Origin: Terriglobia bacterium
GTDB taxonomy: Bacteria; Acidobacteriota; Terriglobia; Terriglobales; Acidobacteriaceae
Assembly: GCA_020072585.1 (NCBI GenBank)
Contig: JAIQGL010000006.1
Coordinates: forward strand, 101,808 to 165,807
Length of the DNA stretch: 64,000 nucleotides
Direction: 5' to 3'
Shown: in pieces, positions 1-64,000 of the stretch
How positions within the stretch are numbered: position 1 is the first letter of the stretch
How the letters are laid out: the number at the start of each line of letters is the position of its first letter
The notes under the pieces: generated by a model
The model's database searches: none
What the model was told of the DNA's origin: nothing
The model's input: the letters and a program-made list of their open reading frames with translations, nothing else
Program-made: the position numbers and the translations under genes

Positions 1-1398
1 GCCGAAGAATCCAATAAGCGCTACAAATATCTTCTCTCCCACGGCACTACCGGCCTTTCCGTCGCGTTCGATCTCCCCACACAGATCGGCATGGACTCTG
101 ACCATCCGATGGCGATGGGCGAAGTCGGCAAGGTGGGCGTGGCCATTGACTCCATTGAGGACATGGAGCGGCTCTTCTCCGGGATCAACCTGGAAAAAAT
201 TTCCACCTCCATGACCATCAACGCCAGCGCCGCGATTCTGCTGGCGCTGTACATTGCCGTGGCCCGGCGCGCCGGCTCTGATACACGCAAGCTCAGCGGC
301 ACCGTGCAGAATGACATCCTCAAGGAATACATTGCTCGCGGCACATATATTTACCCGCCGCGGCAGGCCCTGCGCATCATTACTGACATGTTCGCTTACG
401 CCAATGAGCATGTGCCGGAGTGGAACCCGATCTCCATCTCCGGATATCACATGCGCGAAGCGGGCTGCACCGCCGTGCAGGAAGTGGCCTTCACCCTGGC
501 CAACGCCATTGCGTACGTTGACGCCGCTTTGCATGCCGGGCTTGACGTGGATAAGTTCGCCCCGCGTCTCTCCTTCTTCTTTAACGCGCATAACAATTTT
601 TTGGAAGAGGTGGCCAAGTTCCGCGCCGCGCGCCGCATGTGGGCGCGCATCATGCGCGACCATTTCGACGCCAGGAATCCACGCTCATTGATGCTGCGCT
701 TCCACACGCAGACCGCCGGCTCAACGCTCACCGCGCAACAGCCGGAAAACAACATCGTCCGCACCGCCTTGCAGGCGCTGGCCGCGGTGCTGGGTGGAAC
801 GCAGTCACTGCATACCAACGGTTTTGATGAAGCTCTGGGGCTGCCCACGGAAGAGGCCGCGCGCATCGCGCTGCGCACGCAGCAGATCGTAGGCTATGAG
901 ACCGGCGCGGCCAACACTGTCGACCCGCTCGCGGGTTCGTACTACATTGAGTCGCTCACCAATGAGATTGAGCGTCGCGCGCAGCTTTATCTTGACAAGA
1001 TTGAATCACTCGGCGGGACGCTCCGCGCCATTGAGCAGGGTTACATCCAGCAGGAGATCCAGAACGCCGCATACGATTTTCAGCAGGGCGTGGACCGGCT
1101 GGAGAACGTCGTGGTTGGCGTGAACCGCTTCCAGACCGAAGGCGAAAAATCCGTTCCAGTATTGCGCATCGACGAAGCTCTTGAAACCCGTCAGGTGGAG
1201 CGTCTTCGCGCCCTGCGCCAGCGCCGCGACAAAGCGAAGTGGAAGTCGGCCATCCGCGCCGTTGAAGAAGCAGCCAAGGGCAATCAGAACCTGATGCCGC
1301 ACATCATTCACGCGGTGGAAAGCTACTGCACCGTGGGCGAAATCTCTGATGCCCTGCGGCGGGTGTTTGGGGAGCACCAGGAAACCGTGGTGATTTAA
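1..1398 (+). CDS. Methylmalonyl-CoA mutase family catalytic (TIM-barrel) subunit; 5' end lies outside the window; no fused B12-binding domain
   Basis: Frame 1 is open from base 1 ([36 protein letters not shown]), a hallmark mutase motif. The ORF continues to ...[19 protein letters not shown] and stops before any cobalamin-binding domain. Confidence 0.9.
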
Positions 1399-1475
1399 AG
1401 CGCAACTTATCGCAAGGGCACAGGGTCCAGCGATGTGCATGGCAACCTTGTTTTTCTGGCGGAAGGATTGAAGAT

Positions 1476-2648
1476 ATGACAGTCAAGCGTTTTTTGTACC
1501 TCCTTGGGCTTATTTCGGTACTGCTTCTCACATCTGCGGACTGCCTGGCATGCATGTGTTTCGGGGCAAGTGACGCAAAGACGATGCGCGATGCCGCCGC
1601 TTTCTACAGTGAAGGCAAAAACGCTTCCAAAGTCATCTTTGAAGGATTGGTTGAAAAGCAGGAGCTTGTCACTGGTTCCATTGGAGCACCGTCTACGGCT
1701 ATGTCGATGACCACGGCAGGTGAGCATAGGGCGGCCTTCGTTCGCGTCTTGCGCAGCTATCGCGGTCAAGCGAGCGGAACTGTGATGGTGATGACAGGGC
1801 TAAGTGGGGGAGATTGCGGCTTTGATTTTGAAACCGGCAAACAGTATCTCATCTATGCCAGTGAGGTTGGTCCGGGGATGTTCTTCACCAGTATCTGCAC
1901 CGGAACGTCATCAATGGAGGAAGCCGGCCCGGCGTTGCGCCTATTACGCGGTGACGCGCCAACCGCCGATGATCTATTGGCTCCGCAGAGCTACTACGCG
2001 AAGGTCCAGCCACAATTCACAGCGACCGCATGCGGCAAAGTGACCTGGGACGATGGCACTCCAGCGGGGAAAATTTCTGTCGACATGACACAGGTCCGCG
2101 ACGAGCCTTTTCCTCCCAAAACTGCATCGGATCCTGATCTTTCCAAACCAGACGGCACGTTTTGCATAAGTGGCATCTCGCCGGGCAGATATGTGCTTAC
2201 TGCGGACACGGTGGACTTTGATCACGGCTTGCGCTGGATGGGATATTACCCTGGCGTGACTCAACGTGCGGACGCGAAAATCTTCGAGATTGCCACGGGA
2301 GTAACCCTGCGGGACTTGAATTTTTCTGTCCATAAGCAGCGCGTGTACACAGTTTCTTTTCGAATTGTGGCTACGGATGGAAGCCGTCTGCCTTTGGACG
2401 ATCTTGGCGTCATGATTGACAGCCATGATCGGGATGCTCTGGCTTACCACCTGGCCCAACATCTCGGCGATGACGGCAAATACACTGTAGGCTATGTTCC
2501 ACCCGGTAAATATGTTATTCGCACCATTCCCTGGGGGATGCCTTCAAAGCAGGCCCAGACTAAAATCGCAAAATGGCGCATGGCAAACCAGGAAGTAGAG
2601 ATCACCTCAAATGCGGAAATTGTCTTGAAACTAGAGCCGGCAAAATAA
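1476..2648 (+). CDS. Secreted protein: TIMP/netrin-like N-terminal module plus carboxypeptidase-regulatory-like beta-sandwich repeats
   Basis: ATG is preceded by GGAAGGA. A signal peptide ends ...SADCLA and is followed by CMC (C-x-C at the predicted mature N-terminus). Further Cys occur at GGDCGFDF and TSICTG. GRYVLTAD and GKYVIRT motifs are typical of CarboxypepD_reg folds. Confidence 0.55.
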   Translation: MTVKRFLYLLGLISVLLLTSADCLACMCFGASDAKTMRDAAAFYSEGKNASKVIFEGLVEKQELVTGSIGAPSTAMSMTTAGEHRAAFVRVLRSYRGQASGTVMVMTGLSGGDCGFDFETGKQYLIYASEVGPGMFFTSICTGTSSMEEAGPALRLLRGDAPTADDLLAPQSYYAKVQPQFTATACGKVTWDDGTPAGKISVDMTQVRDEPFPPKTASDPDLSKPDGTFCISGISPGRYVLTADTVDFDHGLRWMGYYPGVTQRADAKIFEIATGVTLRDLNFSVHKQRVYTVSFRIVATDGSRLPLDDLGVMIDSHDRDALAYHLAQHLGDDGKYTVGYVPPGKYVIRTIPWGMPSKQAQTKIAKWRMANQEVEITSNAEIVLKLEPAK

Positions 2649-2866
2649 CTCGCTTGCACGTATTGGCTCCAGATGCATGCCTGTGGCAAAAATACAGCCT
2701 TGAGTGCGTGTGGCCTTCTGCCACGAACCGCCCAGCCCGCAGTGTCAAATCCACGCAAAACGTTACAGAAAATCTTTAACCCCAGACTCTCCTTTCATAC
2801 TTGAAATTGATTTTTCCGCGGAACATAATGAGCAACCCCTTTGGCGCTTTCACGTAAGGAGCAGCC

Positions 2867-5032
2867 ATGTCGACAGAGCCTGTAAAAAGCGTTCAATCCG
2901 CAAACAACGAACCACCAAAGAAGTCCTGGTGGAAGCGCAGACGGAGATGGCACAAGACCATCATTCGCCTGCTTGTTTTCGCCATCGTCCTGGTCATTCT
3001 TAACTCGACGCTGTCGCGACTCTACGATTACTGGGACGTCGGTTCGGGTTCGTGGTTTTCCCGTTTCAGCGGCAATCAGTGGAACTTGCAGCGCGGCGCT
3101 GCCATCGTCAACCATCCGAACCAGTTTGGCGACCAGTACTCTTCCGTGCGCTATCTCTGGCAGGGATGGTCCCCCGCGGACAGCCTGTGGTTTTACACCA
3201 CCACGCAGGGCTCTGACCTGCTGCCCTACGATTTCTTCATGGAGTTGCAGGACCCTGCAACGGGCAAGCTCTTTCGCTCAGAAGAAAGTCTTTATTCCTA
3301 CGGTTATCTGCTGCAAACAGCCACACGCCACAATCCTGACGCGTTGCCGGTGGGCTTTGCCAAAGACACTTACATGGGCAAGGACTATCTGGGCTTCACC
3401 TGTGCTGCATGCCACACCGCACAGGTAAACTACAAAGGCGTGGCCATGCGGATTGACGGCGGCCCGGCCGGCAGCGATCTGGATTCTATGCTGCAAAAGC
3501 TGAGTGATGTCATGCAGTCCACCCTGGCTGACAAGGCTGCACTCGAGGCATTTGAAAAGCGCGTGATCGATCGCGGCGGCAATTATTCTTCCACCAAGGC
3601 CGTGGACGACGATCTGAAAAACTTCTCCCAGCGCCTGACGACGTATGAATTCATCAACCGCAGCCCCACGCGCTATGGCTACTTCCGTCTGGATGCGTTT
3701 GGCCGCATTTACAACCGCGTGCTGGAACACATTATTACTCAGGACCAGCTCAATGGAGCCATGGAAGACCTGGTAAAGGACGGCGCGTTCACGCAAAAAG
3801 AACTGGATGCTCTGCGGCAGGACCAGAAAACCAGCATCCTCACCGGTAAGCAGCGTGATCACCTGGTTTTCCGTCTTGCCCAGCTATTGCCGCTGCGGGC
3901 ACAGGTTGAATTGAAGAAGAAAATCTTCAACGAGCCAAATGCTCCAGTCAGCTATCCATATTTATGGGACGTTCCGCAGCATGACTACGTGCAGTGGAAC
4001 GGGATCGTGCCGAATGCCGGTCTGGGGCCCATTGGCCGCAATGCCGGAGAGGTGATTGGCGTCTTCGCCACGCTGGATTGGTCGCAACAGCCGGGAATCT
4101 CTCTGGCCTCAGTGATCAGCGGCCAGGGTTTTTCCGGGCCCCACATTGATTACAAGTCTTCCATCAATGTGCACAATCTGCGCCGGATTGAGCATCATTT
4201 GAACTCTCTGCAATCTCCCAAATGGCCCGGCGACATACTTCCCGCGATCGATCAAAGCCGTGTCCACAAGGGCGAGCTTCTGTTTTCCAAGCACTGCGCC
4301 GTATGTCATACCAATATTGATTCCACCAGCCCGAAACGGCGAGTTGTGGCGCAGATGACTTCGCTCAAGAACGTCCGCACAGATCCCCGGATGGCAAGGA
4401 ACTCCGTCGTTTATGATGGCCTGAGCGGCATTCTCTTGAACCAGTACACATCTTCCGGCGCCGGCCCCGTATTGATTGACCAGCGCGCGCCGGTTGCGGC
4501 GCTGCTCACCAAGGCCACGCTCAGCGTGGTGGCCACGCCCAGCCCCAACAAAAATTTCATACGTCGCGGCCTGGACTGGGCCGATGATCTGATCACCTCG
4601 TTCCTGGACAATGACATCAAGCCTTCCATCAAGCGCGGAAACTACGATCCAGATACCACGGCCGAGCCCTATGCGTCTCTGCTTTCTTACAAAGCGCGTG
4701 CGCTGAACGGAATCTGGGCCACCGCCCCGTATCTGCACAACGGCTCCGTGCCCACGCTGTATGACCTCCTGCTTCCGCAAAACCCTGAAGATGCCAAGGA
4801 CCCCATCAAGGCTGCTCCGTGTGTTCCCAACCCAGACTACCGCCCGTGCAAATTCATGGTAGGCTCGCGGGAGTTTGATCCTGAAAAAGTGGGCCTGAAA
4901 AGCAGCGGCTATGACGGCTTTTCCTTCAACGTAAGACTGCCCGGCAATGGCAATGGCGGCCATGAATATGGCACAAAGGTGCTCAGCAAAGAAGACAGGT
5001 TGGACCTGCTGGAGTATCTGAAAACCCTGTAA
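2867..5032 (+). CDS. Membrane-anchored di-haem cytochrome c of the CCP/MauG/RoxA-like superfamily
   Basis: TAAGGAG RBS. Basic N-terminus plus one TM helix (IIRLLVFAIVLVILN). Two CxxCH motifs (CAACH near aa 179, CAVCH near aa 477). LNGIWATAPYLHNGSVPTLYDLL resembles the peroxidase/MauG distal-haem region. Confidence 0.7.
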   Translation: MSTEPVKSVQSANNEPPKKSWWKRRRRWHKTIIRLLVFAIVLVILNSTLSRLYDYWDVGSGSWFSRFSGNQWNLQRGAAIVNHPNQFGDQYSSVRYLWQGWSPADSLWFYTTTQGSDLLPYDFFMELQDPATGKLFRSEESLYSYGYLLQTATRHNPDALPVGFAKDTYMGKDYLGFTCAACHTAQVNYKGVAMRIDGGPAGSDLDSMLQKLSDVMQSTLADKAALEAFEKRVIDRGGNYSSTKAVDDDLKNFSQRLTTYEFINRSPTRYGYFRLDAFGRIYNRVLEHIITQDQLNGAMEDLVKDGAFTQKELDALRQDQKTSILTGKQRDHLVFRLAQLLPLRAQVELKKKIFNEPNAPVSYPYLWDVPQHDYVQWNGIVPNAGLGPIGRNAGEVIGVFATLDWSQQPGISLASVISGQGFSGPHIDYKSSINVHNLRRIEHHLNSLQSPKWPGDILPAIDQSRVHKGELLFSKHCAVCHTNIDSTSPKRRVVAQMTSLKNVRTDPRMARNSVVYDGLSGILLNQYTSSGAGPVLIDQRAPVAALLTKATLSVVATPSPNKNFIRRGLDWADDLITSFLDNDIKPSIKRGNYDPDTTAEPYASLLSYKARALNGIWATAPYLHNGSVPTLYDLLLPQNPEDAKDPIKAAPCVPNPDYRPCKFMVGSREFDPEKVGLKSSGYDGFSFNVRLPGNGNGGHEYGTKVLSKEDRLDLLEYLKTL

Positions 5033-5082
5033 CGTTCCAGGCGCGCGGAGCACAACGGTATAAGACCTCAAGGAGACGACCC

Positions 5083-6432
5083 ATGAGTGCAGTACCAACG
5101 CCAAGGCCCAATTATCTTGATCAGTTTGACGCGGCCGCCCCCGCGGACAAGTTTCCCCTGGTCCGCCGCTGGATTGACACAGAGCCTCTTCAGTTCTTCA
5201 AGGAGCTGCGGGAAAAGCGGCCCATCCTGGTCACGCCGGTATGCACTCTGGTGGCGTTGTTTGACGATTGTATTGAAGTGCTCAACATGCCCAGGATATT
5301 TACCGCGGCGCTCTATCTGCCCAAGATGGCCGGCGGAATCTATTTCATGGCGCATGACGATGACGCCCTGCACACGCGGGAAAAATCCATCATGCAGGCC
5401 ATGCTGAACCGCGACGATCTGCCGCAGGTCCGGGCCATGGTGGCAAAGATCGCCAAAGACCTGCTGGATGCCGCGGGCGGCCACATGGACGCAATCAACG
5501 ATTACTGCCGCATGGTTCCGGTCACGCTGGTGCAGTCATACTTTGGACTTACCGGCGCTGACCGCAAAGACATGATTCATTGGTCTTACTGCAACCAGGC
5601 CAATACGTTTTACAACCAGCCGTTTGACCTGATTTCAGATGAGAAGCGCAAAGCAATTCAGGCCGCGCAGGACGAGGCCACCAAGCATCTGGAAAAATAC
5701 CTGACGGAATTGATTCTCACCCGATGGCTGGCGGTGAAAGCGGAAAAAGCCGAACACTTTCTGCTGGCGCCCTGGTACGGGCTGCGCTTGCTGGTGCGCA
5801 AGCTCATGGGCAAAGGCGACGGCAAGCTGGAAGACAATATCGTTACGCGCATGGTGCGCACGGCGTATCCGGGTGCGGTGGATTTTGACATTAAGCGCCT
5901 GGGCGTGAACGCCGGCGGGTTGCTGATCGGCGCCATTGAGACCACGTCACAGGCAGTCTCGCAGGTGGTCCAGTATCTGCTGGACAATCCGCAATGGCTG
6001 GCCAAGGCCCAGAGCGCCGCGCAATCCAGCAACACCGCGGACTTTGATGGCATCGTCTGGGAGGCCCTGCGCTTTGTGCCCATCTCTCCTTATATATTCC
6101 GCAAGACGGCCAGCGAATACACCATCGCCAAAGGCACGGACCACGCCACCACGGTCCAGCCCGGGAGCTACGTGCTGGCCGTGACGCAGTCGGCCATGTT
6201 CGATACCAAAGCGTTTGAGGACCCTGACCAGTTCATTCCCGGACGCAACTGGTACCACTACTTCCACTTTGGCTTTGGCAGCCACGAATGCCTGGGCCGC
6301 TACGTTGGCATGGTGATGATTCCGGAGATGGTGCGCCAGATCATGCAGCGTCCCGGCCTGAAAGCCAACAGTCGCATTGACTACCAGGGCGGGCATTTGC
6401 CGGAGAAGTACGATCTCTCATGGAGCAAGTAG
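5083..6432 (+). CDS. Cytochrome P450
   Basis: AAGGAGA RBS. I-helix GAIETTS, ExxR (EALR) and the Cys-ligand loop FGFGSHECLGRYVG are present. Confidence 0.9.
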   Translation: MSAVPTPRPNYLDQFDAAAPADKFPLVRRWIDTEPLQFFKELREKRPILVTPVCTLVALFDDCIEVLNMPRIFTAALYLPKMAGGIYFMAHDDDALHTREKSIMQAMLNRDDLPQVRAMVAKIAKDLLDAAGGHMDAINDYCRMVPVTLVQSYFGLTGADRKDMIHWSYCNQANTFYNQPFDLISDEKRKAIQAAQDEATKHLEKYLTELILTRWLAVKAEKAEHFLLAPWYGLRLLVRKLMGKGDGKLEDNIVTRMVRTAYPGAVDFDIKRLGVNAGGLLIGAIETTSQAVSQVVQYLLDNPQWLAKAQSAAQSSNTADFDGIVWEALRFVPISPYIFRKTASEYTIAKGTDHATTVQPGSYVLAVTQSAMFDTKAFEDPDQFIPGRNWYHYFHFGFGSHECLGRYVGMVMIPEMVRQIMQRPGLKANSRIDYQGGHLPEKYDLSWSK

Positions 6433-6551
6433 GAACATCCGCCACTGAGATACAGAGACACGGAGAACCCATTTGCCGCAAAGGGGCACCAAGGAATCCA
6501 AAGGTCTTTGAATGACCCAGGATTTCAGCCCCCGCGTCCTGCGGGACAGCT

Positions 6552-7043
6552 TTAGACATTCACCAAGTCAGGGGCCACCGTTTTTGGGAAGCGCTTGCCA
6601 ATGAGCCTGGCGCAGTTTTCTACAAAGTCGCGTTCTACTGCCGGCCTGAACGTGGCCGTGAAGTAACTTTCCACATTGAACACGCCGACTGCCGCAGCGC
6701 CGGCCAGCAGGGGCACTGAGATTTGCGACTTCACCAGGTCTGAGGCCTGTATATAGTTTGGTTCTTCGGCAACATTGTCCGCCACGATCGTGCGGCGCGT
6801 GGAAGCAGCAAAGCCGCACAAGCCCTGACTCAGGGAAATTTTCGGGTTCGGGGTGAAACTGCCGACATGGGGACCGAGGGTGAGCGTGGAAGGGTCCTTT
6901 TTATCAATCAGATAAAAGCCAACCCAGTTGTACCGCGGGATGTGCAGGTGGATTCGTTGTGACACGCGCTGCATCAGCGATTCCGCATCAGGAGCTGATC
7001 GAGCGAAATCCTCAAATTCTTTCAAGAGGTATTTGTGCGGCAT
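6552..7043 (-). CDS. GAF-domain protein, free methionine-(R)-sulfoxide reductase-like
   Basis: 163 aa single-domain protein. NWVGFYL, GLCGFAA and SQISVPL motifs are typical of small stand-alone GAF/fRMsr proteins. Confidence 0.65.
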   Translation of the reverse strand: MPHKYLLKEFEDFARSAPDAESLMQRVSQRIHLHIPRYNWVGFYLIDKKDPSTLTLGPHVGSFTPNPKISLSQGLCGFAASTRRTIVADNVAEEPNYIQASDLVKSQISVPLLAGAAAVGVFNVESYFTATFRPAVERDFVENCARLIGKRFPKTVAPDLVNV

Positions 7044-7186
7044 TGCAAGGGCACTCTATAACCGTCCCGGGGTGGGATGCGACCCTATTGCTATTTGTCA
7101 CAGGTACAAAGGTAACAGTTTTCCCAAAATGGAACTCGCCCCCAAAGCCCCAACCCGCCTTGCGGGCGGGTCTGGGTCGGGCAGAA

Positions 7187-7492
7187 TTAGTGTTTTCGTC
7201 GCTGTTTGGGGAGCGGGCTTTTGAGCCGCTTTTCAATGGCGACGCGGACTTTGCCGAAGGTGCCCCAATCGTCCAGCTCAGCCGTATGGAGCGGGGAGAG
7301 CAGGACAGTGTTGATTTCGACCTGAACTTCCTGAGTGAGTCCCTGCAATTCTGCAAGGTCTTTGCGGTTGAAGATGCTGGTTTCTGATAGTTCGTTGAGC
7401 CGTTGAATCACGAAGTGGAATGAGCGATTGAGCAGGAACATGGAGCGGTAAAGGTCCATCCGCTCCGCGCTGGTAAAATTGAGAGCAGCCAA
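7187..7492 (-). CDS. Hypothetical helical protein (101 aa)
   Basis: TTG start is preceded by AGGAGG on the minus strand. No recognisable domain. Its 3' end is duplicated as a remnant at 11327..11392. Confidence 0.5.
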   Translation of the reverse strand: MAALNFTSAERMDLYRSMFLLNRSFHFVIQRLNELSETSIFNRKDLAELQGLTQEVQVEINTVLLSPLHTAELDDWGTFGKVRVAIEKRLKSPLPKQRRKH

Positions 7493-7692
7493 GTTTGCCT
7501 CCTAAGAAGGTAGATTTGGTCAGGGCTGCGTTCGTGCTAGACACACGGCGCAGCCCGCACTTTTTATAAGACGGTTTGGAGAAAAGAGCAACAGAAAAGT
7601 GAAGAGTCAAGAGCAACTTTGAATATTGTTAGGTGGAAAGCGGGGTCGAGGCGGGTCGGGTGGGGTTGGCGCTTAACGATATGAAGGTGGGT

Positions 7693-9390
7693 TCATTTTG
7701 AGGGGACAGAATTTTGGAAAACTTTCACGCAGCCGCACAGTTTTTCCACGATGTCCGCAGAGCGCGCAAAACCGATCGCGATCTTTTCGAAATGGGCAAG
7801 AGTGAAGCCGGGGCTATAATCCTGAATGCCTGACAGCACTTTGAGCGATTCTTCCTTCTGTCCGCATCGGCAAAGGGCTTCAGCATAAAAAACCCGGTAC
7901 AGGGTAAATCCGGGCTGAAGCTCCACTGCCCGGCGCGCGATGTCAAGCGCTTCTTCAAGGCGTCCCAAACGTAGATTGGCTACTGCAAGAGAGCCCAGCC
8001 AATAGGGCACTCCGGGATGATCAGGGGCGTCTACCAGCAACTGGCTCAGTATTTTGTGGGCTGCCTGAACTTCTTTTTCGCCGCCGGCTATTGCGTGTGC
8101 CAATCCCAGATAACCCCATGCCGCCAGGCCGAAAGGGGCGATCTTTACGCAGCGTTGCAAACATTGCACCGCCCTTTCGTACCGGCCATTGGGCAGCCAG
8201 ACGAGAGAACAAAACGCCAGCACTTCGGATTCGTCAGGCGCCAGACCGTAGGCATGTTCGGCCGCCGCAAGCGCTTCCGCGCAATCACCCTGTACATCCT
8301 GGGATATCCCGTGCAGCACACTCTGCATAAGACTCATACCGAGATAAGCGGACGCCACTCCATAGTTCGGGTCCATTTCCAGGGCCCTGCGGAGTAAGGA
8401 AATGGCCTGGCGTACGCCAGCAGGACTAAATTCGTTGGTATAGATGTGGCGGGCCTTCTGTACCAGCCCCCAGGCATTAAGGCTGGCGGTGGGAGCGCGG
8501 TATGCGCTATCCGTGACAGCGCGGATGAGATGACCGCCCAGGGAGCGAACAATGGCTTTGGAGATGTCATCCTGCATCTCAAAAATCTCAGTCATCTGGC
8601 AGTCATATTTCTGGGCCCACGTAACGCGCTCCGTGATTGCGTCCACCAGTTGCACGGCGACGCGAAGACGCCGGCCTGAGTGGCGCACCTCACCAGTCAC
8701 CACGTAGCGCGTGTTCAGCGTCCGGGCGACCATGAGAGGATCCACTGCCTCGCTGCCCAACTGAAAAGACGTTCGTTGCGGAGCAACCCGCAATCCGGGC
8801 ACTCCGGTGAGGGCATGAATGACTTCAGAAGCCAATCCTGCCGCCAGATGATTGTTTTTTGCGCCGCCAGAGATGCTGCGAAACGACAGCACGGCAATAG
8901 AGGTGCCCTCTGTTCCGGCTGCCGGCGGGTGGCTCAACGATGAAGATGAAACTCCGGGAACGCCCGCCTCAGGGGTTGGCGAATCCACCGCCCCCGCGGG
9001 TGAGATTGCAACAGGGCTGGAGGTATGGGGATGCCGGCCATCCTGAGTTTGCGCGATAACTTCAACCGGGGCCAGGAACCGGTATCCAACACGTGGAATG
9101 GTTTCGATAAAACGCGGTGCAGTGGCGGAGTCGTCCAGGGCTTCCCGCAGCTTCAGGATTGCGTTGTTAAGGCCGTGATCGAATTCCACCTCTGTAGCCG
9201 GCCACAACTTAGAGCGCAGGTCCTGTCTGGTAACTACACGGCCAGCTTGCTCCAACAGAACCCTGAGGACCTGAAAAGGCTGGCCCAGTAATCGAAGTTT
9301 TCGTCCGTTCTTCCTCAGTTCGAAGGCTTCCAGATCCATTTCGAAGGACCCGAACCGGAAAGCACGATAGGACGGAGAGGAGGCTTGCAC
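7693..9390 (-). CDS. CadC/OmpR-type winged-helix transcriptional regulator with C-terminal TPR-like region
   Basis: N-terminal FRFGSFEMD...LRLLGQPFQVLRVLLE...IETIPRVGYRF is the trans_reg_C wHTH signature. A low-complexity linker follows, then a ~380 aa helical-repeat domain. GTG start. Confidence 0.8.
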   Translation of the reverse strand: MQASSPSYRAFRFGSFEMDLEAFELRKNGRKLRLLGQPFQVLRVLLEQAGRVVTRQDLRSKLWPATEVEFDHGLNNAILKLREALDDSATAPRFIETIPRVGYRFLAPVEVIAQTQDGRHPHTSSPVAISPAGAVDSPTPEAGVPGVSSSSLSHPPAAGTEGTSIAVLSFRSISGGAKNNHLAAGLASEVIHALTGVPGLRVAPQRTSFQLGSEAVDPLMVARTLNTRYVVTGEVRHSGRRLRVAVQLVDAITERVTWAQKYDCQMTEIFEMQDDISKAIVRSLGGHLIRAVTDSAYRAPTASLNAWGLVQKARHIYTNEFSPAGVRQAISLLRRALEMDPNYGVASAYLGMSLMQSVLHGISQDVQGDCAEALAAAEHAYGLAPDESEVLAFCSLVWLPNGRYERAVQCLQRCVKIAPFGLAAWGYLGLAHAIAGGEKEVQAAHKILSQLLVDAPDHPGVPYWLGSLAVANLRLGRLEEALDIARRAVELQPGFTLYRVFYAEALCRCGQKEESLKVLSGIQDYSPGFTLAHFEKIAIGFARSADIVEKLCGCVKVFQNSVPSK

Positions 9391-9586
9391 AAGTATTTCA
9401 CTTTCACTTAGCAGATTAGAGCAGCTTCAAGAAAAACCGTCAAATCGATGATTTGTGCGGACAACCACCTTTCTTTTTTTGTAGTTAGCAAGGGATACAC
9501 AAGTGATCTGCAAAGGAGCGGCGGTGGATTGAGGTTATTGGAAAAGTGCGCGATTCTCTAGATCGAAGCACGGCGGACAATCGCTC

Positions 9587-9886
9587 ATGTTTCATAGCAA
9601 GACTCTAGAAGAAAGGCTACGCAAAATGGCATTCAACAACTTAGGTCCACTTACATTTCTCGCAGCCGGTCAGTCCACATTCTGGTGGTATGACCGGGGA
9701 GGCGGGGACTATGGATTTCAAATCGCGGGGGCTGATGTAAAGACCCCAAGCGCGGGACCACACCATGTCGCCACCGACCAGGGCAAGGCCAAGTTCAATT
9801 CAGGTTACACACAATATTACGTAACTATCACAAACGTGGGAACGTCAGGTTGCTGGCACAACCTGCAAGGAGGAGGTGCAGGGTGA
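9587..9886 (+). CDS. Small hypothetical protein (86-99 aa); the ATG at 9626 has the better SD (GAAAGG)
   Basis: Open frame with no recognisable domain and no signal peptide. Gly/aromatic-rich (FWWYDRGGGDYGF) and ends in GGGAG. First gene of a four-gene plus-strand set. Confidence 0.45.
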   Translation: MFHSKTLEERLRKMAFNNLGPLTFLAAGQSTFWWYDRGGGDYGFQIAGADVKTPSAGPHHVATDQGKAKFNSGYTQYYVTITNVGTSGCWHNLQGGGAG

Positions 9887-10122
9887 AACTAACCGTGATC
9901 ACAAACAAGGAAGGCGAGTTGGTGGCGGCAGCACATGGCCACCATTCACAACCAACACAAGCGGAGGAGCCTTCATCTGGGAGTACCGGCAGAGCAGGCC
10001 TTCGCGCCGGACCCGGGCAGCAATTGCATTTGATTGATGTGGCTGAAGACATCTTTCATGTGACAGCACCCGCGGAGATACATGCGAGGCTCACGGCTGA
10101 GCTACGCAAGGCCCGCAAGTAG
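9883..10122 (+). CDS. Small hypothetical protein (~79 aa), GTG start overlapping the upstream stop (GTGA)
   Basis: AAGGAGGAGG lies 6 nt upstream of the in-frame GTG at 9883. That GTG overlaps the TGA of the preceding ORF. The VKLTVITNKEGELV... frame stays open to 10122. Confidence 0.4.
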   Translation: MKLTVITNKEGELVAAAHGHHSQPTQAEEPSSGSTGRAGLRAGPGQQLHLIDVAEDIFHVTAPAEIHARLTAELRKARK

Positions 10123-10184
10123 CTTTGAACTAAAGGTGATGTGAGCGTCCCGCTGTCAGGCAGACGCGCCGGCGGCGGGACGTT

Positions 10185-10862
10185 ATGAAACCGATGTTGT
10201 CCCAGGAATGGCGCGCAACGAATACAACACAACGAAAGAACAAAGAGAGGTTTATTGTGGACCTACCGCAGGATGAACTTAGAGCGCTTTTGAATCTGGC
10301 GTTAGTAATACTTTTACCGATGGCCCCGGCCTTCGTGCTTTTTCGGGCGTTGCCGTCAACCGCGTCCGTTACAGGCCCGCTGCAAGGCCTGGATCTTAAG
10401 CTGGGTGGCGCCTTCGCCGGATACTTTGCTCTGCTGATCCTTGTTTTCGCCACCCACAATATATGGAACCCCTCCCCCGCAGGACAAGTATGGGAGGTCT
10501 CAGGGACAGTGGTAGCCGACGACGGAACCGTGATTCAGCAGCTGGATCCCAAGGACATAGGAGTGATTCCAAACAGCTTCAATACCTATGCTGACGGTAC
10601 GTTTACTCTTACAGTCTCAACCATGCCCACGCAGGGCGGCGGCATAGCCTTTCCGCGTGTGATGGTGGGATTTCCAAATTTTCAAACAACGACAATCCCG
10701 CTTGATCCCTCTGAGGTTGCGGCAGCCCATCTGCAACTGGCAAGGGATGAAACCAGGCACCAAATCCGGATTCCTCCAATCCACCTTAAGAGGCTTCCAG
10801 AATATTCCGCCGGTGCACATGCAGAGAAAGATCTGATTGCCACGAAAGGAACACCACGATGA
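10185..10862 (+). CDS. Membrane protein with two TM helices and a C-terminal beta-sandwich-like domain; start uncertain (alternative GTG near 10257)
   Basis: Hydrophobic segments LALVILLPMAPAFVLF and GAFAGYFALLILVFA. C-terminal VSGTVVADDGTV...DGTFTLTV resembles carboxypeptidase-regulatory folds. Confidence 0.5.
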   Translation: MKPMLSQEWRATNTTQRKNKERFIVDLPQDELRALLNLALVILLPMAPAFVLFRALPSTASVTGPLQGLDLKLGGAFAGYFALLILVFATHNIWNPSPAGQVWEVSGTVVADDGTVIQQLDPKDIGVIPNSFNTYADGTFTLTVSTMPTQGGGIAFPRVMVGFPNFQTTTIPLDPSEVAAAHLQLARDETRHQIRIPPIHLKRLPEYSAGAHAEKDLIATKGTPR

Positions 10863-11218
10863 AAAAGTTGCATTTTGCCAGAGCCAGGCTAATGAGATTT
10901 GGCGCGATCCTGCTCCTGGTTCTACTTCTAATGACGGGATTTGCCAGCGCCGCCACGGTGCGAGGGCAACTAAACCGCCGTGCTGGAACCAGTGCCGCGC
11001 CGGCAGCCGGCATCTGCATTACGGTTTACAAGCCTGCTGGAGGAAGGTCGCCCAGGGCATGCAGTGACTCTCAGGGTATGTACTACCTGCCGAACATAGC
11101 ACCAGGGGATTACCAGCTTGAAGTCTGGACATCACAAGACCCTAGAGTTCAGCCTATACGATATCCGGTCAAGGTTGCTGAGCCCTATACGGATATTCAA
11201 CCGGTTATAGTACCGTAG
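10859..11218 (+). CDS. Secreted small protein with carboxypeptidase-regulatory-like fold
   Basis: ATGA overlap with the upstream gene. Signal peptide MKKLHFARARLMRFGAILLLVLLLMTGFASA. GDYQLEVW motif. Confidence 0.55.
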   Translation: MKKLHFARARLMRFGAILLLVLLLMTGFASAATVRGQLNRRAGTSAAPAAGICITVYKPAGGRSPRACSDSQGMYYLPNIAPGDYQLEVWTSQDPRVQPIRYPVKVAEPYTDIQPVIVP

Positions 11219-11286
11219 GATGCTTCCGTCCAAGTTGCCCGGCCCAGGGAGATGAGTGAGCAAAGCTGCTCACCGGGAGAAACAAA

Positions 11287-11316
11287 CCCCGCCTTTTTTC
11301 GGCGGGGTCTGTTTTT
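11287..11316 (+). terminator. Rho-independent terminator after the 9.6-11.2 kb operon
   Basis: CCCCGCC-TTTTTTC-GGCGGGG stem-loop followed by TCTGTTTTT. Confidence 0.6.
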
Positions 11317-11326
11317 GGGGCTGGAT

Positions 11327-11392
11327 TTAATGTTTTCGTCGTTGTTTGGGGGAGTGGACTTTTGAGTCGCTTTTCAATGGCAACGCGGACTT
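11327..11392 (-). pseudogene. Remnant of the 3' end of a paralogue of the 7187..7492 gene
   Basis: Aligns by eye with 7187..7252, including the ...PKQRRKH-stop tail. It carries one extra G that shifts the frame, and homology ends abruptly at GCGGACTT. Confidence 0.6.
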
Positions 11393-11511
11393 ACATGGAT
11401 GCTCCATGAACGATTGCAGCAGCGTGAAATGTGTTCGGCCCTCGGGATGGCACCTTCTCACTAGACGCGCTAACCCAACCCGGAGCATATTGTTGGGAGA
11501 CCGTTATCACA

Positions 11512-11598
11512 GTCCCGCATAGCGGGACGGTTGGCAGTAGCCCGCCGTTTCAACGGCGGGGAAACTTGGGAAAATAAGCCGAGTCCCCTTCAGGGGAC
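11512..11598. repeat. Left REP-like hairpin cluster (H1-H2-H3)
   Basis: Three perfect short palindromic hairpins at 11512-11528, 11541-11560 and 11583-11598. Confidence 0.85.
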
Positions 11599-11646
11599 GA
11601 CTGAAGGGTTTAAGACCAAGCTTTGTCGCGTTACAATGCGCAGTGC

Positions 11647-12093
11647 ATGTCTCATAACTATTGCAGCATCCTTGTTCATTGTGTTTTTTCCACCAAAGAG
11701 CGCAGGCTGTTAATCCCTGCCGATATGAAGGGGAGGATCTGGCCTTACATGGCCGGGATCGCGCGTCAGAATAAATTCAAAGCTCTGGCAGTGGGTGGCA
11801 TGCAGGACCATGCGCATGTGCTTTTGTCTCTGCCTCCAACCATTCTCGTCGCTAAAGCCGTACAGTTGATCAAAGGCGGATCTTCAAAATGGATCAACGA
11901 CCATCTTACACGCCGGTCGTTTGACTGGCAGGATGGGTACGCAGCTTTCAGCATAGGAGTTTCACAGCTCCAGAACACAATCCGCTATATCGATAACCAG
12001 GAAAGACACCACGCAAAGATGAATTTCGCGGAGGAATTGGAAAAGATGCTGGAGCGCCATGGCATCCAGCCGTTTTCTGGATCGCGCGATTGA
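11647..12093 (+). CDS. Y1 (HUH) transposase, IS200-like / REP-associated tyrosine transposase
   Basis: HUH motif in QDHAHVLLS. C-terminal IRYIDNQERHH carries the candidate catalytic Tyr. Size ~148 aa from the ATG at 11647. Confidence 0.85.
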   Translation: MSHNYCSILVHCVFSTKERRLLIPADMKGRIWPYMAGIARQNKFKALAVGGMQDHAHVLLSLPPTILVAKAVQLIKGGSSKWINDHLTRRSFDWQDGYAAFSIGVSQLQNTIRYIDNQERHHAKMNFAEELEKMLERHGIQPFSGSRD

Positions 12094-12114
12094 AATCCCG
12101 CTCCGTTTTCAGCC

Positions 12115-12201
12115 GTCCCCTGAAGGGGACTGGTTCTTCCTTCCCAGCTTTCCCGCCGTTGAAACGGCGGGCTACTACGAGCCGTCCCGCTGACGCGGGA
12201 C
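12115..12201. repeat. Right REP-like hairpin cluster (H3'-H2'-H1')
   Basis: GTCCCCTGAAGGGGAC, CCCGCCGTTGAAACGGCGGG and GTCCCGCTGACGCGGGAC. The reverse complement aligns with 11512..11598 over its whole length. Confidence 0.85.
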
Positions 12202-12340
12202 TGGATTCCAATGGCAAGTGCGGACAAGATAACTCGGCAGCCAGGTAGAGCGCAGGGGGAAGCCGGCTATGTAGAATCCTTTGGCATGGCTGAATTCTAT
12301 TCGCCTTGAATCACAGAAAGTATGGTTCTGTACAATTCAT

Positions 12341-12700
12341 TCATTTGGGCTTCCGAATTAAGATCGAGCTGGGACGTATCATAGCGCAAAAGATCGATCC
12401 CCATAACAGTCGTGAATCTGCTTCTAACTTATCCCAAAAAATTTGAGTTAGCCCGCCAGGTAGACCGTTCAATTCGTCTAGATATAGACCGGTATGCTCA
12501 ACGAACAAGAGCTCACCGAGTCGCTGAAAGGCCTTTGATGCCTTGTCTTTGACTAGCCGCTTTGTATCGTCCGTTTGGAGTTCTTCGATAGTGTAGAGAT
12601 CTGGAGACACTATCACCCCCTGCGGAGCGAGAATAGCCTTAGCTTCTTCAAGTTTGTGGGAGTTGCGAGAAACGAACCGGATTTCAATCGAACTTTTCAT
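12341..12700 (-). pseudogene. Ham1/RdgB (ITPase) family N-terminal fragment, probably truncated
   Basis: IRFVSRNSHKLEEAKAIL...LFVEHTGLYLDELNGLPGGLTQIFWDKL matches the N-terminal two-thirds of non-canonical purine NTP pyrophosphatases. The ORF stops at 119 aa against ~190-200 expected. I saw no continuation in other frames. Confidence 0.5.
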
Positions 12701-12763
12701 TTCGTGCAGAAATCAAGGCCCGTAGCGATTGAGCGATTATTTTATCAGGAATCATCTTTTTGC

Positions 12764-12792
12764 TCGACAATTCGCTCCAGTTTCGCTATAGT
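12764..12792 (+). promoter_or_regulatory. Candidate sigma-70 promoter (TCGACA-17 nt-TATAGT)
   Basis: -35 TCGACA at 12764-12769, a 17-nt spacer, and -10 TATAGT at 12787-12792. Confidence 0.35.
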
Positions 12793-13058
12793 ATGGCTGG
12801 TAATACCCGAGAGCGGCGTCGGCGGGGGGAACCCGGAAAGGCCTGCAACCCGGAAGCGGCAGCTAGCGCACAGTCCCGCTAGTGGAGACGGCTTCAAAGA
12901 GCGCACTGGAAGTGTGCCTGAACGGCGGCGGAGCCGCCGTTAGCTCTTAGCCGTTAGCTTTTAGCTCTTAGTAAAAACAAAATCAAAGTCAAAATCCAGC
13001 CATTAGCACTTAGCCCTTAGCAAGATCAAGAACAACCCCCAAAATCAAATTCAAAAGG

Positions 13059-13083
13059 ACCGCCCTGATGGGCGGTTTTTTTA
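13059..13083 (+). terminator. Intrinsic terminator/attenuator immediately upstream of the 13100 gene RBS
   Basis: ACCGCCC-TGAT-GGGCGGT stem followed by TTTTTTT. The GGAGAAAG RBS begins 3 nt later. Confidence 0.6.
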
Positions 13084-13099
13084 TTGGAGAAAGAAGACC

Positions 13100-13996
13100 A
13101 TGAGCAGACCTTTTAACCATCCGATGAGCCGTGAAGAAGTGATGGCGGCGATTATGGAGTGCACGGAAAAGCTGGGCCATGTGCCGAGCTATGTGGAGCT
13201 GACGAGGACAACCAAGGTCAGCAGCCGGGCGATTGTGCGGCATTTTGGCACATTCACGCGGGCGCTGCGGGCCTGCAATCTGGAGCGGCATTGCGGCGGG
13301 CAGAGATTGCCAATGGAGAAACTGCTGGGGGACTGGTGCCGGGTGGTGCGGGAGCTGAAGAAGATCCCCAGCAAAGCGGAATACGTGCATCTGGGGCAGC
13401 ACAGCCCGACGCCGCTGAAGGAGCGTTTTGGACGCTGGAGCCAGGTGCCGAGGGGCACGAGGCTCCATCTGGAAGAGCAAGGCCGGACGGAAGAATGGAC
13501 AGATGTGGTTGATCTGATAAGGGAGTATGAACAGGGCCGGGATGGGCTGGAGAGGCTGGCCCAGGATTGTGCACAGCAAGATCCCAGCCTTATAAACCCC
13601 AGCCTTACAAAACCCAGGATTATTCAACCCAGCATCATTAAACCCAGGATTATGAAAGACCGTCCCCTGTATGGACCCCTGGTACGGCCGTATCCGCTAA
13701 TCCATGGGCCGATGAACGAAGCCGGGGTGATTTACCTGTTTGGCACGCTCTCTGAAAAGCTGGGCTTTGTAGTGACACGGATCCAGGGCGAGTTTCCGGA
13801 TTGCGAGGCGATGCGGCTGGTGGATGAAGACCGGTGGCAACGGGTGAGGATTGAATTTGAATACGAAAGCAGAAACTTTTTGAAACATCTGCATGACGTG
13901 AATGGATGCGACCTGATTGTGTGCTGGAAGCATAATTGGCCGGAGTGCCCGCTGGAGGTAGTGGAGCTGAGCAAGATCGTGGGGCAAATCGGGTGA
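13100..13996 (+). CDS. Homing-endonuclease-associated-repeat (HEAR) protein with C-terminal PD-(D/E)xK-like nuclease domain
   Basis: Two N-terminal repeats fit the HEAR pattern (EEVMAAIMECTEKLGHVPSYVEL...IVRHFGTFTRALRACNL and EKLLGDWCRVVRELKKIPSKAEYV...LKERFGRWSQV). The C-terminus FPDCEAMR...VRIEFEYESRNF...CDLIVCWKHNW resembles restriction-endonuclease-like cores. Confidence 0.6.
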   Translation: MSRPFNHPMSREEVMAAIMECTEKLGHVPSYVELTRTTKVSSRAIVRHFGTFTRALRACNLERHCGGQRLPMEKLLGDWCRVVRELKKIPSKAEYVHLGQHSPTPLKERFGRWSQVPRGTRLHLEEQGRTEEWTDVVDLIREYEQGRDGLERLAQDCAQQDPSLINPSLTKPRIIQPSIIKPRIMKDRPLYGPLVRPYPLIHGPMNEAGVIYLFGTLSEKLGFVVTRIQGEFPDCEAMRLVDEDRWQRVRIEFEYESRNFLKHLHDVNGCDLIVCWKHNWPECPLEVVELSKIVGQIG

Positions 13997-14013
13997 TCGC
14001 ACGTGATCGGGTA

Positions 14014-14238
14014 ATCGGGGGATCGGAAAAGCAAAATCTCACCGCGGAGGCGCGGAGACGCGGAGAAGAGCGGGAAAACCAAAACCTTACCGCTGATCAA
14101 CGCTGATGACACGGATTGGGATCGGGGGATCGGAAAAGCGAAATCTCACCGCGGAGACGCAGAGACGCGGAGAAGAGCGGAAAACCAAAACCTTACCGCT
14201 GATCAACGCTGATGACACGGATTGGGATCGGGGGATCG
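14014..14238. repeat. Tandem repeat, ~107-bp unit, 2 full copies plus the start of a third
   Basis: Units at 14014-14120 and 14121-14226 differ at only a few bases. A third unit begins at 14227 (ATCGGGGGATCG) and then diverges. Confidence 0.9.
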
Positions 14239-14488
14239 CGCATGATCGGGTGATCTGGTGATCGGAAAAGCAAAACACTTTTACCGCAAAGGGCACGAAG
14301 GAACACGAAGGGAGCGCGGGAATCGCAGGCGAGGGCGCCTGCGGTCCAGCGATTCGGATCCCATTTGCACCTCATCCCTATTTCCTGTAAACCTTGTCAC
14401 TTAACCCCTGCAAGCCCGTTTTGGAGCGTGGACCGGGGTTATTGAACGAAAGCAAGACCATGTACGTATCCTTTGTTGGGGAGACTGC

Positions 14489-15091
14489 TTGGAAGAGCAA
14501 CAAACAGGGGCCCTTGTTCGCCGATGCCTGGCAGGCGATGCCGGAGCATGGGAGGAGATTGTGCGTCTACATAACCGGCGTATTTACAACCTGTGTTACC
14601 GGTTTACCAACTCTCCGGATGACGCGCAGGACCTGACACAGGAGGTTTTTATCAGGGTTTACCGGACGATGGGCAGCTATCACGTTGAAAAAGGGGCATT
14701 TACCACGTGGCTGACCACCCTGACGAGGAACCTGCTGGTGGACCACTTCCGGCGGTCAAAGCAGGACCGGGTGACGGATTCGATTGATGCGGGGCTGAGG
14801 GAAGAGGACGATTCACTCTCATTAAGTGACCGGCTGGAGGATCCGCGGCCCAATCCGGACGACAGGCTGGCCAGCAAAGAGACCCAGAAGATGGTGCAGC
14901 TGGCGCTGGCGAGGATCAGTCCGGACCTGCGGGAAGCAGTGATTCTACGGGACTTACAGGATATGGACTACAAAGAGATTGCCCAGGTGTTACGGGTGCC
15001 GGAGGGAACGGTGAAGTCGCGAATAAACAGAGGAAGAATGGAACTTGCGCGATTACTTTCTCGTAATAAAAAGCAGGCAAGCAATGAATAA
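14489..15091 (+). CDS. ECF-type RNA polymerase sigma factor
   Basis: Region 2 (DAQDLTQEVFIRVYR) and region 4 (LREAVILRDLQDMDYKEIAQVLRVPEGTVKSRINRGR). TTG start. Confidence 0.9.
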   Translation: MEEQQTGALVRRCLAGDAGAWEEIVRLHNRRIYNLCYRFTNSPDDAQDLTQEVFIRVYRTMGSYHVEKGAFTTWLTTLTRNLLVDHFRRSKQDRVTDSIDAGLREEDDSLSLSDRLEDPRPNPDDRLASKETQKMVQLALARISPDLREAVILRDLQDMDYKEIAQVLRVPEGTVKSRINRGRMELARLLSRNKKQASNE

Positions 15092-15812
15092 AGACTTCAA
15101 AAACGGAATGGAATGCAGCGAGTTTGAATCTCTGCTGGCTGAGGCGCTGGATGACGCGCTGGCAGCTGAGAATCGCAAGGCGTTCGATCAGCATGGCCGT
15201 ACCTGCCCGGTATGCGGACCGCTGTTTGCGGAAACCCGGGAAGGCATGCTGATGATCCAGGGGCTGGCGGAGCTGGAGCCACCCAAAAATCTGGTGCACA
15301 ACATACTGGTGGCGACCAGCAGGAAACTGGCCGAGACTGAGGCATCGGGCGAGGTGGAGAAGGCGGGATGGCTGGAGCGCCTGCGGTGGAGTTTACGTCC
15401 GCGGATGGCCTGGCTGATGCACTCGCGCTTTGCCATGTCATTCGCCATGGCGTTCTTCTCACTCAGCATTACGCTCACGCTGGCAGGAGTGAGAATCTCT
15501 GATATCAAGAACATTGATATGCATCCGAATGCGCTGAGAAAAAGCTTTGTGCTGGGCTTTACCCACATGGAAGCCAAAGTCACCAGCTACTACGAGAACA
15601 TGCGACTGGTTTATCAGGTACAGGCCAAGGTTCGGGAACTGAAAAAGAACACGGCCCCTGCTCCGGGATCGAACAATGAGAACCGGCAGCAGAATCGGAA
15701 GTCGGCGCCGGAGGATGGCGGACGTCCGAAGCAGTATGAGAATTACAGCCGCGAGCGCGATGGCAGTGTGATCGCCGAAACTTTTACGAGGCACGAAGGA
15801 GCCCAAATATGA
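15084..15812 (+). CDS. Anti-sigma factor, zf-HC2 (ZAS) type, single-pass membrane protein
   Basis: The ATG at 15084 overlaps the end of the sigma gene. H-x3-C-x2-C motif in DQHGRTCPVCG. Central TM helix FAMSFAMAFFSLSITLTLAGV. Confidence 0.75.
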   Translation: MNKDFKNGMECSEFESLLAEALDDALAAENRKAFDQHGRTCPVCGPLFAETREGMLMIQGLAELEPPKNLVHNILVATSRKLAETEASGEVEKAGWLERLRWSLRPRMAWLMHSRFAMSFAMAFFSLSITLTLAGVRISDIKNIDMHPNALRKSFVLGFTHMEAKVTSYYENMRLVYQVQAKVRELKKNTAPAPGSNNENRQQNRKSAPEDGGRPKQYENYSRERDGSVIAETFTRHEGAQI

Positions 15813-16540
15813 ACTGCGCCATACACAATCAAACCCAGGCGGTAGCATACTGCCGTACCTGCGGGAAAGCCCTTTGTGAAGACTGTAGGCGCGATGTCAT
15901 GGGTGCCATCTACTGCGAACCGTGCATCGCTGCACGGCTGCAGGGCCAGCCAACTCCCGGAGCAACCGTTGCACCTCCGCCGCCCGTGCCCATGCCTGGA
16001 GCGCCCAACCCCACAATCGCAGGCTTGTTAGGGTTTATTCCTGGCGTCGGGGCAATGTATAACGGCCAATTTGCTAAGGCCTTTGCGCACGTTGTGATTT
16101 TCGTATTGCTGATCGTTGCCACGGACAGGTTTAATCTTTTAGGTGTGTTGATTGCGTTCTTTGTCTTGTACATGGCATTTGAGGCTTATAAGACTGCTGA
16201 AGCCAAGCGCATGGGCATCCCCGCGCCCGATCCTCTGGGCCTGGACAAGATGTTTGGCGTGCAGGACTCGCAGGCTCATCACTCTTCTGGTCCTGTAGCG
16301 GCAAACACCGCTGCGTATCCGCCAATTTCGGCGCAGCCGCTCCAGGTTGAACCGCCGCCACCACCGCGGGACAATGCACCTATCGGCGCCATCGTACTGA
16401 TTGGGCTTGGGGTTCTGTTTCTTCTCGATAATCTGGGCATTTTCCGCATGCACCACTTGTGGCCATTGTTCCTGATCGGCATAGGACTGTGGATCGCGTA
16501 CAAGCGCACCAGCCAGCCCGGCGTAGGAGGCTCTCGATGA
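15809..16540 (+). CDS. B-box-type zinc-finger / TM2-domain membrane protein
   Basis: ATGA overlap with the anti-sigma gene. N-terminal CAIHNQTQAVAYCRTCGKALCEDCRRDVMGAIYCEPC. TM2-like GFIPGVGAMYNGQFAKAFAHVVIF. C-terminal LiaF-N-like TM pair. Confidence 0.6.
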   Translation: MNCAIHNQTQAVAYCRTCGKALCEDCRRDVMGAIYCEPCIAARLQGQPTPGATVAPPPPVPMPGAPNPTIAGLLGFIPGVGAMYNGQFAKAFAHVVIFVLLIVATDRFNLLGVLIAFFVLYMAFEAYKTAEAKRMGIPAPDPLGLDKMFGVQDSQAHHSSGPVAANTAAYPPISAQPLQVEPPPPPRDNAPIGAIVLIGLGVLFLLDNLGIFRMHHLWPLFLIGIGLWIAYKRTSQPGVGGSR

Positions 16541-16905
16541 CGCTCTATATCAGAAACCGAAACTGCCCGTGCGTCCGCTGCCGTGCGCAGGGGTTGATGG
16601 GCGCCGCCATACTGATAACCCTGGGCGTGCTGTTCCTGATGGAAAACTATGGAGTAGTTTCCTTTGATCGCAGCTTCCCTGTGCTTCTGCTGGTGATTGG
16701 CTGCATGCTGCTGATCTCACGCACCGGCTCAACGGAAGGGCACATTGAACGCGGCTGGATTCAGGGTCCCGTCACACCAGCGCAGCCTTCGCAGCCATAT
16801 AACACGACTGGTGTGGTTCCTCCGCCACCACCCCAGCAATTTACGCCCGGAGCAGGCAATGCGCCTTCGTCATCCGGACCAAATGATTCGCAGGTGAAAC
16901 CATGA
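16537..16905 (+). CDS. Small membrane protein (LiaF-N/DUF5668-like TM pair, Pro-rich tail)
   Basis: ATGA overlap with the upstream gene. GAAILITLGVLFLMENYG and FPVLLLVIGCMLLISR helices. Confidence 0.55.
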   Translation: MTLYIRNRNCPCVRCRAQGLMGAAILITLGVLFLMENYGVVSFDRSFPVLLLVIGCMLLISRTGSTEGHIERGWIQGPVTPAQPSQPYNTTGVVPPPPPQQFTPGAGNAPSSSGPNDSQVKP

Positions 16906-18275
16906 GTGCTCCAACGCCGATACCGTACTATCGTCCTCGCCCGCGCTCCATTTTCGGGCCGCTGGTTCTGATCACGATTGGAGTTATTTTCCTGCTGCGC
17001 ACCACCGGGCTCATTCCCTACGGTGCTTTCCACAACTGGTTCGTGCACTACTGGCCGTTATTGTTGATCTTTTGGGGCGGAGCCAAACTGCTTGAGCACT
17101 TGTGGGCCAGGCATCGTGGCGAACCCACGCCGCGAATAGGTGCAGGCGGCATAGTCTTCCTGGTCTTCTTCATCATGGCCGGCATGGCCGCTACGGAAAC
17201 CAGTGGTTGGAACTGGAGCGGCATGCGCACTGATCTCGGCGTGGACTCTGACTGGGGAAACTGGTTCGCCAACCGCTATGAGTTTACTGATAATTTTGCC
17301 CAGCCTCTGCAATCCGGAACAGAAATGAAGATCCTCTCCGCCCAGGGCGACATCAACGTGACCGCGAGTGAAGACGACCAGATTCACGCAGTGGTGCATA
17401 AAGCCTTGCGCAGCGATTCACAGGAGAGCGCCAACCGCCTGAACGAATCCACTCGTCCAAAGTTCACGCAGCAAGGAAGCGTATGGCTGCTGGACCTTAC
17501 CAGCGGTGACTTTGAAAACGCGCGCTTTGATCTGGATCTGCAGGTGCCGCGCAAGGTTGCACTCTCCATGTCAACGCGGCGTGGCAGCCTTAGCGTTTCA
17601 CAGAGAGACGGCAATGTAGATCTCACCACGGATCGTGGCAACCTTAGCGCTGAAAACGTAAAAGGAAGCGCGTTGCTGCATGTGCGCCACGGCTCCGTCA
17701 ACGTAAAAGATGTGACCGGCAACGTGCAGGTGGATGGCGAAGTCGAGGATGGAACTATTTCAGACGTGACCGGTACGCTCGATTTCGATGCCGGCTACAA
17801 CGGCAATGTCCAGCTCTCGCATATCGGGCAGCGGCTCCATTTCAAGTCAGTCCGCACAGACCTGCAACTGGCCAAGCTGGATGGAGAGATCAACATGGGC
17901 CACGGCGATCTCCGGGCAAGCTCCGTTACCGGCCCCGTCAAGCTGAACACGCGATCGAATGAAGTCCATTTTGAAGATGTGAGCGGCCAGGTTGAAGTTG
18001 AGAACCGCAACGGCCTGGTTGAGATTCGTCCCATCGCGCCGATGGGAAATATTGACGTCAGCAATGAACGCGGCGGCATACAGCTCGATCTGCCTGAAAA
18101 AGCCAGCTTCCGGCTGGATGCACAAAGTAGAAACGGCAACATTGATGTAAGCGACTTCAGCGTGAACGTGGACAACAGAAGCCAGGACGCTACGGCGCGC
18201 GGCTCAGTCGGCAAGGGTGGCCCCGATATCCGCCTGCGAGCGGACCGCGGTACGATTCAGATCCGCAAACAGTAG
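16902..18275 (+). CDS. Membrane-anchored DUF4097-like beta-helix repeat protein (putative adhesin / LiaG-like)
   Basis: ATGA overlap with the upstream gene. N-terminal TM helices followed by repeated G(D/N)(I/V)x(V/L) strands (GDINVTA, GNVDLTT, GSVNVKD, GNVQVDG, GNIDVSN, GTIQIRK). Confidence 0.65.
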   Translation: MSAPTPIPYYRPRPRSIFGPLVLITIGVIFLLRTTGLIPYGAFHNWFVHYWPLLLIFWGGAKLLEHLWARHRGEPTPRIGAGGIVFLVFFIMAGMAATETSGWNWSGMRTDLGVDSDWGNWFANRYEFTDNFAQPLQSGTEMKILSAQGDINVTASEDDQIHAVVHKALRSDSQESANRLNESTRPKFTQQGSVWLLDLTSGDFENARFDLDLQVPRKVALSMSTRRGSLSVSQRDGNVDLTTDRGNLSAENVKGSALLHVRHGSVNVKDVTGNVQVDGEVEDGTISDVTGTLDFDAGYNGNVQLSHIGQRLHFKSVRTDLQLAKLDGEINMGHGDLRASSVTGPVKLNTRSNEVHFEDVSGQVEVENRNGLVEIRPIAPMGNIDVSNERGGIQLDLPEKASFRLDAQSRNGNIDVSDFSVNVDNRSQDATARGSVGKGGPDIRLRADRGTIQIRKQ

Positions 18276-18316
18276 TTGAGTTGCTGCATCCGCGCACAAA
18301 AGTGAAGCCCAGGCAT

Positions 18317-19054
18317 TCATGCCTGCATTTCAGACCGCTGGATACGTGAAAGCCTGGCGTCAATCAGCTCCACTGCGCGGGCCAGCACCTGGTCAAGCGT
18401 GAGATAGGTTGAGTCAATCAGCACCGCGTCTGGCGCGGGCGCCAGCGGAGAGTTGGCGCGAGTACGGTCACGCTGGTCACGCGCATGCAACTCAGCCACA
18501 ACAGACGCTTCATGCGCGGCTGAAGCCGGGTTCTCCAGAAAGCGCCGGGTGCCGCGAATTTCCGGCGCCGCATCCAGAAAGATTTTCACTTCGGCGTCAG
18601 GAAAAACTTTGGTGCCGATATCGCGTCCTTCCATCACGATGCCGCCACCGGCTCCCATTTTGCGCTGGCTGTCCACCATCCATTCCCGTACCAGCGGATG
18701 GACGGAAACTTTGGAGGCGGCATCCGTCACTTCCTGGCTGCGCAAACGTTCGGTCACGTCTGCGCCGTCCAGCAGCACGCGGTTGCCTTCTGGTCGTGGC
18801 ACCAGTTCAATCCGTGACTGCTGGGCCAGTGCCGCCAATTTCGCTCCATCCTCCAGCGGGATGCCGTGCTCAATCGCCTTGAACGCCAGCACGCGATACA
18901 TGGCGCCGGTTTCAATGTTGATGTAATTGTATTTTCGCGCCAGCAGCGCGGCCAAAGTGCTCTTGCCTGACCCGGCAGGCCCGTCAATGGCAATCACAAG
19001 TCTTTTGCCCCCAGGATTGGATTTACCTTCCACGACCGGCACGCGGTCACCCAT
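18317..19054 (-). CDS. cmk: Cytidylate kinase
   Basis: P-loop IAIDGPAGSGKST followed by GAMYR and the conserved RDxRD segment. Confidence 0.9.
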   Translation of the reverse strand: MGDRVPVVEGKSNPGGKRLVIAIDGPAGSGKSTLAALLARKYNYINIETGAMYRVLAFKAIEHGIPLEDGAKLAALAQQSRIELVPRPEGNRVLLDGADVTERLRSQEVTDAASKVSVHPLVREWMVDSQRKMGAGGGIVMEGRDIGTKVFPDAEVKIFLDAAPEIRGTRRFLENPASAAHEASVVAELHARDQRDRTRANSPLAPAPDAVLIDSTYLTLDQVLARAVELIDARLSRIQRSEMQA

Positions 19055-19913
19055 GATGGCGGCTCCGTTGTTGGTCTGGTGGCGGCGTCATACGGATGAG
19101 TGTCTTTGTCCCGATGGTCACAAAGCTCAGTTCTCGCGCCTGCAAAAGTGCATTCACGGCATCGCGGACCTTCGAGCGCGAAGTCAGATGAGACAGGAAC
19201 TGCTCAACATCTTCCTGTTCCGCGGCCACCACCGTCTCAAGATACTTGCTCACCAGCGCGGAGATTGCTTCCGGCAGGGAGATGTTGATGCCTTCCTTCA
19301 CCGCCTCAGGCGCCCAGCGATAGAGCACGTCCCAGGAAGCGCCTCCGCTCGGACTGTAATCGACGCGAGTGATCTTCAGGATCGACCACAGCTCGCCCAG
19401 CGCGCGGTCTAGCGCCGCCTGGCTGCTTTCTCTCCCTACATGCTCCTGTAACTGGGTCTTGCTCAACGGCCCGTGTTTTTGCAGCGCCGCAAATACGCTG
19501 GCGGAAAGCTCGGAAACCGCCGCGCCTTGCGCCTTTGTCCTGGGCGGCGCTTTCGGCGTGCGGTCGCCGACGATTGCATAAAAGAAAGGGAACGATGCGG
19601 CGGAAATGATCAGGTTCGAGTCGCCGGAGAATTTCATTTCAAACGCGGAGCGCTCTCGCAGCAGCCGCACCATCAGCTCTGTTGCCTGCTGCGCGCGCGG
19701 GTCCGCAAAAGCATGCCTGGCGTCCGGCAGTCCCGCGGTGGAACCTATATGCGCGCCGATGAAACTTGGTATCAGCGGCGCTGAGCGCTCTGGATAGGTA
19801 ACGCAAAACCCAACGGCATCCAGGAATGCGCGCGCGTCTTCCACCGTGCGCACGGCATTGCCGTCAATGCGCCAGAGCCGGGCCCGCTGCTGTTCAAGTT
19901 CTTGTTCGGTCAT
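19047..19913 (-). CDS. Hypothetical winged-helix protein (possibly AlkZ/YcaQ-like); overlaps the cmk start by 8 nt
   Basis: 288 aa. The wHTH-like segment LSKTQLQEHVGRESSQAALDRALGELW is the only feature seen; no firm family assignment is possible by eye. Confidence 0.45.
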   Translation of the reverse strand: MTEQELEQQRARLWRIDGNAVRTVEDARAFLDAVGFCVTYPERSAPLIPSFIGAHIGSTAGLPDARHAFADPRAQQATELMVRLLRERSAFEMKFSGDSNLIISAASFPFFYAIVGDRTPKAPPRTKAQGAAVSELSASVFAALQKHGPLSKTQLQEHVGRESSQAALDRALGELWSILKITRVDYSPSGGASWDVLYRWAPEAVKEGINISLPEAISALVSKYLETVVAAEQEDVEQFLSHLTSRSKVRDAVNALLQARELSFVTIGTKTLIRMTPPPDQQRSRHHG

Positions 19914-20203
19914 TTGAAATTAGAAATCTTCTCATTCGTCGATCGGAGGCCAGCGCTTGTGCCCCATGCAATAACCTTGCTATCTCAACGGCGTCTTCCC
20001 TTACACGATATACCACGACAAACGGAAGCGGCGAAAGAGGTAACTCCACGCGGCCAGGGCGACCACGATTAGGAAACACCTTCCGCAACAGCTTGGTAAA
20101 TAGTGCGTGCAACACGCAAAGCCGCAGGAGAGTTGTCTTGCCTGATGTACTGAATCATCGCTGTGAAATCAGCAGCGGCTTCAGGAGACCAGTGAATCTC
20201 CAT
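19894..20203 (-). pseudogene. ParE/RelE-family toxin, apparently frameshifted
   Basis: N-terminal 44 codons (MEIHWSPEAAADFTAMIQYIRQDNSPAALRVARTIYQAVAEGVS-stop, 20069..20203) start with a TGATG overlap on the antitoxin stop. The canonical C-terminus (FPNRGRPGRVE...PFVVVYRVREDAVEIARLLHGAQ) is in another frame (19894..20115). Confidence 0.55.
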
Positions 20204-20427
20204 CAGGGATGAAACATCCGTTCAATACGAGCAACTACGTCATCGTGATCGATGAATTCACCGCCATCCAACTGCTCAAGTCCCTTGTGGACTTCGCCTC
20301 TGAACCATTGGTCATGGTCGATGTAGGTTTGCACAATCTCTTGAACAAGCTGCTCCGCCCCGCGTCCATTCTCTGACGCAATGCGTTTAAGCTCGACTTC
20401 AAATTCAGGGCTAAAGCGGACTTCCAT
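20203..20427 (-). CDS. Type II antitoxin (ParD/RHH-like)
   Basis: 74 aa acidic protein immediately upstream of, and overlapping, the ParE-like reading frame. Confidence 0.6.
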   Translation of the reverse strand: MEVRFSPEFEVELKRIASENGRGAEQLVQEIVQTYIDHDQWFRGEVHKGLEQLDGGEFIDHDDVVARIERMFHP

Positions 20428-20473
20428 GTTGGTATTTTAGCGCAGGCCGTGTCATTTGCAGCAAATACGGGTG

Positions 20474-22432
20474 CTAGATCCTCTTAAACGCCTTCTGTAT
20501 CTCCTTGACAGAATACCGCAATACCACCGGACGCCCATGCGGACACGTCATTGGAGCCTCTGTTTTTGCCAGCTCTTTCAGCAGCCACTCCATTTTATTC
20601 TGTTCCAGCGGCATATTGATCTTGATGGCCGCGTGGCAGGCAATGCTGGCCGCGATCTTCGCCCTGATCTTCTCCAGGTTCAGCACCTGTTTCTCCTGCT
20701 CGAACTGGTCCAGCAGCTCCACCAGCATCTTCTCCACGTCGGCGGGGCGGACGCCGCCCGGAGCGGTCTTTATGGCGATAGTTCGCGTCCCAAAAAGCTC
20801 AACCTCAAATCCATTGCGGCGCAGCTCTTCAGAAATCTCGGCAAAGACCGCCTGCTGCCCCGGAGTGAGCTCCACAATCAGGGGCATCAACAGCCTCTGG
20901 CCATCCTGCGCTGCGCCGGTTTGCCCGCGTTCCCGCAGGATCTTCTCAAACAGCACACGCTCATGCGCCACGTGCTGGTCGATGATCCAAAGCCCGTCAG
21001 CATTGACCGCCAAAATAAATGAATCCCGCACCTGCCCCAGCGGCTTCAAGCTGGCCAGCGCCAGCTGGTCGATCACAGCTTGCGGTTCATCCTGAAGCAC
21101 ATTGCCACAGGCATCGGCATGCCCGTTGACGCTTTCAACGCCACTCTGCGTCAGGGAGGGCGCACTAATAGGCCCAAAACCGCTCACAGCCATGTTGGCA
21201 TCCACGGCAATGGGAGTACCGCCAAACTGCAGGCGTTCATTCATCAGCGGCAGTGTCTCCGGCCGCAGTGTAAATTCATTGCCCGCACCGGCCAGCATCT
21301 GCGCCCCAGGGCTCAGACCGGGCGAAGCCGTTGGCTGTGCCGTAATCTCCCGCGTAAATTCCGGCATCGGACGCGCCTTGATCAACGCTGAACGGACTGA
21401 CTCGCGCACAAAATCGTGCACCAGCGCATTCTGCCGGAACCTGACTTCGGTCTTTGACGGATGAACGTTGGCGTCAACCTCTTCATTGGGCAGCTCGATG
21501 AACAGCAGCACCACGGGAAAGACCGTCGGCGGCAGAATGTTGCGATAGCCCTCGATAATTGCATGCTGGGCCATCCGGTCCCGGATCAGCCGGCCATTTA
21601 CAAAAACAAAAATGGAGTTCCGGTTCAGCTTCTGCAGCTCTGGCTTGGAAATGAATCCGTGCAGACGTATGTCGCCGGGGACCGGCGGCTGATAGTCTTC
21701 CCCTCTGCGCCATGGCGGAGGTTCCGGTATTCCTGCCCGCTCCAGTTTCATGGCGGCGGCCAGGGGAACAAGCTGGTCCAGCGTTTCACGGCCAAAGATC
21801 TGGTAAATGCGGTCGGAGTGTGAGGCCACCGGCGCGGCCACCAGCATGGCTTCCGTGGCCGAGTGCAGCTCAAAATGCTTTTCTGGATGCGCCAGCGCAT
21901 AATGCGTCACCAGTGAAGCGATGTGCGAAAGCTCCGTTGACTCCGCCTTCAGGAACTTCTTGCGCGCCGGAGTATTGAAGAAAAGGTCGCGCACCGCCAG
22001 CGAAGTTCCGTGCGGCAGTCCTGCTTCCTCCACGCGCAGGATCTTCCCGCCGGCAATCTCCAGCACCGTACCTCCGTCTTCCTCCGCATCGCGGGTCTCC
22101 AGCAGCACGCGTGCCACTGAGGCGATAGAGGGCAGCGCTTCACCGCGAAAACCCAGCGTGTGTATGTTCAGCAGGTCTTCAGCATCCTTGATCTTGGAAG
22201 TCGCGTGCCGTTCAAAGGCCAGCAGCGCATCATCCCGCACCATGCCGCAGCCGTTGTCGGTCACCTGGATCAGCTTCTTGCCGCCCGCTTCCACCTGCAC
22301 GCGGATACGCGTGGCCCCGGCATCCAGGGAGTTCTCCAGCAACTCCTTGAGCACGGAAGCGGGACGCTCCACCACCTCCCCTGCGGCGATCTTGTTGGCA
22401 ACGTTTTCTGAAAGTACGTGGATGCGGCCCAT
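20474..22432 (-). CDS. mutL: DNA mismatch repair protein MutL
   Basis: N-terminal GHKL ATPase motifs (VANKIAAGEVVERPASVLKELLENSLDAG, DNGCGM, GFRGEAL) and a C-terminal dimerisation/endonuclease domain. Confidence 0.95.
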   Translation of the reverse strand: MGRIHVLSENVANKIAAGEVVERPASVLKELLENSLDAGATRIRVQVEAGGKKLIQVTDNGCGMVRDDALLAFERHATSKIKDAEDLLNIHTLGFRGEALPSIASVARVLLETRDAEEDGGTVLEIAGGKILRVEEAGLPHGTSLAVRDLFFNTPARKKFLKAESTELSHIASLVTHYALAHPEKHFELHSATEAMLVAAPVASHSDRIYQIFGRETLDQLVPLAAAMKLERAGIPEPPPWRRGEDYQPPVPGDIRLHGFISKPELQKLNRNSIFVFVNGRLIRDRMAQHAIIEGYRNILPPTVFPVVLLFIELPNEEVDANVHPSKTEVRFRQNALVHDFVRESVRSALIKARPMPEFTREITAQPTASPGLSPGAQMLAGAGNEFTLRPETLPLMNERLQFGGTPIAVDANMAVSGFGPISAPSLTQSGVESVNGHADACGNVLQDEPQAVIDQLALASLKPLGQVRDSFILAVNADGLWIIDQHVAHERVLFEKILRERGQTGAAQDGQRLLMPLIVELTPGQQAVFAEISEELRRNGFEVELFGTRTIAIKTAPGGVRPADVEKMLVELLDQFEQEKQVLNLEKIRAKIAASIACHAAIKINMPLEQNKMEWLLKELAKTEAPMTCPHGRPVVLRYSVKEIQKAFKRI

Positions 22433-22632
22433 GGGTTTTCATTCCGAGCGCCGGCCGGCACGAGGATGCTTTCTTCCAGCATGCCGGGCCATGAGGCGGG
22501 GAATCCCTATAGTAAATGGTTCTGCGCTCGACCGGTCGGTTCAATCCCTCGAAAACCGTATCAGTACCGCGAGCCGCTTAAAGCCTTGCCATGCTGAGCG
22601 CGTGTTCTCACAATACGACATGGATCGTGACA

Positions 22633-23079
22633 CTAAATACGCGATGGTCCCGCATACCTCTTTTTCTTTTCCATGAACTGATCACGGAAGCTGCGGTATG
22701 CGTCTTCTGTATCAAGGTGATTGCGAAATAAATTCTCGAACCCCAGAAAAGATTCCACTGACATCCAGCGATACAGATCGTCAGAAATCTTGGGGTCGAG
22801 TGGAATGTCTTCGATCAGACCCACTGCGGTAGCGCTGGATAAGTCGGTTTCGACATCATCGGTCTGAGGCTGCGCAAAACACCATGCGGCATAGTCATAG
22901 ATCCGTCCGATCAAGTCGTCATTGATCGGCTGTTCTTTGTACGAGTTCGCAAGCAGACCAAACAGGTCAATCCATAAATCGGTGGGTGAATTGTAATCAC
23001 GATTCTGGGATGTTTTGTCCAGTAGTTCTGGAAAAGACTCCCGCGCTTTGGTGAGCCAATCTTCCATACGAGTCCACAA
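22633..23079 (-). CDS. Hypothetical acidic protein (148 aa), visibly more AT-rich than its neighbours
   Basis: Open frame only; no recognisable motif. Confidence 0.45.
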   Translation of the reverse strand: MWTRMEDWLTKARESFPELLDKTSQNRDYNSPTDLWIDLFGLLANSYKEQPINDDLIGRIYDYAAWCFAQPQTDDVETDLSSATAVGLIEDIPLDPKISDDLYRWMSVESFLGFENLFRNHLDTEDAYRSFRDQFMEKKKRYAGPSRI

Positions 23080-23152
23080 GCTTCGTCAATTTCAACAGCG
23101 GCGGACTGCACGCGATGATTCCCGCCCCTTTGTGCCCTCTGCGGTAGAAACC

Positions 23153-24823
23153 TTACTTCGCGGCCGTATTCAGCGCAGGCGCTGGATACTGCGGCAGTTT
23201 TTCCCGCGTACGGTTGGCGCGCTGGATTTCCAGTTCACCGAACAAAAGGGATGGAGCAATGATCGCGCTGGGCAACGGTTCTGCGCGATTGTAGACGTAA
23301 GCGTCGCTCCCTGTGGCCACAATGTCATTGCGCAGGGCGCGCGTATCGAGCTGCTTGAACACCGCGCCGCGCACCAGTTCCATGTGGCCATCGCTCACGT
23401 AGACGCGCCACAAGAGGCGCGGTGAGAGCTGCGGCCCCGTGGTTTCCACGTAGTAGCCGTATGGGCGTCCCTGATCTTTGCACATCTGGATCAGCTTCTT
23501 CTTTAACTCTTCCACCGGCACGCTGTTGCTGGCCTTAAAGATCAGGTTGGAAATCTGCGGACGTGGCGCTGCCACCAGCGCTGACCTGCCGTGTCCGTTG
23601 GAGTGCGGAAAGTCGCGGATAGGCTCGCGCCCCAGAAGATAGTTTGTCAGTACGCCTTTCTCAATCACCGTGACTTTCTGCGCTTCCACGCCTTCATCAT
23701 CCACGTCATAGGTGCCGGCCAGTGTCTGGTGGTCAGTCTCCTTGGCCTTTGGATCATCCACCACGGTGAACGCCGCGGGAAGGACCGGGCTTTTGTAGTA
23801 CGACGCAAACTCGCCGTTCGTACGTGCCGGATTTCCCAGATCAGGGCGCACGCCAAGGATGTTCGGCACGATCAGCCGCTCAAACAGTGAAGTCGCCGCG
23901 TCCGCTGAGAACAGCACCGGCCCGCGATAATCATCTTCCACCAGAGGCGCTTTCTTCAGGGCCTTGAAGCTTCCGATCAGCTGTTTCGCTTCTTTCTCAA
24001 TCTCGTCCGCCTTGGGCAGTTCATCAGCTTTGGTCACGACCCAGCCGTGGCTGCGTTCCAGGTGCATGCCGTCATCCGCCTGGTCAGAACCGGAAAAAAG
24101 GAACGTATAAATCGTTCTGCCATTCCGAGCTACCGTGCCCTCAGTGTTGACAAAATAGCGGTTCAACACGCGGAAGTTCAGAAACGCGCTGCTCATCTCC
24201 AGGCTTGGATCGGCACGGAAAAGATCAGATGTGGTCCGAAGCGTCTGTTGCCATTTGTCCAGATCAACATCGAGCCTGGCCAGATCGCGGACGGACTGCG
24301 CGGGCTTCTCTTCAGAAAAATCCGCCAGGTCATTTTCTGTCTCCACGTTTTTGAGCGCGGCCTGTTTTTCCGTAAGGCCGCTCAGCGCGGATTTGTATGC
24401 TTTGTCCGTGGCCAGCCAGAGCTGGCGGCGCATCGCCAGTTCGTCGTTGTCAGTGGGCATTACCTCCGCGGCGCCCATGCCTTCACCGAAATAGCTGTCC
24501 TGTTTGTAGTCGCCAATGCGCACCACTACCCGCACCAGCCGGCCGCTGTTGATCTGGTTGGTGCGTAATGCGCCTAACGTCGCATCGGCAATATTGTCCT
24601 GAATTTCCGTGACCTGGTAGTCGATGTAGTACGGCCTCTGCAATTGTCCGAGCTGCAATTTTTCCTGCGAGCGCTTAAGCTCCGCAAGCATCGCTTTCAA
24701 TACCGCGTCGCCATGGTCATTCGATGAAACGGAAGCAGCCGGCGCGGCCGCCGTACTATCATCCGCCAGCGCGGCTGCGGAAAGAACAACCAAAAGAAGA
24801 ACTGCGGGAATCAGGCGGCGCAT
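23153..24823 (-). CDS. Secreted TldD/PmbA-family protein (PmbA-like partner, no HExxxH seen)
   Basis: Signal peptide MRRLIPAVLLLVVLSAAALA. SNGHGR and C-terminal TldD/PmbA-type motifs. The start overlaps the upstream stop (TAATG). Confidence 0.75.
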   Translation of the reverse strand: MRRLIPAVLLLVVLSAAALADDSTAAAPAASVSSNDHGDAVLKAMLAELKRSQEKLQLGQLQRPYYIDYQVTEIQDNIADATLGALRTNQINSGRLVRVVVRIGDYKQDSYFGEGMGAAEVMPTDNDELAMRRQLWLATDKAYKSALSGLTEKQAALKNVETENDLADFSEEKPAQSVRDLARLDVDLDKWQQTLRTTSDLFRADPSLEMSSAFLNFRVLNRYFVNTEGTVARNGRTIYTFLFSGSDQADDGMHLERSHGWVVTKADELPKADEIEKEAKQLIGSFKALKKAPLVEDDYRGPVLFSADAATSLFERLIVPNILGVRPDLGNPARTNGEFASYYKSPVLPAAFTVVDDPKAKETDHQTLAGTYDVDDEGVEAQKVTVIEKGVLTNYLLGREPIRDFPHSNGHGRSALVAAPRPQISNLIFKASNSVPVEELKKKLIQMCKDQGRPYGYYVETTGPQLSPRLLWRVYVSDGHMELVRGAVFKQLDTRALRNDIVATGSDAYVYNRAEPLPSAIIAPSLLFGELEIQRANRTREKLPQYPAPALNTAAK

Positions 24824-26568
24824 TAGCGGACCTCCGGCTTGGTGATGTATTGCTGGTTCGCGACCTGGGCTTTGTCTGGGCCCGGAGGCGGCAGCACCGG
24901 CGGTCGCTCATGTCCCTGCGCCACTTTCTCAACTTCAATCTCGGAAAACAGCATGGCTGGAGCGGCCGCGGCCACGGGGATGGATCCTGACTCCGCGCCG
25001 CACTCGCCATTAAAAATGTCCATCTTCTGTCCTGTCACCACGATCCTGTTCAGCGCATTCAGCGGCGTGCCAATGATGTTTACGCCACGCACCAGTTCAT
25101 CCGGACGCCCGTCTGGATACACCTTCCACACCATCAGCGGCATCACCTGGAACGCCTGCGGCAGGTTGCGCATAGTCAGGGTGAACCCGCCGGCTATATC
25201 TTCAAAATAGAGCCCAAAAGGCTTCTTCTGTTTCTTGATCTCGTTGATCAACTCCTGGCGTAGCTGCCCGTCCGCCACCGTCTTGTTGGAGCGGACAATC
25301 AGGTTCCCCTGACGCCCCACCGGCATCAATCCGCTCTGTCCGCGGCCATGCCCGTTGGACTGTAAGAAGCCCTTCACCGGCATGCGCGACATCAGAAACT
25401 GTTTCAGCACGCCGTTCTGAATCAGCTCCACCCGCCGGCTCTTCTCGCCTTCTTCGTCATAGCTGTAATTGCCGCTCAGCTCCACGCCATCCAGCGTGGC
25501 CAGCGTGGGATCGTCTTCCACGCTCAAAAACTTCGGCAGCACCGGCTGCCCCACCATCTTGGTAAAGGTCTGGCCTTCATTTTCGCCGCGCTGGCGCTGG
25601 CCTTCCAGCCGATGGCCCACAACTTCATGGAAGAACACCGCGGCGGCGCGCCCTGAAAGCAGCGCCGGGCCGTTGAAGGGCTCAACCACCGGGGCCTTCT
25701 TAAGCTTCTGCAGATCTTGTGCAATTTTCTCGATCTTCGCCGCCATCGCCTGCTCCGGTGCAAGCTTGTCAAACGTAGAGGCGTCAAACGTTTCTGACCG
25801 CGCCAGCTCCATCCCGTCCGCGGAGCGCGTGCTTCCCAGCGCCAGCACGCGGATCAGCGGCCGTGAGCTCACCAGGCGTGAACCTTCACTGGAAACGAAA
25901 TAGCGTGTTGCATCCTGCACCAGAAGCACCACGGTAGAGTTTTCAATATCAGGATATTTGGTGAAGATCGCCGACAGCCGGCGGACCCTGTCTTCCCATT
26001 CGCGCTGATCAAACTTGGGCGGGACGCTTTCCTTGCCGATATAAACCTGCGGCTTTTCCGTCGAGAAATCCGGAGAAGAATCTTCTTCGTCAGCCCGTAC
26101 CTTCGTGTTTGTCTTTATTTCAATAAATCCCTGCGCGGCCTTCTTGTACATGCGGTCCGTGTTGATCCACAGCACACGCGCAATGGCATCAGGCCGGTCT
26201 TCCAGCGGCAGAGAAGCCGTGGTTACCGCGTTGAAGCGGTTCTCGCCGTGCGTGTTGTCCAGGTCGCGGCCACCCACGCGGACGGAAACATCCACGGTCC
26301 GTTCATGCCGCTTGATGTTGGCCATCAGCGCGCCTTGGCTGGCCATAATGACGGAGCCAAACTCCTCATTCCCCGCATAGCTGATGAAATACGGAGCAGG
26401 ATCGGCCTTGCTCAGCGAACTCATGGCGCGGTCAAGTTCCTGCTGAAGGGTGTGCAGCAATACCGGGTCACTGGCATCTGCCGCGGCAGTCTGCCCCAGC
26501 AACGCCGGCGCGGACAAAGCCAGTAAAAGAGAGAGAAATAAGGACTTCACGGATGACATGGCTAACAC
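24823..26568 (-). CDS. Secreted TldD/PmbA-family metallopeptidase (TldD-like, HExxxH present)
   Basis: Signal peptide. HEVVGHRLEG zinc motif. SNGHGR motif. Confidence 0.8.
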   Translation of the reverse strand: MLAMSSVKSLFLSLLLALSAPALLGQTAAADASDPVLLHTLQQELDRAMSSLSKADPAPYFISYAGNEEFGSVIMASQGALMANIKRHERTVDVSVRVGGRDLDNTHGENRFNAVTTASLPLEDRPDAIARVLWINTDRMYKKAAQGFIEIKTNTKVRADEEDSSPDFSTEKPQVYIGKESVPPKFDQREWEDRVRRLSAIFTKYPDIENSTVVLLVQDATRYFVSSEGSRLVSSRPLIRVLALGSTRSADGMELARSETFDASTFDKLAPEQAMAAKIEKIAQDLQKLKKAPVVEPFNGPALLSGRAAAVFFHEVVGHRLEGQRQRGENEGQTFTKMVGQPVLPKFLSVEDDPTLATLDGVELSGNYSYDEEGEKSRRVELIQNGVLKQFLMSRMPVKGFLQSNGHGRGQSGLMPVGRQGNLIVRSNKTVADGQLRQELINEIKKQKKPFGLYFEDIAGGFTLTMRNLPQAFQVMPLMVWKVYPDGRPDELVRGVNIIGTPLNALNRIVVTGQKMDIFNGECGAESGSIPVAAAAPAMLFSEIEVEKVAQGHERPPVLPPPGPDKAQVANQQYITKPEVR

Positions 26569-26585
26569 TGAGTGTACCTCAAGCT

Positions 26586-26892
26586 TTAGACACCGGAAAT
26601 GTTACCTTGGGCGGGGTTTACGCTTCTTAATGGTTTCCCCTGAGTTTTCACCGCAAAGGACGCTAAGAACGCAAAGGAGAGTAATAGGGCGTTCACGACG
26701 CACCGGATGCCATCACGAAGGTGAAGCACATTGAGTCCTACATTGCGCAACTCGTATGCCAGGCACGCTTCATAAGCGCTCTTAAGAAGACCCGGCCCAT
26801 GCCGTATGGACGCGAAAGGCTGCATCCAGAATGATTTTGCTTAACTCATTTTCATCCTTCGCGACCTTTGCGCCCTTCGCGGTGGAACTCAT
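26586..26892 (-). pseudogene. Degraded GxxExxY-family gene (frameshift plus internal deletion)
   Basis: N-terminal ELSKIILDAAFRVHTA is in one frame and GPGLLKSAYEACLAYELRNVGL...LRDGIRCVVN in another. The central ~70 aa of the family are missing. Confidence 0.6.
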
Positions 26893-26896
26893 ACTG

Positions 26897-28408
26897 TCAT
26901 TCCCCGGCAGATTTCGCCGCTGCCGGCTTCCACCGCAATACCGGCTTTCTTGCCGCGGCCGTCTCATCCAGGCGTTTCACGCGCGTGTTGTGAGGCGCGT
27001 TTTTCACGAACTCAGGATCTTCCTCCGCTTCGCGCGCAATCGCCTTCATCGCGTCCACCAGCAGGTCCAGCTCTTCCAGTGATTCGCTCTCTGTTGGCTC
27101 AATCATAATGGCGCCATGTACCACCAGCGGGAACGACACAGTATAAGGATGGAAGCCGTAGTCGATCAGCCGCTTGGCAATATCGCCGGTCTTCACGCCT
27201 TTCTGCTCCTGGATGCTGTCACTAAAGACCACTTCATGCATTGACGGGCTCTGGTATGGCAAATGGTAGTCGCCCTCCAGTTTTTTGCGGATGTAGTTGG
27301 CGTTGAGCACCGCGTCTTCCGTCGTCTGGCGCAGGCCGTCTGGCCCGTTGGCCAGCGTATATGCCAGCGCGCGGACGTGCATGCCGTAATTTCCATAAAA
27401 CATGCGAACGCGTCCCACCGACTGTGGGCGATCATAGTCAAACGCCAGCGTGCCGTCGGCTCTCTCCACGATCACAGGTTTGGGCAGAAACGGCTCCAGC
27501 ATCTTCTTGCACGCCACCGGGCCCGACCCCGGACCGCCTCCGCCATGCGGCGTGGAAAAAGTCTTGTGCAGGTTCAGGTGCATCACGTCCACGCCAAAGT
27601 CGCCGGGACGCGTTTTGCCCACCAGCGCATTCATGTTGGCGCCATCCATATACAAAAGGCCGCCTTTTTCATGAAGGATCGCGGCTATCTTATCGATCTC
27701 CTGCTCAAAGATGCCCAGCGTGTTGGGGTTGGTCAGCATCAGGCCGGCGACATCTTCATTCATCTGCGCCGCCAACGCGCTCACGTCCACCATGCCGCGT
27801 GAGTTCGATTTCAGATTTTCCACCGCGTATCCGCAAATTGCTGCCGTGGCCGGATTGGTGCCGTGCGCGGAATCAGGAATCAAGATTTTTTTGCGCGGAT
27901 TGCCGCGCGACTTGAGACAAGCATGTATTAGCAGGATGCCGGTCATTTCACCATGCGCGCCCGCCGCCGGTTGCAGCGTGATGGCATCCATGCCGGTTAT
28001 GTCGAGCAGGCACTCGGAGAGCGTCTTCATCACGCGCATCGCGCCCTGTGAAACCTCCGCAGGCTGGTACGGATGCGCGTTGGCCAGTCCGGGGAAGCGC
28101 GCCACCACTTCATTCACACGCGCGTTGTATTTCATGGTGCAGGAGCCCAGCGGATACATTCCCAGATCAATCGCGTAATTCCACGTGGAAAGCCGGGTGA
28201 AGTGGCGGATGATCTCCATCTCGCTCACTTCCGGCATATTGCCCAGATCGGGACGCGCCGCAGCACCAAGGGCTTTTTTGTAGTCGACCTCAGGCACATC
28301 CAGGGGAGCCAGCCGATAACCTTTCTTGCCCGGTGATGAGCGTTCAAAGATCAGCCCTTCATTCTGGTTAACGTGTTGCGTCGCCTTCTTGATGTCTTTG
28401 TTGCTCAT
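26897..28408 (-). CDS. gcvPB: Glycine dehydrogenase (decarboxylating) subunit 2
   Basis: PLP-lysine region [18 protein letters not shown]. 503 aa. 4-nt overlap with gcvPA. Confidence 0.95.
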
Positions 28409-29730
28409 TGGCCCACCGCCTGTACTGCTGCATCGATCTGCTCTTTGCTGTTGAGCTCAGTACAACACCACAATTGCGCGTTGCCGAGTTCGGGATAGTG
28501 CCAGCCCAGCGGAAAGCCGCCAATCATCTTTTTTTCCAGCAGACGCTTGTTGATCGTGTGCGGATCATCTTTGGTTTGTACAACGAACTCATTGAAGCGC
28601 GGCGCGCCGGCAAAAAGTACTTTGCCCGCCTTCGCAAAGGCTGAGGCTGCGTACGCGGCTTTGGCCAGGTTCTGCGCGGCAAGTTCCTTCAACCCCTCAC
28701 GACCGTAGATCGTCAGATAGATTGTGGCCATGGTGGCAATCAGCGCCTGGTTCGTGCAGATGTTTGAAGTGGCTTTCTCGCGGCGGATGTGCTGCTCGCG
28801 CGTGGAAAGCGTTAGCACAAACCCGCGTTTACCGTCTTTATCCTTGGTCTCGCCCACCAGCCTGCCCGGAATTTGCCGCACAAATTTTTCCTTGGTGGCC
28901 ATCACTCCGGCGTAGGGGCCGCCATAACCCAGCGGCACGCCAAAAGACTGCGCCTCCATCGAGACAATGTCGGCTTCTACCGGTGGCTTTACGATTCCCA
29001 GAGACAGAGCTTCTGCGATCGAGACAATCAGGAGCGCGCCCTTTTTGTGCACCAGGTCAGCTACGGCCGCAACATCTTCAATCGTGCCAAAAAAGTTAGG
29101 TGACTGGATAAGCACGCACGCCGTGTCCGCGGTGATCTTCTTTTCCAGATCGGCCATGTCCACGCGGCCGTTTTCCAGATACCCGCATTCTGCAATGGGC
29201 AACCCCTGGTGCTGCGTGTATGTGTGCATCACCTCGCGGTATTCCGGATGCACACTGCGCGCCACCACCGCCGCCGTTCTGCCGGTGATGCGGACCGCCA
29301 TCAGCATGGCCTCAGCCGCGCCGGTTGATCCGTCATACATCGACGCGTTGGCCACTTCCATGCCGGTAAGCTCGCAGACCATGGTCTGGAATTCAAAGAT
29401 GGCTTGCAAAGTTCCCTGCGCGATCTCCGCCTGGTACGGCGTGTATGAGGTAAGAAACTCCCCGCGTGAAACCATGGCGTCAATCACCACCGGACGGTAG
29501 TGATGGTAAGCTCCCGCGCCCAGGAACAGGGCATAGTCCGCCGCGTTTTTGTTCGCGCATTCGTGGAAGTAGTCAATGATCTCTGACTCCGCCATCTGCC
29601 GCGGAACTTTCAAGTCGCGGTTCAGCCGGTATTCCGCCGGAATCGGCGCGAACAAATCATCAATGGACTTGCAGCCAATCTCGCGCAACATCTGCGCCCG
29701 ATCAGCAGGAGATTTTGGTAAATAGCGCAT
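28405..29730 (-). CDS. gcvPA: Glycine dehydrogenase (decarboxylating) subunit 1
   Basis: 441 aa. Characteristic [10 protein letters not shown] and [15 protein letters not shown] motifs. Confidence 0.95.
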
Positions 29731-29732
29731 GG

Positions 29733-29858
29733 TTCTCCGAAGTCCCGAGCGCAGTGAGGGATCGCTATTCCCTTCATTGCTGTCGAGACCTCAACTTACT
29801 CCTTCACAAAAATTCTTCGTGAGTGCAGGGCTCCCTCGCTTCGCTCGGGATTCCAGGA
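29733..29858. repeat. Family-1 inverted-repeat element (both arms) between gcvPA and gcvH
   Basis: Left arm TTCTCCGAAGTCCCGAGCGCAGTGAGGGATCGCTATTCCC. Right arm CAGGGCTCCCTCGCTTCGCTCGGGATTCCAGGA. Confidence 0.8.
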
Positions 29859-29859
29859 A

Positions 29860-30243
29860 TTACTTCTCTTCCGTGACGTACTTCTCGTAATCGTCGGCTG
29901 ACATCAGCGCGTCCGCCTGCTTCGCGTCCGCCAGTTCCAACTTGATCATCCAGGCGCTGTGCGCATCTTGATTCACTGCTTCCGGCGACTGATTGAGGCT
30001 CTCATTGATCCCAATGACTTTCCCTGAAGCCGGCGCATAAAGTTCTGAGACGGCCTTAACTGATTCCACGGTGCCAAAGCTCTTGCCGGCTTCCACCTGC
30101 GCGCCTATTTTGGGTAATTCAACAAAAACAATATCGCCCAGTGATTCCTGCGCGTGGTCCGTAATGCCAACCGTGGCCGTGTTGCCCTTTACCTGGATCC
30201 ACTCGTGTTCTTTTGTGTATCTGTAGTCTTTCGGATATGCCAT
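29860..30243 (-). CDS. gcvH: Glycine cleavage system H protein
   Basis: Lipoyl-lysine motif VESVKAVSELYAP. 127 aa. Confidence 0.95.
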   Translation of the reverse strand: MAYPKDYRYTKEHEWIQVKGNTATVGITDHAQESLGDIVFVELPKIGAQVEAGKSFGTVESVKAVSELYAPASGKVIGINESLNQSPEAVNQDAHSAWMIKLELADAKQADALMSADDYEKYVTEEK

Positions 30244-30310
30244 CGCTTTGTCCTGTCCCTTGAGAGCTGAGTTTCTGGGGCTATATTTTTGGAGCTATCT
30301 ATTTTCGGGG

Positions 30311-31453
30311 CTATAACTTTTTAGGTCGCTTGTAAAACGGGGTCGGCACAACCTTGCACTTGACCTTCTGGCCGCGGATCTCGACAAAAACTTCGTGTCC
30401 GATCTCTGAATGTGACGGAGGTACGTACGCCAAAGCAATGTTCTTTTTCAAAAACGGCGCCGGTGATCCGCTGGTGACATAACCAATTTCGCTTCCTGCC
30501 GCATCAAATACCTTATAACCGTCGCGCGGGATGCCCCGGTCCACCGCTTCCAGACCAACCAGGATGCGCTTCAGCCCTTCTGCTTTGGCTTTTTCAAGCG
30601 CCACGCGTCCCACAAAATCCGCCTTCTCCATCTTGCAGTAGCGGTCCAGCGCTGCTTCCCAGACATTGATGGTGTCTGAGATTTCATGGCCGTAAAGCGC
30701 CATCTTGCCTTCCAGCCGCAGCGTGTTGCGCGCGCCGAGTCCGCAAGGAACAATCCCAAACTCCTTGCCCGCCTCGGTCACTTCATTCCAGACGCGCTCG
30801 CTGGTAGGAACGTCTGACGGTACGTAAATCTCAAATCCGTCTTCCGCCGTGTAGCCTGTCCGCGCAATTAGCGTGTTGGGCAGGTTGCAGACGGTCCCGT
30901 GCTTGAACCAGTAATTCTTGATCTGTGAGAGATCCACATTGGTCAGCTTTTGCAGCGTGGCTTCAGCCTTGGGCCCCTGGATCGCAATCTGCGTGTAGTA
31001 ATCGCCCACGTCATCCGCGTGGCAGCGGAATCGCCCCACGTTCTTGCGTACCCAGCTATGGTCCTTCTCGCGCGTGCCGGCGTTGATCACCAGCAGGTAA
31101 TCATTCGGGCCCATCTTGTGGACGATCACATCGTCCACGAACGTTCCCTCCGGATAGAGCAGCGCGGAATAATGCGCCTGGCCTTCCTGTAGCTTTGAGG
31201 CGTCATTCATGCTGATCCACTGCACGGCATCCAGCGCCTGCGGCCCGCGGATCAGAATGTCGCCCATATGCGAGACATCAAACATGCCCACGCCGGTGCG
31301 CACCGCCAGGTGCTCTTTTACCAATCCGCCGCTTGCGGGATATTCGACAGGCATGTCCCAGCCGCCAAAATCCACCATCTTGGCGCCGAGCCGGCGATGC
31401 AGCGCGTTCAGCGCCGTCTTTCTAAGTGTTTGGCCTTCTGCGGTTGAGGACAA
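30311..31453 (-). CDS. gcvT: Glycine cleavage system aminomethyltransferase T
   Basis: 380 aa. FGGWDMPVEY, MFDVSHMG and TGYTAEDGFEI motifs. Confidence 0.95.
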   Translation of the reverse strand: MSSTAEGQTLRKTALNALHRRLGAKMVDFGGWDMPVEYPASGGLVKEHLAVRTGVGMFDVSHMGDILIRGPQALDAVQWISMNDASKLQEGQAHYSALLYPEGTFVDDVIVHKMGPNDYLLVINAGTREKDHSWVRKNVGRFRCHADDVGDYYTQIAIQGPKAEATLQKLTNVDLSQIKNYWFKHGTVCNLPNTLIARTGYTAEDGFEIYVPSDVPTSERVWNEVTEAGKEFGIVPCGLGARNTLRLEGKMALYGHEISDTINVWEAALDRYCKMEKADFVGRVALEKAKAEGLKRILVGLEAVDRGIPRDGYKVFDAAGSEIGYVTSGSPAPFLKKNIALAYVPPSHSEIGHEVFVEIRGQKVKCKVVPTPFYKRPKKL

Positions 31454-31566
31454 GTGTTTTCCCTTTCAAATCCCTGGGATACAACGAGACAGACCCGCCG
31501 CCGGGCTGTGACGAACCCCTAAGGTTAACATCCACGTTTTGCAGGGGTCAATAAAGCCACTCACGT

Positions 31567-31962
31567 GTGTCAAAGCTCGTTAGAAATGTCCCCATCACTA
31601 ACTCATTAGAAATGTCCCTTTTTGAGTTGTTGTCGGTCAGTTTTAGCAAAAACCGCCTTGAGTCTGTCATGTTGAACACCGCTCAAGTTGAGCCACGGGC
31701 TTTACCGCGCCCCGCTTGGCCATCGACCATTGACCCGTTGCCGGAAACCTTGAATCGCGCTAATCTTCCCGCTATGGCCAAGGAATACATGTGCATGATC
31801 TGTGACCAGCCGGAAAGAAGCTGCTCTTGTAACAAATACTGCGCGCTATGCCAGAGTCTGTTTGAAGTCCGCCTGTGTGAAGACGGCATCTATTATTGCC
31901 GCCCCTGCCGCGAGGCCTGCGACCTGCAAGCCCAGGTAGGAGGCAAGAGTACAGAGTGGTAA
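31567..31962 (+). CDS. Hypothetical Cys-rich small protein; true start uncertain (internal Met candidates)
   Basis: The C-terminal 55 aa contain CMICDQ...CSCNKYCALC...YYCRPCREAC, consistent with a zinc-ribbon-like module. GTG start in the ORF track. Confidence 0.35.
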   Translation: MSKLVRNVPITNSLEMSLFELLSVSFSKNRLESVMLNTAQVEPRALPRPAWPSTIDPLPETLNRANLPAMAKEYMCMICDQPERSCSCNKYCALCQSLFEVRLCEDGIYYCRPCREACDLQAQVGGKSTEW

Positions 31963-31999
31963 CCGTCATGCTTGATCCAGCGATCACGCACCCGATTCT

Positions 32000-32101
32000 C
32001 AATTTGGTAATTGCGTAATTTGGTAATTTAGTCATTGAGCATCTCCCGGGCGGACGCATGGCGGTTCAATTGCCCAATTACCAAATTACTCAATTACCAA
32101 A
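32000..32101. repeat. 26-bp near-perfect inverted repeat (AATTTGGTAATTG-type) with 47-nt loop
   Basis: TTTGGTAATTGCGTAATTTGGTAATT is compared with the reverse complement of AATTACCAAATTACTCAATTACCAAA. They match at 25 of 26 positions by eye. Confidence 0.85.
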
Positions 32102-32879
32102 CAACCTCGCGTCTCCGCGCCTCCCTGCCGAAATCACCGGCTACTACAAAGCCCTGGTGTCCCGTTGGGGCCCGCAAAACTGGTGGCCTGCGCGGTCGCG
32201 TTTTGAGGTGATCGTCGGCGCCTACCTCACCCAAAACACTAACTGGAGCAACGTGGAAAAAGCCTTGCTCAACCTGCGCCGCGTCCGCCTGCTCAGTGTG
32301 AGCGCCATGCGCAACGTGCCGCTCGCCGAACTGGAAATCCTGGTGCGCCCTTCCGGCTACTTTCGCCAGAAGGCACGGAATCTCAAGACCTTCATCGCAT
32401 TTCTTGACCAGCAGTACTCTGGCTCGCTCAACCGCATGTTCGCGCAACCCACGGAAAAACTCCGCGCTGAGTTGCTGGCGCTGAACGGCGTCGGCCCGGA
32501 AACGGCGGACTCCATCCTGCTCTATGCCGGCAACCACCCAGTCTTCGTCGTGGACGCCTACACCCGCCGCGTGCTGCTCCGCCACGGCATCATCAGTGAG
32601 AAAACCAGTTATGAAGAAATCCGCTCGCTTATCGAACATGCCGTCAGCAGTGCTGAAGCCGGTTCTCTCAACATGCGGAAGACCGGCTCAGACCCGCGGC
32701 ACGCCTCGTCGCCCATGAGCAGCGCATCGCGCGGCGAACTAGCCCAGCATTACAACGAACTTCATGCGCTGATCGTGCGGTTGGGAAATCACTATTGCCG
32801 CAAAACGGCAAAGTGCGAAGGTTGCCCTTTGCAACCGTTTTTAAAATCACCACAAGCCACAACAGCCCAGGGTGCATAG
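32058..32879 (+). CDS. Endonuclease III-related HhH-GPD superfamily protein
   Basis: WWPARSRFEVIVGAYLTQNTNWSNVEKA and the helix-hairpin-helix LNGVGPETADSILLYA. C-terminal Cys cluster (YCRKTAKCEGCPL). The N-terminal codons lie inside an inverted repeat. Confidence 0.75.
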   Translation: MAVQLPNYQITQLPNNLASPRLPAEITGYYKALVSRWGPQNWWPARSRFEVIVGAYLTQNTNWSNVEKALLNLRRVRLLSVSAMRNVPLAELEILVRPSGYFRQKARNLKTFIAFLDQQYSGSLNRMFAQPTEKLRAELLALNGVGPETADSILLYAGNHPVFVVDAYTRRVLLRHGIISEKTSYEEIRSLIEHAVSSAEAGSLNMRKTGSDPRHASSPMSSASRGELAQHYNELHALIVRLGNHYCRKTAKCEGCPLQPFLKSPQATTAQGA

Positions 32880-33024
32880 GAATCCTTTCCACGTCGCCGG
32901 CAGCCTGATTCACCTTCTTCTGGTATTTGTCGTGATCTCGATCATCTGGCACCTGGCCACCGGAAGACGTGCAACTGTTTGAGCAGTCTCGACTGTCGCA
33001 GCTCGAAACTTTGTATTACGATGG

Positions 33025-33573
33025 ATGGCCTATTGGCCATTCATATCTTTTATGTCACCTCTTGACGGCTATTTTTGTGCCACCTGCAAGCAATTTCATT
33101 CTGGTCTTCCTACCAGTTATGCGGCGGACTTCCCGGATAGCTATGCCTCGATTGACGAAAAAGAGCGTGAACAACGTGCGTTGATTGGTTCCGACCAATG
33201 CATCGTCGATAACGAGATGTACTTCATTCGTGGGCTAGTCGAGGTGCCTATCATTGGATTTCAAGAATTCTTTCTTTGGGGCCTGTGGGCTTCAATATGG
33301 AAGGAAGCTTACGGCGAAATAAATGAACATTGGCAAACCAACGGCAGGGAAAATCTTATTGGCCCCTACAAGGGGCGCCTCAATAATGAACTCCGCGAGT
33401 ATTCCCAGTCCACACTCAACCTTAAGTGCACCATCCGCATCCAGCCTCTAGGAGCGCGGCCACTTTTCTTCATCGACGAACCCGGACACCCATTGGCTAT
33501 TGAACAGCGCGATGGAATTTCGCTCGAACGCGTTCAGCAGATTGCTTCCGCGCTGATGCACAAAAACACCTAG
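33025..33573 (+). CDS. DUF2199-like protein
   Basis: N-terminal CATCKQFH...P..Y and the later FFLWGLWASI segment match my recollection of DUF2199. No search was done. Confidence 0.5.
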   Translation: MAYWPFISFMSPLDGYFCATCKQFHSGLPTSYAADFPDSYASIDEKEREQRALIGSDQCIVDNEMYFIRGLVEVPIIGFQEFFLWGLWASIWKEAYGEINEHWQTNGRENLIGPYKGRLNNELREYSQSTLNLKCTIRIQPLGARPLFFIDEPGHPLAIEQRDGISLERVQQIASALMHKNT

Positions 33574-33580
33574 CGCTCGT

Positions 33581-34426
33581 TTACCCCGGCCACATCTCCA
33601 GCGCCGTCTTGCTGAGAATCTGCTCTTTCACCTGTTCCGGCAACTCCAGCGCCTTGAACTGCTCCAGGTTCTGCTCGATCGTCGGGATGCCGGGGCTGGG
33701 GAAGTCCGTGCCAAACAGCGTCTTGTGCGCGATCTCTTTCACGCGCGGGAAATACTTAAGTAGGATTTTGGGCGGGATGCCGCTGATGTCCAGGTGCACA
33801 TTCTTGTGCCGGCGCAGCAGAAAAAATGCGGTGTGCATCCAGATCGGCCGGCCACCGTGTGCCATCAGGATCTTCAGCTTGGGAAAATCCACCGCCACGT
33901 CGTCCAGATAAATCGGATCGCCGAACTTGTTGCGCGCCGCGGGGAAGATCGACGTTCCCGTATGGATCATCACCGGAATCCCGTTCGCTTCCGCCGCGCG
34001 ATAAATCGTTTCCAGCTCCTTCACACCGTTCAGGTAGTCATTGGCGTAAAGCAACTGATGTGGCGGATGGATCTTGATCAGCCGTATGCCCAGGCGCACC
34101 AGGTTGTCCATTTCCGCCTGTACGTTGAGCGAATGCCGCGGATGCACGCTGCCGCAGGAAAGCAGGCGCTTTGGGTTTTCCTTGCAGTAATCCGCCACCC
34201 ACTGGTTCACCTCATGCGTAAACCCCATGGTCTCCGGCGCGACATAATTAATCAGGACCGCGCGCTCCACGCCGATGGAATCCAGATACTTGAGCAGCGC
34301 CTTAGGCGACCGGCAGTACTCCAGGATGTCTTCATAATGGCCGCGCGCCTTCTTCATCACCTCAAGCGGTCCGGCCTTGAACATGTCGACGGGTTGTATA
34401 TGGATGTGGCAGTCAGTAATTTGCAT
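33581..34426 (-). CDS. Amidohydrolase_2 (ACMSD/LigI-type metal-dependent hydrolase/decarboxylase) family protein
   Basis: N-terminal DCHIHI metal motif. Internal HPPH, IHTG and MAHGG segments are typical of the PF04909-type TIM barrel. Confidence 0.75.
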   Translation of the reverse strand: MQITDCHIHIQPVDMFKAGPLEVMKKARGHYEDILEYCRSPKALLKYLDSIGVERAVLINYVAPETMGFTHEVNQWVADYCKENPKRLLSCGSVHPRHSLNVQAEMDNLVRLGIRLIKIHPPHQLLYANDYLNGVKELETIYRAAEANGIPVMIHTGTSIFPAARNKFGDPIYLDDVAVDFPKLKILMAHGGRPIWMHTAFFLLRRHKNVHLDISGIPPKILLKYFPRVKEIAHKTLFGTDFPSPGIPTIEQNLEQFKALELPEQVKEQILSKTALEMWPG

Positions 34427-34434
34427 TTGTTTTT

Positions 34435-34582
34435 TATCCCGAACGAAGTGAGGGAACCCTATTGCTACTTGGCTTTCAAAAGCGTCACGAGGATTTATTT
34501 ATGCTCGGACAAAATGTCTTAGTTTGCGGCTAACACATTCTTCATTGCGGTAGGGCTCCCCTCGCTACGCTCGGGATAAAAC
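34435..34582. repeat. Family-1 inverted-repeat element (both arms)
   Basis: Left arm TATCCCGAACGAAGTGAGGGAACCCTATTGC. Right arm GTAGGGCTCCCCTCGCTACGCTCGGGATAAAAC. Confidence 0.85.
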
Positions 34583-35554
34583 ACACGCCAGCACCGCTCG
34601 CTTCGCGTACACCTTCACAATCTCCCGCCGATACTCCGGTGTAAGCCCTGAGGTCGTCAGCGGTTTCGCCATCTTGGCTGCCAGCTCGCCCACCACCGCC
34701 GCAACATGCTCGTCAATCTGCTTGCCCACCAGCGCATTGTCCGCGCCTTTAACCAGCAGCGGCGCGGGATTCACGGCCGTAATCGCCACGCGGGCGTTTT
34801 CCACCGGGCCGCCGTTTTTCTTGAGCGCCACCGCCACGCCGGCCAGCGGGTAATCAATCGATCCTCGTATGCGCAGCTTCATGTAGCTTCCCTTCCAGCC
34901 GGCGGATTCTTCCGGCAGAAAGACCCGGGTGAGCATTTCATTCGGCTCCAGCTTCATGCGTACATCGCCCACGTTGGTATAAAAATCCTTCATCGCCACG
35001 CGCCGTAACCCGCTCGGCCCCACAATCTCAACCTCTGCGCCCAGGCAAAGCAACGCCGGCGGCGTGTCACCGGAGAAAGCCGCCCAGCAGAACTTGCCTC
35101 CCGGCGCCACATGGCAGAGATCGCCGTCTTTCTTGATGCAGAAACCGCACGACCGTCGCCACTGCAATGACTGGTTGTACCAGACACAGCGCGTATCCAG
35201 GCATATGTTGCCGCCCAGCGTCCCCATGTTGCGCAGGATGGGCGAGGCCACCGTCATGGCCGCTTCATGCAACACGCGATAGTTGCGCCGTATGAACTCC
35301 GAATCTTCAATCGCTGAAAGCGGCGTGAGCGCGCCAATCTCCATGCCCGCGCCCGGACGTACGTGGATTCCGCGGATTTCTTCAATCCCGCGGATGTCCA
35401 TCAGGTACGCGGGCGTAAACAGCTTCTGCTTCATCGAAGGCAGAAGATCAGTGCCGCCGGCCAGGACCATCAGATCGCTGCCGTGCCGGGCGAGGTAGTC
35501 CGCCGCCTGCCGCAGTGTGCGCGGACGCAAGAACTTGAATGTAGGAAGACTCAT
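34565..35554 (-). CDS. Xanthine-dehydrogenase-family FAD-binding subunit with extra Cys-rich FeS loop (HcrB-like)
   Basis: VLAGGTDLLPSMK FAD motif. Insertion NICLDTRCVWYNQSLQWRRSCGFCIKKDGDLCHVAPGGKFCW has six Cys. Confidence 0.85.
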   Translation of the reverse strand: MSLPTFKFLRPRTLRQAADYLARHGSDLMVLAGGTDLLPSMKQKLFTPAYLMDIRGIEEIRGIHVRPGAGMEIGALTPLSAIEDSEFIRRNYRVLHEAAMTVASPILRNMGTLGGNICLDTRCVWYNQSLQWRRSCGFCIKKDGDLCHVAPGGKFCWAAFSGDTPPALLCLGAEVEIVGPSGLRRVAMKDFYTNVGDVRMKLEPNEMLTRVFLPEESAGWKGSYMKLRIRGSIDYPLAGVAVALKKNGGPVENARVAITAVNPAPLLVKGADNALVGKQIDEHVAAVVGELAAKMAKPLTTSGLTPEYRREIVKVYAKRAVLACVLSRA

Positions 35555-35556
35555 AT

Positions 35557-35722
35557 GTTCCGAAGTCCCGAAGCGTAGCGAGGGATCCCTATTCCTATCG
35601 ATGCCTTATTGGTTCTCAAATTGTCCCCTAGTTTTGCCAGTGCTTCCAAATTCGCGCATTCCAACCCCTAAAGTTTCTCGTGACGATAGGGTTCCCTCGC
35701 TCCGCTCGGGATTTCAGAAAAC
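35557..35722. repeat. Family-1 inverted-repeat element (both arms)
   Basis: Left arm GTTCCGAAGTCCCGAAGCGTAGCGAGGGATCCCTATTCC. Right arm GATAGGGTTCCCTCGCTCCGCTCGGGATTTCAGAAAAC. The arms match at about 28 of 33 positions by eye. Confidence 0.9.
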
Positions 35723-35742
35723 TCCGCGTCTCCGCGGTGAAT

Positions 35743-38331
35743 TCATCCTTCGTTTTGTGTCGCCCGCCTCGATGGATCATCCGCATGTCTCTGCGGTCCC
35801 TTGCCCTTAAACCACAATGACCCGCCGTGCTCACGGAACGTCGTCGGCGCGGAAGGATCGCTGCCTCGCGTCATCTCCAGCGATTTCTTTTCGCCATGTT
35901 TCGCTTTGAGCGCCGCCAGCACGCGCTCCGGCGTAAACGGAGATTCCCGCATCCGCACTCCCACTGCGTCATAAATCGCGTTAGCGATCGCCGGGATCGT
36001 CGCCGCCAGTGAGCCTTCACTCGCCTCTTTCGCGCCGAACGGCCCTTCCGGGTCCACCGACTCAACAATGATGCATTCCACTTCTGGCGACTCCGTGGCC
36101 GAAGGCGATTTGTACTCCAGCATTCCCGGATTCATCAGCAAGCCGTCTTTCCACACCATCTCTTCTTGCAGCGCCTGGCCCATCCCCATCCACACTGAGC
36201 CAATCACCTGGCCTTCCACGGAAACCGGGTTCAGCGCCCGCCCGCAATCGTGCGCCGCCCAAACTTTGTGGACTTTCACCTCGCCGGTCTCCTCGTCGAC
36301 GCTGACTTCTGCCACCTGCGCCGAATACGAATACGCCGGTGACGGCCCCACGCCCGCGCCTTTGAACGCTCCGCCGCGCGCATCTTTGGGTGGTGCGTAG
36401 GATCCCGTTCCCGTAAGTGCGCCGGTGAAGTCGATCGCCGAGACCACCGCCTCTTCAAAGCTCATACTGTCCTTGGGGCCTTCTTCTTTGCGCTTCTGCT
36501 GCAACGATCCACGCAGCGTCTGCCCTTCCACCCGTCCGGAGACCTCTTTCACGTTGCCGCCTGGCGGATCGGCTTTTGTCGCATGCTCCGCGCCCGCGCC
36601 GTTGGTTGCCGGCGATGCTGTACCCCGCTTCCACACGCTGTCATCGCGCATCATCACGTCTTCCGGCGCACAGTTCATCTTGATCGCTGCCGCGGCAACA
36701 ATCTTCTTTTTCACGTCCTGCGCTGAGCGCAGTGACGCGTTGCCGTTCATAAAGGTCACGCGGCTGGAGTAGGAGCCAATATCGATCGGGGTCAGGTCCG
36801 TGTCGGCGGCAATTACCCGGATACGCCCCATCGTGATGCCTAGCACCTCGGCCACAATCTGCGCCACCATCGTGTCCGATCCCTGGCCAATGTCTGACGC
36901 GCCGGTATACACCACCACGCCACCATCGCGGTCAATCTTGATGTTCACTGTGGAATGCGGCATGTCTGAACGAATAATGCTGTTCGCCGCGCCGCTCACA
37001 TAATGACTGCACGCCATGCCCATGCCGCGCGCCGGCGGAAGCTTGCTGCGTCGCTCGCGCCATCCTGAACGTCTCACAACTTGGTCAATGCATTCCGGCA
37101 AGCCATAACTCTGCACCCGCAGGTTGTTCACCGTAATACACGGCGGCTTCAGCAGATTGATCCGCCGAATCTCTGCCGGATCAATGTCCAGTTTCGCCGC
37201 AATCTCATCCAGTTGCGATTCAAACGCAAACCGCACATTCACCGTGCCGTGACCGCGCATCGCGCCGCACGCCGGCTTGTTCGTCAGCACGCGATAGCCG
37301 TCATAACGAATATTCGGAATGTCATACAGCGCGCCCAGCAGCGCGCCAGAATAAAGGATCGTCACCACGCCGTAAGAACAATATGCGCCGCCATCCTGAA
37401 TCACCTTCGCCGCAACGGAAGTCAGATGGCCGTCTTTCTTCGCGCCGATCTTCATATCAATAATCGTGCGCGGACGCCCGCGATGCGCCCAGAAAACTTC
37501 TTCCCGCGTATAGGTGATCTTCACCGGCGCTTCGGCTTTGCGCGCCGCCACCGCGGCAATAATCTCCAGCGGAATCACTTCGCTCTTGCCGCCAAACCCG
37601 CCGCCCACCAGCGGCTTGATCACGCGTATCTGCTGCATCGGCATCTCCAGCACAATGGAGAGCTTGTGCTGCAGATAGTAAGGCACCTGGGTGGACGACC
37701 ACACCGTCAGCCGCCCCGGCTGGCCGCTCTGCGAATCAATCTCAAATGAAGCCAGAGTGCAGTGTGGCTCCATCGCCGCATGCGTTACCTCGCCGGCAAT
37801 GTAGCGATGCTCCATCACCACATCGGCTTCGGCAAAACCTTTGTCCGGATCTCCAAAAACATGGTGGTAGTCTTTCTCAATATTGTTGGGCCGCTGCGGA
37901 TGGATCCAGTCTTTTTCCGCCTTCATCGAGTCTTCCGGATCGAACCACGCCGGCAGTTGCTCATACTCAACGTCAATCAACTCCAGCGCACGCTCGGCAA
38001 TCGACTCTGACGTGGCCACCACGCAGGCAACGTTGTCGCCCACGTAACGGACTTTCTCCACTGCCAGCGCCGTTTCGTCATGCCCGACAGGCAGAATGCC
38101 GTACTTGTTCGGCGCGTCCGGACCGGTCACCACGCAGACCACGCCCTCCATCGCTTCGGCCTTGGAGGTATCAATCTTCTTGATCCGCGCATGCGGATAC
38201 GGTGAATGTAGGATTTTGCCTGTCAGCATCCCCGGCAGTGACAAGTCGTCAGCATACTTGCCCTGGCCGGTAGTCTTGCCCGCCGAGTCAACGAGGGCAA
38301 CGCGTTTCCCGATGATAGAGAATTCAGACAT
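35743..38331 (-). CDS. Xanthine-dehydrogenase-family molybdopterin-binding large subunit (HcrA-like)
   Basis: GGGFGGK motif, aldehyde-oxidase/XDH a/b hammerhead and Moco domains. 862 aa, including a ~50 aa low-complexity insertion and a ~50 aa C-terminal tail. Confidence 0.9.
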   Translation of the reverse strand: MSEFSIIGKRVALVDSAGKTTGQGKYADDLSLPGMLTGKILHSPYPHARIKKIDTSKAEAMEGVVCVVTGPDAPNKYGILPVGHDETALAVEKVRYVGDNVACVVATSESIAERALELIDVEYEQLPAWFDPEDSMKAEKDWIHPQRPNNIEKDYHHVFGDPDKGFAEADVVMEHRYIAGEVTHAAMEPHCTLASFEIDSQSGQPGRLTVWSSTQVPYYLQHKLSIVLEMPMQQIRVIKPLVGGGFGGKSEVIPLEIIAAVAARKAEAPVKITYTREEVFWAHRGRPRTIIDMKIGAKKDGHLTSVAAKVIQDGGAYCSYGVVTILYSGALLGALYDIPNIRYDGYRVLTNKPACGAMRGHGTVNVRFAFESQLDEIAAKLDIDPAEIRRINLLKPPCITVNNLRVQSYGLPECIDQVVRRSGWRERRSKLPPARGMGMACSHYVSGAANSIIRSDMPHSTVNIKIDRDGGVVVYTGASDIGQGSDTMVAQIVAEVLGITMGRIRVIAADTDLTPIDIGSYSSRVTFMNGNASLRSAQDVKKKIVAAAAIKMNCAPEDVMMRDDSVWKRGTASPATNGAGAEHATKADPPGGNVKEVSGRVEGQTLRGSLQQKRKEEGPKDSMSFEEAVVSAIDFTGALTGTGSYAPPKDARGGAFKGAGVGPSPAYSYSAQVAEVSVDEETGEVKVHKVWAAHDCGRALNPVSVEGQVIGSVWMGMGQALQEEMVWKDGLLMNPGMLEYKSPSATESPEVECIIVESVDPEGPFGAKEASEGSLAATIPAIANAIYDAVGVRMRESPFTPERVLAALKAKHGEKKSLEMTRGSDPSAPTTFREHGGSLWFKGKGPQRHADDPSRRATQNEG

Positions 38332-38383
38332 TTTTCCGAAGTCCCGAACGCGCGGTTTTTGCGCGTGAGGGATCCCTATTCCC
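38332..38383. repeat. Family-1 solo left arm with expanded central hairpin
   Basis: TTTTCCGAAGTCCCGAACGCGCGGTTTTTGCGCGTGAGGGATCCCTATTCCC. No matching right arm lies before the next gene. Confidence 0.8.
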
Positions 38384-38424
38384 TTCCAAGCTGCTAGCCA
38401 CTAGATCGCAGCGCTTCTTGAGCC

Positions 38425-38495
38425 CTCTGTGCTCTCCGCCTCTTCTGTGGTTCAACTCTTTCGTCTTTGCGTCCTTCGCGCCCTTGCGGTGAACC
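38425..38495. repeat. Composite ~72-bp repeat unit, copy 1
   Basis: CTCTGTGCTCTCCGCCTCTTCTGTGGTTCAAC...TTTGCGTCCTTCGCGCCCTTGCGGTGAACC aligns with 39132..39204. Confidence 0.8.
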
Positions 38496-38515
38496 GGTTT
38501 TCCGATCACGCGCGA

Positions 38516-39019
38516 TCACCCGATCACCCGATTCTTCTGTTCGGCCTCAATCGCCGCCTTAATCGCCTGATACATCTGCGTATATCCGGTGCAACGGCAC
38601 AGGTTTCCGCTCAATGCGTGGCGAATGTCTTCTTCCGTCGGATCAGGATTGCGGTCCAGCAGCGCTTTCACCGTGATCATAAAGCCCGGCGTGCAGTAGC
38701 CGCACTGCGCGCCACCCCAGTCGCCGTAAGCTTTTTGGATCGCAGCCAGCGCGCCGTGCTCCGCTATACCTTCAACCGTCGTGACTTCCTGTGTGCCCCG
38801 CTCGTCAGCCGCGCAGCTCATGGCCAGCATGGTGCAGCTCAGCGTGGGAACGCCATCCACCAACACGGTACATGCCCCGCATGAGGAATCGTCGCACCCG
38901 CGTTTTGATCCGGTAAGGTCCAGCTCCTGGCGCAGAACGTCCAGCAGCAGTTCGCTTGGCTCAATCGCCAGCTCGTGGCTGCGGCCGTTCACGCGGAGTT
39001 CAATGAGTTCTTTTTTCAT
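38516..39019 (-). CDS. Xanthine-dehydrogenase-family [2Fe-2S] small subunit (HcrC-like)
   Basis: GCDDSSCGACTV plant-type cluster motif plus CGYCTPG and NLCRCTGY second cluster motifs. Confidence 0.9.
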   Translation of the reverse strand: MKKELIELRVNGRSHELAIEPSELLLDVLRQELDLTGSKRGCDDSSCGACTVLVDGVPTLSCTMLAMSCAADERGTQEVTTVEGIAEHGALAAIQKAYGDWGGAQCGYCTPGFMITVKALLDRNPDPTEEDIRHALSGNLCRCTGYTQMYQAIKAAIEAEQKNRVIG

Positions 39020-39131
39020 CAGATACCAAAAAACTGTTCGGCGTCAGCCTGTTCCCAATATTCGAACGGACGTTCGTTAATGCCGATACAAGAATACACG
39101 CTCGCCCCTTGTTCTTGCCACTCAGGGTTTG

Positions 39132-39204
39132 CTCTGCGCTCTCGGACGTCCTCTGCGGTTCAATCTTCATGCCTTTTGCATACTTCGCGTCCTTTGCGGT
39201 GAAC
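39132..39204. repeat. Composite ~72-bp repeat unit, copy 2
   Basis: CTCTGCGCTCTCGGACGTCCTCTGCGGTTCAATC...TTTGCATACTTCGCGTCCTTTGCGGTGAACG. Confidence 0.8.
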
Positions 39205-39207
39205 GTT

Positions 39208-40137
39208 TCAGTACCCAAAGTCCGTCTTCTCCGCATAAGCATGCCGTTTCACGCCCAACTCTTCCACTCTCGCCACGCCTAGCTGCTTCGCGTACTCATT
39301 GCGATCAGCCACGCCGTTCACCCAGCGCTGTACCCAGGCATTGAAATCACCCTGGGTCTTGGTTTCCGCGTGGTACTGCTGGAAGAAGGCATCGTCGCGC
39401 TTGTTATAGCCTTGCACCGGTGAAGGATGCGCGCCCAGCGGGCACTCCACTACCGCTGTCACCAGAAAACCGGGAATCACTGTCCGGTTCGGATCGCTCG
39501 CAATCACATCTTCATCCACAATCTCTTCCGCGCACACGATTACTTTTTTCGCCGCGCGCACTCCCTCCAGCATCACGCCGAAGTTTCCCCAGCAATGCGC
39601 ATTGCCATGCTTGTCCGCCCGTTGTAAATGAACAACGGTCACGTCCGGCACAAGCGCGCGCACGGCCAGCAGCGTCTCTTTTGGCTCAAACGGAGAGATG
39701 ATCTGGTAGAAAAAATGATTTCCCTTGGGTACATCGCTGCCCATGGCGGTCCGCGTCGGCAGGAATGTCACGCCCATGGCGCCCGCCTGCAACGCCAGCG
39801 CCAGCGTAAAGTTGGTCATATCAAAGACGCGCAGCTTCTCGCCCGGAGTGCCTGGATTCTCAACCTCGGTGGCGTGGCGAAAGTTGTACGCCGAGCCCAT
39901 CATCACGTTGCCTACCCACGCCGCTACCACGTCTTTCACGCATCCGGCGCCAATGAGCTGGTCAAACAGAATGTCGGAGATCGGGCCAATCAGCCGCAGC
40001 TCTTTCTTTTTCTGGCGGATAATCTCATGCCCCGCGGCAAACGGAATCATCTGCTCCATCTGCAGGCCAAGCGCAACACTCGAGCCGTCAGAAACGTGCT
40101 CTGCGACCGCCTGCCGCATTGTCAGAACCTTAGACAC
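39208..40137 (-). CDS. Family I CoA-transferase subunit A (glutaconate CoA-transferase GctA-like)
   Basis: 309 aa. N-terminal MSKVLTMRQAVAEHVSDGSSVAL and overall glutaconate-type alpha-subunit pattern. Confidence 0.75.
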   Translation of the reverse strand: MSKVLTMRQAVAEHVSDGSSVALGLQMEQMIPFAAGHEIIRQKKKELRLIGPISDILFDQLIGAGCVKDVVAAWVGNVMMGSAYNFRHATEVENPGTPGEKLRVFDMTNFTLALALQAGAMGVTFLPTRTAMGSDVPKGNHFFYQIISPFEPKETLLAVRALVPDVTVVHLQRADKHGNAHCWGNFGVMLEGVRAAKKVIVCAEEIVDEDVIASDPNRTVIPGFLVTAVVECPLGAHPSPVQGYNKRDDAFFQQYHAETKTQGDFNAWVQRWVNGVADRNEYAKQLGVARVEELGVKRHAYAEKTDFGY

Positions 40138-40361
40138 CTGCCCCCATCCCGTTCAACCCCGAAAAATATAGGACTTACACGAATCAACCCCGGGGTTAAG
40201 TGGTCAATCCCCTGCGTCGTGCCACAAATCCGGGGCGCTGCTTGATTCAGAATCGAATTCACCACAGCAGCCCAAAGAAAGCTATAAACGATTGAATTGA
40301 AACGACTTATAGTAGCAAAAAGTGCTTGCAAAGTCAACCGGAATGATATGCTTCTAACAAA

Positions 40362-41513
40362 ATGAAACGTCTTCGCCTGGCTCTCCTGATTGTCGCCGCG
40401 ATCCTCCTTGTGGTCTTTTTCCTTGTTCCGTCCATTGTTGAAAGCCGGGTGAACAAGGTGCTGAAATCGCCACACTCCCAGCCTTCCGCTGGGGCAGAAG
40501 AGCTGCACAAAAGGCTCATCGTCGCCGACCTCCATGCCGACAGCCTGCTCTGGAGCCGCAACCTGCTCAAGCAATCCAGCCGTGGCCATGTTGACCTGCC
40601 TCGCCTCGCCGATGGCAACGTTTCCATCCAGGCATTTACGGTGGTCACTACCGCACCGCGCAAGCTCAACATTTATCGGAACTCTGACTCGACGGACCTG
40701 ATCCGCTATATCGCGATGTTTGAAGGCTGGCCGCCACCCACATGGAGCAGCCCCAGGCAGCGCGCGCTATATCAGGCGGCGCGGCTCCACAAATTCGCGG
40801 CTGATTCCAAAGGCATGCTGGTCATAATCCAATCGAGCATGCAGTTGGAGAATTTTCTGGCCACCCGCCAGCCCGGCCAGGTTGCCGGGTTCCTGGGCTC
40901 CGAAGGTGCACAGCCTCTTGAAAGCAATCTGGCCAATCTCGACGAACTCTACTCCGCCGGCTTCCGCATGATGGCCCCCACCCACTTCACTGACACCGCA
41001 GTCGCTGGCTCGGCGGCAGGCATGAGCAAGGCTGGTCTTACCGCGCTCGGCCGCGATTGGGTGCATGCGATGGAGGACCATCACATGCTGATTGATCTGG
41101 CGCACGCTTCTCCCGCTACGCTGCGCGACGTCACCGCAATGGCCACGCGTCCGCTGATCGTCTCGCACACGGGCGTGAAGGGCACATGCAACAACCCGCG
41201 CAACCTCTCAGACGATGAGTTGCGCGCGGTCGCCAGCACTGGCGGAGTCGTCGGCATTGGTCTCTGGGACACCGCGACCTGCGGCACAGACGCTCGCGCC
41301 ACGGCCCGCGCCATCCGCTATGCCGTCAACGTCATTGGTGTTAATCACGTAGCGCTCGGCTCCGACTTCGACGGCGGCATCACGGCTCCGTTCGACTCGA
41401 GCGGCTGGGCCCTGCTCACTGACGCATTGCTCAAAGAAGGCTTCTCCGAACAGGACATTCACAAGATCATGGGTGAAAACGTGGTGCGGGTGCTGCTGGA
41501 AGTGTTCCCCTAA
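40362..41513 (+). CDS. Membrane-anchored M19 (renal-type) dipeptidase
   Basis: N-terminal TM helix. DLHADSLLW, HFTDT, DLAHAS, VSHTGV and ALGSDFDG metal-ligand motifs. Confidence 0.85.
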   Translation: MKRLRLALLIVAAILLVVFFLVPSIVESRVNKVLKSPHSQPSAGAEELHKRLIVADLHADSLLWSRNLLKQSSRGHVDLPRLADGNVSIQAFTVVTTAPRKLNIYRNSDSTDLIRYIAMFEGWPPPTWSSPRQRALYQAARLHKFAADSKGMLVIIQSSMQLENFLATRQPGQVAGFLGSEGAQPLESNLANLDELYSAGFRMMAPTHFTDTAVAGSAAGMSKAGLTALGRDWVHAMEDHHMLIDLAHASPATLRDVTAMATRPLIVSHTGVKGTCNNPRNLSDDELRAVASTGGVVGIGLWDTATCGTDARATARAIRYAVNVIGVNHVALGSDFDGGITAPFDSSGWALLTDALLKEGFSEQDIHKIMGENVVRVLLEVFP

Positions 41514-41716
41514 CATCCCGAGCGGAGCGAGGGAACCCTACGGCCAGAAGGATCTCTCCTGCCGCCGTGGCGCGATTTAGGTGGGAAATAGGCTGGAAGG
41601 GCTTTGCGTTGCCTTATTAGAAGACGGTAGTATTTTCTAAATCGTCATAGCCAACAGTCTGGAAAACAGTAGGGCTCCCTCACCGCAAAATCAGCGGTTC
41701 GGGATTTCAGAGAAAC
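41513..41716. repeat. Family-1 inverted-repeat element (both arms; right arm with expanded hairpin)
   Basis: Left arm ACATCCCGAGCGGAGCGAGGGAACCCTACGG. Right arm AGTAGGGCTCCCTCACCGCAAAATCAGCGGTTCGGGATTTCAGAGAAAC. Confidence 0.85.
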
Positions 41717-42508
41717 TCATTTTCCCCTCCACACCGGCTTTCTCTTTTCCATCCACGCCGCGATCCCCTCTTGCGCGTCCTCCGTCTGCATCAACTCTTC
41801 CAGATAAATCTTTTCCGCGCGCGCCAGCCCCTTGTCCAGATGCATTGAGTCCCACGCATAGAACGCTTTCTTGGCCACCGCCAGCGCCGCCGGGCTTAGC
41901 TTCAACAGGTGATCGACTGTCCGCTGAATCGCCTCCTGCAACTCGCCTTCAGGATGCGCTTCATTCGCCAATCCCAATGCCGCAGCCTCTTCCCCGCTGA
42001 ATGTGCGTCCGGTAAAGACCAACTCGGCAGCCCGTTTCTGCCCCACCAGCGCGGCCAGGGCCGTGCACGCCACCGGCGGATAACATCCCAGCGTGATTTC
42101 GGGAAATCCCCACTTGGCTTTTTCGGTGGTGTACGCCATATCGCATATCATGGCCAGCTCCGCCCCGCCGCCCAAACAAACGCCATGGACCTCGGCAATC
42201 GTTATCTTAGGGAACTTCACCAGCGCGCCGATCACGCCGTGAAATTTCTGCAACATGATCTGGATCTTGTCCGGCGTGTGCACCGCCACATCTACCCCGG
42301 CAGAAAAGCCGCGCTCGCCCCCACACAGAATCACGACAGAGATTTCTTTTCGCTGCTCCACTTCGCGCAACGCCGCCAGCAACTCGTCCATCATCTGGAT
42401 GTCGATGACGTTAAGAGGTGGATTGGTCAATGTGATGCGGGCAAGTGGGCCATGCGCTTCGACGGCAATGCGCTTCGGCGATGTGGCGGAGACCGGTGAT
42501 AACGCCAT
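41717..42508 (-). CDS. Enoyl-CoA hydratase/isomerase (crotonase) family protein
   Basis: ITLTNPPLNVID...FSAGVDV...GGGAELAMICD crotonase motifs. The start is set at the internal ATG 42508; the upstream extension has no homology-like character. Confidence 0.85.
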   Translation of the reverse strand: MALSPVSATSPKRIAVEAHGPLARITLTNPPLNVIDIQMMDELLAALREVEQRKEISVVILCGGERGFSAGVDVAVHTPDKIQIMLQKFHGVIGALVKFPKITIAEVHGVCLGGGAELAMICDMAYTTEKAKWGFPEITLGCYPPVACTALAALVGQKRAAELVFTGRTFSGEEAAALGLANEAHPEGELQEAIQRTVDHLLKLSPAALAVAKKAFYAWDSMHLDKGLARAEKIYLEELMQTEDAQEGIAAWMEKRKPVWRGK

Positions 42509-42769
42509 GATTTGTGTTCGCTGCGAACGCCTTAGTTTATGCATGCGCGAACGATAAAGTAAAATCAAGAGAAGAATGTCGTCCCCGAGGGCCGGCGCGC
42601 CTGAATCATCTAACGTAAGGGAGGTAGCGTCTGTTTGACACGCCAGCGTGTTATTGTGCCACACATGCCGCATATGTGCGTATTATCTCTTCCGTAACCT
42701 TGTTGCTCCTGCAGAAACCGCGATAACGTCTCTTCAGTCAGGCCGACTTTTTACCCACGGGAGCAGTAG

Positions 42770-43192
42770 ATGAGAAACAAGATTTTTGCCGCGACGTTGA
42801 GATGTACGGGAGCGCTTTTGCTCCTTTTTTTCCTGGCCGGCTGCGGCAGCAGCAACAACAACGCCTTGAATCCACAGTTTCAGCCGCAGGTCGCCAACGT
42901 GCCGGATACGTTCCAGTTCCAGTCAACTGGTGTAACCGGCGTCACGCAGAACCTGCACTATGGCTGGCAGACCAGCGGCACGGCAGCCAGCATTAACCAG
43001 GCGTCGACGCTTACGGCGGGCACAGCCACCGTCACCATCTCTGATGCGAACGGGAAAGCCGTGTATACCGGCAATCTGAGCTCGAACGGGACCTTCACGT
43101 CGGCGGCGGGAGTAGGACCAGGGCTCTGGTCCATTGATGTCGCCCTCAACGGTTACAGTGGCACGCTCAATTTTCGCGTCCAGAAGATGTAA
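42770..43192 (+). CDS. Small lipoprotein, unknown function
   Basis: Lipobox LLFFLAGCGSS. Ser/Thr/Gly/Asn-rich beta-type sequence. Confidence 0.55.
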   Translation: MRNKIFAATLRCTGALLLLFFLAGCGSSNNNALNPQFQPQVANVPDTFQFQSTGVTGVTQNLHYGWQTSGTAASINQASTLTAGTATVTISDANGKAVYTGNLSSNGTFTSAAGVGPGLWSIDVALNGYSGTLNFRVQKM

Positions 43193-43357
43193 CGGGCCAG
43201 GATGTCGTAGCGGGCTGTCCGAGTAAACGACCCAAAGAAACGCCGAGGCTTCCCCCGCCTCCGCGCTTTTTTATCGCCCCTTAATTTCGCTCCGGGATTC
43301 TCGGAAAAACAGTTCGCCGTGCCTCCACGGTGAACTCATGGTTCAGGCATTGTAGGA

Positions 43358-44110
43358 TCAACTCGTCCAGAACCCCTTGGTATCGTACTCCCGGATCGCC
43401 TTCAGCTCCGCCGCATTTGGTTCCGGTGTCGGCTTTACCTCGTCGGCGACTTTCAGCTTCCACCCGGTATTCGCCAGAACATCGTCGACGATCACGCCCG
43501 GATGCACTGTTGCCAGAAAAGCTTCGCCATCTTCCCCAAAGCGCAGCACGCATTTGGTGGTAATCACCGCCGAGGGTCCTCCGCGCGGCAGCCCCACGCG
43601 CTTCCTCCATCCCGCACCTTCCCCGTTTCCCGGACTGGTAATGTAGCTCACTTTTTCCGGCAGCCGGTGTTTGCCATGCTCCAGCAGCGAGACAAAGCGC
43701 TGCGCCATGGACGCAATATCGCATGCGCCGCCCGAGCCGGGCAGCCGCACCATGCCATTTTTGCCCTGGACCTTGGTGGAATTCAGGTTGCCGTATTTGT
43801 CTACCTCGGCGGCGCCCAGAAAGCCCAGGCTCACCCGCCCCGATTGCAGGAGGCTCATTACCTCCAGCATGCCCAGGCACTGCGTCGCGCCTTTGATGTT
43901 CGGCGGATCGGCCATTGTGTAGATAAGCTCCGGCGAGGGCGTGGATCGGATCACGCCATTTTCAAACAGGCCGATTGCATTCGGCGCGTGCGTCTTCTTT
44001 GCAACAACAAAAGCAATCAGCGGCAGCCGCATGCCGACAAAGACGACTTCGCCGTCTTTGATCTCGCGCGCCGCAGCCACCACCATGAGTTCGTTGAGTG
44101 TGTATTGCAT
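43358..44110 (-). CDS. Family I CoA-transferase subunit B (GctB-like)
   Basis: GLFENG segment carries the catalytic-Glu (S/F)ENG motif. 250 aa. Confidence 0.8.
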   Translation of the reverse strand: MQYTLNELMVVAAAREIKDGEVVFVGMRLPLIAFVVAKKTHAPNAIGLFENGVIRSTPSPELIYTMADPPNIKGATQCLGMLEVMSLLQSGRVSLGFLGAAEVDKYGNLNSTKVQGKNGMVRLPGSGGACDIASMAQRFVSLLEHGKHRLPEKVSYITSPGNGEGAGWRKRVGLPRGGPSAVITTKCVLRFGEDGEAFLATVHPGVIVDDVLANTGWKLKVADEVKPTPEPNAAELKAIREYDTKGFWTS

Positions 44111-44119
44111 TTGTTCTTT

Positions 44120-44306
44120 TTCTGCAATCCCGAATCCCGCGCGAGCTTTTTCCGCAGTCCCGAGCCTGAGCGAAGCGAACGGGAGGGATCCCTATTCCCC
44201 CGAGAATCATTTGGGAAACCAATCATAGCAAGAGTTACAAAAAGATTGAGGGAACCTCAGAGGCACTAAAGCCCATAGGGTTCCCTCGCTACGCTCGGGA
44301 TGTAAC
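44120..44306. repeat. Family-1 inverted-repeat element (composite left arm, right arm)
   Basis: Left ...TTTTTCCGCAGTCCCGAGCCTGAGCGAAGCGAACGGGAGGGATCCCTATTCCC. Right CCATAGGGTTCCCTCGCTACGCTCGGGATGTAAC. Confidence 0.85.
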
Positions 44307-44311
44307 AAAAC

Positions 44312-45493
44312 CTACTGCACCGCGTTCAGCGCGCTCTTCCTCACCTCGCCGATCGTCAACAGCGGATCTTTCGCGCCGGTCTTGGGCGCGATCCATTTCT
44401 TTTCTGACCCGATAATGTCCATCAGCAGCTTCTTGTCCGCGGCTGTCGGCAGCCAGCTTTCAATCTGCTGCTTGTATTCCTTTTCTTCCATCGGCTGGCC
44501 TGTCTGCGGATGGAACATCTGGCCTTTCCAGCGGCCAATCATGCGGTTGAACTGGATGTTGGGACAGTAGAGCTCTGTGCTGCCCGGGCGCTGCCCGGCG
44601 CTGATTCGCTTTACCAAACCCACGCACTCGTCGCGATAAAGATGGCGGTTGTAATCGTTTAAGTTATCCAGGTCCGGCGCTGTTTCATTCTTCAACTCGT
44701 CGTAGCGGCCCTTGAGTCCCCAGGTGTAAGCCCAGTGCGCAGACGACGAGTGGTCGGTGCCAAACAGATCATAGGCGCTCGAGATCCACTTGTTCAGATA
44801 CTTCTGCATCAGCCAGCCGGGGACCACGCCGGCTTCGGCGATGCGCGCCAGTCCGGTGTTGCCCGTGCCCATGTGGAAGGCCTCTTCACGCAGCATGTAG
44901 CTCATCGACCGGCCCAGCGGCGCAAAGGCCGAGTACTTCAGCATCTGTAGCTGGAACTTGCCGTCGCGGTCTACAAAGTCAGTGAAGGCAAAAAAGTCCA
45001 GCCAGTTGTCGCACTCTTCATTGAACGATCCCAGCAGCCGCTTGTTCTCATAGGCCTTGCGCTCCAGCATCTTCTGCGCTTCCACTTTTCCGGTGGTGCC
45101 GAAATGGTCAATCAGCAGGGCGCACATCTGCCAGCCGTGGCGCATCTCCTCGATCATCACCCGCGTGAGCGACGAGCGATCGTAGTCACTGGGCGCGGTC
45201 TCAAACAGGTAGCGCTGCTGCTCCACGCTGGCGAACTCAGTATCGCCCTGGTAGACGATCAGATTCATCAAAGCATCGCGCATGTTCTGCGTGGGGATCT
45301 GGCGGACATTCTCCCACTTATTGCGCCCCTTGTAATAGCCGAAGGAGATTTCATCCGTCTCAATCGCGCCGTACAGCGTATCGAACTTAAAATTGCGTAT
45401 ATCGTCGTGATTGACGCCGATTTCCTCGCGCCAGCCCTTGAACAGCCCTTCCCAATCACTAAACGACCCGATCTTCATTATTTTCCCCGGCAT
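44312..45493 (-). CDS. BoxB-type diiron oxygenase (benzoyl-CoA 2,3-epoxidase-like), short form
   Basis: QGDTEFASVEQQRYL, EEMRHGW (ExxH), FVDRDGKFQLQML, LREEAFH (ExxH) and GLKGRYDE match my recollection of Azoarcus BoxB. 393 aa against ~470 for the canonical protein. Confidence 0.75.
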   Translation of the reverse strand: MPGKIMKIGSFSDWEGLFKGWREEIGVNHDDIRNFKFDTLYGAIETDEISFGYYKGRNKWENVRQIPTQNMRDALMNLIVYQGDTEFASVEQQRYLFETAPSDYDRSSLTRVMIEEMRHGWQMCALLIDHFGTTGKVEAQKMLERKAYENKRLLGSFNEECDNWLDFFAFTDFVDRDGKFQLQMLKYSAFAPLGRSMSYMLREEAFHMGTGNTGLARIAEAGVVPGWLMQKYLNKWISSAYDLFGTDHSSSAHWAYTWGLKGRYDELKNETAPDLDNLNDYNRHLYRDECVGLVKRISAGQRPGSTELYCPNIQFNRMIGRWKGQMFHPQTGQPMEEKEYKQQIESWLPTAADKKLLMDIIGSEKKWIAPKTGAKDPLLTIGEVRKSALNAVQ

Positions 45494-45542
45494 TGGTAGC
45501 TCCTCTTAATGTCTTCGATTAACGTCTCGGTACCTGGCGCGC

Positions 45543-46001
45543 TCAGCGATATCCCATCTCTGGGACGAGCTTGGTCTTGCTCTTTACAAACATCCCGCTT
45601 CCGCGCGCGATCTCTTCGTTTTGATCGTTGTACAGAACTGACTCCGCCAGAAACGATGATCCGCCGCCCCGTACAACTTTTCCCAGGGAACGGACCATGC
45701 CTCCTGACACCGGGGCCAGCAGGTACAGGTTGAAAGTGCTGGTCAACACAAAGTTGTCTTCCACAAGAGAGCTGACGGCAAAAAAAGCCGCATCATCCAG
45801 GCTCTTGAAATAGACAGACCCATGCGCGGCCTGCGCCGCATGGAAGAAGCGGCGGTCCACACTGACCTTGATCTCCGCCGTTCCCCGGCCTATCTGGATC
45901 GCCGGCTTAAAGAACTCATTGATCGGCGCAGCCAGGTACATCCGCTCCAGCTTGCGATAGTGCTCTTCGTTCTCTGCAACTGCCAGTCGGCTCGTAGCCA
46001 T
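45543..46001 (-). CDS. PaaI/hotdog-fold acyl-CoA thioesterase
   Basis: ~150 aa hotdog pattern (GTAEIKVSV...HGSVYFKSLDDAAFFA...). The ATG at 46001 overlaps the ALDH stop (TAATG). Confidence 0.65.
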   Translation of the reverse strand: MATSRLAVAENEEHYRKLERMYLAAPINEFFKPAIQIGRGTAEIKVSVDRRFFHAAQAAHGSVYFKSLDDAAFFAVSSLVEDNFVLTSTFNLYLLAPVSGGMVRSLGKVVRGGGSSFLAESVLYNDQNEEIARGSGMFVKSKTKLVPEMGYR

Positions 46002-47467
46002 TACAAGTTCATCCAAACGCTCTTCAGTTCTGTGTAATGTTCAATCGCGTGCATGCCCAGCTCGCGTCCAAAGCCTGACTGTTTGTAGCCGCCAAAGGGC
46101 AACGCTGCGTCCATTACGCCGTACGTATTGATCCACACCGTTCCCGCCTTCAACCGGCGCGAGAGCTGGTGGGCTTTCTTGATGTCATTGGTCCAGACCG
46201 CCGCGGCCAGGCCGTAGACATTTTTGTTGGCAAGTTCCGCCACCTGCTCAATATCGTCAAACGTGAGCGTGGCCAGCACCGGGCCAAAGATTTCTTCCTG
46301 GGCGATCTTCATATCGTTGTTCACGCAGCCAAAAATCGTCGGCTCAATGAAGTAACCATGATCGCCGTTGACCTGCGCGCGCTTGCCGCCGGCCAGCAGC
46401 TTTGCGCCTTCGTTCTTCCCTGCCTCGATATATCCCAGCACCGTCTGCATCTGCTTTTCGCTTACCACGGCGCCCAGCCGGGTCTTGGGATCAAGCGGGT
46501 CGCCCAGCCTGATTTTTTTCGATGACTCCACCAGCTTGGTTACGAACTCGTCTTCCGCTTTTTTCTCGATGAACAGGCGCGAACCGGCACAGCACACCTC
46601 GCCTTTGCCATAAAAGATGCCGTTGAGCGCGCCCTTGACGGCCGAATCCATTTGCGAATCGGCAAAAACAATGTTCGGCGATTTGCCGCCCAGCTCCAGA
46701 GTCACGCGTTTGAGCGTCTCGGCAGAGCTGCGCATGATCTCTTTACCCACTGAGGTTGAGCCCGTGAACGCAATCTTGTCCACGCCCGGATGCTTCACCA
46801 GCGCGGCGCCCGTCTCCGGTCCGCCGGTAACAATGTTCAGCACTCCGGCCGGCAGTCCGGCTTCCAGAGCCAGTTCGCCAAAGCGCAATGCGCTCAAAGG
46901 CGTCTGCTCCGCGGGCTTCAAAATGACAGTGTTGCCGCAGGCCAGCGCAGGCCCCAGCTTCCAGCTCGCCAGCAGAAGAGGAAAGTTCCACGCAACAATC
47001 GCACCCACCACGCCCACAGGCTCGCGCAGAGTATAGGTAAAAGCGTTGCTGAAGCTGTTGACGGTCTCGCCGTGGATCTTCGTGGCCCATCCGGCGAAGT
47101 AACGGAATACGTCCGCCACCATCGGCATGTCCACGTAGCGCGACTCAAAGATCGGCTTGCCGTTGTTCAATGTCTCCAGCTCGGCCAGCTCTTCAATGTT
47201 TTTGTCGATCAGGTCAGCGATGCGCCACAAAACTTTGCCACGCTCACTGGCGGACATCTTGCGCCACGGGCCGTTGACGTCGTCAAACGCCTTGCGCGCC
47301 GCCGCCACTGCCTGATCAACGCCGGTGGCGCCGCCTTCAGCGACTTGCGTGAGCACCTCGCCGGTTGCGGGATTGAAGGTATCGAACGTCTTTCCCGACC
47401 CCTCCGACCATTTCCCGTCGATGAGTAATTTACCGGGTACGACTTTTGCTTTGCTTGCTGCGATCAT
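46001..47467 (-). CDS. NAD(P)-dependent aldehyde dehydrogenase
   Basis: ELGGKSP and catalytic-Cys GEVCCAGSR motifs. 488 aa. Confidence 0.9.
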   Translation of the reverse strand: MIAASKAKVVPGKLLIDGKWSEGSGKTFDTFNPATGEVLTQVAEGGATGVDQAVAAARKAFDDVNGPWRKMSASERGKVLWRIADLIDKNIEELAELETLNNGKPIFESRYVDMPMVADVFRYFAGWATKIHGETVNSFSNAFTYTLREPVGVVGAIVAWNFPLLLASWKLGPALACGNTVILKPAEQTPLSALRFGELALEAGLPAGVLNIVTGGPETGAALVKHPGVDKIAFTGSTSVGKEIMRSSAETLKRVTLELGGKSPNIVFADSQMDSAVKGALNGIFYGKGEVCCAGSRLFIEKKAEDEFVTKLVESSKKIRLGDPLDPKTRLGAVVSEKQMQTVLGYIEAGKNEGAKLLAGGKRAQVNGDHGYFIEPTIFGCVNNDMKIAQEEIFGPVLATLTFDDIEQVAELANKNVYGLAAAVWTNDIKKAHQLSRRLKAGTVWINTYGVMDAALPFGGYKQSGFGRELGMHAIEHYTELKSVWMNL

Positions 47468-47587
47468 GATTTTTCAGCCTTTGGCTCTTAGCTTTTAGTT
47501 CCTGGTTGTCCATGTGGCACAGGCACTCTTGCCTGCAACCACTTGTCCATTGGCAAATCTCTTATGTCAATACAACAATCAACCCTT

Positions 47588-47810
47588 GTCATCCTGAGCA
47601 CTTGCCCCGAAGGAACGTAGCGACTGAAGGCGAGTCGAAGGATCCCGATGCTTCATCCCTGAACATGCCAATTCGGGGAGTTCTTCCCAGAATCTGGGTG
47701 AGAACGCCTTGATGCGACCTGGTTGCCCAATTCACCTTGGGATCCTTCGGCTTCGCGCCAATCGTCATTTATTCAACAACCATTCCCAGACGCGCTCCGC
47801 TCAGAATGAC
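47588..47810. repeat. Family-2 inverted-repeat element (GTCATCCTGAGC...GAAGGATCCC / GGGATCCTTCG...GCTCAGAATGAC)
   Basis: The outer (GTCATCCTGAGC vs GCTCAGAATGAC) and inner (CGAAGGATCCC vs GGGATCCTTCG) segments are mutually complementary. Confidence 0.7.
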
Positions 47811-47831
47811 AGTTCTGAAACAGTTTCCTCG

Positions 47832-47873
47832 CCATAGGGCTCCCTCGCTCCGTCCGGGATTTCAGAAAAAGCC
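47832..47873. repeat. Family-1 solo right arm
   Basis: CCATAGGGCTCCCTCGCTCCGTCCGGGATTTCAGAAAAAGCC, ending 1 nt before the crotonase stop codon. Confidence 0.8.
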
Positions 47874-48683
47874 CTACTTCGCCTTAAATGTTGCCGGCCT
47901 CTTGTCCACATACGCTGCCAGACCTTCCTTGGCATCATCGCTGGCAAAGAGCCGCTGTTGCAGTTCGCGCTCTACCGCCAGGGCTGACTCCATCGGAATC
48001 TCCCAGCCGGTCTGTACGGACCGCTTGATGTTGCCTACCGCCTTGGCGGCCTTGTTTGGCGGAGTGAACTGGCGCGCGTACTCCATGATGTTCTCCATGA
48101 AGTTGTCACGCTCATAAATGTCGTTGACGATGCCCATCTCCTTCGCTTCTTCAAAAGTGAAGGTGTTGCCGGTGACCATCAGCTCAATGGCTTTGCTCTT
48201 GCCCACCATGCGGCTCAAACGCTGTGTGCCGCCCGTGCCCGGCAGCACGCCAAGATTGATCTCAGGCAATCCAATTTTGCCGGCATCGCGGCGGGCAATG
48301 CGGATGTCGGCCGCCATGGCGATTTCCAGTCCGCCGCCCACGCAGTGCCCGTTGATCGCGGCGATCACCAGCTTGGGTGTGTGCTCCAGGCGCAGCAGCA
48401 TCTCATTTGCATGCAGACAGAAGTAATATTTGAAAGTCGGATCGACGCTGGAGAGCATCTTGATGTTGGCGCCGGCAGAAAAGAACTTGTCTCCCGCTCC
48501 GGTCAGCAGCAGAACATACACATCATTGTCCATGCGCGCTTTCAGGATGCACTCATCCAGCTGTCGGTTCATCTCGTAGGTATAAGTGTTCGCCGGCGGA
48601 TCGCACAGTTCAATAACGGCTATGCCGTCTTCAACGCGATAATTGACCAGAGTTTTGGTTTCCGTTGCTGTGGTTGTAGCCAT
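47874..48683 (-). CDS. Enoyl-CoA hydratase/isomerase (crotonase) family protein
   Basis: FFSAGANI...GHCVGGGLEIAMAADIRIA crotonase motifs. 269 aa. Confidence 0.85.
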   Translation of the reverse strand: MATTTATETKTLVNYRVEDGIAVIELCDPPANTYTYEMNRQLDECILKARMDNDVYVLLLTGAGDKFFSAGANIKMLSSVDPTFKYYFCLHANEMLLRLEHTPKLVIAAINGHCVGGGLEIAMAADIRIARRDAGKIGLPEINLGVLPGTGGTQRLSRMVGKSKAIELMVTGNTFTFEEAKEMGIVNDIYERDNFMENIMEYARQFTPPNKAAKAVGNIKRSVQTGWEIPMESALAVERELQQRLFASDDAKEGLAAYVDKRPATFKAK

Positions 48684-48735
48684 GGTTCAAAAGCTCCTTA
48701 TGAATTTCTGGAATCTAATCTTTTGCGTGCCGCCG

Positions 48736-49449
48736 TCAGGCGTTCGCCTTGGAATTTTTGCGTTTGGGTCTTCCGGGGTTCAATACGCCGCGCAGGAACA
48801 AATCGCTCATCTCCTCGGCAAGTTCTCCGGCATTCAGGTCCACCCGCGGGTTATGCCAGGTGTAAATCCAGTTGATCATCCCGAACAAGCCTAGCACTGC
48901 CATCCGTCCTGAAAATTGTAGTCCTTTTTCCCGCCGCAAATCTTCCAGCAGCTCCAGGCAAATGCGGTAGTATTCACGCTTGATCGCCCTGATCTCTGCC
49001 CCGCGGCCATTCTTCAGCGTGTCGTCTTCATGAGTAAGCACTTTCATGGCTTCCTTGTTTGCCAGAAAATACTCCAGATGGTTTTCAATGAAGATGCGGA
49101 CGCGCTGCTCCGCGCCTTTCGCGTCCTTGAGCCGCTCCTGCAGGCGTTCGATGATCGTCTCAAATGTGTGCTTCTGGATCAGGTAAAGCAGGTCTTCCTT
49201 GGAATCAAAATAATGGTACAAGCCGGCAAGAGACATGCCAGCGGCGCGGGAAAGGTCGCGCATGGAAGCGCCTTCATAGCCCTTTTCGCAGAAGATGCGC
49301 GCGGCATGGTACAGCAGCTTGGCCAGCCTGCGGTCAAAGCGGGAATCCACAACTTCCTCACCGCCTTTTTCCGCAGAAAGCACGGGACGCCCTTTACGTC
49401 CGCTGTAGGGTTCGCCAGGCAGCCGGGTTTCAAGATTTGTCGTAGCCAT
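48736..49449 (-). CDS. TetR-family transcriptional regulator
   Basis: HTH AARIFCEKGYEGASMRDLSRAAGMSLAGLYHYFDSKEDLL. The start is set at ATG 49449. Confidence 0.85.
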   Translation of the reverse strand: MATTNLETRLPGEPYSGRKGRPVLSAEKGGEEVVDSRFDRRLAKLLYHAARIFCEKGYEGASMRDLSRAAGMSLAGLYHYFDSKEDLLYLIQKHTFETIIERLQERLKDAKGAEQRVRIFIENHLEYFLANKEAMKVLTHEDDTLKNGRGAEIRAIKREYYRICLELLEDLRREKGLQFSGRMAVLGLFGMINWIYTWHNPRVDLNAGELAEEMSDLFLRGVLNPGRPKRKNSKANA

Positions 49450-49460
49450 TCGCAGATTTA

Positions 49461-49476
49461 TCGAACGTTCGTTCGA
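49461..49476. promoter_or_regulatory. Perfect palindrome TCGAACG-TT-CGTTCGA, candidate TetR operator
   Basis: The 16-bp dyad sits 12 nt upstream of the TetR ATG. It overlaps a second perfect 10-bp palindrome, CGAACGTTCG. Confidence 0.4.
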
Positions 49477-49678
49477 GTCATTATTATCGCCTGCGGGCTG
49501 CCGCAAGGTCAAATCTCGTCCCCCTCCCCAACCTGCTACCAAGAAAGCCACGCCTTGGGCATCTGAATTGCACACTTAAGGACATGTTCTTCAGTGGAAC
49601 TCCTGAGGCACGGAAAGACCAGGCTGGTAATCCGCTGAATTTACACACTTTAGAGCGCAGACCGGACAGGGCACCCGA

Positions 49679-51121
49679 ATGAAGAAACTTTGTTTACCAC
49701 AAAAGCTGCAAACAATTGCGCACAGCCTTCTGTTTTGCACATTGCTGGCCGGTTGCGGCACCGGCGCATTGCAGCATAATCAGAGTCCGGCGCCGACCCA
49801 AAATCCCCAGAGCACCACTGTCACTCAACTGCGCGTGGGGGATGCACCGGCAGACCAGGTTTTCTCTTTTGAATTAACCATTGCCAGTCCCATCAACCTT
49901 ATTCCACTGGGTGGAGGAAGCGCCTCTGCGATCTCCGTCAATCCCAACCGTCTGGAATTGAGCCGTACAGCAGGAAAGATGCAGCCTCTCGGCGTGATGG
50001 CGCTAAAGCCAGGAAGCTACGCCGCCGCAGAAATCACAATCCAGGGCCCGTCCATCACTTATACAAAGACCATGTTAACGCCGGCTCCTGTCACCTTGAT
50101 TGATCGCGTCAACGGCGTGGACCAGACCGTGCGGGTGAACTTCAATCCGCCGCTGGTAGTGGGCAATGATCCGGTTGTGCTGGACCTTGACATTAACCTG
50201 GCCAGCGCGCTGGTGAGTGCCAATGCCGGAAACATTAGTGGAACGCACTTCACCGAATCTTCATTCGCCTTTGGTGTTCACCCGATAGGGGTTGCAGGCC
50301 GGCAACAGGATGATGACGGCGAGTTTGAAGCCGAGACCGGAAAGGCTGTTGAAGTCAGCAGCAGCGGCTTTGTTCTACAGACAGGACAGAGCGGCTCGCG
50401 CCTGCCCTTCATTGTGGATGGAGGCACCACGCTTCCCAGCGGCTTGCGTCTGGCTGATCTTCAAAACAGGATCATCCAGGTTCAGGGTTTCACCCGCTCG
50501 GATGGCACGCTCTACGCACAACAAATTGAAATGCTCGGTAGCCAGAACGCTTCCCAGATGCAAGGCACTCTTACACTCGTCGGCAGTTTCAATGTTCCCA
50601 CGCTTATGGATTTTGCCGTACAGGATGGAACGGGCACAGGCTTTACCAGCGCCCAGATCGGGCAAGACTTCATGATCGACATATCTTCCGTTGCCAGCGC
50701 GTCCTTTGCAACCAACTATGGCGATTGCGACAAATCGGCGCTGGTATCGCCGGCAATCAATTTTCCTTTCGACTCGGCCCACCTCAAAGCCGGGCAACGG
50801 ATTGAAGTCATCACTGAAAGCGGCGTGACGGCTGGTCAACCAATCCTCCCATCACAGGTAAGACTTGAACAGCAGGCGATCAGCGGAACAGTTTCAGGCT
50901 TCACCGCTCTGCCGGGCGGCGCCTCAAGCTTTGACCTGCTTCTTCCCGCCGATTCATACGTAACGTTGCTCTCCGGACAAACGACGGTCCACGTTTTCGA
51001 GCAAACAATGACTGACAATCGTGCCGGGAACGTCGCGAATGGGAAAGCTGTCCGTGTGCGCGGGCCGCTTTTCTGGACAGGAACGCAGTTCAATATGGTC
51101 GCGCGACGTATTACTCAGTAA
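49679..51121 (+). CDS. Lipoprotein with DUF4382-like N-domain and DUF5666-like repeats
   Basis: Lipobox LLAGCGTG. VGDAPADQVFSFELTI N-domain. QQDDDGEFEAETGKAVEV motif. Confidence 0.6.
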   Translation: MKKLCLPQKLQTIAHSLLFCTLLAGCGTGALQHNQSPAPTQNPQSTTVTQLRVGDAPADQVFSFELTIASPINLIPLGGGSASAISVNPNRLELSRTAGKMQPLGVMALKPGSYAAAEITIQGPSITYTKTMLTPAPVTLIDRVNGVDQTVRVNFNPPLVVGNDPVVLDLDINLASALVSANAGNISGTHFTESSFAFGVHPIGVAGRQQDDDGEFEAETGKAVEVSSSGFVLQTGQSGSRLPFIVDGGTTLPSGLRLADLQNRIIQVQGFTRSDGTLYAQQIEMLGSQNASQMQGTLTLVGSFNVPTLMDFAVQDGTGTGFTSAQIGQDFMIDISSVASASFATNYGDCDKSALVSPAINFPFDSAHLKAGQRIEVITESGVTAGQPILPSQVRLEQQAISGTVSGFTALPGGASSFDLLLPADSYVTLLSGQTTVHVFEQTMTDNRAGNVANGKAVRVRGPLFWTGTQFNMVARRITQ

Positions 51122-51504
51122 AGCAACTGGAACATAATTTCCATAGCATGAGTCGTTTGATTTTTCTCCCGTCCTATGCGGTTCATCCTGTATTTTTTCA
51201 CGGTCACATCGCCACTTAAATAAGATTAAGCGGCGTTTTAATCATCGTGAAACGCCAGACGCTCGCTTCCCGGGCTTCCACTCCGCTCCCTCCATACAAC
51301 TCCAGTTCTGCTCAGATTAAATTTTCTAATGATTCATCGCGATTTTACAGGGGATCTGGCAGGGTGAGCGCCCAAGAAACTTGTTCCAGAGCGACTGTGC
51401 CAACTGTCTCACAACCCAGAGCCAGAAATTAAGGACTTTCGACGGTGGACTGAGAAACGCTCAAAATTCTCTAAACAGCTTGGTCCCCTCCAGGAGAGAT
51501 ACAA

Positions 51505-52908
51505 ATGAAAACACAGAATTGCAAGCCCTCTTTCAACCAGGTGGCCAGGTTTCTTTCCGCTTTCATGCTGATTGCGTTAATCGCGCTGGCTGTTGGCTGC
51601 GGTGGCGGCGGATCATCCATCACGGCTGGTCCAACCCCAACTCCCGCTGCCGGGACCACATCCACACAAGTCCGCTTCGGTGATGCGCCGGCCGACAGCG
51701 TGATTGCATTTGAAGTTTCCGTATCGTCCTTGTCGCTCACGCCGGCCGGTGGCGGATCGCCGGTTTCTGTTGCCGTCCCTGCCTCCAATCGCATTGAGTT
51801 GACCCACGCTTCAGGAAAATTTGAACCATTTGTCGCCGGTAACCTGCCTCAGGGCACATTCTCTGCCGCCAACCTCACGCTGGTCAATTCTGAACTCACA
51901 TTCCTGAGCAGCGCCGGGACTGCGGTCCACATCAACGGCCCGGCCAGCGCTTCCATCACTGTTCCTCTCAGCCCGAACCTCACCATCGGCTCGAGCCCGC
52001 TGGTCCTGAATATTGATGTAAATGTGGGAGCTTCCATCACCACGGCTGCGGGTATAGTCAACGGCATTGCGTTTACTCCGGCCTCGTTCAATATCACCTC
52101 CAAGGCGCCCGGCGTAGCCGCAAACCAGGAAGACGATGATGGCGAAATTGAAGACGTTCAGGGAACAGTAACGGCAGTCAACGGATCCAGCTTCACCTTC
52201 AAGGTTGGCCAGACCGGTTCGTCGCTTACCTTCACCACCGATGCCACCACGCAATTCAAAGATGGCGTCACCAGCGTCGCCACCCTGTTGAACCAGGTTG
52301 TGACCGTGCAAGGCTTCACCAAGTCCGATGGCAGCCTGTTCGCCAAGGAAGTGGAAGGCCTGGAAAGCAATACTGGCGGAGAAGTGGAAGGTTTGATCAC
52401 CGCCATCAGCGGAACCACGCTGACCGTAAACGCCAATGACGGCATCGGCAACGGATTTGACGACACGAAGATCGGCGAGAGCTTCAGCGTAAACATCGCC
52501 GGACTCAACGCCAGCAAGTTCCGCGTAAAAGGCGGTAACGGATTTGGCGGTCAGGTCCCGGCTGGATTGACCTTCAGCGCCACCACCATTCACCAGGGTC
52601 AGCGCATTGAAGTTGATACTGACGTGGCTGTGCCTCCGGCCAACGGCGCTATCTCTCCTGACAAGATCAACCTACAGCAGCAGGGCGTCTCCGGTGTCGT
52701 GGCCAACGCCGCAGCTAATACCTTCGACATCAACCTAGCAACCGATTCGGCCCTGAGAACCATCTCCGGTCAGACGGTGGTCCACGTAACCAAAACGTCC
52801 TCTACCGATAGCCGCGTGACCGTGGCGAACGGCGGAACCGTCCAGGTACGCGGTCTGCTCTTCTGGAACGGAACGTCATGGCAACTGGTGGCCCGCCGCA
52901 TCCGGTAG
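51505..52908 (+). CDS. Paralogous lipoprotein (DUF4382-like / DUF5666-like)
   Basis: Lipobox LAVGCGGG. FGDAPADSVIAFEVSV and QEDDDGEIEDVQGTVTAV. Colinear with the preceding gene. Confidence 0.6.
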   Translation: MKTQNCKPSFNQVARFLSAFMLIALIALAVGCGGGGSSITAGPTPTPAAGTTSTQVRFGDAPADSVIAFEVSVSSLSLTPAGGGSPVSVAVPASNRIELTHASGKFEPFVAGNLPQGTFSAANLTLVNSELTFLSSAGTAVHINGPASASITVPLSPNLTIGSSPLVLNIDVNVGASITTAAGIVNGIAFTPASFNITSKAPGVAANQEDDDGEIEDVQGTVTAVNGSSFTFKVGQTGSSLTFTTDATTQFKDGVTSVATLLNQVVTVQGFTKSDGSLFAKEVEGLESNTGGEVEGLITAISGTTLTVNANDGIGNGFDDTKIGESFSVNIAGLNASKFRVKGGNGFGGQVPAGLTFSATTIHQGQRIEVDTDVAVPPANGAISPDKINLQQQGVSGVVANAAANTFDINLATDSALRTISGQTVVHVTKTSSTDSRVTVANGGTVQVRGLLFWNGTSWQLVARRIR

Positions 52909-52934
52909 CAGAAGAGCTTCGCTCGCTCCTGACT

Positions 52935-52968
52935 GGCCGCATCCCCCAAAAGGGTGCGGCCTTTTTTA
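52935..52968 (+). terminator. Rho-independent terminator
   Basis: GGCCGCA...TGCGGCC stem followed by TTTTTTATTT. Confidence 0.6.
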
Positions 52969-53075
52969 TTTGCTCCGCCCTCCCTTGAAAGACTCACATC
53001 GCCTCTACCCTAACTTTTTCTTGCCACCCGTGCTAACCGTAACGCCGCCTTGCGGTCAAACGATTTGACCGTGCG

Positions 53076-53111
53076 ATATATGTTACTGAAATATATTGCA
53101 TAACAATATAT
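53076..53111. promoter_or_regulatory. AT-rich imperfect inverted repeat overlapping the PadR start, candidate autoregulatory operator
   Basis: ATATATGTTAC...ATAACAATATAT; the arms are complementary apart from a 1-nt indel. Confidence 0.3.
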
Positions 53112-53454
53112 GCCTAAGCCAACGCTTGATCGTGAACTCAAAAAAGGCAGCGCTGAACTCCTGATTCTTTCCCTGGTGCAGGACCGCCAGCGCCACGGAT
53201 ATGAGATCAGCAAGCTGATCGAATCCCGCTCTGAAGGCGCGTTGCGCTTTAACGTGGCTTCGCTCTACCCCATGCTCTACCGCCTGGAAAAACGCGGCTT
53301 GATCCAGGGACGCTGGGTAGATAAAGCCGGTCAGCGCCGCCGCCGCTATTACCGTATTACCGCTACGGGCAAAAAGATACTGCTCGCACAACGCTCTCAC
53401 TGGCAGGCCTTTGTGGCGGCCATCAACCAGATTGCGGGGATTGAAAATGCCTGA
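53110..53454 (+). CDS. PadR-family transcriptional regulator
   Basis: LILSLVQDRQRHGYEISKLIE...SLYPMLYRLEKRGLIQGRW. Confidence 0.85.
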   Translation: MPKPTLDRELKKGSAELLILSLVQDRQRHGYEISKLIESRSEGALRFNVASLYPMLYRLEKRGLIQGRWVDKAGQRRRRYYRITATGKKILLAQRSHWQAFVAAINQIAGIENA

Positions 53455-56227
53455 TTCCAAAGCTCCTGATTTTAAAACCGAGGTCCGGTTGCGCCTGGCT
53501 CGGCTGAATCTTGAACCCACAAGAGAGGCCGCCATTGTGGAAGAGATGGCCCAGCACCTGGAGCAGCGCTATGACGATCTCATCACCGCCGGCGCAACTC
53601 CCGCCGCAGCGCGGGAAGCGATGCTCAGGGAACTGAGCGAGGGCAGCCAACTGGAAAAAGATTTGCTTCGCGTGGAGCAACAGACGCCGCTTGAACCGGC
53701 CCTGCCAGACTCGCCCAGCCTCAGTGGAATACTCGCGCGCCTGAGCAGAGACTTTCGCTACGCTCTTCGTGTGCTGCGATTGAATCCGGGGTTTTCGACC
53801 ATCGCCATTCTCTCTCTCGCTCTGGGCATTGGCGCCAATACATCCATCTTCCAGTTGCTTGACGCGGTAACGTTGCGCAGCCTGCCGGTAAAAGATCCTG
53901 ATGAACTTATGCTGGTCCGGGTCCCTAACGCCAAAGGCCGTTCTGGAGTGTCGACCGGCAATGCTCCCATGTTTTCAAACCCAATCTGGGAGCAGATACG
54001 GGACAACCAGCAGGCATTTTCTGGAATGGCCACCTGGAATTCCAGTGGTTTCAACATGGCGAACGGAGGACGCGTCCGCGGCGCGCGCGGACTTTTTGTG
54101 AATGGGGACTTCTTCAATACCCTGGGGGTTCGTCCGCTGCTGGGCCGTGTATTCTCGTCCGCTGACGACCGCCGCGGCTGCGGGCTGCCGGGCGCCGTCA
54201 TCAGCTATGGGTTTTGGCAGAAAGAGTTTGGCGGCAAAGAAGCTGCCGTTGGCAGCAAACTTACAGTGGAAGGTCATCCCGTTGAAGTTATCGGTATAAC
54301 GCCGCCCGGTTTTTACGGGCTCGAAGTGGGGCGATCCTACGACGTAGCCGTTCCTCTGTGCAGTGAAGCCCTGGTGGATGGTGAATACTCCATCCTTGAC
54401 CGCCGGGACGGCTGGTGGCTGGCCACGATTGGCCGCCTTAAACCAGGCTGGTCCATCGCCAAAGCGACAGCACAGCTGGAAGCAATCTCTCCGGCAGTTT
54501 TTAGCGCAACGCTTCCCGCCAGTTATCAACCCAGGCAGGCAAAACAGTTCCTTGCGTGGAAGATGGCGGCTCAGCCCGCGGGAACCGGCCTCTCCAACCT
54601 GCGCAGAGCGTATGAAGACCCGCTCTGGATTTTGCTGGCGATCGCCGGAACGGTCCTGCTGATTGCTTGTGCCAATCTGGCAAACCTTATGTTCGCGCGC
54701 GCCAATGCCCGTGAACGCGAGATTGCGGTCCGCCTCGCCCTGGGCGCCTCACGCATGCGGCTCATGCAGCAATTACTGTTGGAAAGCCTGTTGCTCTCTG
54801 GTGTGGGCGCGATAGCGGGAATCCTGCTGGCGCAAGTGCTCACGCGCGTACTGGTCTCATTTCTGGGTACGCAGTTCGGCAGTGTGAGTCTGAATCTGGC
54901 ACTGGACTGGCGAGTGCTGGGCTTTACCGGCATGGTGGCAATCATGACTTGCCTGTTCTTTGGATTGATGCCGGCCATCAAATCGACCGCAACACCGCCG
55001 ATCGTCGCCATGAAGGCTGGTAGCCGCGGCCTCACGGCTGGACGGGAACGTTTTGGAATACGGCGCATTCTGGTTGTAGTGCAAGTGGCCATGTCGATGG
55101 TCTTGCTGGTTGGCGCGTTTCTTTTTGTCCGCAGCTTCCAGAACCTCGTCAATCTCGACGCAGGGCTTCGGCAAACCGGCATCCTCGTCTCTAACTTTGA
55201 TTTCACCCAAATCAATATTCCCTTGGCCGAACGCAACAACTTTAAACAGGGCCTGGCAGACCGTTTACAGGCTTTGCCGGGCGTTGAGTCCGCGGCTGCG
55301 GTGCAAGTGGTGCCGTTCAGCGGAAATGGCTGGAATGAAGATGTTCATTTTGACAACGCCGGACAGGATGTGCACGAGATTGTGAACTTCAATCGCGTGG
55401 GTCCCGGATTCTTCCGCACCATGGAAACCGCACTGGTCAGAGGACGCGATTTTGGCCCGGAAAACACGCTCAATTCACCCGCGGTAGCCATTGTCAATGA
55501 GTCGTTCGTGCGCAAGGTGCTCAAGGACGCGGAACCGCTGGGCAAGATTTTTCGTGTGGAGGAGGGCGCGGGAAAGCCTGGCACTCCGTACCAGATTATT
55601 GGCATGGTGAAAGACACCAAGTACTACGATATGCGTGAGGACTTTAGTCCCATCGCTTATCTAGCGCGGTCTCAGGACAAAAAACCGGATGGAGTTGCGT
55701 CTGTCGTGCTGCGCTCTGACCTCTCAGTGGAATCTTTGATCTCTTCCGTGGAACGTACCGTCGCGGAGGTCAATCCCGCAATTGGAATCCAGTTCAGCGT
55801 TTTCCAAAACCAGATTCGTGACACCATGCAGCGCGAACGCCTGATGGCTTCGCTCTCCGGTTTCTTTGGTCTGCTTGCAGGGCTGCTGTCAACAATAGGT
55901 TTGTACGGAGTGATTTCTTACATGGTGGCGCGCCGGCGCAATGAAATTGGCATACGCATGGCCCTGGGCGCAGACCGCGGGCGTGTTCTGGCGCTCATTA
56001 TGCGTGAAGCCGCCATTTTGCTGGCGATTGGGCTGGCCGTTGGCACGGCCCTCTCCCTTGTCTCCACGCGAGCTGCTGCCTCGCTGCTGTTCGGTCTGAA
56101 GCCGCGCGATCCTTTGACGCTGGCTTTGGCCGCCTTGGCGCTGGCGATGGTTGCGGCCGGAGCAAGTTACTTGCCGGCTTTTCGTGCTGCCCGCATCCAT
56201 CCAACCGAGGCCCTGCGCGAAGAGTAG
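53447..56227 (+). CDS. ADOP-type duplicated FtsX/MacB-like ABC transporter permease
   Basis: The start overlaps the end of PadR. An N-terminal cytoplasmic helix is followed by two MacB-periplasmic-core plus FtsX four-helix modules. No ATPase gene is adjacent. Confidence 0.85.
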   Translation: MPDSKAPDFKTEVRLRLARLNLEPTREAAIVEEMAQHLEQRYDDLITAGATPAAAREAMLRELSEGSQLEKDLLRVEQQTPLEPALPDSPSLSGILARLSRDFRYALRVLRLNPGFSTIAILSLALGIGANTSIFQLLDAVTLRSLPVKDPDELMLVRVPNAKGRSGVSTGNAPMFSNPIWEQIRDNQQAFSGMATWNSSGFNMANGGRVRGARGLFVNGDFFNTLGVRPLLGRVFSSADDRRGCGLPGAVISYGFWQKEFGGKEAAVGSKLTVEGHPVEVIGITPPGFYGLEVGRSYDVAVPLCSEALVDGEYSILDRRDGWWLATIGRLKPGWSIAKATAQLEAISPAVFSATLPASYQPRQAKQFLAWKMAAQPAGTGLSNLRRAYEDPLWILLAIAGTVLLIACANLANLMFARANAREREIAVRLALGASRMRLMQQLLLESLLLSGVGAIAGILLAQVLTRVLVSFLGTQFGSVSLNLALDWRVLGFTGMVAIMTCLFFGLMPAIKSTATPPIVAMKAGSRGLTAGRERFGIRRILVVVQVAMSMVLLVGAFLFVRSFQNLVNLDAGLRQTGILVSNFDFTQINIPLAERNNFKQGLADRLQALPGVESAAAVQVVPFSGNGWNEDVHFDNAGQDVHEIVNFNRVGPGFFRTMETALVRGRDFGPENTLNSPAVAIVNESFVRKVLKDAEPLGKIFRVEEGAGKPGTPYQIIGMVKDTKYYDMREDFSPIAYLARSQDKKPDGVASVVLRSDLSVESLISSVERTVAEVNPAIGIQFSVFQNQIRDTMQRERLMASLSGFFGLLAGLLSTIGLYGVISYMVARRRNEIGIRMALGADRGRVLALIMREAAILLAIGLAVGTALSLVSTRAAASLLFGLKPRDPLTLALAALALAMVAAGASYLPAFRAARIHPTEALREE

Positions 56228-56299
56228 GCGTCAATTGCCAAACACGGAGCCAGAAGTCCAGCTCCAGCGTACGTATCACTTATGCTGCTTATATGCTGC

Positions 56300-56629
56300 T
56301 TACCAGCGGGGCTCGCGAGGCTGCCGGGCATGGCCGGAATAATCATCCCGTCCGCCACCGCCGCCACGTGATCCACCGCGATCCACTTTGGGCCGTGCTT
56401 CGTTCACAGTGAGTGCACGTCCGCCGGAGTCTTTGCCGTTCAGGGCGGCAATGGCTTTTTCTGCTTCTTCGTTGCTCGGCATTTCCACAAAACCAAAACC
56501 ACGGGAACGCCCTGTGGCCCGGTCGGTTACAACCGTGGCGCTATCAACCGCTCCGAATGGTTCAAACATAGCCCGCAGCTCTCCTTCAGAAAGGCTGAAG
56601 GAAAAATTGCCTACAAAGATCTTCTTCAT
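56300..56629 (-). CDS. RRM-type RNA-binding protein with Gly/Arg tail
   Basis: RNP2 IFVGNF and RNP1 RGFGFVEM. The start is set at ATG 56629. Confidence 0.85.
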   Translation of the reverse strand: MKKIFVGNFSFSLSEGELRAMFEPFGAVDSATVVTDRATGRSRGFGFVEMPSNEEAEKAIAALNGKDSGGRALTVNEARPKVDRGGSRGGGGGRDDYSGHARQPREPRW

Positions 56630-57044
56630 GGTGGTCCTTTTTGCGTGTTTCAGGATTGGCGTTCTCAGCAGAAATAGGCAGGCGACAAAGGAGGCGACGT
56701 GTCTATCAGAGTCGAGGACGGAGGAATCATAGCAGGTCAAGATGCCGTTCTCCATAGGAAAGCCGGGAGGCCGTCCCTCCGGCGCGGGGGGTACCGGGCG
56801 ATGGACGAGCGCGTTTCTCCGGACTTGTTGCCGCAAAGTCCACACCCACATACCCTTCCCGGTCAGTCACTATCACAGCCGGCATGTGTGAAAACTTGCT
56901 AAAATGCTTCCAGGCCGTGATGCTTTTGAATCGATTCACGCTCCTGAAGTAGAAGTGATAGCGAACCTCATCAAGTAATTTCCTTCCTCTTCACCTGCCG
57001 GATTGCTGGATTGCGCACGGTCTAAGAAAGGAAGTACTTGTACC

Positions 57045-58472
57045 ATGCCGAAAAATCCGAGTGAGAGAGACAACCCTAAGATAAAACCAATTGACAAGGG
57101 TGGCTCCGCGGTCTTCGGAGTCCAAACTCCACCCACAGAATTCAAGGGAGGGACAACTGGCAGATTCCTCGTATTGATGCGAGAAGGTGCCACGGATGAG
57201 GGCATAGCAATGGTGCAAAAAAGCACCAAAAGAACACTCACCAGTTCCACAAAAGCGCTGACCCTAATGGGTGCTGAAGCGGAAACGAAACCAGAAGGCA
57301 TTTTCTTTGAAGAGCTGGGTGTAGCGGTGGTGGAGTCATTGCCTGAGGAAATCCACGGCTTGAGTGCGGAAGCCGGGACTGAGGCCAGCCCGATTTTGCT
57401 GGTCGAGCCTGAGCGGTTTGTCTATGCTCTGGCTGCCCCGGTGCTCGCACCTCCTCCGATCGAAGAAGGGATGCAGGAGCTGGCGGCGCCCCAGCCAGCC
57501 ACGCCATTTGAATACCTGCAAGGCTACCGCGATGCTGTTGACCACCTTGTTGCCCAGGTGATTGACCGCAACGCAGTGGCGGAAGCAGCCTTGGGCGTAC
57601 CCACAATCGGGGTATGGAACCAGACGCAATTCACCTGGGGGTTGCAGGCCACGCGCGTGCATCTCTCCAGCTACAGCGGACGCGGTGTTCGGGTGGCGGT
57701 GCTGGATACCGGCATGGACTTGGGTCATCCGGATTTTGCCGGGCGGAAAATCACCAGCCAGTCCTTCGTTGCCGGACAGCCCGTGCAAGATGGGCATGGG
57801 CATGGAACGCACTGCATTGGGACCTCTTGCGGTACGCGCCAGCCCGGGCAGGCTCCTCGTTACGGGATTGCCTTCAATGCTGACATTTACGTCGGCAAGG
57901 TGCTCAGCAACCAGGGGCAAGGCACGGACGGGCAAATCCTGGCTGGGATCGATTGGGCCATCAAGAATAAAGTTGCTGTCATCTCCATGTCACTGGGAGC
58001 TCCGACGACCGCAGGACAGCCCTTCAGCCAGGTGTTTGAGCAAGTGGCGCGCCGGTCTCTTGCTGCCGGCACGCTGATCATAGCCGCCGCGGGCAATGAC
58101 AGCCATCGTCCGCAACAGCTCAATCCTGTCAGCCATCCTGCCAACTGCCCATCCATTATGGCGGTAGCGGCCCTCGACCAACGTCTGCTTGTGGCGTCCT
58201 TCTCCAACGCCGGCCTGAATCCCAACGGGGGACAGGTCGACATTGCCGGGCCGGGCGTCGCGGTACGTTCCAGTTGGCCGCGACCAACGCTGTACAACAC
58301 CATCAGCGGCACCAGTATGGCCACCCCGCACGTTGCCGGGATCGCCGCGCTGCTGGCGGAGGCTCGTCCCAACACCCGTGGACTGGCACTGTGGGCCCTG
58401 GTGACTCAACACGCCAGGCATCTTTCTATCCCCAGTCGCGACGTGGGTACGGGTTTGACCCAGGCTCCATAG
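57045..58472 (+). CDS. Subtilisin-family (S8) serine peptidase with N-terminal I9-like prodomain; no obvious signal peptide
   Basis: Catalytic triad motifs VAVLDTGMD, HGHGTHC and SGTSMATPHVAG. Confidence 0.85.
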   Translation: MPKNPSERDNPKIKPIDKGGSAVFGVQTPPTEFKGGTTGRFLVLMREGATDEGIAMVQKSTKRTLTSSTKALTLMGAEAETKPEGIFFEELGVAVVESLPEEIHGLSAEAGTEASPILLVEPERFVYALAAPVLAPPPIEEGMQELAAPQPATPFEYLQGYRDAVDHLVAQVIDRNAVAEAALGVPTIGVWNQTQFTWGLQATRVHLSSYSGRGVRVAVLDTGMDLGHPDFAGRKITSQSFVAGQPVQDGHGHGTHCIGTSCGTRQPGQAPRYGIAFNADIYVGKVLSNQGQGTDGQILAGIDWAIKNKVAVISMSLGAPTTAGQPFSQVFEQVARRSLAAGTLIIAAAGNDSHRPQQLNPVSHPANCPSIMAVAALDQRLLVASFSNAGLNPNGGQVDIAGPGVAVRSSWPRPTLYNTISGTSMATPHVAGIAALLAEARPNTRGLALWALVTQHARHLSIPSRDVGTGLTQAP

Positions 58473-58554
58473 TCCAATCTTGGGCAGTATGCTGACGAAT
58501 CCCGCGTGGAGTGCTGCTGGCACTCCACGTGGGAGCAAATGAAGGGAATGTATT

Positions 58555-58794
58555 ATGGGTAAAGTAAATTTGACCGTTTCAATCGCAGACCAGGAGCTCC
58601 CGCACTTCAGGGACCTGGTGGCCCGCATCAAGGGGCTGGGGCTTGAAGTCGATCAGGAACTTGAGTCGGTTGGCGTTGTAACCGGCGCCATAGATCAGGA
58701 AAAGATTCAAGCAGTGAAAAAACTTAAGGGCGTTGCCCACGTGGAGGAATCGCGCAAATTTCAAATTCCTCCGCCCGAGTCGGAGGTCCAGTAA
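58555..58794 (+). CDS. Small conserved-looking protein (79 aa) following the S8 peptidase
   Basis: Open frame with a beta-alpha-beta-like pattern (VNLTVSIAD...VGVVTGAIDQEKIQAVKKLKGVAHVEESRKFQIPPP). I recall similar small genes next to S8 peptidases in other phyla. Confidence 0.5.
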   Translation: MGKVNLTVSIADQELPHFRDLVARIKGLGLEVDQELESVGVVTGAIDQEKIQAVKKLKGVAHVEESRKFQIPPPESEVQ

Positions 58795-58893
58795 GGCCCA
58801 AAAACACACACCGGAGACCCGATCCGGCCAGGGATCAGCAGCACTGCTTCACTGCAAATAAGCAAAGCCAAGCAGCCGTATATTTGCGAAGGG

Positions 58894-61032
58894 CTAGTGG
58901 TTGATGCCCAGCTGCATCAGCATAAAGGCATAGTCAAAGGCGATTTCCTTGTAGCGATCATAACGGCCTGACGCGCCTCCATGCCCTGCGGCCATATTGG
59001 TCTTGAGCAGCAGGACATTTTTATCTGTTTTGAGCGTGCGCAGTTTGGCCACGTATTTGGCCGGCTCCCAATACATCACCTGGCTATCATTGAAGGATGT
59101 CTTGACCAGGAGAGCAGGATACGCACCTTTTTTCAGATTGTCATAAGGCGAATACTTGAGCATGTAGTCGTAGGCCGCCTTCTCATTGGGATTGCCCCAC
59201 TCTTCGTATTCCGGTACGGTCAGCGGCAATGACGCGTCCAGCATTGTGTTCATCACGTCGACAAAAGGCACGTGTGAAATCACAACTTTGAACAGGTCCG
59301 GACGCAGGTTCGTTACCGCGCCCATCAGCAGACCGCCGGCCGATCCGCCTTCAATCACGATCTTATCGCGCGAGCCGTATTTGTTTGCCACCAGGTATTC
59401 CGTGCAAGCGATAAAGTCAGTGAAGGTGTTCATCTTGTTCATCATCCGGCCGGCATCGTGCCAGGGTTTACCCATGTCGCCACCACCCCGGATATGGGCG
59501 AATGCCATGACCATGCCGCGGTCCAGCAGAGAGAGGCGGCTGGAACCAAACGTCGCGGAGAGAATGTTTCCGTAGGACCCGTAAGCGTAAACGTAAAGCG
59601 GGTTGGAGCCGTCCGCTTTCTTGAGGTCCTTGCGATAAATGAGAGAGATGGGCACCTTCACGCCGTCTGTTGCCGTGGCCCACACACGCTCAGATTGATA
59701 CTTTGAAGGGTCATATCCGCCCGGAACTTCAGTCTGCTTCAGCAGTGTGGAGGTATGTTTCTCCACGTCATAGTCAAAGACTGAAGCCGGCGTGACCAGT
59801 GACTGGTAGGCGTAGCGCAGCTTGTTCGTCTTGTACTCACGATTGGTGGAGACAAAGACCGTGTAAACCGGCTCTGAGTAAGTAATGCGCTTCTTCTCGC
59901 CGTTCGCGAAATTGACAATCGTCAGCTCCGGCAATCCATTCTCGCGCTCCACCAAAACATAGAAATCCGCGAAAACCTCAATGTCATTCAACATTACGTC
60001 CGGGCGAACAGGCACAACCTCTTTCCAGTTTTCCTTCCCAGGCGCGCTCACCGGCGCTGACACCATGCGGAAGGTGCGGCCCTTGTCATTGGTGCGAATA
60101 AAGAACTGGTCTCCGTGATGATCGGGATAGTACTCCACGCCCTGCTCACGAGGTGCAATCAGCTTCCACTCGCTGCCGGGGCTGTCGGCATCCAGCAGAC
60201 GCGCCTCAGACGTGGTGTGACTGCTGATCTGGAGAAAAATGTATTTCCCGCTGCGGGATTTCGCCGCGCCCACGTTAAAGCGCTCATCCTTTTCCTCGTA
60301 GATCAGATCATCTTTGCCCGTTCCGGCGCCAATCGTGTGCCGGTACAGCCGATACTGCCGCTTGGTCTTGTCGTCTTCCACGGTATAGAAGAGCGTCTTG
60401 TTGTCATTGGCCCAGGCCACGGAGCCCACTTTATCGGCAATGACGTCTGAATCTTTTCCGGTCCGCAAATCGCGGACACGGAGCTTGTACTGGCGGAACC
60501 CGGTGTTGTCCGTGGTGTAAGCCAGCAGATTACCGTCATCGCTCGGATCGTATGCCCCCAGCGACATGAAAGGCTGGCCTTTGGCCAGTTCATTGACGTC
60601 AATGGTGATCTCTTCCGCGGCTTCCAGGCTTGCCTTTTTACGCGCATTGATCGGATACTGCTGACCCTTTTCCCAGCGCGAATAATAAAAGTAGCCACCG
60701 TCTTTGTAAGGGACATTCACATCGGTCTCTTTGATGTGGCTCACCATCTCTTCATAGAGTTTCTGCTGGAGCGTGGCGGTAGGTTTCATCACGCCGTCGG
60801 CGTAAGCATTCTCCGCCTGTAGATACTGGGCAACCTCCGGATTCGACTTGTTGCGCAGCCAATGATAGTCATCCACCAGCTTGCCACCGTTGATGTGGTT
60901 CTCCGTGTGGTCGGTCTTTGCCACCGGAGGCGGCGAAGGCGGAGCGGCTGTGGTCGCGCCGTTGGCGGATTTATCTTCAGCGTTCAGGAATGTGCTCATG
61001 AGGAAACAAAAGACAACCAGTGATTTTTTCAT
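58894..61032 (-). CDS. ptrB: Oligopeptidase B / prolyl oligopeptidase family S9A, secreted
   Basis: DDYHWLRNKSNPEVAQYLQAENAYA N-terminal signature. Nucleophile elbow GGSAGGLLMG. Signal peptide from ATG 61032. Confidence 0.85.
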   Translation of the reverse strand: MKKSLVVFCFLMSTFLNAEDKSANGATTAAPPSPPPVAKTDHTENHINGGKLVDDYHWLRNKSNPEVAQYLQAENAYADGVMKPTATLQQKLYEEMVSHIKETDVNVPYKDGGYFYYSRWEKGQQYPINARKKASLEAAEEITIDVNELAKGQPFMSLGAYDPSDDGNLLAYTTDNTGFRQYKLRVRDLRTGKDSDVIADKVGSVAWANDNKTLFYTVEDDKTKRQYRLYRHTIGAGTGKDDLIYEEKDERFNVGAAKSRSGKYIFLQISSHTTSEARLLDADSPGSEWKLIAPREQGVEYYPDHHGDQFFIRTNDKGRTFRMVSAPVSAPGKENWKEVVPVRPDVMLNDIEVFADFYVLVERENGLPELTIVNFANGEKKRITYSEPVYTVFVSTNREYKTNKLRYAYQSLVTPASVFDYDVEKHTSTLLKQTEVPGGYDPSKYQSERVWATATDGVKVPISLIYRKDLKKADGSNPLYVYAYGSYGNILSATFGSSRLSLLDRGMVMAFAHIRGGGDMGKPWHDAGRMMNKMNTFTDFIACTEYLVANKYGSRDKIVIEGGSAGGLLMGAVTNLRPDLFKVVISHVPFVDVMNTMLDASLPLTVPEYEEWGNPNEKAAYDYMLKYSPYDNLKKGAYPALLVKTSFNDSQVMYWEPAKYVAKLRTLKTDKNVLLLKTNMAAGHGGASGRYDRYKEIAFDYAFMLMQLGINH

Positions 61033-61134
61033 AAATCCGCCTTTTGCGTGGAACCGCACCGGGTCGGGTCGAATTATATCAAGGCGGAAGAGGGAAAAAT
61101 CCCGGGTGTATCTGTGCCCGCAGACGAAGAAAAC

Positions 61135-62166
61135 TTACTTCTTCATCGCCGTCTGGGGAGCAGCCTGGGGTTGCGATTCCATCGGGCTGGCGGCGTTTTG
61201 CATCCGGTTTGATTCAACCCCGGAAGGGCTCAGGATCACCATCTTGGATCGGCCTTCCCGTCCACCGGGCAGGAAAAGCATTTTGTGCGCCGGATCATAG
61301 GCGATGCTGTAACCCTTCACGTCCGTAGGCAGTTCGTGGTCTACGGTATTGTGGTTGAGATCAATCGCCAGCACCGAACCATCGCCCGCCGCGGCATAGA
61401 GTAGATTGCTGTCCGGATCCAGCACCAGCGCATCCGTTCCACCCGGCGCCGGAATGCGGGAGAGTTCAGCGCCCGTATCGGCGTTCAAGGCAAGCACGGC
61501 ATAACGGACCGCCACATACAAACGGCGTCGCTGTTCATCCAGCGCCAGGCCGGTTGGCTCAGAGGCCACAACTTTGTACCGGCCAATAATTCTATTGTTG
61601 TGATCGATCGCCGCAATCTGTCCCACATCCTGCAAACTTACCAATACGGCCTGGCGCGAAGGGTCATACAACATGTCCTGCGGCAAGGCATTCAGCTCCA
61701 GCACCGCGGATTCCACGCCCAGACGAAGATCAATGGTGCTTAGGCTGCGCTCAATCACGCTGGTGGCATAGAGCGTCTTGGTCTGCGGGACCCACAAGAG
61801 CTTTTCCGGCCGATGCTGCACCGGGACTGTCTTTTCCACTTTCCAATTTCTCGTGTCAATCACGGCTATGCTGCTGTTGCCGGCCAAGGCAACGTACATG
61901 GTGCCGGATTCGTTGTCCACGGCAATACCGCGGGGATCGCTGATCTGCGAAATGCGCGCAATCACGCGCCGCTTTACCGGGCTGAAAATTTCAATCGTGT
62001 TGGTCCCCGGACGGGTAATCACAACCTGACCGTTCGCCATGGTTACCTGGCTGAAGCCGGGGCTTCCCGGCAGATCAATCAGCGCCACCTGGCGCAACTT
62101 GGCCGCCAGCCCAAACATGGAACAGCTCAACAACGTTATTAGAAGACCAAACTTGAGTTTACGCAT
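61135..62166 (-). CDS. Secreted YVTN-type beta-propeller repeat protein
   Basis: Signal peptide from ATG 62166. Repeated LYV(A)..G..SI.VID-type blades. Confidence 0.6.
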   Translation of the reverse strand: MRKLKFGLLITLLSCSMFGLAAKLRQVALIDLPGSPGFSQVTMANGQVVITRPGTNTIEIFSPVKRRVIARISQISDPRGIAVDNESGTMYVALAGNSSIAVIDTRNWKVEKTVPVQHRPEKLLWVPQTKTLYATSVIERSLSTIDLRLGVESAVLELNALPQDMLYDPSRQAVLVSLQDVGQIAAIDHNNRIIGRYKVVASEPTGLALDEQRRRLYVAVRYAVLALNADTGAELSRIPAPGGTDALVLDPDSNLLYAAAGDGSVLAIDLNHNTVDHELPTDVKGYSIAYDPAHKMLFLPGGREGRSKMVILSPSGVESNRMQNAASPMESQPQAAPQTAMKK

Positions 62167-62372
62167 AAGGACAGGGACCCGACCATCAAGGTATTGGGAT
62201 GCAAGTAGCTGGTCTTCTGCTGCCTGGATAAGCAATTAGCTGCTAGCAATTGGCACTTAGCCAAAAACGAGTCCTTATTCGCTTCCTGCTTAGGATTTGG
62301 CCCCATTGCTAAAATTGCCATTTGCTAATTGCCCCTAGACTTGCAAATATCCTAAAAAAATATCTCTTGTGC

Positions 62373-62385
62373 CTGACGTTACGTC
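62373..62385. promoter_or_regulatory. Palindrome TGACGT-T-ACGTCA upstream of the MerR gene, candidate MerR operator
   Basis: Perfect 13-bp dyad 11 nt upstream of ATG 62396. Confidence 0.35.
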
Positions 62386-62395
62386 ATACCTCACG

Positions 62396-63169
62396 ATGCA
62401 AGAGAGAGGAAATCCGGTGTACCGAGTCAGCGAATTTGCGGAAAAAGCGGGTGTTACGGTGCGAACGCTGCACCATTATGACCGGCTGGGGCTGCTTAAG
62501 CCCAGTGGCCGCACCATCGCGGGATATCGCCTGTATGGCGACCGCGATTTCGCGCGACTGCAACAGATCGTTACGCTCAAGTTCATCGGCTTGCCTCTCA
62601 AGCAAATCAAGGACCTGCTGGACCGGGGCGACCTGGACCTGACGTCGACTCTCCGCATGCAGAGACGGCTTCTTCTGGATAAGCGCTTGCAAGTTGAAGC
62701 CGCCATCCGGGCCATTGAAGAAGCGGAACGTTCACTCTCGTCCGGCGCCGCACCTGATCTGGCAGCCTTGAAAAAAATCATCGAGGTAATGGAAAGGCAG
62801 AACAGTATGGAATGGGCAAAAAAATATTACAGCGAAGAAGCACAAGCCAAAATTGCCGGGCGCGCCCGCACGTGGACGCCCGAGTTGCAAGCGAAAGTGG
62901 AACAGGACTGGAAGACCTTGCTTGGCGAAGTGGAGGCAGCAATCGCCGGCAAAGTTGACCCGGCCAGCCCAGAGGCGCGGGCCCTGGCGCAACGCTGGTC
63001 AGAACTGGTTCGAGGCTTCACCGGCGGCGATGCCAGTATCCAGCAGGGCCTGAACAAGCTTTACGCCGACGAAGGCAACTGGCCCTCAACCTTCAACAAA
63101 CCCTTCAGCGATGAAACGTGGCAGTACATCAAGAAGGCCATGGCCGCGCACAAAACCTCTTGCGCATAG
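62396..63169 (+). CDS. MerR-family regulator with TipAS-like C-terminal sensor domain
   Basis: YRVSEFAEKAGVTVRTLHHYDRLGLLKP HTH followed by a coiled coil. The C-terminal helical domain has the W/Y pattern of TipAS. Confidence 0.8.
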   Translation: MQERGNPVYRVSEFAEKAGVTVRTLHHYDRLGLLKPSGRTIAGYRLYGDRDFARLQQIVTLKFIGLPLKQIKDLLDRGDLDLTSTLRMQRRLLLDKRLQVEAAIRAIEEAERSLSSGAAPDLAALKKIIEVMERQNSMEWAKKYYSEEAQAKIAGRARTWTPELQAKVEQDWKTLLGEVEAAIAGKVDPASPEARALAQRWSELVRGFTGGDASIQQGLNKLYADEGNWPSTFNKPFSDETWQYIKKAMAAHKTSCA

Positions 63170-63199
63170 GCCCCGTCTGCTCTGGGCGGCGCCTTCCAT

Positions 63200-63406
63200 T
63201 CAGGTTGAAGGTGGCCGCCCGGCAAGCAGCGAGTGGAGCGCGGCAGCATTCGGAGCAGGCATCTTCTTTCTGCCTTTGGAAAAGGAGGATATCTGCCGCT
63301 CCAATCTTCTGCCGTCACATTTCGGACAAGCTGGCCGTTGCGCGCCTTGCACAACTCGTTCAAAGCGATGCCTGCATTCTCTACAGACAAACTCAAAAAT
63401 CGGCAA
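63200..63406 (-). CDS. FmdB-family zinc-ribbon protein
   Basis: MPIFEFVCRECRHRFE...CPKCDG; the N-terminal signature and two CxxC pairs are present. Confidence 0.75.
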   Translation of the reverse strand: MPIFEFVCRECRHRFERVVQGAQRPACPKCDGRRLERQISSFSKGRKKMPAPNAAALHSLLAGRPPST

Positions 63407-63443
63407 AACACCCTCCCTCGTGGCAATTCGAGATCATGGCCGC

Positions 63444-64000
63444 CTAGCGTGGTGGTAGAAGGTTCGCCTGCCGCCTGTCATAAAAATCTGCATCCTTGAT
63501 ATGCAGTTCCTTGTTGAGCCTGCGGAGGTTCCTGATAAAGAAGTAAGGCACCTGGGGCAGGTTCTGTTGGCTAAGTATTGGATCGTCAATGCGCCACGTC
63601 AGCTTTTCCAGCTTGATGGTTTCAGCGCAATCATTCAGGCTGCTGGCCAACTGGTTGAGGTAGACCGCATTGTCAAGATAAGGGATGTTATAGAGCAAGG
63701 TGTTTTCGCGCTCCCGCCTCTGCCATGTCTTCAGGACGTGCAACGCCCTTTCATATGGTCCAGCCGAAACTTCCAGACGCAGCATGGACGCCAGTTCCTC
63801 ACCAGGCTCTTTCTCAAATTGTTTGCGGATTTCCCCGGAAATATCTCCCATCACCACGATGGGAACATTCTGGTCCTGGGTGGGATACAGACCAAATGCT
63901 TCCGTCTGGGTCTGTGTGCCGTCACTCTTGATCAGCATGCCGAAGGCTGGGGCACCATAGCCGGGTGTTCCTCGGCCCGCAACCAGCACCACAAAATATC
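63444..64000 (-). CDS. Hypothetical protein; 5' end probably beyond the window edge
   Basis: The frame is open to base 64000 with no upstream stop. No recognisable motif. Confidence 0.4.
   Translation of the reverse strand, partial: YFVVLVAGRGTPGYGAPAFGMLIKSDGTQTQTEAFGLYPTQDQNVPIVVMGDISGEIRKQFEKEPGEELASMLRLEVSAGPYERALHVLKTWQRRERENTLLYNIPYLDNAVYLNQLASSLNDCAETIKLEKLTWRIDDPILSQQNLPQVPYFFIRNLRRLNKELHIKDADFYDRRQANLLPPR

Follow-up and report, generated by a model that had tools for sequence, protein, structure and literature searches.

The window analysed here is a 64-kb stretch of DNA from a Terriglobia MAG most closely related to Ca. Angelobacter. It carries seven loci with twelve arms that share a common core, TCCCGARCGNAGYGAGGGA; all seven had been proposed by a sequence-only reading of this DNA and are present where it placed them. 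Allowing up to 3 mismatches, the core has 9 matches, as compared to 0.09 expected from shuffles, and all of them fall within 29.7-47.9 kb. An nhmmer profile made from 11 of the arms and searched over the window (--max, E<=10) returned the 12 arms and no other match. The arms are organised as five inverted pairs, with internal spacers of 52, 83, 87, 123 and 74 nt, and two solo arms (38335-38382 and 47832-47867), in agreement with the initial description of five complete pairs with 50-125 nt spacers (here 52-123 nt) and two solo arms. That reading overlooked another doublet, of GTCA type, at 47587-47811. The features are as follows.

29736..29771, + strand: A1L, adjoins the gcvPA start codon; outer flank CCGAAG, whose reverse complement CTTCGGAGAA gives GGAG 7 nt ahead of the ATG
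29824..29856, - strand: A1R, 1 nt past the gcvH stop codon; pairs with A1L over a 52-nt spacer
34432..34465, + strand: A2L, directly upstream of the amidohydrolase start codon
34549..34583, - strand: A2R, with the TAG stop of the FAD-subunit gene (34565-34567) in its GNA loop
35558..35595, + strand: A3L, 2-3 nt from the FAD-subunit gene start codon
35683..35719, - strand: A3R, closest to the family consensus; about 20 nt past the Mo-subunit gene stop codon
38335..38382, + strand: A4L, solo, expanded apical hairpin CGCGCGG TTTTT GCGCG; abuts the Mo-subunit gene start codon
41510..41543, + strand: A5L, begins at the M19 dipeptidase gene stop codon, in a convergent gap
41667..41711, - strand: A5R, expanded apical hairpin CCGC TGATTTT GCGG; abuts the enoyl-CoA hydratase gene stop codon
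44120..44198, + strand: A6L, composite left arm, a truncated arm start (44120-44134) followed by an arm (44151-44198) with a nested GAGCGAAGCGA unit in its centre
44273..44308, - strand: A6R, 5 nt past the PaaA/BoxB-like gene stop codon
47832..47867, - strand: A7R, solo, immediately follows the stop of the enoyl-CoA hydratase gene at 47874
47587..47651, + strand: second-family arm, canonical TGTCA box and long apical insert (TGTCATCCTGAGC…GTCGAAGGATCCCGA)
47735..47811, - strand: second-family inverted partner, TGTCATTCTGAGCGGAGCG…GCCGAAGGATCCCAAGG
22435..22512, + strand: probable degenerate arm, TTTTCATTCCGAGCG…GGGGAATCCCTATAG, its apex enlarged by a long insert; adjoins the mutL start codon; missed by the profile search

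All 12 window arms are intergenic, except for the one overlapping a stop codon. Their clustering is moderately significant, with 7 of 42 gaps occupied, all in one run of 16 (p about 0.01, our own count). Between 29.7 and 47.9 kb, arms lie in 7 of the 16 gaps of at least 40 nt and in none of the four divergent ones, so that the sequence-only reading went too far in assigning them to nearly every intergenic gap. Its statement that the other ~46 kb hold no clear copy agrees with the profile search, which adds none, but overlooks the probable degenerate arm at 22435-22512. The proposed location in a catabolic island does not extend to one locus, which belongs to the gcvTHP operon, outside the catabolic cluster. 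As to the claim that each element spans from a stop to a start codon, most arm ends are indeed 0-9 nt from such a codon; the A3R end is 20 nt off, with the solo arms, 130-360 nt of the gap stays empty, and one locus is between convergent genes.

The 5' boxes of the window arms are CTGAAA, CTGGAA, CCGAAG, TTACA or TTTTA, with TTTCTGAAA as the family consensus, and the flank type of the window is TTTCTGAAA…NCCCTAT. The basal stem covaries across variants (TCCC/GGGA 24, TTCC/GGAA 15, TCCT/AGGA 5, TTCT/AGAA 4, TTTC/GAAA 2). Folded as ssDNA, the arms with expanded centres reach -11.5 and -8.6 kcal/mol (z -2.7 and -3.2). These two expansions are real, as first noted, although not fully private: A4L is kept at the orthologous site in L208, with its CGCGCG expansion. 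Canonical single arms gain nothing over shuffles in predicted folding (z about +0.6); tandem G.A pairs and GNA loops may be scored too low by nearest-neighbour parameters. The second-family pair folds together as ssDNA at -42.5 kcal/mol. As RNA, doublets L1-L3 form long hairpins of -51 to -67 kcal/mol (z -3.7 to -9.1 against shuffles), and both strands of the doublets fold equally well. Strong folding as RNA is a feature of the doublets. Every copy is located within a transcription unit or in a convergent gap, and strong hairpins are therefore predicted in the transcripts as well.

At least 120 stretches, spread over many phyla, contain the core motif, almost always flanked by TGTCA…(T/C)CT. 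Only six of these loci have window-type flanks (L009, L036, L039, L076, L082 and L114), and those that could be identified are Ca. Angelobacter MAGs. Of 670 ORFs lying no more than 600 nt from the motif, only one family recurs: GIY-YIG proteins of ~100 aa (PF01541, E 1e-13 to 1e-15), whose genes have inverted arms on both sides in L033, L038 and L039. A reverse test started from 80 metagenome loci chosen by protein alone, 66 of which had full flanks and were scored. Of these 66, 42 (64%) have inverted arms on either side of the gene, at a repeat score of 14 or more, as compared to 0 of 173 shifted controls.

Such a protein and its repeats have a published counterpart. Ssn and its hairpin repeats (NTS/SRM) were first described in Neisseria (Chenal et al. 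2025, Nat Commun 16:2388, PMC11893778), where NTS forms the oriented subset of dRS3. The ~100-aa GIY-YIG nuclease binds its hairpin repeat solely as single-stranded DNA and cuts just upstream; strand-specific binding and cleavage of ssDNA, and not of dsDNA or RNA, were shown for only four Ssn proteins, from Neisseria and Wolbachia (PMC11893778). For cleavage in N. meningitidis, most depends on the three bases that precede the palindrome, and for binding a conserved C just 3' of it is crucial; loop identity was reported to be dispensable and loop extensions to be tolerated (PMC11893778). The 5' GTCA box orients the repeat and is required for cleavage, and the class is further marked by hundreds of copies in a genome that also has a cognate ssn gene. 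The SRM/ssn description also includes clustering, intergenic placement and an IS-like SRM-ssn-SRM layout (PMC11893778).

Flanks of the window type go with a single Ssn clade from Ca. Angelobacter-like Terriglobia. Window-type arms accompany 9 of the 14 closest relatives of the Angelobacter Ssn, and a GTCA-type arm accompanies one; for the other 66 of the 80 the counts are 1 and 53. Canonical NTS-like SRMs fitting the published pattern occur in 12 of the 80 protein-picked loci. Intermediate 5' boxes exist (ctgtaa, ctgcaa), and L183 combines GTCA with CCCTAT. Window-type arms are on both sides of ssn, which encodes a cd10448-type GIY-YIG protein of about 94-110 aa, in L039, L129, L131, L132, L139, L210 and L213, and the arm type of the second family also flanks ssn genes, in L151 and L159. 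A 3HCDH-ssn-ECH slot is conserved in 7 loci, with the arms of ssn abutting stop and start codons. In this clade, the arm-ssn-arm unit in an intercistronic gap has the same codon-abutting placement as the gene-less doublets of the window; the 64-kb window contains no ssn gene.

Overall, the arms are most probably (about 80%) a lineage-specific, soil-Acidobacteria variant of the Ssn-related motifs, co-evolving with a ~100-aa single-domain GIY-YIG Ssn. The variant is new but the kind of element is not, as the Ssn hairpin-repeat system is already known. We call it a variant because the window arms have no GTCA box and fail the published SRM pattern: the box is absent from all 12, and HGTCWYN(0-2)YYVSBRHN(0-5)WNVSBRGN(0-2)RNCYNB has 0 matches on either strand of the window. 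This pattern matches NTS yet also misses the pan-phylum TGTCATCCCGAGCGNAGCGAGGGATCT form. Like NTS/SRM, the arms are 20-50 nt hairpin repeats oriented by non-palindromic flanks, intergenic and gene-clustered, with a gene for a ~100-aa single-domain GIY-YIG protein enclosed by inverted copies and a repeat sequence that co-varies with the protein clade. A C two bases past the basal stem may be shared as well: in a register that we infer relative to NTS, GGGA is followed by N and CCC in 11 of 12 window arms, the exception being A1L (GGGATCGC). The family pattern itself demands NCCCT, so that its 57/57 count for this feature is built in and is no evidence. Loops are variable or extended in both systems, and the apical expansions fit the published loop tolerance. 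This counts for the Ssn interpretation, as does the agreement of the window clustering, the intergenic placement and the SRM-ssn-SRM layout with the published description, and so does the affinity of the MAG to Ca. Angelobacter. The missing GTCA box, the search pattern without a match, the lack of an ssn gene in the 64 kb and the unremarkable predicted folding of canonical single arms count against it. The differences lie in the 5' box (CTGAAA or CCGAAG in the window instead of GTCA), in the centre (GA-GCGNAGC-GA instead of CCCGC-GNAG-GCGGG), in the host (a soil Terriglobia MAG, the assayed hosts being symbionts or pathogens) and in the window copies being mostly gene-less inverted doublets that run from stop to start codon inside operons.

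An arm would fold as TCCC-GA-GC-GNA-GC-GA-GGGA once the DNA is single-stranded, during replication, repair or entry of incoming DNA. The cognate Ssn would bind the arm on that strand only and nick a few nucleotides 5', at the outer edge of the element and hence at the gene boundary. An inverted pair would offer one cleavable copy per strand. Cleavage of the window arms would be expected by analogy with the Neisseria, N. elongata, N. wadsworthii and Wolbachia enzymes (PMC11893778). The likely outcome would be cutting of ssDNA at cistron boundaries, shortening recombination tracts as in Neisseria. Arm spread might take a REP/RAYT-like route.

Comparison of four syntenic relatives revealed elements gained, lost or replaced at identical gene gaps. 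Unrelated TTGGTAATT palindromes occupy the same slots in relatives, and in L207 two slots have neither arm nor palindrome. Presence/absence polymorphism and replacement are observed at orthologous loci. No target-site duplications were visible at the junctions by inspection.

The doublets could also be domesticated cis-acting RNA elements, that is, intercistronic hairpins stabilising the upstream mRNA, directing its processing or gating downstream translation through the ribosome-binding site. They are all inside or at the end of transcription units, RNA folds of L1-L3 are well beyond shuffles, and start-proximal arms stop 0-9 nt ahead of the ATG in the window and in relatives. The CCGAAG flank, with its Shine-Dalgarno-like reverse complement (CUUCGGAG/AA), is found in 4 of 5 start-proximal and 0 of 7 stop-proximal arms (Fisher p about 0.01, our own count), and GGAG is paired in the L1 fold. 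Against this, one doublet is in a convergent gap, transcription runs through the two solo arms in opposite orientations, and arms of the same kind are found beside ssn genes and, in other genomes, in unrelated surroundings. The use of the same slots by unrelated palindromes, or by neither element in L207, the equal folding of both strands and the failure of N. meningitidis SsnA to bind RNA (PMC11893778) also argue against an RNA function. A search of Rfam gave no match at the gathering score and, at E<=10, none overlapping the arms, and no terminator signature was found. We consider a primary RNA role unlikely and treat any effect of the arms on mRNA as secondary. An intrinsic terminator (G+C-rich hairpin followed by a T run) was rejected since none of 30 terminator-like sites falls on an arm, which upholds the view that the elements differ from simple terminators.

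Two mobile-element classes suggested by the architecture fare worse. In gross features the arms resemble classical REP/REPIN sequences, which are moved by a RAYT (Y1 HUH transposase of the IS200/IS605 type): both consist of small palindromes arranged as inverted doublets, both stay outside genes and avoid divergent promoter gaps, and related genomes differ in which sites are occupied. A further likeness to REP/BIME/REPIN is that one conserved gene in a syntenic position has its own hairpin repeats on both sides, and that many inverted doublets at extragenic sites have no gene; the analogy with REP/RAYT was drawn for Ssn too (PMC11893778). However, the arms have no GTAG-type 5' tetranucleotide, Ssn has no known transposition chemistry, and both the neighbourhood survey, in which only the GIY-YIG gene is recurrent with inverted arms, and the reverse test link the arms to a GIY-YIG nuclease. 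A RAYT-driven origin is accordingly very improbable; of the REP-like family first described, the hairpin repeats in inverted doublets and non-promoter gaps stand, with a GIY-YIG nuclease in place of a REP transposase as partner. Equally improbable are MITEs, deletion derivatives of a transposon moving whole by terminal inverted repeats, even if inverted arms do bound internal segments of 50-125 nt and the arm-ssn-arm unit resembles an autonomous parent. The five spacers are mutually unrelated and, apart from an orthologous copy in L206, do not recur in about 1.5 Mb of related DNA; none has a detectable GIY-YIG remnant (HMM E > 0.4). Solo arms exist, and inspection of the junctions showed no target-site duplication. 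The MITE label is thus unsupported in the window and the 1.5 Mb.

The Ssn-related interpretation could be taken further, to a GIY-YIG-driven mobile system in which the Angelobacter-type Ssn evolved the CTGAAA box in place of GTCA and copies arms to cistron boundaries. The arms would then not be passive, the host having recruited those near start codons for ribosome binding and as borders of cassettes, where they restrict or direct the recombination of catabolic genes. We regard this extension as speculative and rather doubtful.

Small GIY-YIG proteins of the UPF0213/YhbQ type share the size and single domain of the Angelobacter Ssn. They are structural-genomics entries without a described repeat partner, and their similarity is distant; BH0048 (PDB 1ZG2, E 7.6e-8) and EF2693 (1YWL, E 3.6e-5) are its nearest solved structures. 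In neisserial intergenic mosaic elements (NIMEs), short inverted hairpin repeats bracket variable segments of 50-150 nt. The window elements differ from dRS3/NIME in sequence and in spacers that never recur among the copies seen. Like them, the window gap 47468-47873 is such a mosaic, made from two arm families.

The sequence-only reading had placed inverted-repeat arms at seven loci of the window, as five inverted pairs (hereafter doublets) and two solo arms. All seven were recovered in the 64 kb of the genome that was analysed, with pair spacers of 52–123 nt:

29733–29858, arms on (+) and (-), doublet in the gcvH–gcvPA gap
34435–34582, arms on (+) and (-), doublet
35557–35722, arms on (+) and (-), doublet
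38332–38383, (+), solo arm
41513–41716, arms on (+) and (-), doublet
44120–44306, arms on (+) and (-), doublet
47832–47873, (-), solo arm

A scan of the window with the core TCCCGARCGNAGYGAGGGA, allowing up to 3 mismatches, gave 9 matches, all within 29.7–47.9 kb, against 0.09 expected from shuffles. An unfiltered nhmmer search with a profile built from 11 arms returned 12 arms and nothing further, in agreement with the earlier view that the rest of the window holds no clear copy. This region carries the gcvT-H-PA-PB operon and a cluster, mostly on the minus strand, encoding a 4-hydroxybenzoyl-CoA-reductase-like enzyme, CoA transferases, enoyl-CoA hydratases, a PaaA/BoxB-like protein, an aldehyde dehydrogenase and a TetR regulator. 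The claim that nearly every gap is filled proved too strong: on an approximate gene map, arms occupy 7 of the 16 gaps of at least 40 nt in 29.7–47.9 kb, including one convergent gap and none of the 4 divergent ones. The window contains 42 such gaps and all 7 occupied ones fall within a single run of 16 (p ~0.01 by our own count). Hence, the local clustering of the arms is real but modest. The proposed stop-to-start placement holds for most arm ends, which lie 0–9 nt from a stop or start codon, and not for all of them.

Each arm is a small palindrome, TCCC-GA-GC-GNA-GC-GA-GGGA, whose direction is set by non-palindromic flanks: the outer one reads TTTCTGAAA or TTCCGAAG, the inner one NCCCTAT. 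Paired arms always point their inner flanks toward each other. Canonical single arms are predicted to fold no better than shuffled sequence, and their energies are uninformative. The two expanded centres described initially are real, forming stable single-stranded DNA hairpins (-11.5 kcal/mol with z -2.7, and -8.6 kcal/mol with z -3.2). Whole doublets, as DNA and RNA alike, form long hairpins whichever strand is folded (z -2 to -9).

The core was then scanned in one genome per species (596 Gb). Among the matches listed, it occurs in at least 120 stretches from Acidobacteriota, Proteobacteria, Verrucomicrobiota, Gemmatimonadota, Bacteroidota and other phyla. About 70 chance matches are expected in 596 Gb by our own arithmetic; nevertheless, nearly all core matches listed share TGTCA and (T/C)CT flanks, which chance does not explain. 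The flanks of the window arms were found in six loci only among the matches listed (L009, L036, L039, L076, L082 and L114), the identified ones being Ca. Angelobacter MAGs. Clustering of the 670 ORFs located within 600 nt of the motif in the matches listed revealed a sole family recurring with the motif inverted on both sides, a ~100-aa GIY-YIG protein (Ssn), whose gene in L039 is flanked by window-type arms. Conversely, 80 metagenome loci, mostly from soil, were taken via the protein alone (best 80 of 585). With a score cut-off of 14, flanking inverted repeats were present in 42 of the 66 with full flanks and in 0 of 173 controls taken at shifted positions in these loci. At these protein-picked loci, arms read TGTCA-stem-GAGCGNAGCGA-stem'-TCT, and their stems fall into five compensatory types; twelve of the best 80 of 585 carry instead TGTCATTCCCGCGNAGGCGGGAATCCAG, the Neisseria NTS repeat. 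NCBIfam has no model for the Ssn protein, the motif strings matched only unrelated primers in full-text literature, and a literature search on GIY-YIG with REP, REPIN, MITE or COG2827 found nothing relevant.

SsnA, a 94-aa GIY-YIG protein (cd10448), binds the NTS hairpin solely as single-stranded DNA and on one strand alone, cuts a few nucleotides upstream of the hairpin, does not act on double-stranded DNA or RNA, and reduces transformation by NTS-bearing DNA about five-fold (PMC11893778). Ssn-related motif (SRM) repeats, NTS included, cluster around genes and are seldom found within them; 42% of ssn homologues are flanked by SRMs on both sides, and the SRM-ssn-SRM layout has been likened to insertion sequences and REP/RAYT (PMC11893778). 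An SRM does not need a particular loop sequence and accepts longer loops (PMC11893778), which agrees with the expanded arms of the window. However, the bases of the GTCA box, which matter most for cleavage in N. meningitidis (PMC11893778), are absent from the window arms, and the published SRM pattern has 0 matches in the window. For these two reasons, and judging from sequence, we would call the window arms a new variant of the Ssn/SRM repeats and not a plain member. Two large repeat classes at least, the pan-phylum TGTCA-TCCCGAGCGNAGCGAGGGA-TCT form and the CTGAAA-box form, escape the published pattern, so published censuses probably undercount these systems. The window arms extend the Ssn/SRM system from Neisseria and Wolbachia, where it has been studied until now, to abundant uncultured soil Acidobacteriota. 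A clade whose cleavage-critical box has changed offers an obvious candidate for an ssDNA nuclease with new specificity.

The window belongs to a Terriglobia MAG most closely related to Ca. Angelobacter. Within the best 80 of 585 loci, the 14 closest relatives of the Angelobacter protein (59–67% identity) comprise 9 with window-type arms and 1 with GTCA-type arms, versus 1 and 53, respectively, in the other 66. Two substitutions separate the window box, CTGAAA, from CTGTCA, and intermediates exist (ctgtaa, ctgcaa, and a GTCA box with a CCCTAT flank in L183). At seven loci (L039 6603–6920; L127, L128, L210–L213), the Angelobacter-type ssn gene occupies a slot between 3-hydroxyacyl-CoA dehydrogenase and enoyl-CoA hydratase genes, with arms abutting stop and start codons. 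This geometry is that of the window doublets, the gene replacing the spacer. The single conserved slot, with neighbour genes 80–92% identical, points to vertical inheritance of this ssn type and not to hopping. Another ssn copy, in L214, lies in a different context.

The window was compared gap by gap with four syntenic loci from related genomes (L206–L209; GcvH 88–94% identical). In the gcvH–gcvPA gap, the doublet including its spacer is common to the window and L206. The version in L209 comprises three arms, L207 lacks the doublet altogether, and L208 has an unrelated palindrome of TTGGTAATT units. In the Mo-to-FAD subunit gap, the window alone has a doublet, and three relatives (L206, L208, L209) have the TTGGTAATT element. 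Remnants persist in the FAD subunit–amidohydrolase gap in 5/5 loci, the L206 copy being mostly lost. Thus, the arms are long-standing residents subject to gain, loss and replacement. The presence/absence comparison suggested by the sequence-only reading did yield differences, but the intergenic sequence around the arms has diverged too far for empty sites or target duplications to be defined; L122–L125 are the same strain and carry no polymorphism information. The syntenic genomes constitute a natural record of repeats coming and going at fixed operon gaps, which bears on how SRMs spread. At 34565–34567, and at the orthologous site in L206 and L209 (three genomes), the TAG stop of the FAD-subunit gene sits in the GNA loop of an arm, so that the repeat provides the last codons and the stop. 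In the annotation of these genomes, the repeats account for such odd C-terminal extensions as well as for unusually long intercistronic gaps.

An RNA-level role of the doublets has some support: their RNA hairpins are strong, a CCGAAG flank, Shine-Dalgarno-like as CUUCGGAG/AA, is limited to start-proximal arms (4/5 vs 0/7), and GGAG is paired in the fold of the gcvH–gcvPA doublet (29736–29856). As a primary role, however, it agrees poorly with the doublet bracketed by convergent genes, with solo arms oppositely oriented relative to transcription, with folding equally good on both strands, and with the filling of the same slots by other elements in relatives; neither a terminator signal nor an Rfam signal (gathering score; E<=10) was detected at the arms. 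The MITE label was abandoned, as its defining features fail and the spacers are not themselves repeated in the DNA compared. Those of REP/RAYT fail as well, the recurrent arm-flanked gene among the 670 ORFs being the GIY-YIG one. Spacers were also considered as decayed ssn genes (GIY HMM against six-frame translations, best E 0.46) and as repeats in their own right (no recurrence within the DNA compared), and both ideas were rejected. Junctions were inspected by eye.

For the Ssn/SRM variant, with the repeat–protein partnership, clade-specific arm type, geometry and turnover established here, homology to the known system suggests a mechanism. The arms would fold as single-stranded DNA, a cognate Ssn would bind them strand-specifically and nick their outer edge, and nicking would in turn affect recombination of single-stranded DNA.

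Other repeats accompany the arms. One inward-facing doublet (47587–47651 (+) / 47735–47811 (-)), with a canonical TGTCA box and long apical inserts, represents a different SRM family and shares a 406-nt gap with the solo arm at 47832–47867, forming a mosaic of two families; its arm type also flanks ssn genes in L151 and L159. A probable degenerate arm at 22435–22512 (TTTTCATTCCGAGCG…GGGGAATCCCTATAG), with a long apical insert and an ATTCC/GGAAT basal stem on folding, adjoins the mutL start codon; the corresponding gap of L206 and L207 also holds arms. Some arms contain a nested SRM-like unit in their loop, such as GTCATCCCGAGC[CTTGTCCTGAGCGCAGCGAAGGAAGA]GCGAGGGATCT (L010 ~3958–4010; window 44151–44198; L208, L130), which hints at the loop as a preferred insertion or duplication site. 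At 32003–32101, an A+T-rich palindrome of TTTGGTAATT-like units (36-nt arms, 86% complementary), whose sole Rfam match is a weak, spurious plant microRNA model, belongs to the second intergenic inverted-repeat family, the one filling the Mo-to-FAD gap of L206, L208 and L209 and the gcvH-to-gcvPA gap of L208. Short tandem motifs directly follow stop codons (CACCGCGGAGACGCGGAG, CACCGCAAGGGCGCGAAGGACGCAAAG; window 35723–35742, ~38470–38515, 26647–26680), with CACGGAGGCACGGAGACACGGAG and GATCGGGTGATCG in the same gaps of L206–L209; they look like another lineage-wide intergenic repeat class. A bidirectional terminator-like hairpin without an arm (GAGGCTTCCCCCGCCTC, T runs on both strands; 43245–43261) lies between a lipoprotein-like small gene (42770–43192, +) and a CoA-transferase gene (43358–44110, -). 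Finally, many near-identical GcvH homologues (P0163, P0170, P0174, P0187, P0199, P0216 and others) are recorded with 130–193 residues versus 127 expected, and may reflect start-codon miscalls into variable upstream repeats.

Follow-up and report, generated by a model that had tools for sequence, protein, structure and literature searches.

Gene content and organization

A locus in a 64,000-nt stretch of DNA from a Terriglobia bacterium (the window, here always the whole stretch analysed) raises the question of what pathway could pair 4-hydroxybenzoyl-CoA reductase (Hcr), the normally 'anaerobic' dehydroxylating enzyme, with a short, partner-less form of the 'aerobic' benzoyl-CoA epoxidase. The cluster points to an undescribed breakdown route for plant phenolic acids in soil Acidobacteria (Terriglobia), and no published description of it was found in the literature. 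A preliminary description had listed twelve genes on the minus strand. All are present, in the same order and at the same coordinates (ORFs, Pfam, NCBIfam), and are given here with the two plus-strand genes among them:

48736-49575, minus strand: TetR regulator, as ORF (ORF, Pfam/NCBIfam)
47874-48683, minus strand: crotonase ECH1 (ORF, Pfam/NCBIfam)
46001-47467, minus strand: NAD(P)-dependent aldehyde dehydrogenase, ALDH (Pfam, E = 1e-183)
45543-46016, minus strand: hotdog-fold (4HBT/PaaI-like) thioesterase (Pfam/NCBIfam)
44312-45493, minus strand: BoxB-like diiron protein, 393 aa (3PER, TIGR03225, ligand mapping)
43358-44110, minus strand: family-I CoA-transferase B (beta, GctB-like; Pfam, 1POI_B)
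42770-43192, plus strand: lipoprotein-like ORF, 140 aa (ORF call, gene call of public assemblies)
41717-42673, minus strand: crotonase ECH2, as ORF (ORF, Pfam/NCBIfam)
40362-41513, plus strand: M19 membrane dipeptidase (Pfam, E = 1e-71)
39208-40137, minus strand: family-I CoA-transferase A (alpha, GctA-like; Pfam, 1POI_A)
38516-39019, minus strand: Hcr gamma-type subunit, two [2Fe-2S] clusters (Pfam Fer2_2/Fer2)
35743-38331, minus strand: Hcr alpha-type molybdopterin subunit, 862 aa (TIGR03194, 1RM6_A)
34565-35554, minus strand: Hcr beta-type FAD subunit (1RM6_B, cysteine alignment)
33581-34426, minus strand: Amidohydro_2 protein, last in the operon (Pfam, E = 1e-36)

These genes do not form the single minus-strand set that had been described. 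The plus-strand genes at 40362-41513 and 42770-43192 interrupt it, so no single transcript is possible in the window, and the minus-strand genes are split into about three transcription units. Several loci of Ca. Angelobacter (L001, L014, L015, L023) have the M19 dipeptidase at the same place, again on the opposite strand. The lipoprotein-like ORF has no Pfam family and no match in the related loci compared, and public assemblies from this organism call it as a gene too; it is outside the pathway and unique to the source genome lineage.

Two of the minus-strand ORFs probably start internally: TetR at Met43 (49449, giving 48736..49449; orthologues have 199-250 aa) and ECH2 at Met56 (42508, giving 41717..42508; orthologues have 257-263 aa). 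Public gene calls place the thioesterase start at 46001. Spacers of about 130-400 nt result from copies of a REP/MITE-like intergenic element, located in the spacers 34427-34587, 35566-35722, 38364-38383, 41510-41715, 44180-44311 and 47793-47870. The inverted arms of each copy are 27-30 nt long (ATCCCGAGCGGAGCGAGGGAACCCTAT).

The molybdenum enzyme

The molybdopterin subunit groups with HcrA and not with hydroxylases. It scores 1010.2 on TIGR03194, the NCBI equivalog for HcrA (cut-off 994.55), and matches 1RM6_A with 794 bits (E = 3e-237), whereas no hydroxylase or CO-dehydrogenase structure exceeds 278 bits. Its identity to HcrA of Thauera aromatica is 51%, and its relatives are annotated by JGI as 4-hydroxybenzoyl-CoA reductase alpha. 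About 45 aa are inserted at residues 571-615, a lineage-specific feature, and the C-terminus is extended by about 50 aa.

The FAD subunit matches 1RM6_B (E = 2e-67) with its cysteines aligned: C123, C139, C147 and C156 correspond to C122, C138, C146 and C155 in Thauera. These four cysteines, invariant in 31 of 31 orthologues, mark the [4Fe-4S] insertion that is specific to Hcr. On their own profiles the FAD and gamma subunits score below the cut-offs (319.9 against 404.55 for TIGR03195, and 174.8 against 257.8 for TIGR03193). By these sequence comparisons the molybdenum enzyme is of the Hcr type. The Hcr of Thauera is oxygen-sensitive and requires reduced ferredoxin, and for this reason such an enzyme fits poorly beside an O2-dependent partner.

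The diiron oxygenase and its absent partners

The BoxB-like protein matches 3PER (E = 3e-56) and is 38% identical to canonical BoxB across 377 aa; its score on TIGR03225 is 244, below the cut-off of 499. All six diiron ligands (E86, E116, H119, D175, E204 and H207 in the window) are retained, and they are invariant in 80 orthologues. Among the benzoyl-pocket residues of BoxB that were mapped, Gln116, Thr119, Ser123, Phe193 and Phe203 are conserved, and there are only two differences – Thr210 is replaced by Val or Ile in all 80 orthologues, and Phe206 by Tyr in 59 of the 80, with Phe kept in the window. The alignments place the protein in a distinct short BoxB subfamily of 350-395 aa. As a caution for the reading of both enzymes, Hcr beta, Hcr gamma and the BoxB-like protein all lie below their NCBIfam equivalog cut-offs.

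The preliminary description had called this BoxB an orphan and reported no BoxA, aryl-CoA ligase or ferredoxin, and these absences were confirmed; it was also right in pointing to Acidobacteriota. With queries from Mycetohabitans rhizoxinica, tblastn gave no match to BoxA or benzoate-CoA ligase at E<=1e-3 in the 64-kb window and 90 related loci. A BoxC homologue was not found in the same set, the BoxC query matching only weakly to the crotonase domain of ECH1. Pfam scans found no ligase, reductase or ferredoxin among the other large ORFs of the window, and neither the window nor the 10 kb to each side in the 90 loci contained a reductase, ferredoxin or CoA ligase. Since these genes are absent nearby, the cluster does not account for either of its two electron supplies or, in many loci, for activation.

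Crotonases, hydrolase and CoA-transferase

No gene of the cluster is better conserved than ECH1, which is 86-98% identical between loci. It has both hydratase glutamates (GGGLE, LPEINLG), and its best structure match is 2PPY (E = 4e-69). In ECH2 too both glutamates are present, and the loop after them, 'GCYPPVA', is unusual. The Amidohydro_2 protein has the ligand pattern HxH ... H ... D and is predicted to be a metal hydrolase, decarboxylase or C-C hydrolase; its nearest structure is the uncharacterised BB4693, and profile matches to ACMSD, LigW and LigY are very weak.

The CoA-transferase subunits match 1POI_B (beta, E = 1e-37, with the catalytic Glu of the 'FENG' motif aligned) and 1POI_A (alpha, E = 2e-39), and the enzyme is classed from this as glutaconate-CoA-transferase-like (Gct-type). 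Known substrates of glutaconate CoA-transferase are C3-C5 acids. Because the enzyme is of this type, activation of an aromatic acid by CoA transfer, as proposed earlier, is a guess. The ALDH matches betaine-aldehyde and phenylacetaldehyde dehydrogenases best in NCBIfam, in each case below the cut-off, and is classed as generic.

The regulator and its operators

The regulator has TetR_N and TetR_C_24 domains. Among known structures it is closest to 5K7F (E = 4e-21) and 3VPR (E = 6e-21), and it also matches FadR of B. subtilis (3WHB); in these features it resembles acyl-CoA-sensing regulators. Two PaaR-type operators are predicted from consensus matches:

49462..49475, minus strand: operator 1, CGAACGAACGTTCG on the coding strand
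39063..39076, minus strand: operator 2

Operator 1 is an exact match to the consensus of the T. thermophilus PaaR operator, CNAACGNNCGTTNG (PMC6651687). It sits between a promoter-like site (TTGACC-18-GATAAT, 49483-49512), which it follows closely, and the tetR ATG, 13 nt further downstream. The two consensus matches in the window compare with 0.06 expected. A PaaR-type site is found at the tetR start in 65 of 65 related loci, 46 of them exact and 19 with one mismatch. Operator 2 precedes the start codon of hcrC by 44 nt and has equivalents in loci L020 and L022; these two and the window, where the second copy occurs, are loci in which the operon is broken.

Conservation across genomes

A relative is encoded in 583 candidate stretches of species-representative genomes, and gene frequencies were counted in 60 Terriglobia loci with full flanks. 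ECH1 was present in all 60, ECH2 and TetR in 54 each, and hcrA in 38, with constant order and strand wherever present. Other genes were less frequent: ALDH in 33 of 60, CoA-transferase beta in 27, alpha in 22, and the thioesterase in three, all closest relatives. The Hcr genes sit between ECH2 and Amidohydro_2 in 38 of the 60 loci, which span 74-98% identity in the BoxB-like protein. In one locus (L081) eleven genes are packed into a compact operon, with overlaps between genes. The arrangement of the cluster is far beyond chance, as it recurs in dozens of Terriglobia genomes.

The conserved core consists of TetR, crotonase, short BoxB, crotonase and Amidohydro_2; accessory modules supply Hcr, the ALDH and the Gct-type CoA-transferase. 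The core stands alone, Amidohydro_2 included, in two minimal operons (L089, L090), and in some lineages the short BoxB gene is found alone. Gemmatimonadota loci L087 and L091 also carry Amidohydro_2, and in this phylum the core is accompanied by a thiolase and a 3-hydroxyacyl-CoA dehydrogenase, as expected for a route of ring cleavage plus beta-oxidation. Hcr is absent from all non-Terriglobia loci examined (L086-L088, L091, L092) and from one-third of those in Terriglobia, and is therefore dispensable for core function. The genes are co-conserved across the 60 loci, and an operator is common to the regions upstream of tetR and hcrC. Of the 'hybrid island' first proposed, the co-occurrence of Hcr and BoxB-like genes stands, but it is only one variant of a broader core-operon family.

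Proposed pathway and alternatives

The reading preferred here, in which confidence is about even, is that of a modular, aryl-CoA-inducible operon family for a Box-like epoxide pathway, into which Hcr would funnel 4-hydroxybenzoyl-CoA. TetR would repress the operon, with an aryl-CoA as the probable inducer. The short BoxB would use O2 to epoxidise the ring of benzoyl-CoA, or of an aroyl-CoA closely related to it, and so dearomatise it, taking two electrons from a donor with no gene nearby. Both hydratase-type crotonases and Amidohydro_2 would replace the missing BoxC and open the ring hydrolytically, and the ALDH, where present, would oxidise the CoA-ester semialdehyde as BoxD does. Hcr would reductively strip the para-hydroxyl from 4-hydroxybenzoyl-CoA with electrons from a low-potential ferredoxin encoded elsewhere, so that phenolics of the 4-hydroxybenzoate type would enter the epoxide route. 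About 40% of loci have the glutaconate-type transferase, whose probable role is to form or recycle a CoA thioester at no cost in ATP, with either the aromatic acid or a dicarboxylate end product as its possible substrate. The sequences themselves show to which families the proteins belong, that ligands and cysteines are conserved, the synteny, the operator in common, and that BoxA, BoxC and a ligase are lacking. From these we infer which substrates are used, in what order the reactions run, what donates the electrons, and what the transferase, the two crotonases and Amidohydro_2 do; an order of CoA transfer, dehydroxylation, epoxidation and hydrolytic opening is plausible.

The same architecture could serve other ring substituents, with Hcr dehydroxylating a different aroyl-CoA that bears a para-hydroxyl, such as protocatechuoyl- or vanilloyl-CoA, and BoxB then epoxidising a substituted benzoyl-CoA (for example 3-hydroxy or 3-methoxy) in place of benzoyl-CoA. 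The pocket changes at Thr210 (80/80) and Phe206 (59/80), the lineage-specific insertions in HcrA, and the scores of the BoxB-like protein, Hcr beta and Hcr gamma below equivalog cut-offs would suit such substrates. HcrA itself is above its cut-off, the residues holding the carbonyl and ring (Gln116, Thr119, Ser123, Phe193, Phe203) are unchanged, and no cluster gene suggests demethylation or other substituent handling; this alternative is considered unlikely.

It is somewhat more doubtful that the core is non-aromatic, with the diiron protein hydroxylating, desaturating or epoxidising an alicyclic or aliphatic acyl-CoA and Hcr acquired separately. The TetR-ECH1 pair does resemble Bacillus FadR/FadB-type fatty-acid genes, both crotonases have the ordinary hydratase Glu-Glu pair, the Gemmatimonadota versions include thiolase and 3-hydroxyacyl-CoA dehydrogenase, an aromatic-acid ligase is absent, and the transferase is of the glutaconate type. 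But the benzoyl-binding pocket of BoxB is kept almost residue for residue, the operator fits the consensus for PaaR, a phenylacetyl-CoA repressor, and recurs directly upstream of hcrC, and Hcr lies inside the operon, in the ECH2/Amidohydro_2 interval, in 38 of 60 loci.

A furoate-type (Trudgill-like) pathway is very improbable. There the molybdenum enzyme would be oxidative, hydroxylating 2-furoyl-CoA or a similar heteroaroyl-CoA; Amidohydro_2 would open a lactone, a crotonase would be an HmfE-like 2-oxoglutaryl-CoA hydrolase, and the Gct-like enzyme would move CoA from 2-oxoglutaryl-CoA to fresh acid. A molybdenum enzyme, crotonase, hydrolase, ALDH and C5-dicarboxylate-type CoA-transferase do fit a furoate route (PMC3223595), and the transferase is nearest to glutaconate CoA-transferase. 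However, HcrA passes the Hcr equivalog cut-off and shares 51% identity with the Thauera protein, and in the beta subunit there is the [4Fe-4S] loop known from the reductase with 'inverted electron flow'. Compared by length, HmfA has 1015 aa (PMC8091172) against 862 aa here; plasmid-borne XDH-family proteins are all at most 37% identical, and JGI never annotates relatives as furoyl-CoA dehydrogenase. Such a pathway would also leave the BoxB-like oxygenase without a role, and the core occurs without any molybdenum enzyme.

Least probable of all is that the Hcr genes lie next to the BoxB-like operon with no functional tie to it, as the absence of Hcr from one-third of loci and the opposite-strand genes parting it from the boxB-like transcription unit in the window might suggest. 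Against this stand the constant order and strand of the Hcr genes, placed between ECH2 and Amidohydro_2 over 74-98% BoxB-like identity (38 of 60 loci), the overlapping stop and start codons in L081, and the tetR operator repeated upstream of hcrC.

Gene content and layout of the cluster

The cluster at 33581–49575 contains twelve minus-strand ORFs. They stand in the order given in the preliminary description, and their families were confirmed gene by gene with Pfam and NCBIfam. That description had taken them as a single minus-strand set; the gene order holds, but the set is not contiguous, as two plus-strand genes lie inside it.

Genes of the cluster: minus-strand genes in transcription order, then the plus-strand genes among them
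minus strand: tetR, TetR regulator (TetR_N and TetR_C_24)
minus strand: ECH1, crotonase
minus strand: aldehyde dehydrogenase, ALDH (Pfam/NCBIfam)
minus strand: hotdog thioesterase (4HBT)
44312–45493, minus strand: short BoxB (PaaA_PaaC family; best model BoxB)
minus strand: CoA-transferase B (CoA_trans, B-type)
minus strand: ECH2, crotonase
minus strand: CoA-transferase A (CoA_trans, A-type)
38516–39019, minus strand: hcrC, gamma subunit with 2x[2Fe-2S] (Fer2_2)
35743–38331, minus strand: hcrA, molybdopterin subunit (three-domain)
34565–35554, minus strand: hcrB, FAD subunit (FAD_binding_5/CO_deh_flav_C)
minus strand: Amidohydro_2 protein (Pfam)
40362–41513, plus strand: M19 membrane dipeptidase (E 1e-71)
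42770–43192, plus strand: lipoprotein-like ORF of 140 aa

The ORFs of TetR and ECH2 are over-extended; judged by the lengths of their orthologues, the likely starts are Met43 at 49449 and Met56 at 42508. Because the dipeptidase and lipoprotein genes are on the opposite strand, the window has about three units: tetR to CoA-transferase B; ECH2 alone; and CoA-transferase A, hcrCAB and Amidohydro_2. Both plus-strand genes break up an arrangement that relatives have as a compact operon. Several Ca. Angelobacter loci (L001, L014, L015, L023) have the M19 gene at the equivalent place; the lipoprotein gene at 42770–43192 had no counterpart in the other related loci. Metagenome contigs of Candidatus Angelobacter and Acidobacteriaceae (Terriglobia) match the window at 96–98% protein identity, in agreement with the Acidobacteriota of the preliminary description.

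The molybdenum enzyme

Adjacent genes encode all three subunits of an enzyme of the 4-hydroxybenzoyl-CoA reductase (Hcr) type – a Moco alpha, a FAD beta and a 2x[2Fe-2S] gamma subunit (Pfam). The first assignment of this enzyme as Hcr-like is borne out by the alpha subunit, which passes the 4-hydroxybenzoyl-CoA reductase alpha model TIGR03194 (1010.2 bits, cut-off 994.55), and by the beta subunit, which has the Hcr [4Fe-4S] cysteines. In the PDB search, alpha matched HcrA of Thauera aromatica (1RM6_A) with an E value of 3e-237 and 794 bits, while the next-best structures – pseudooxynicotine dehydrogenase, CO dehydrogenases and quinoline oxidoreductase – reached at most 278 bits. The two alpha subunits are 51% identical over 756 aligned residues.

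The beta subunit (E 2e-67 to 1RM6_B) has an extra loop of about 40 residues otherwise found only in Hcr. Within it C123, C139, C147 and C156 align with the Thauera [4Fe-4S] ligands C122, C138, C146 and C155, and the four cysteines are invariant in 31 orthologues. Beta falls below its equivalog cut-off (319.9 against 404.55, TIGR03195), with HcrB still the best family; gamma also falls below (174.8 against 257.8, TIGR03193), and for gamma the HcrC model is tied with glyceraldehyde dehydrogenase gamma. Taken together, the sequences indicate that the molybdenum enzyme is Hcr-type. The predicted activity would be dehydroxylation of 4-hydroxybenzoyl-CoA to benzoyl-CoA with reduced ferredoxin. Hcr chemistry requires a ring-conjugated thioester, which phenylacetyl-CoA does not have.

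The three subunits and the gene order gamma-alpha-beta are those of Thauera aromatica HcrCAB (1RM6/1SB3). In contrast to Thauera, hcr here belongs to an operon with an O2-dependent diiron oxygenase and not with anaerobic benzoyl-CoA genes, and there is no ferredoxin gene near it. The Thauera Hcr is oxygen-sensitive. All Terriglobia HcrA orthologues have an insertion of 30–73 residues and a C-terminal tail of 44–64 residues, and Thauera HcrA has neither. In the window HcrA these are residues 571–615 (about 45 aa) and 813–862 (about 50 aa). The insertion in Terriglobia is rich in Gly, Ala, Lys and Glu.

The short BoxB

The short BoxB has 393 aa, compared with about 470–475 aa for canonical BoxB, to which it is 38% identical over 377 aa. 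Missing from it are an N-terminal segment of the canonical protein and, internally, two stretches of about 19 and 23 residues. Its match to BoxB of Azoarcus evansii (3PER) has an E value of 3e-56, while PaaA structures match only at about 1e-4 (7e-5 or worse). An identity as PaaABCE was rejected: the PaaA model gives 37.6 bits against a cut-off of 280, and no PaaB, PaaC, PaaD or PaaE genes are present.

The functional residues of BoxB were taken from a paper on its mechanism (PMC5489048). All six iron ligands expected of a BoxB-type diiron oxygenase, as first proposed, were found: Glu120, Glu150, His153, Asp211, Glu240 and His243 of BoxB correspond to E86, E116, H119, D175, E204 and H207. None of the six varies among 80 orthologues or in the distant short forms compared. 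The benzoyl-positioning residues Gln116, Thr119, Ser123, Phe193 and Phe203 (BoxB numbering) are kept as well. At two other positions there are replacements – all 80 orthologues have Val or Ile for Thr210, and 59 of them have Tyr for Phe206, where the window protein retains Phe.

Against the BoxB equivalog model TIGR03225 the protein scores 244.3 bits, below the cut-off of 499.1. When 1.84 billion cluster representatives were searched exhaustively, just 129 clusters matched at E<=1e-30, and many of those are fragments; the short forms of full length, 350–385 aa, are 32–51% identical. On these grounds the short BoxB is a distinct, rather narrow subfamily. One distant relative, P0197 (367 aa), has lost the diiron ligands, as in PaaC.

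The likeness to the Box pathway of Aromatoleum/Azoarcus evansii (BoxAB/BoxC/BoxD; 3PER/3PM5) covers the diiron ferritin-like fold, the six ligands, most of the benzoyl-pocket residues, and the presence of crotonase-family enzymes and an ALDH alongside the oxygenase. The pathways differ in that BoxA, the two-domain BoxC, benzoate-CoA ligase and BoxR are all absent here, and an Amidohydro_2 enzyme is invariably present instead.

Absence of a reductase and a ligase

The preliminary description called this an orphan BoxB, with neither BoxA nor a ligase, and the wider comparison agrees. With BoxA, BoxC and benzoate-CoA ligase from the annotated box cluster of Mycetohabitans rhizoxinica as tblastn queries, neither BoxA nor the ligase had a match in the window or any of 90 related loci. 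The BoxC query gave only weak matches, 35–40% over about 100–150 residues, in the crotonase ECH1. Clustering of all ORFs of 84 loci gave no recurring reductase, ferredoxin or ligase; the recurring neighbours are housekeeping genes and a rhodanese only. Pfam found no reductase or ferredoxin among the other large ORFs of the window.

Conservation and modular make-up

A relative is encoded by 583 candidate stretches when one genome is taken for each species. The best 80 of the 583, at 74–98% identity, are all from Terriglobia-type MAGs. Co-conservation of the genes, which the preliminary description had called for, was observed: order and strand are constant across the related loci (designated by L numbers). 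Gene frequencies were counted in the 60 loci with full flanks.

Occurrence of cluster genes in 60 related loci
ECH1: 60 of 60
TetR: 54 of 60
ECH2: 54 of 60
hcrC and hcrA: 38 of 60 each
hcrB: 35 of 60
Amidohydro_2: at least 34 of 60, some being cut off by the end of the locus
ALDH: 33 of 60
CoA-transferase B: 27 of 60
CoA-transferase A: 22 of 60
thioesterase: 3 of 60

Layouts range from a tight operon of 11 genes in which stop and start codons overlap (L081) to a minimal operon, TetR-ECH-shortBoxB-ECH-Amidohydro_2 (L089, L090). Locus L087, labelled Gemmatimonadaceae, and L091 have the order TetR-ECH-ALDH-thiolase-ECH-shortBoxB-GDPD-3HCDH-ECH-Amidohydro_2. The locus counts, the minimal operons and the Gemmatimonadota-type layouts identify the short BoxB, the two crotonases and Amidohydro_2 as the conserved functional unit; Hcr, the CoA-transferase and the ALDH are accessory modules. 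In several non-Terriglobia lineages (L086, L088, L092) the short BoxB gene is alone – intact, with no crotonase, Amidohydro_2 or TetR neighbours. Many loci share one chromosomal slot, between carAB-DHDPS and citrate synthase-iscS-mnmA.

Two further genes occur within related loci. A single-domain rhodanese of about 107 aa, with the active site CHRGVRS, directly follows ECH2 and precedes hcrC or Amidohydro_2 in about 20 loci (e.g. L052, 12149–12472; L024, 14122–14463; L036, L038, L063 and L071); it is not in the cluster of the window. A gene of the GDPD family (glycerophosphodiester phosphodiesterase fold), an unexpected family for an acyl-CoA pathway, lies right after the short BoxB in L087 (11232–11945) and L091 (11125–11868).

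A candidate PaaR-type operator

The phenylacetyl-CoA-responsive TetR repressor PaaR of T. thermophilus has a 14-bp operator with the consensus 5'-CNAACGNNCGTTNG-3' (PMC6651687). This Thermus thermophilus consensus, CNAACGNNCGTTNG, has exactly two sites in the 64-kb window, against 0.06 expected.

PaaR-type sites in the window
49462–49475: operator 1, right after a promoter-like site (TTGACC-18-GATAAT) and 13 nt before the tetR ATG
39063–39076: operator 2, 44 nt upstream of hcrC

The candidate operator DNA for the TetR is CGAACGAACGTTCG. A site is present at the start of tetR in all 65 of the related loci compared, exact in 46 and with one mismatch in 19; these loci include Gemmatimonadota and minimal operons. 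Across 1.4 Mb of related loci there are 53 exact sites, 46 of them at tetR and two upstream of hcrC (L020, L022). In the window, operator 2 is placed where opposite-strand genes separate hcr from the tetR promoter. Because it sits just where hcr is cut off in this way, it argues that Hcr remains in the predicted TetR regulon. A scan for promoters and terminators gave counts not above shuffled expectation.

The nearest structures to the TetR protein are 5K7F and 3VPR, which we take to be the acyl-CoA-binding regulators AibR and PfmR; FadR of B. subtilis was also matched. The likeness to PaaR of Thermus thermophilus lies in the operator, the same consensus standing at the regulator's own promoter. 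The Paa pathway also resembles the cluster in having a CoA-ester oxygenase, crotonases, an ALDH and a PaaI-type thioesterase and, in the Gemmatimonadota version, a thiolase and a 3-hydroxyacyl-CoA dehydrogenase. It differs in that the oxygenase here is BoxB-like and not PaaA-like, with no PaaB, PaaC, PaaD or PaaE genes beside it. The conserved 14-bp operator and the TetR repressor are a ready experimental handle on the cluster.

Other enzymes of the cluster

The CoA-transferase subunits are nearest to glutaconate CoA-transferase (1POI_A, E 2e-39; 1POI_B, E 1e-37). Like GctAB of Acidaminococcus fermentans (1POI), this is a two-subunit family-I transferase with a catalytic Glu, kept in the beta subunit, where 'ESG' of GctB aligns with 'ENG'. 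It differs from GctAB in that ECH2 separates the subunit genes, as do two foreign genes in the window. Relatives of the GctAB fold include non-transferases (5MZW/5N00, 6CO6), which were matched at lower scores. The transferase could act in the activation of an aromatic acid; action on a dicarboxylate product is equally possible.

Read from the sequence, both ECH1 and ECH2 keep the two hydratase glutamates, and structure matches place neither near BoxC or PaaG. The best structure for ECH1 is 2PPY, presumably GK1992 of Geobacillus kaustophilus. A review of furan degradation names Geobacillus kaustophilus as a possible furfural degrader (PMC3223595); the lead that GK1992 might be an HmfE homologue was dropped, the review giving no locus tags. 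The ALDH is generic by NCBIfam. The Amidohydro_2 protein shows a metal-ligand pattern, and the uncharacterised BB4693 is the one clear relative found for it in the PDB, alongside marginal profile matches to ACMSD, LigW and the C–C hydrolase LigY.

Proposed pathway and alternatives

We infer each step of a five-step aroyl-CoA scheme from the gene content; it is the reading judged most likely, with about an even chance of being right. An aroyl-CoA, probably benzoyl-CoA, would free TetR from its operator. The short BoxB would use O2 to epoxidise the ring, the two electrons coming from a donor whose gene is not nearby. ECH1, ECH2 and Amidohydro_2 would jointly carry out the hydrolytic ring opening and C–C cleavage of BoxC, and the ALDH would then oxidise the semialdehyde. 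Where Hcr is present, 4-hydroxybenzoyl-CoA would first be converted to benzoyl-CoA with reduced ferredoxin. The main difficulties of the scheme are that electron donors and a ligase are missing, that Thauera Hcr is sensitive to oxygen and that the transferase is Gct-like.

A variant in which the same steps act on a substituted benzoyl-CoA is rather unlikely, and action of the core on a non-aromatic acyl-CoA somewhat more so. A furoate-type heteroaromatic route is improbable. HmfABCDE of Cupriavidus basilensis does likewise join a Mo/FAD/[2Fe-2S] aroyl-CoA enzyme with a crotonase-family enzyme and hydrolytic ring opening. However, alpha scores above the HcrA equivalog cut-off, a [4Fe-4S] loop of the reductase type is present in beta, and JGI calls the relatives 4-hydroxybenzoyl-CoA reductase alpha throughout. 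HmfA, compared by length, has 1015 aa in C. basilensis (PMC8091172) against 862 aa here; there is no ligase (HmfD) gene; and, unlike HmfABCDE, the cluster has a BoxB-like oxygenase. In tblastn searches of PLSDB plasmids all XDH-family proteins were at most 37% identical to alpha, and the best plasmid match to the Moco subunit, tried as HmfA, proved to be an unrelated XDH-family cluster. That the Hcr and BoxB-like genes are merely unrelated neighbours is the least credible reading of all.

The aroyl-CoA scheme can be extended to a broader proposal, which we hold only tentatively and think more likely wrong than right. Terriglobia – and, in reduced form, Gemmatimonadota and others – would run a self-contained 'short-Box' dearomatisation in which a BoxA-independent diiron epoxidase, two simple crotonases and Amidohydro_2, as a C–C or ring hydrolase, replace BoxABC. 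In most Terriglobia one repressor would wire it to a ferredoxin-dependent Hcr, and the reductive 'anaerobic' step and the O2-dependent step would draw on a common low-potential electron pool, in the same cell at the same time. The pathway would mineralise 4-hydroxybenzoate-type phenolics from lignin and peat in microoxic soil. Terriglobia are among the most abundant bacteria of soil and peat, and the breakdown of lignin and Sphagnum yields such phenolics as major products.

Public pipelines already name single genes 'benzoyl-CoA 2,3-epoxidase subunit B' and '4-hydroxybenzoyl-CoA reductase alpha'. In open-access papers and bioRxiv, no description was found of Hcr together with BoxB-like genes, of the short BoxB subfamily, of the absence of BoxA and BoxC, or of the shared operator. 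If the proposal is true, the cluster would be the first genetic and regulatory coupling of reductive dehydroxylation by Hcr to an epoxide-forming oxygenase. It would also be a third type of CoA-dependent epoxide pathway beside Box and Paa, with no BoxA or BoxC, and would pose the problem of where a diiron epoxidase gets its electrons when it has no dedicated reductase. Metagenome surveys could then not use 'hcr' (anaerobic) and 'boxB' (aerobic) as independent markers. As a lead the cluster is well supported and open to experiment, and the soil phylum it comes from is very abundant; the chemistry of the cluster is hypothetical.

Intergenic repeats and flanking genes

Most of the spacers in the cluster are occupied by a REP/MITE-like element.

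Positions of the element
34427–34587
35566–35722
38364–38383
41510–41715
44180–44311
47793–47870

Its inverted arms of about 27–30 nt, ATCCCGAGCGGAGCGAGGGAACCCTAT, which have the core palindrome TAGGGAWCCCTA, flank about 90 nt of variable DNA. The 64-kb window has ten matches to the core, and nine of these fall within the cluster, against an expected 0.37. On the transcribed strand the element folds into long hairpins (z = -7.3, -3.8 and -2.5). Other loci of the Ca. Angelobacter lineage, to which it is confined, also have it in their cluster spacers. An Rfam scan of the cluster region, the element included, gave no match. The repeat was ruled out as the TetR operator: it does not occur in the tetR promoter, its hairpins are long and only one lineage has it. 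The candidate operator is the PaaR-type site.

Divergent from tetR are two paralogous DUF5666 lipoprotein-like genes on the plus strand (49679–51121 and 51505–52908; 480 and 467 aa), with relatives of 75–78% identity at the equivalent place in the closest loci, L001, L007 and L009. Just downstream of the cluster, within 26897–31453 on the minus strand, is gcvT (Pfam), with apparent gcvH and gcvPA/PB nearby, these judged from ORF sizes and N-terminal sequences only. A methylmalonyl-CoA mutase fragment stands at the window start (91–1398, plus strand). This context differs from the carAB/DHDPS ... citrate synthase/iscS/mnmA slot where the operon lies in most other Terriglobia. Three plus-strand genes adjoin one another at 1476–6432. 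Their products are a 390-aa protein that falls in no Pfam family, a protein of 721 aa that shows a RoxA-like cytochrome c motif, and a cytochrome P450; the trio may be a small oxidative gene set.
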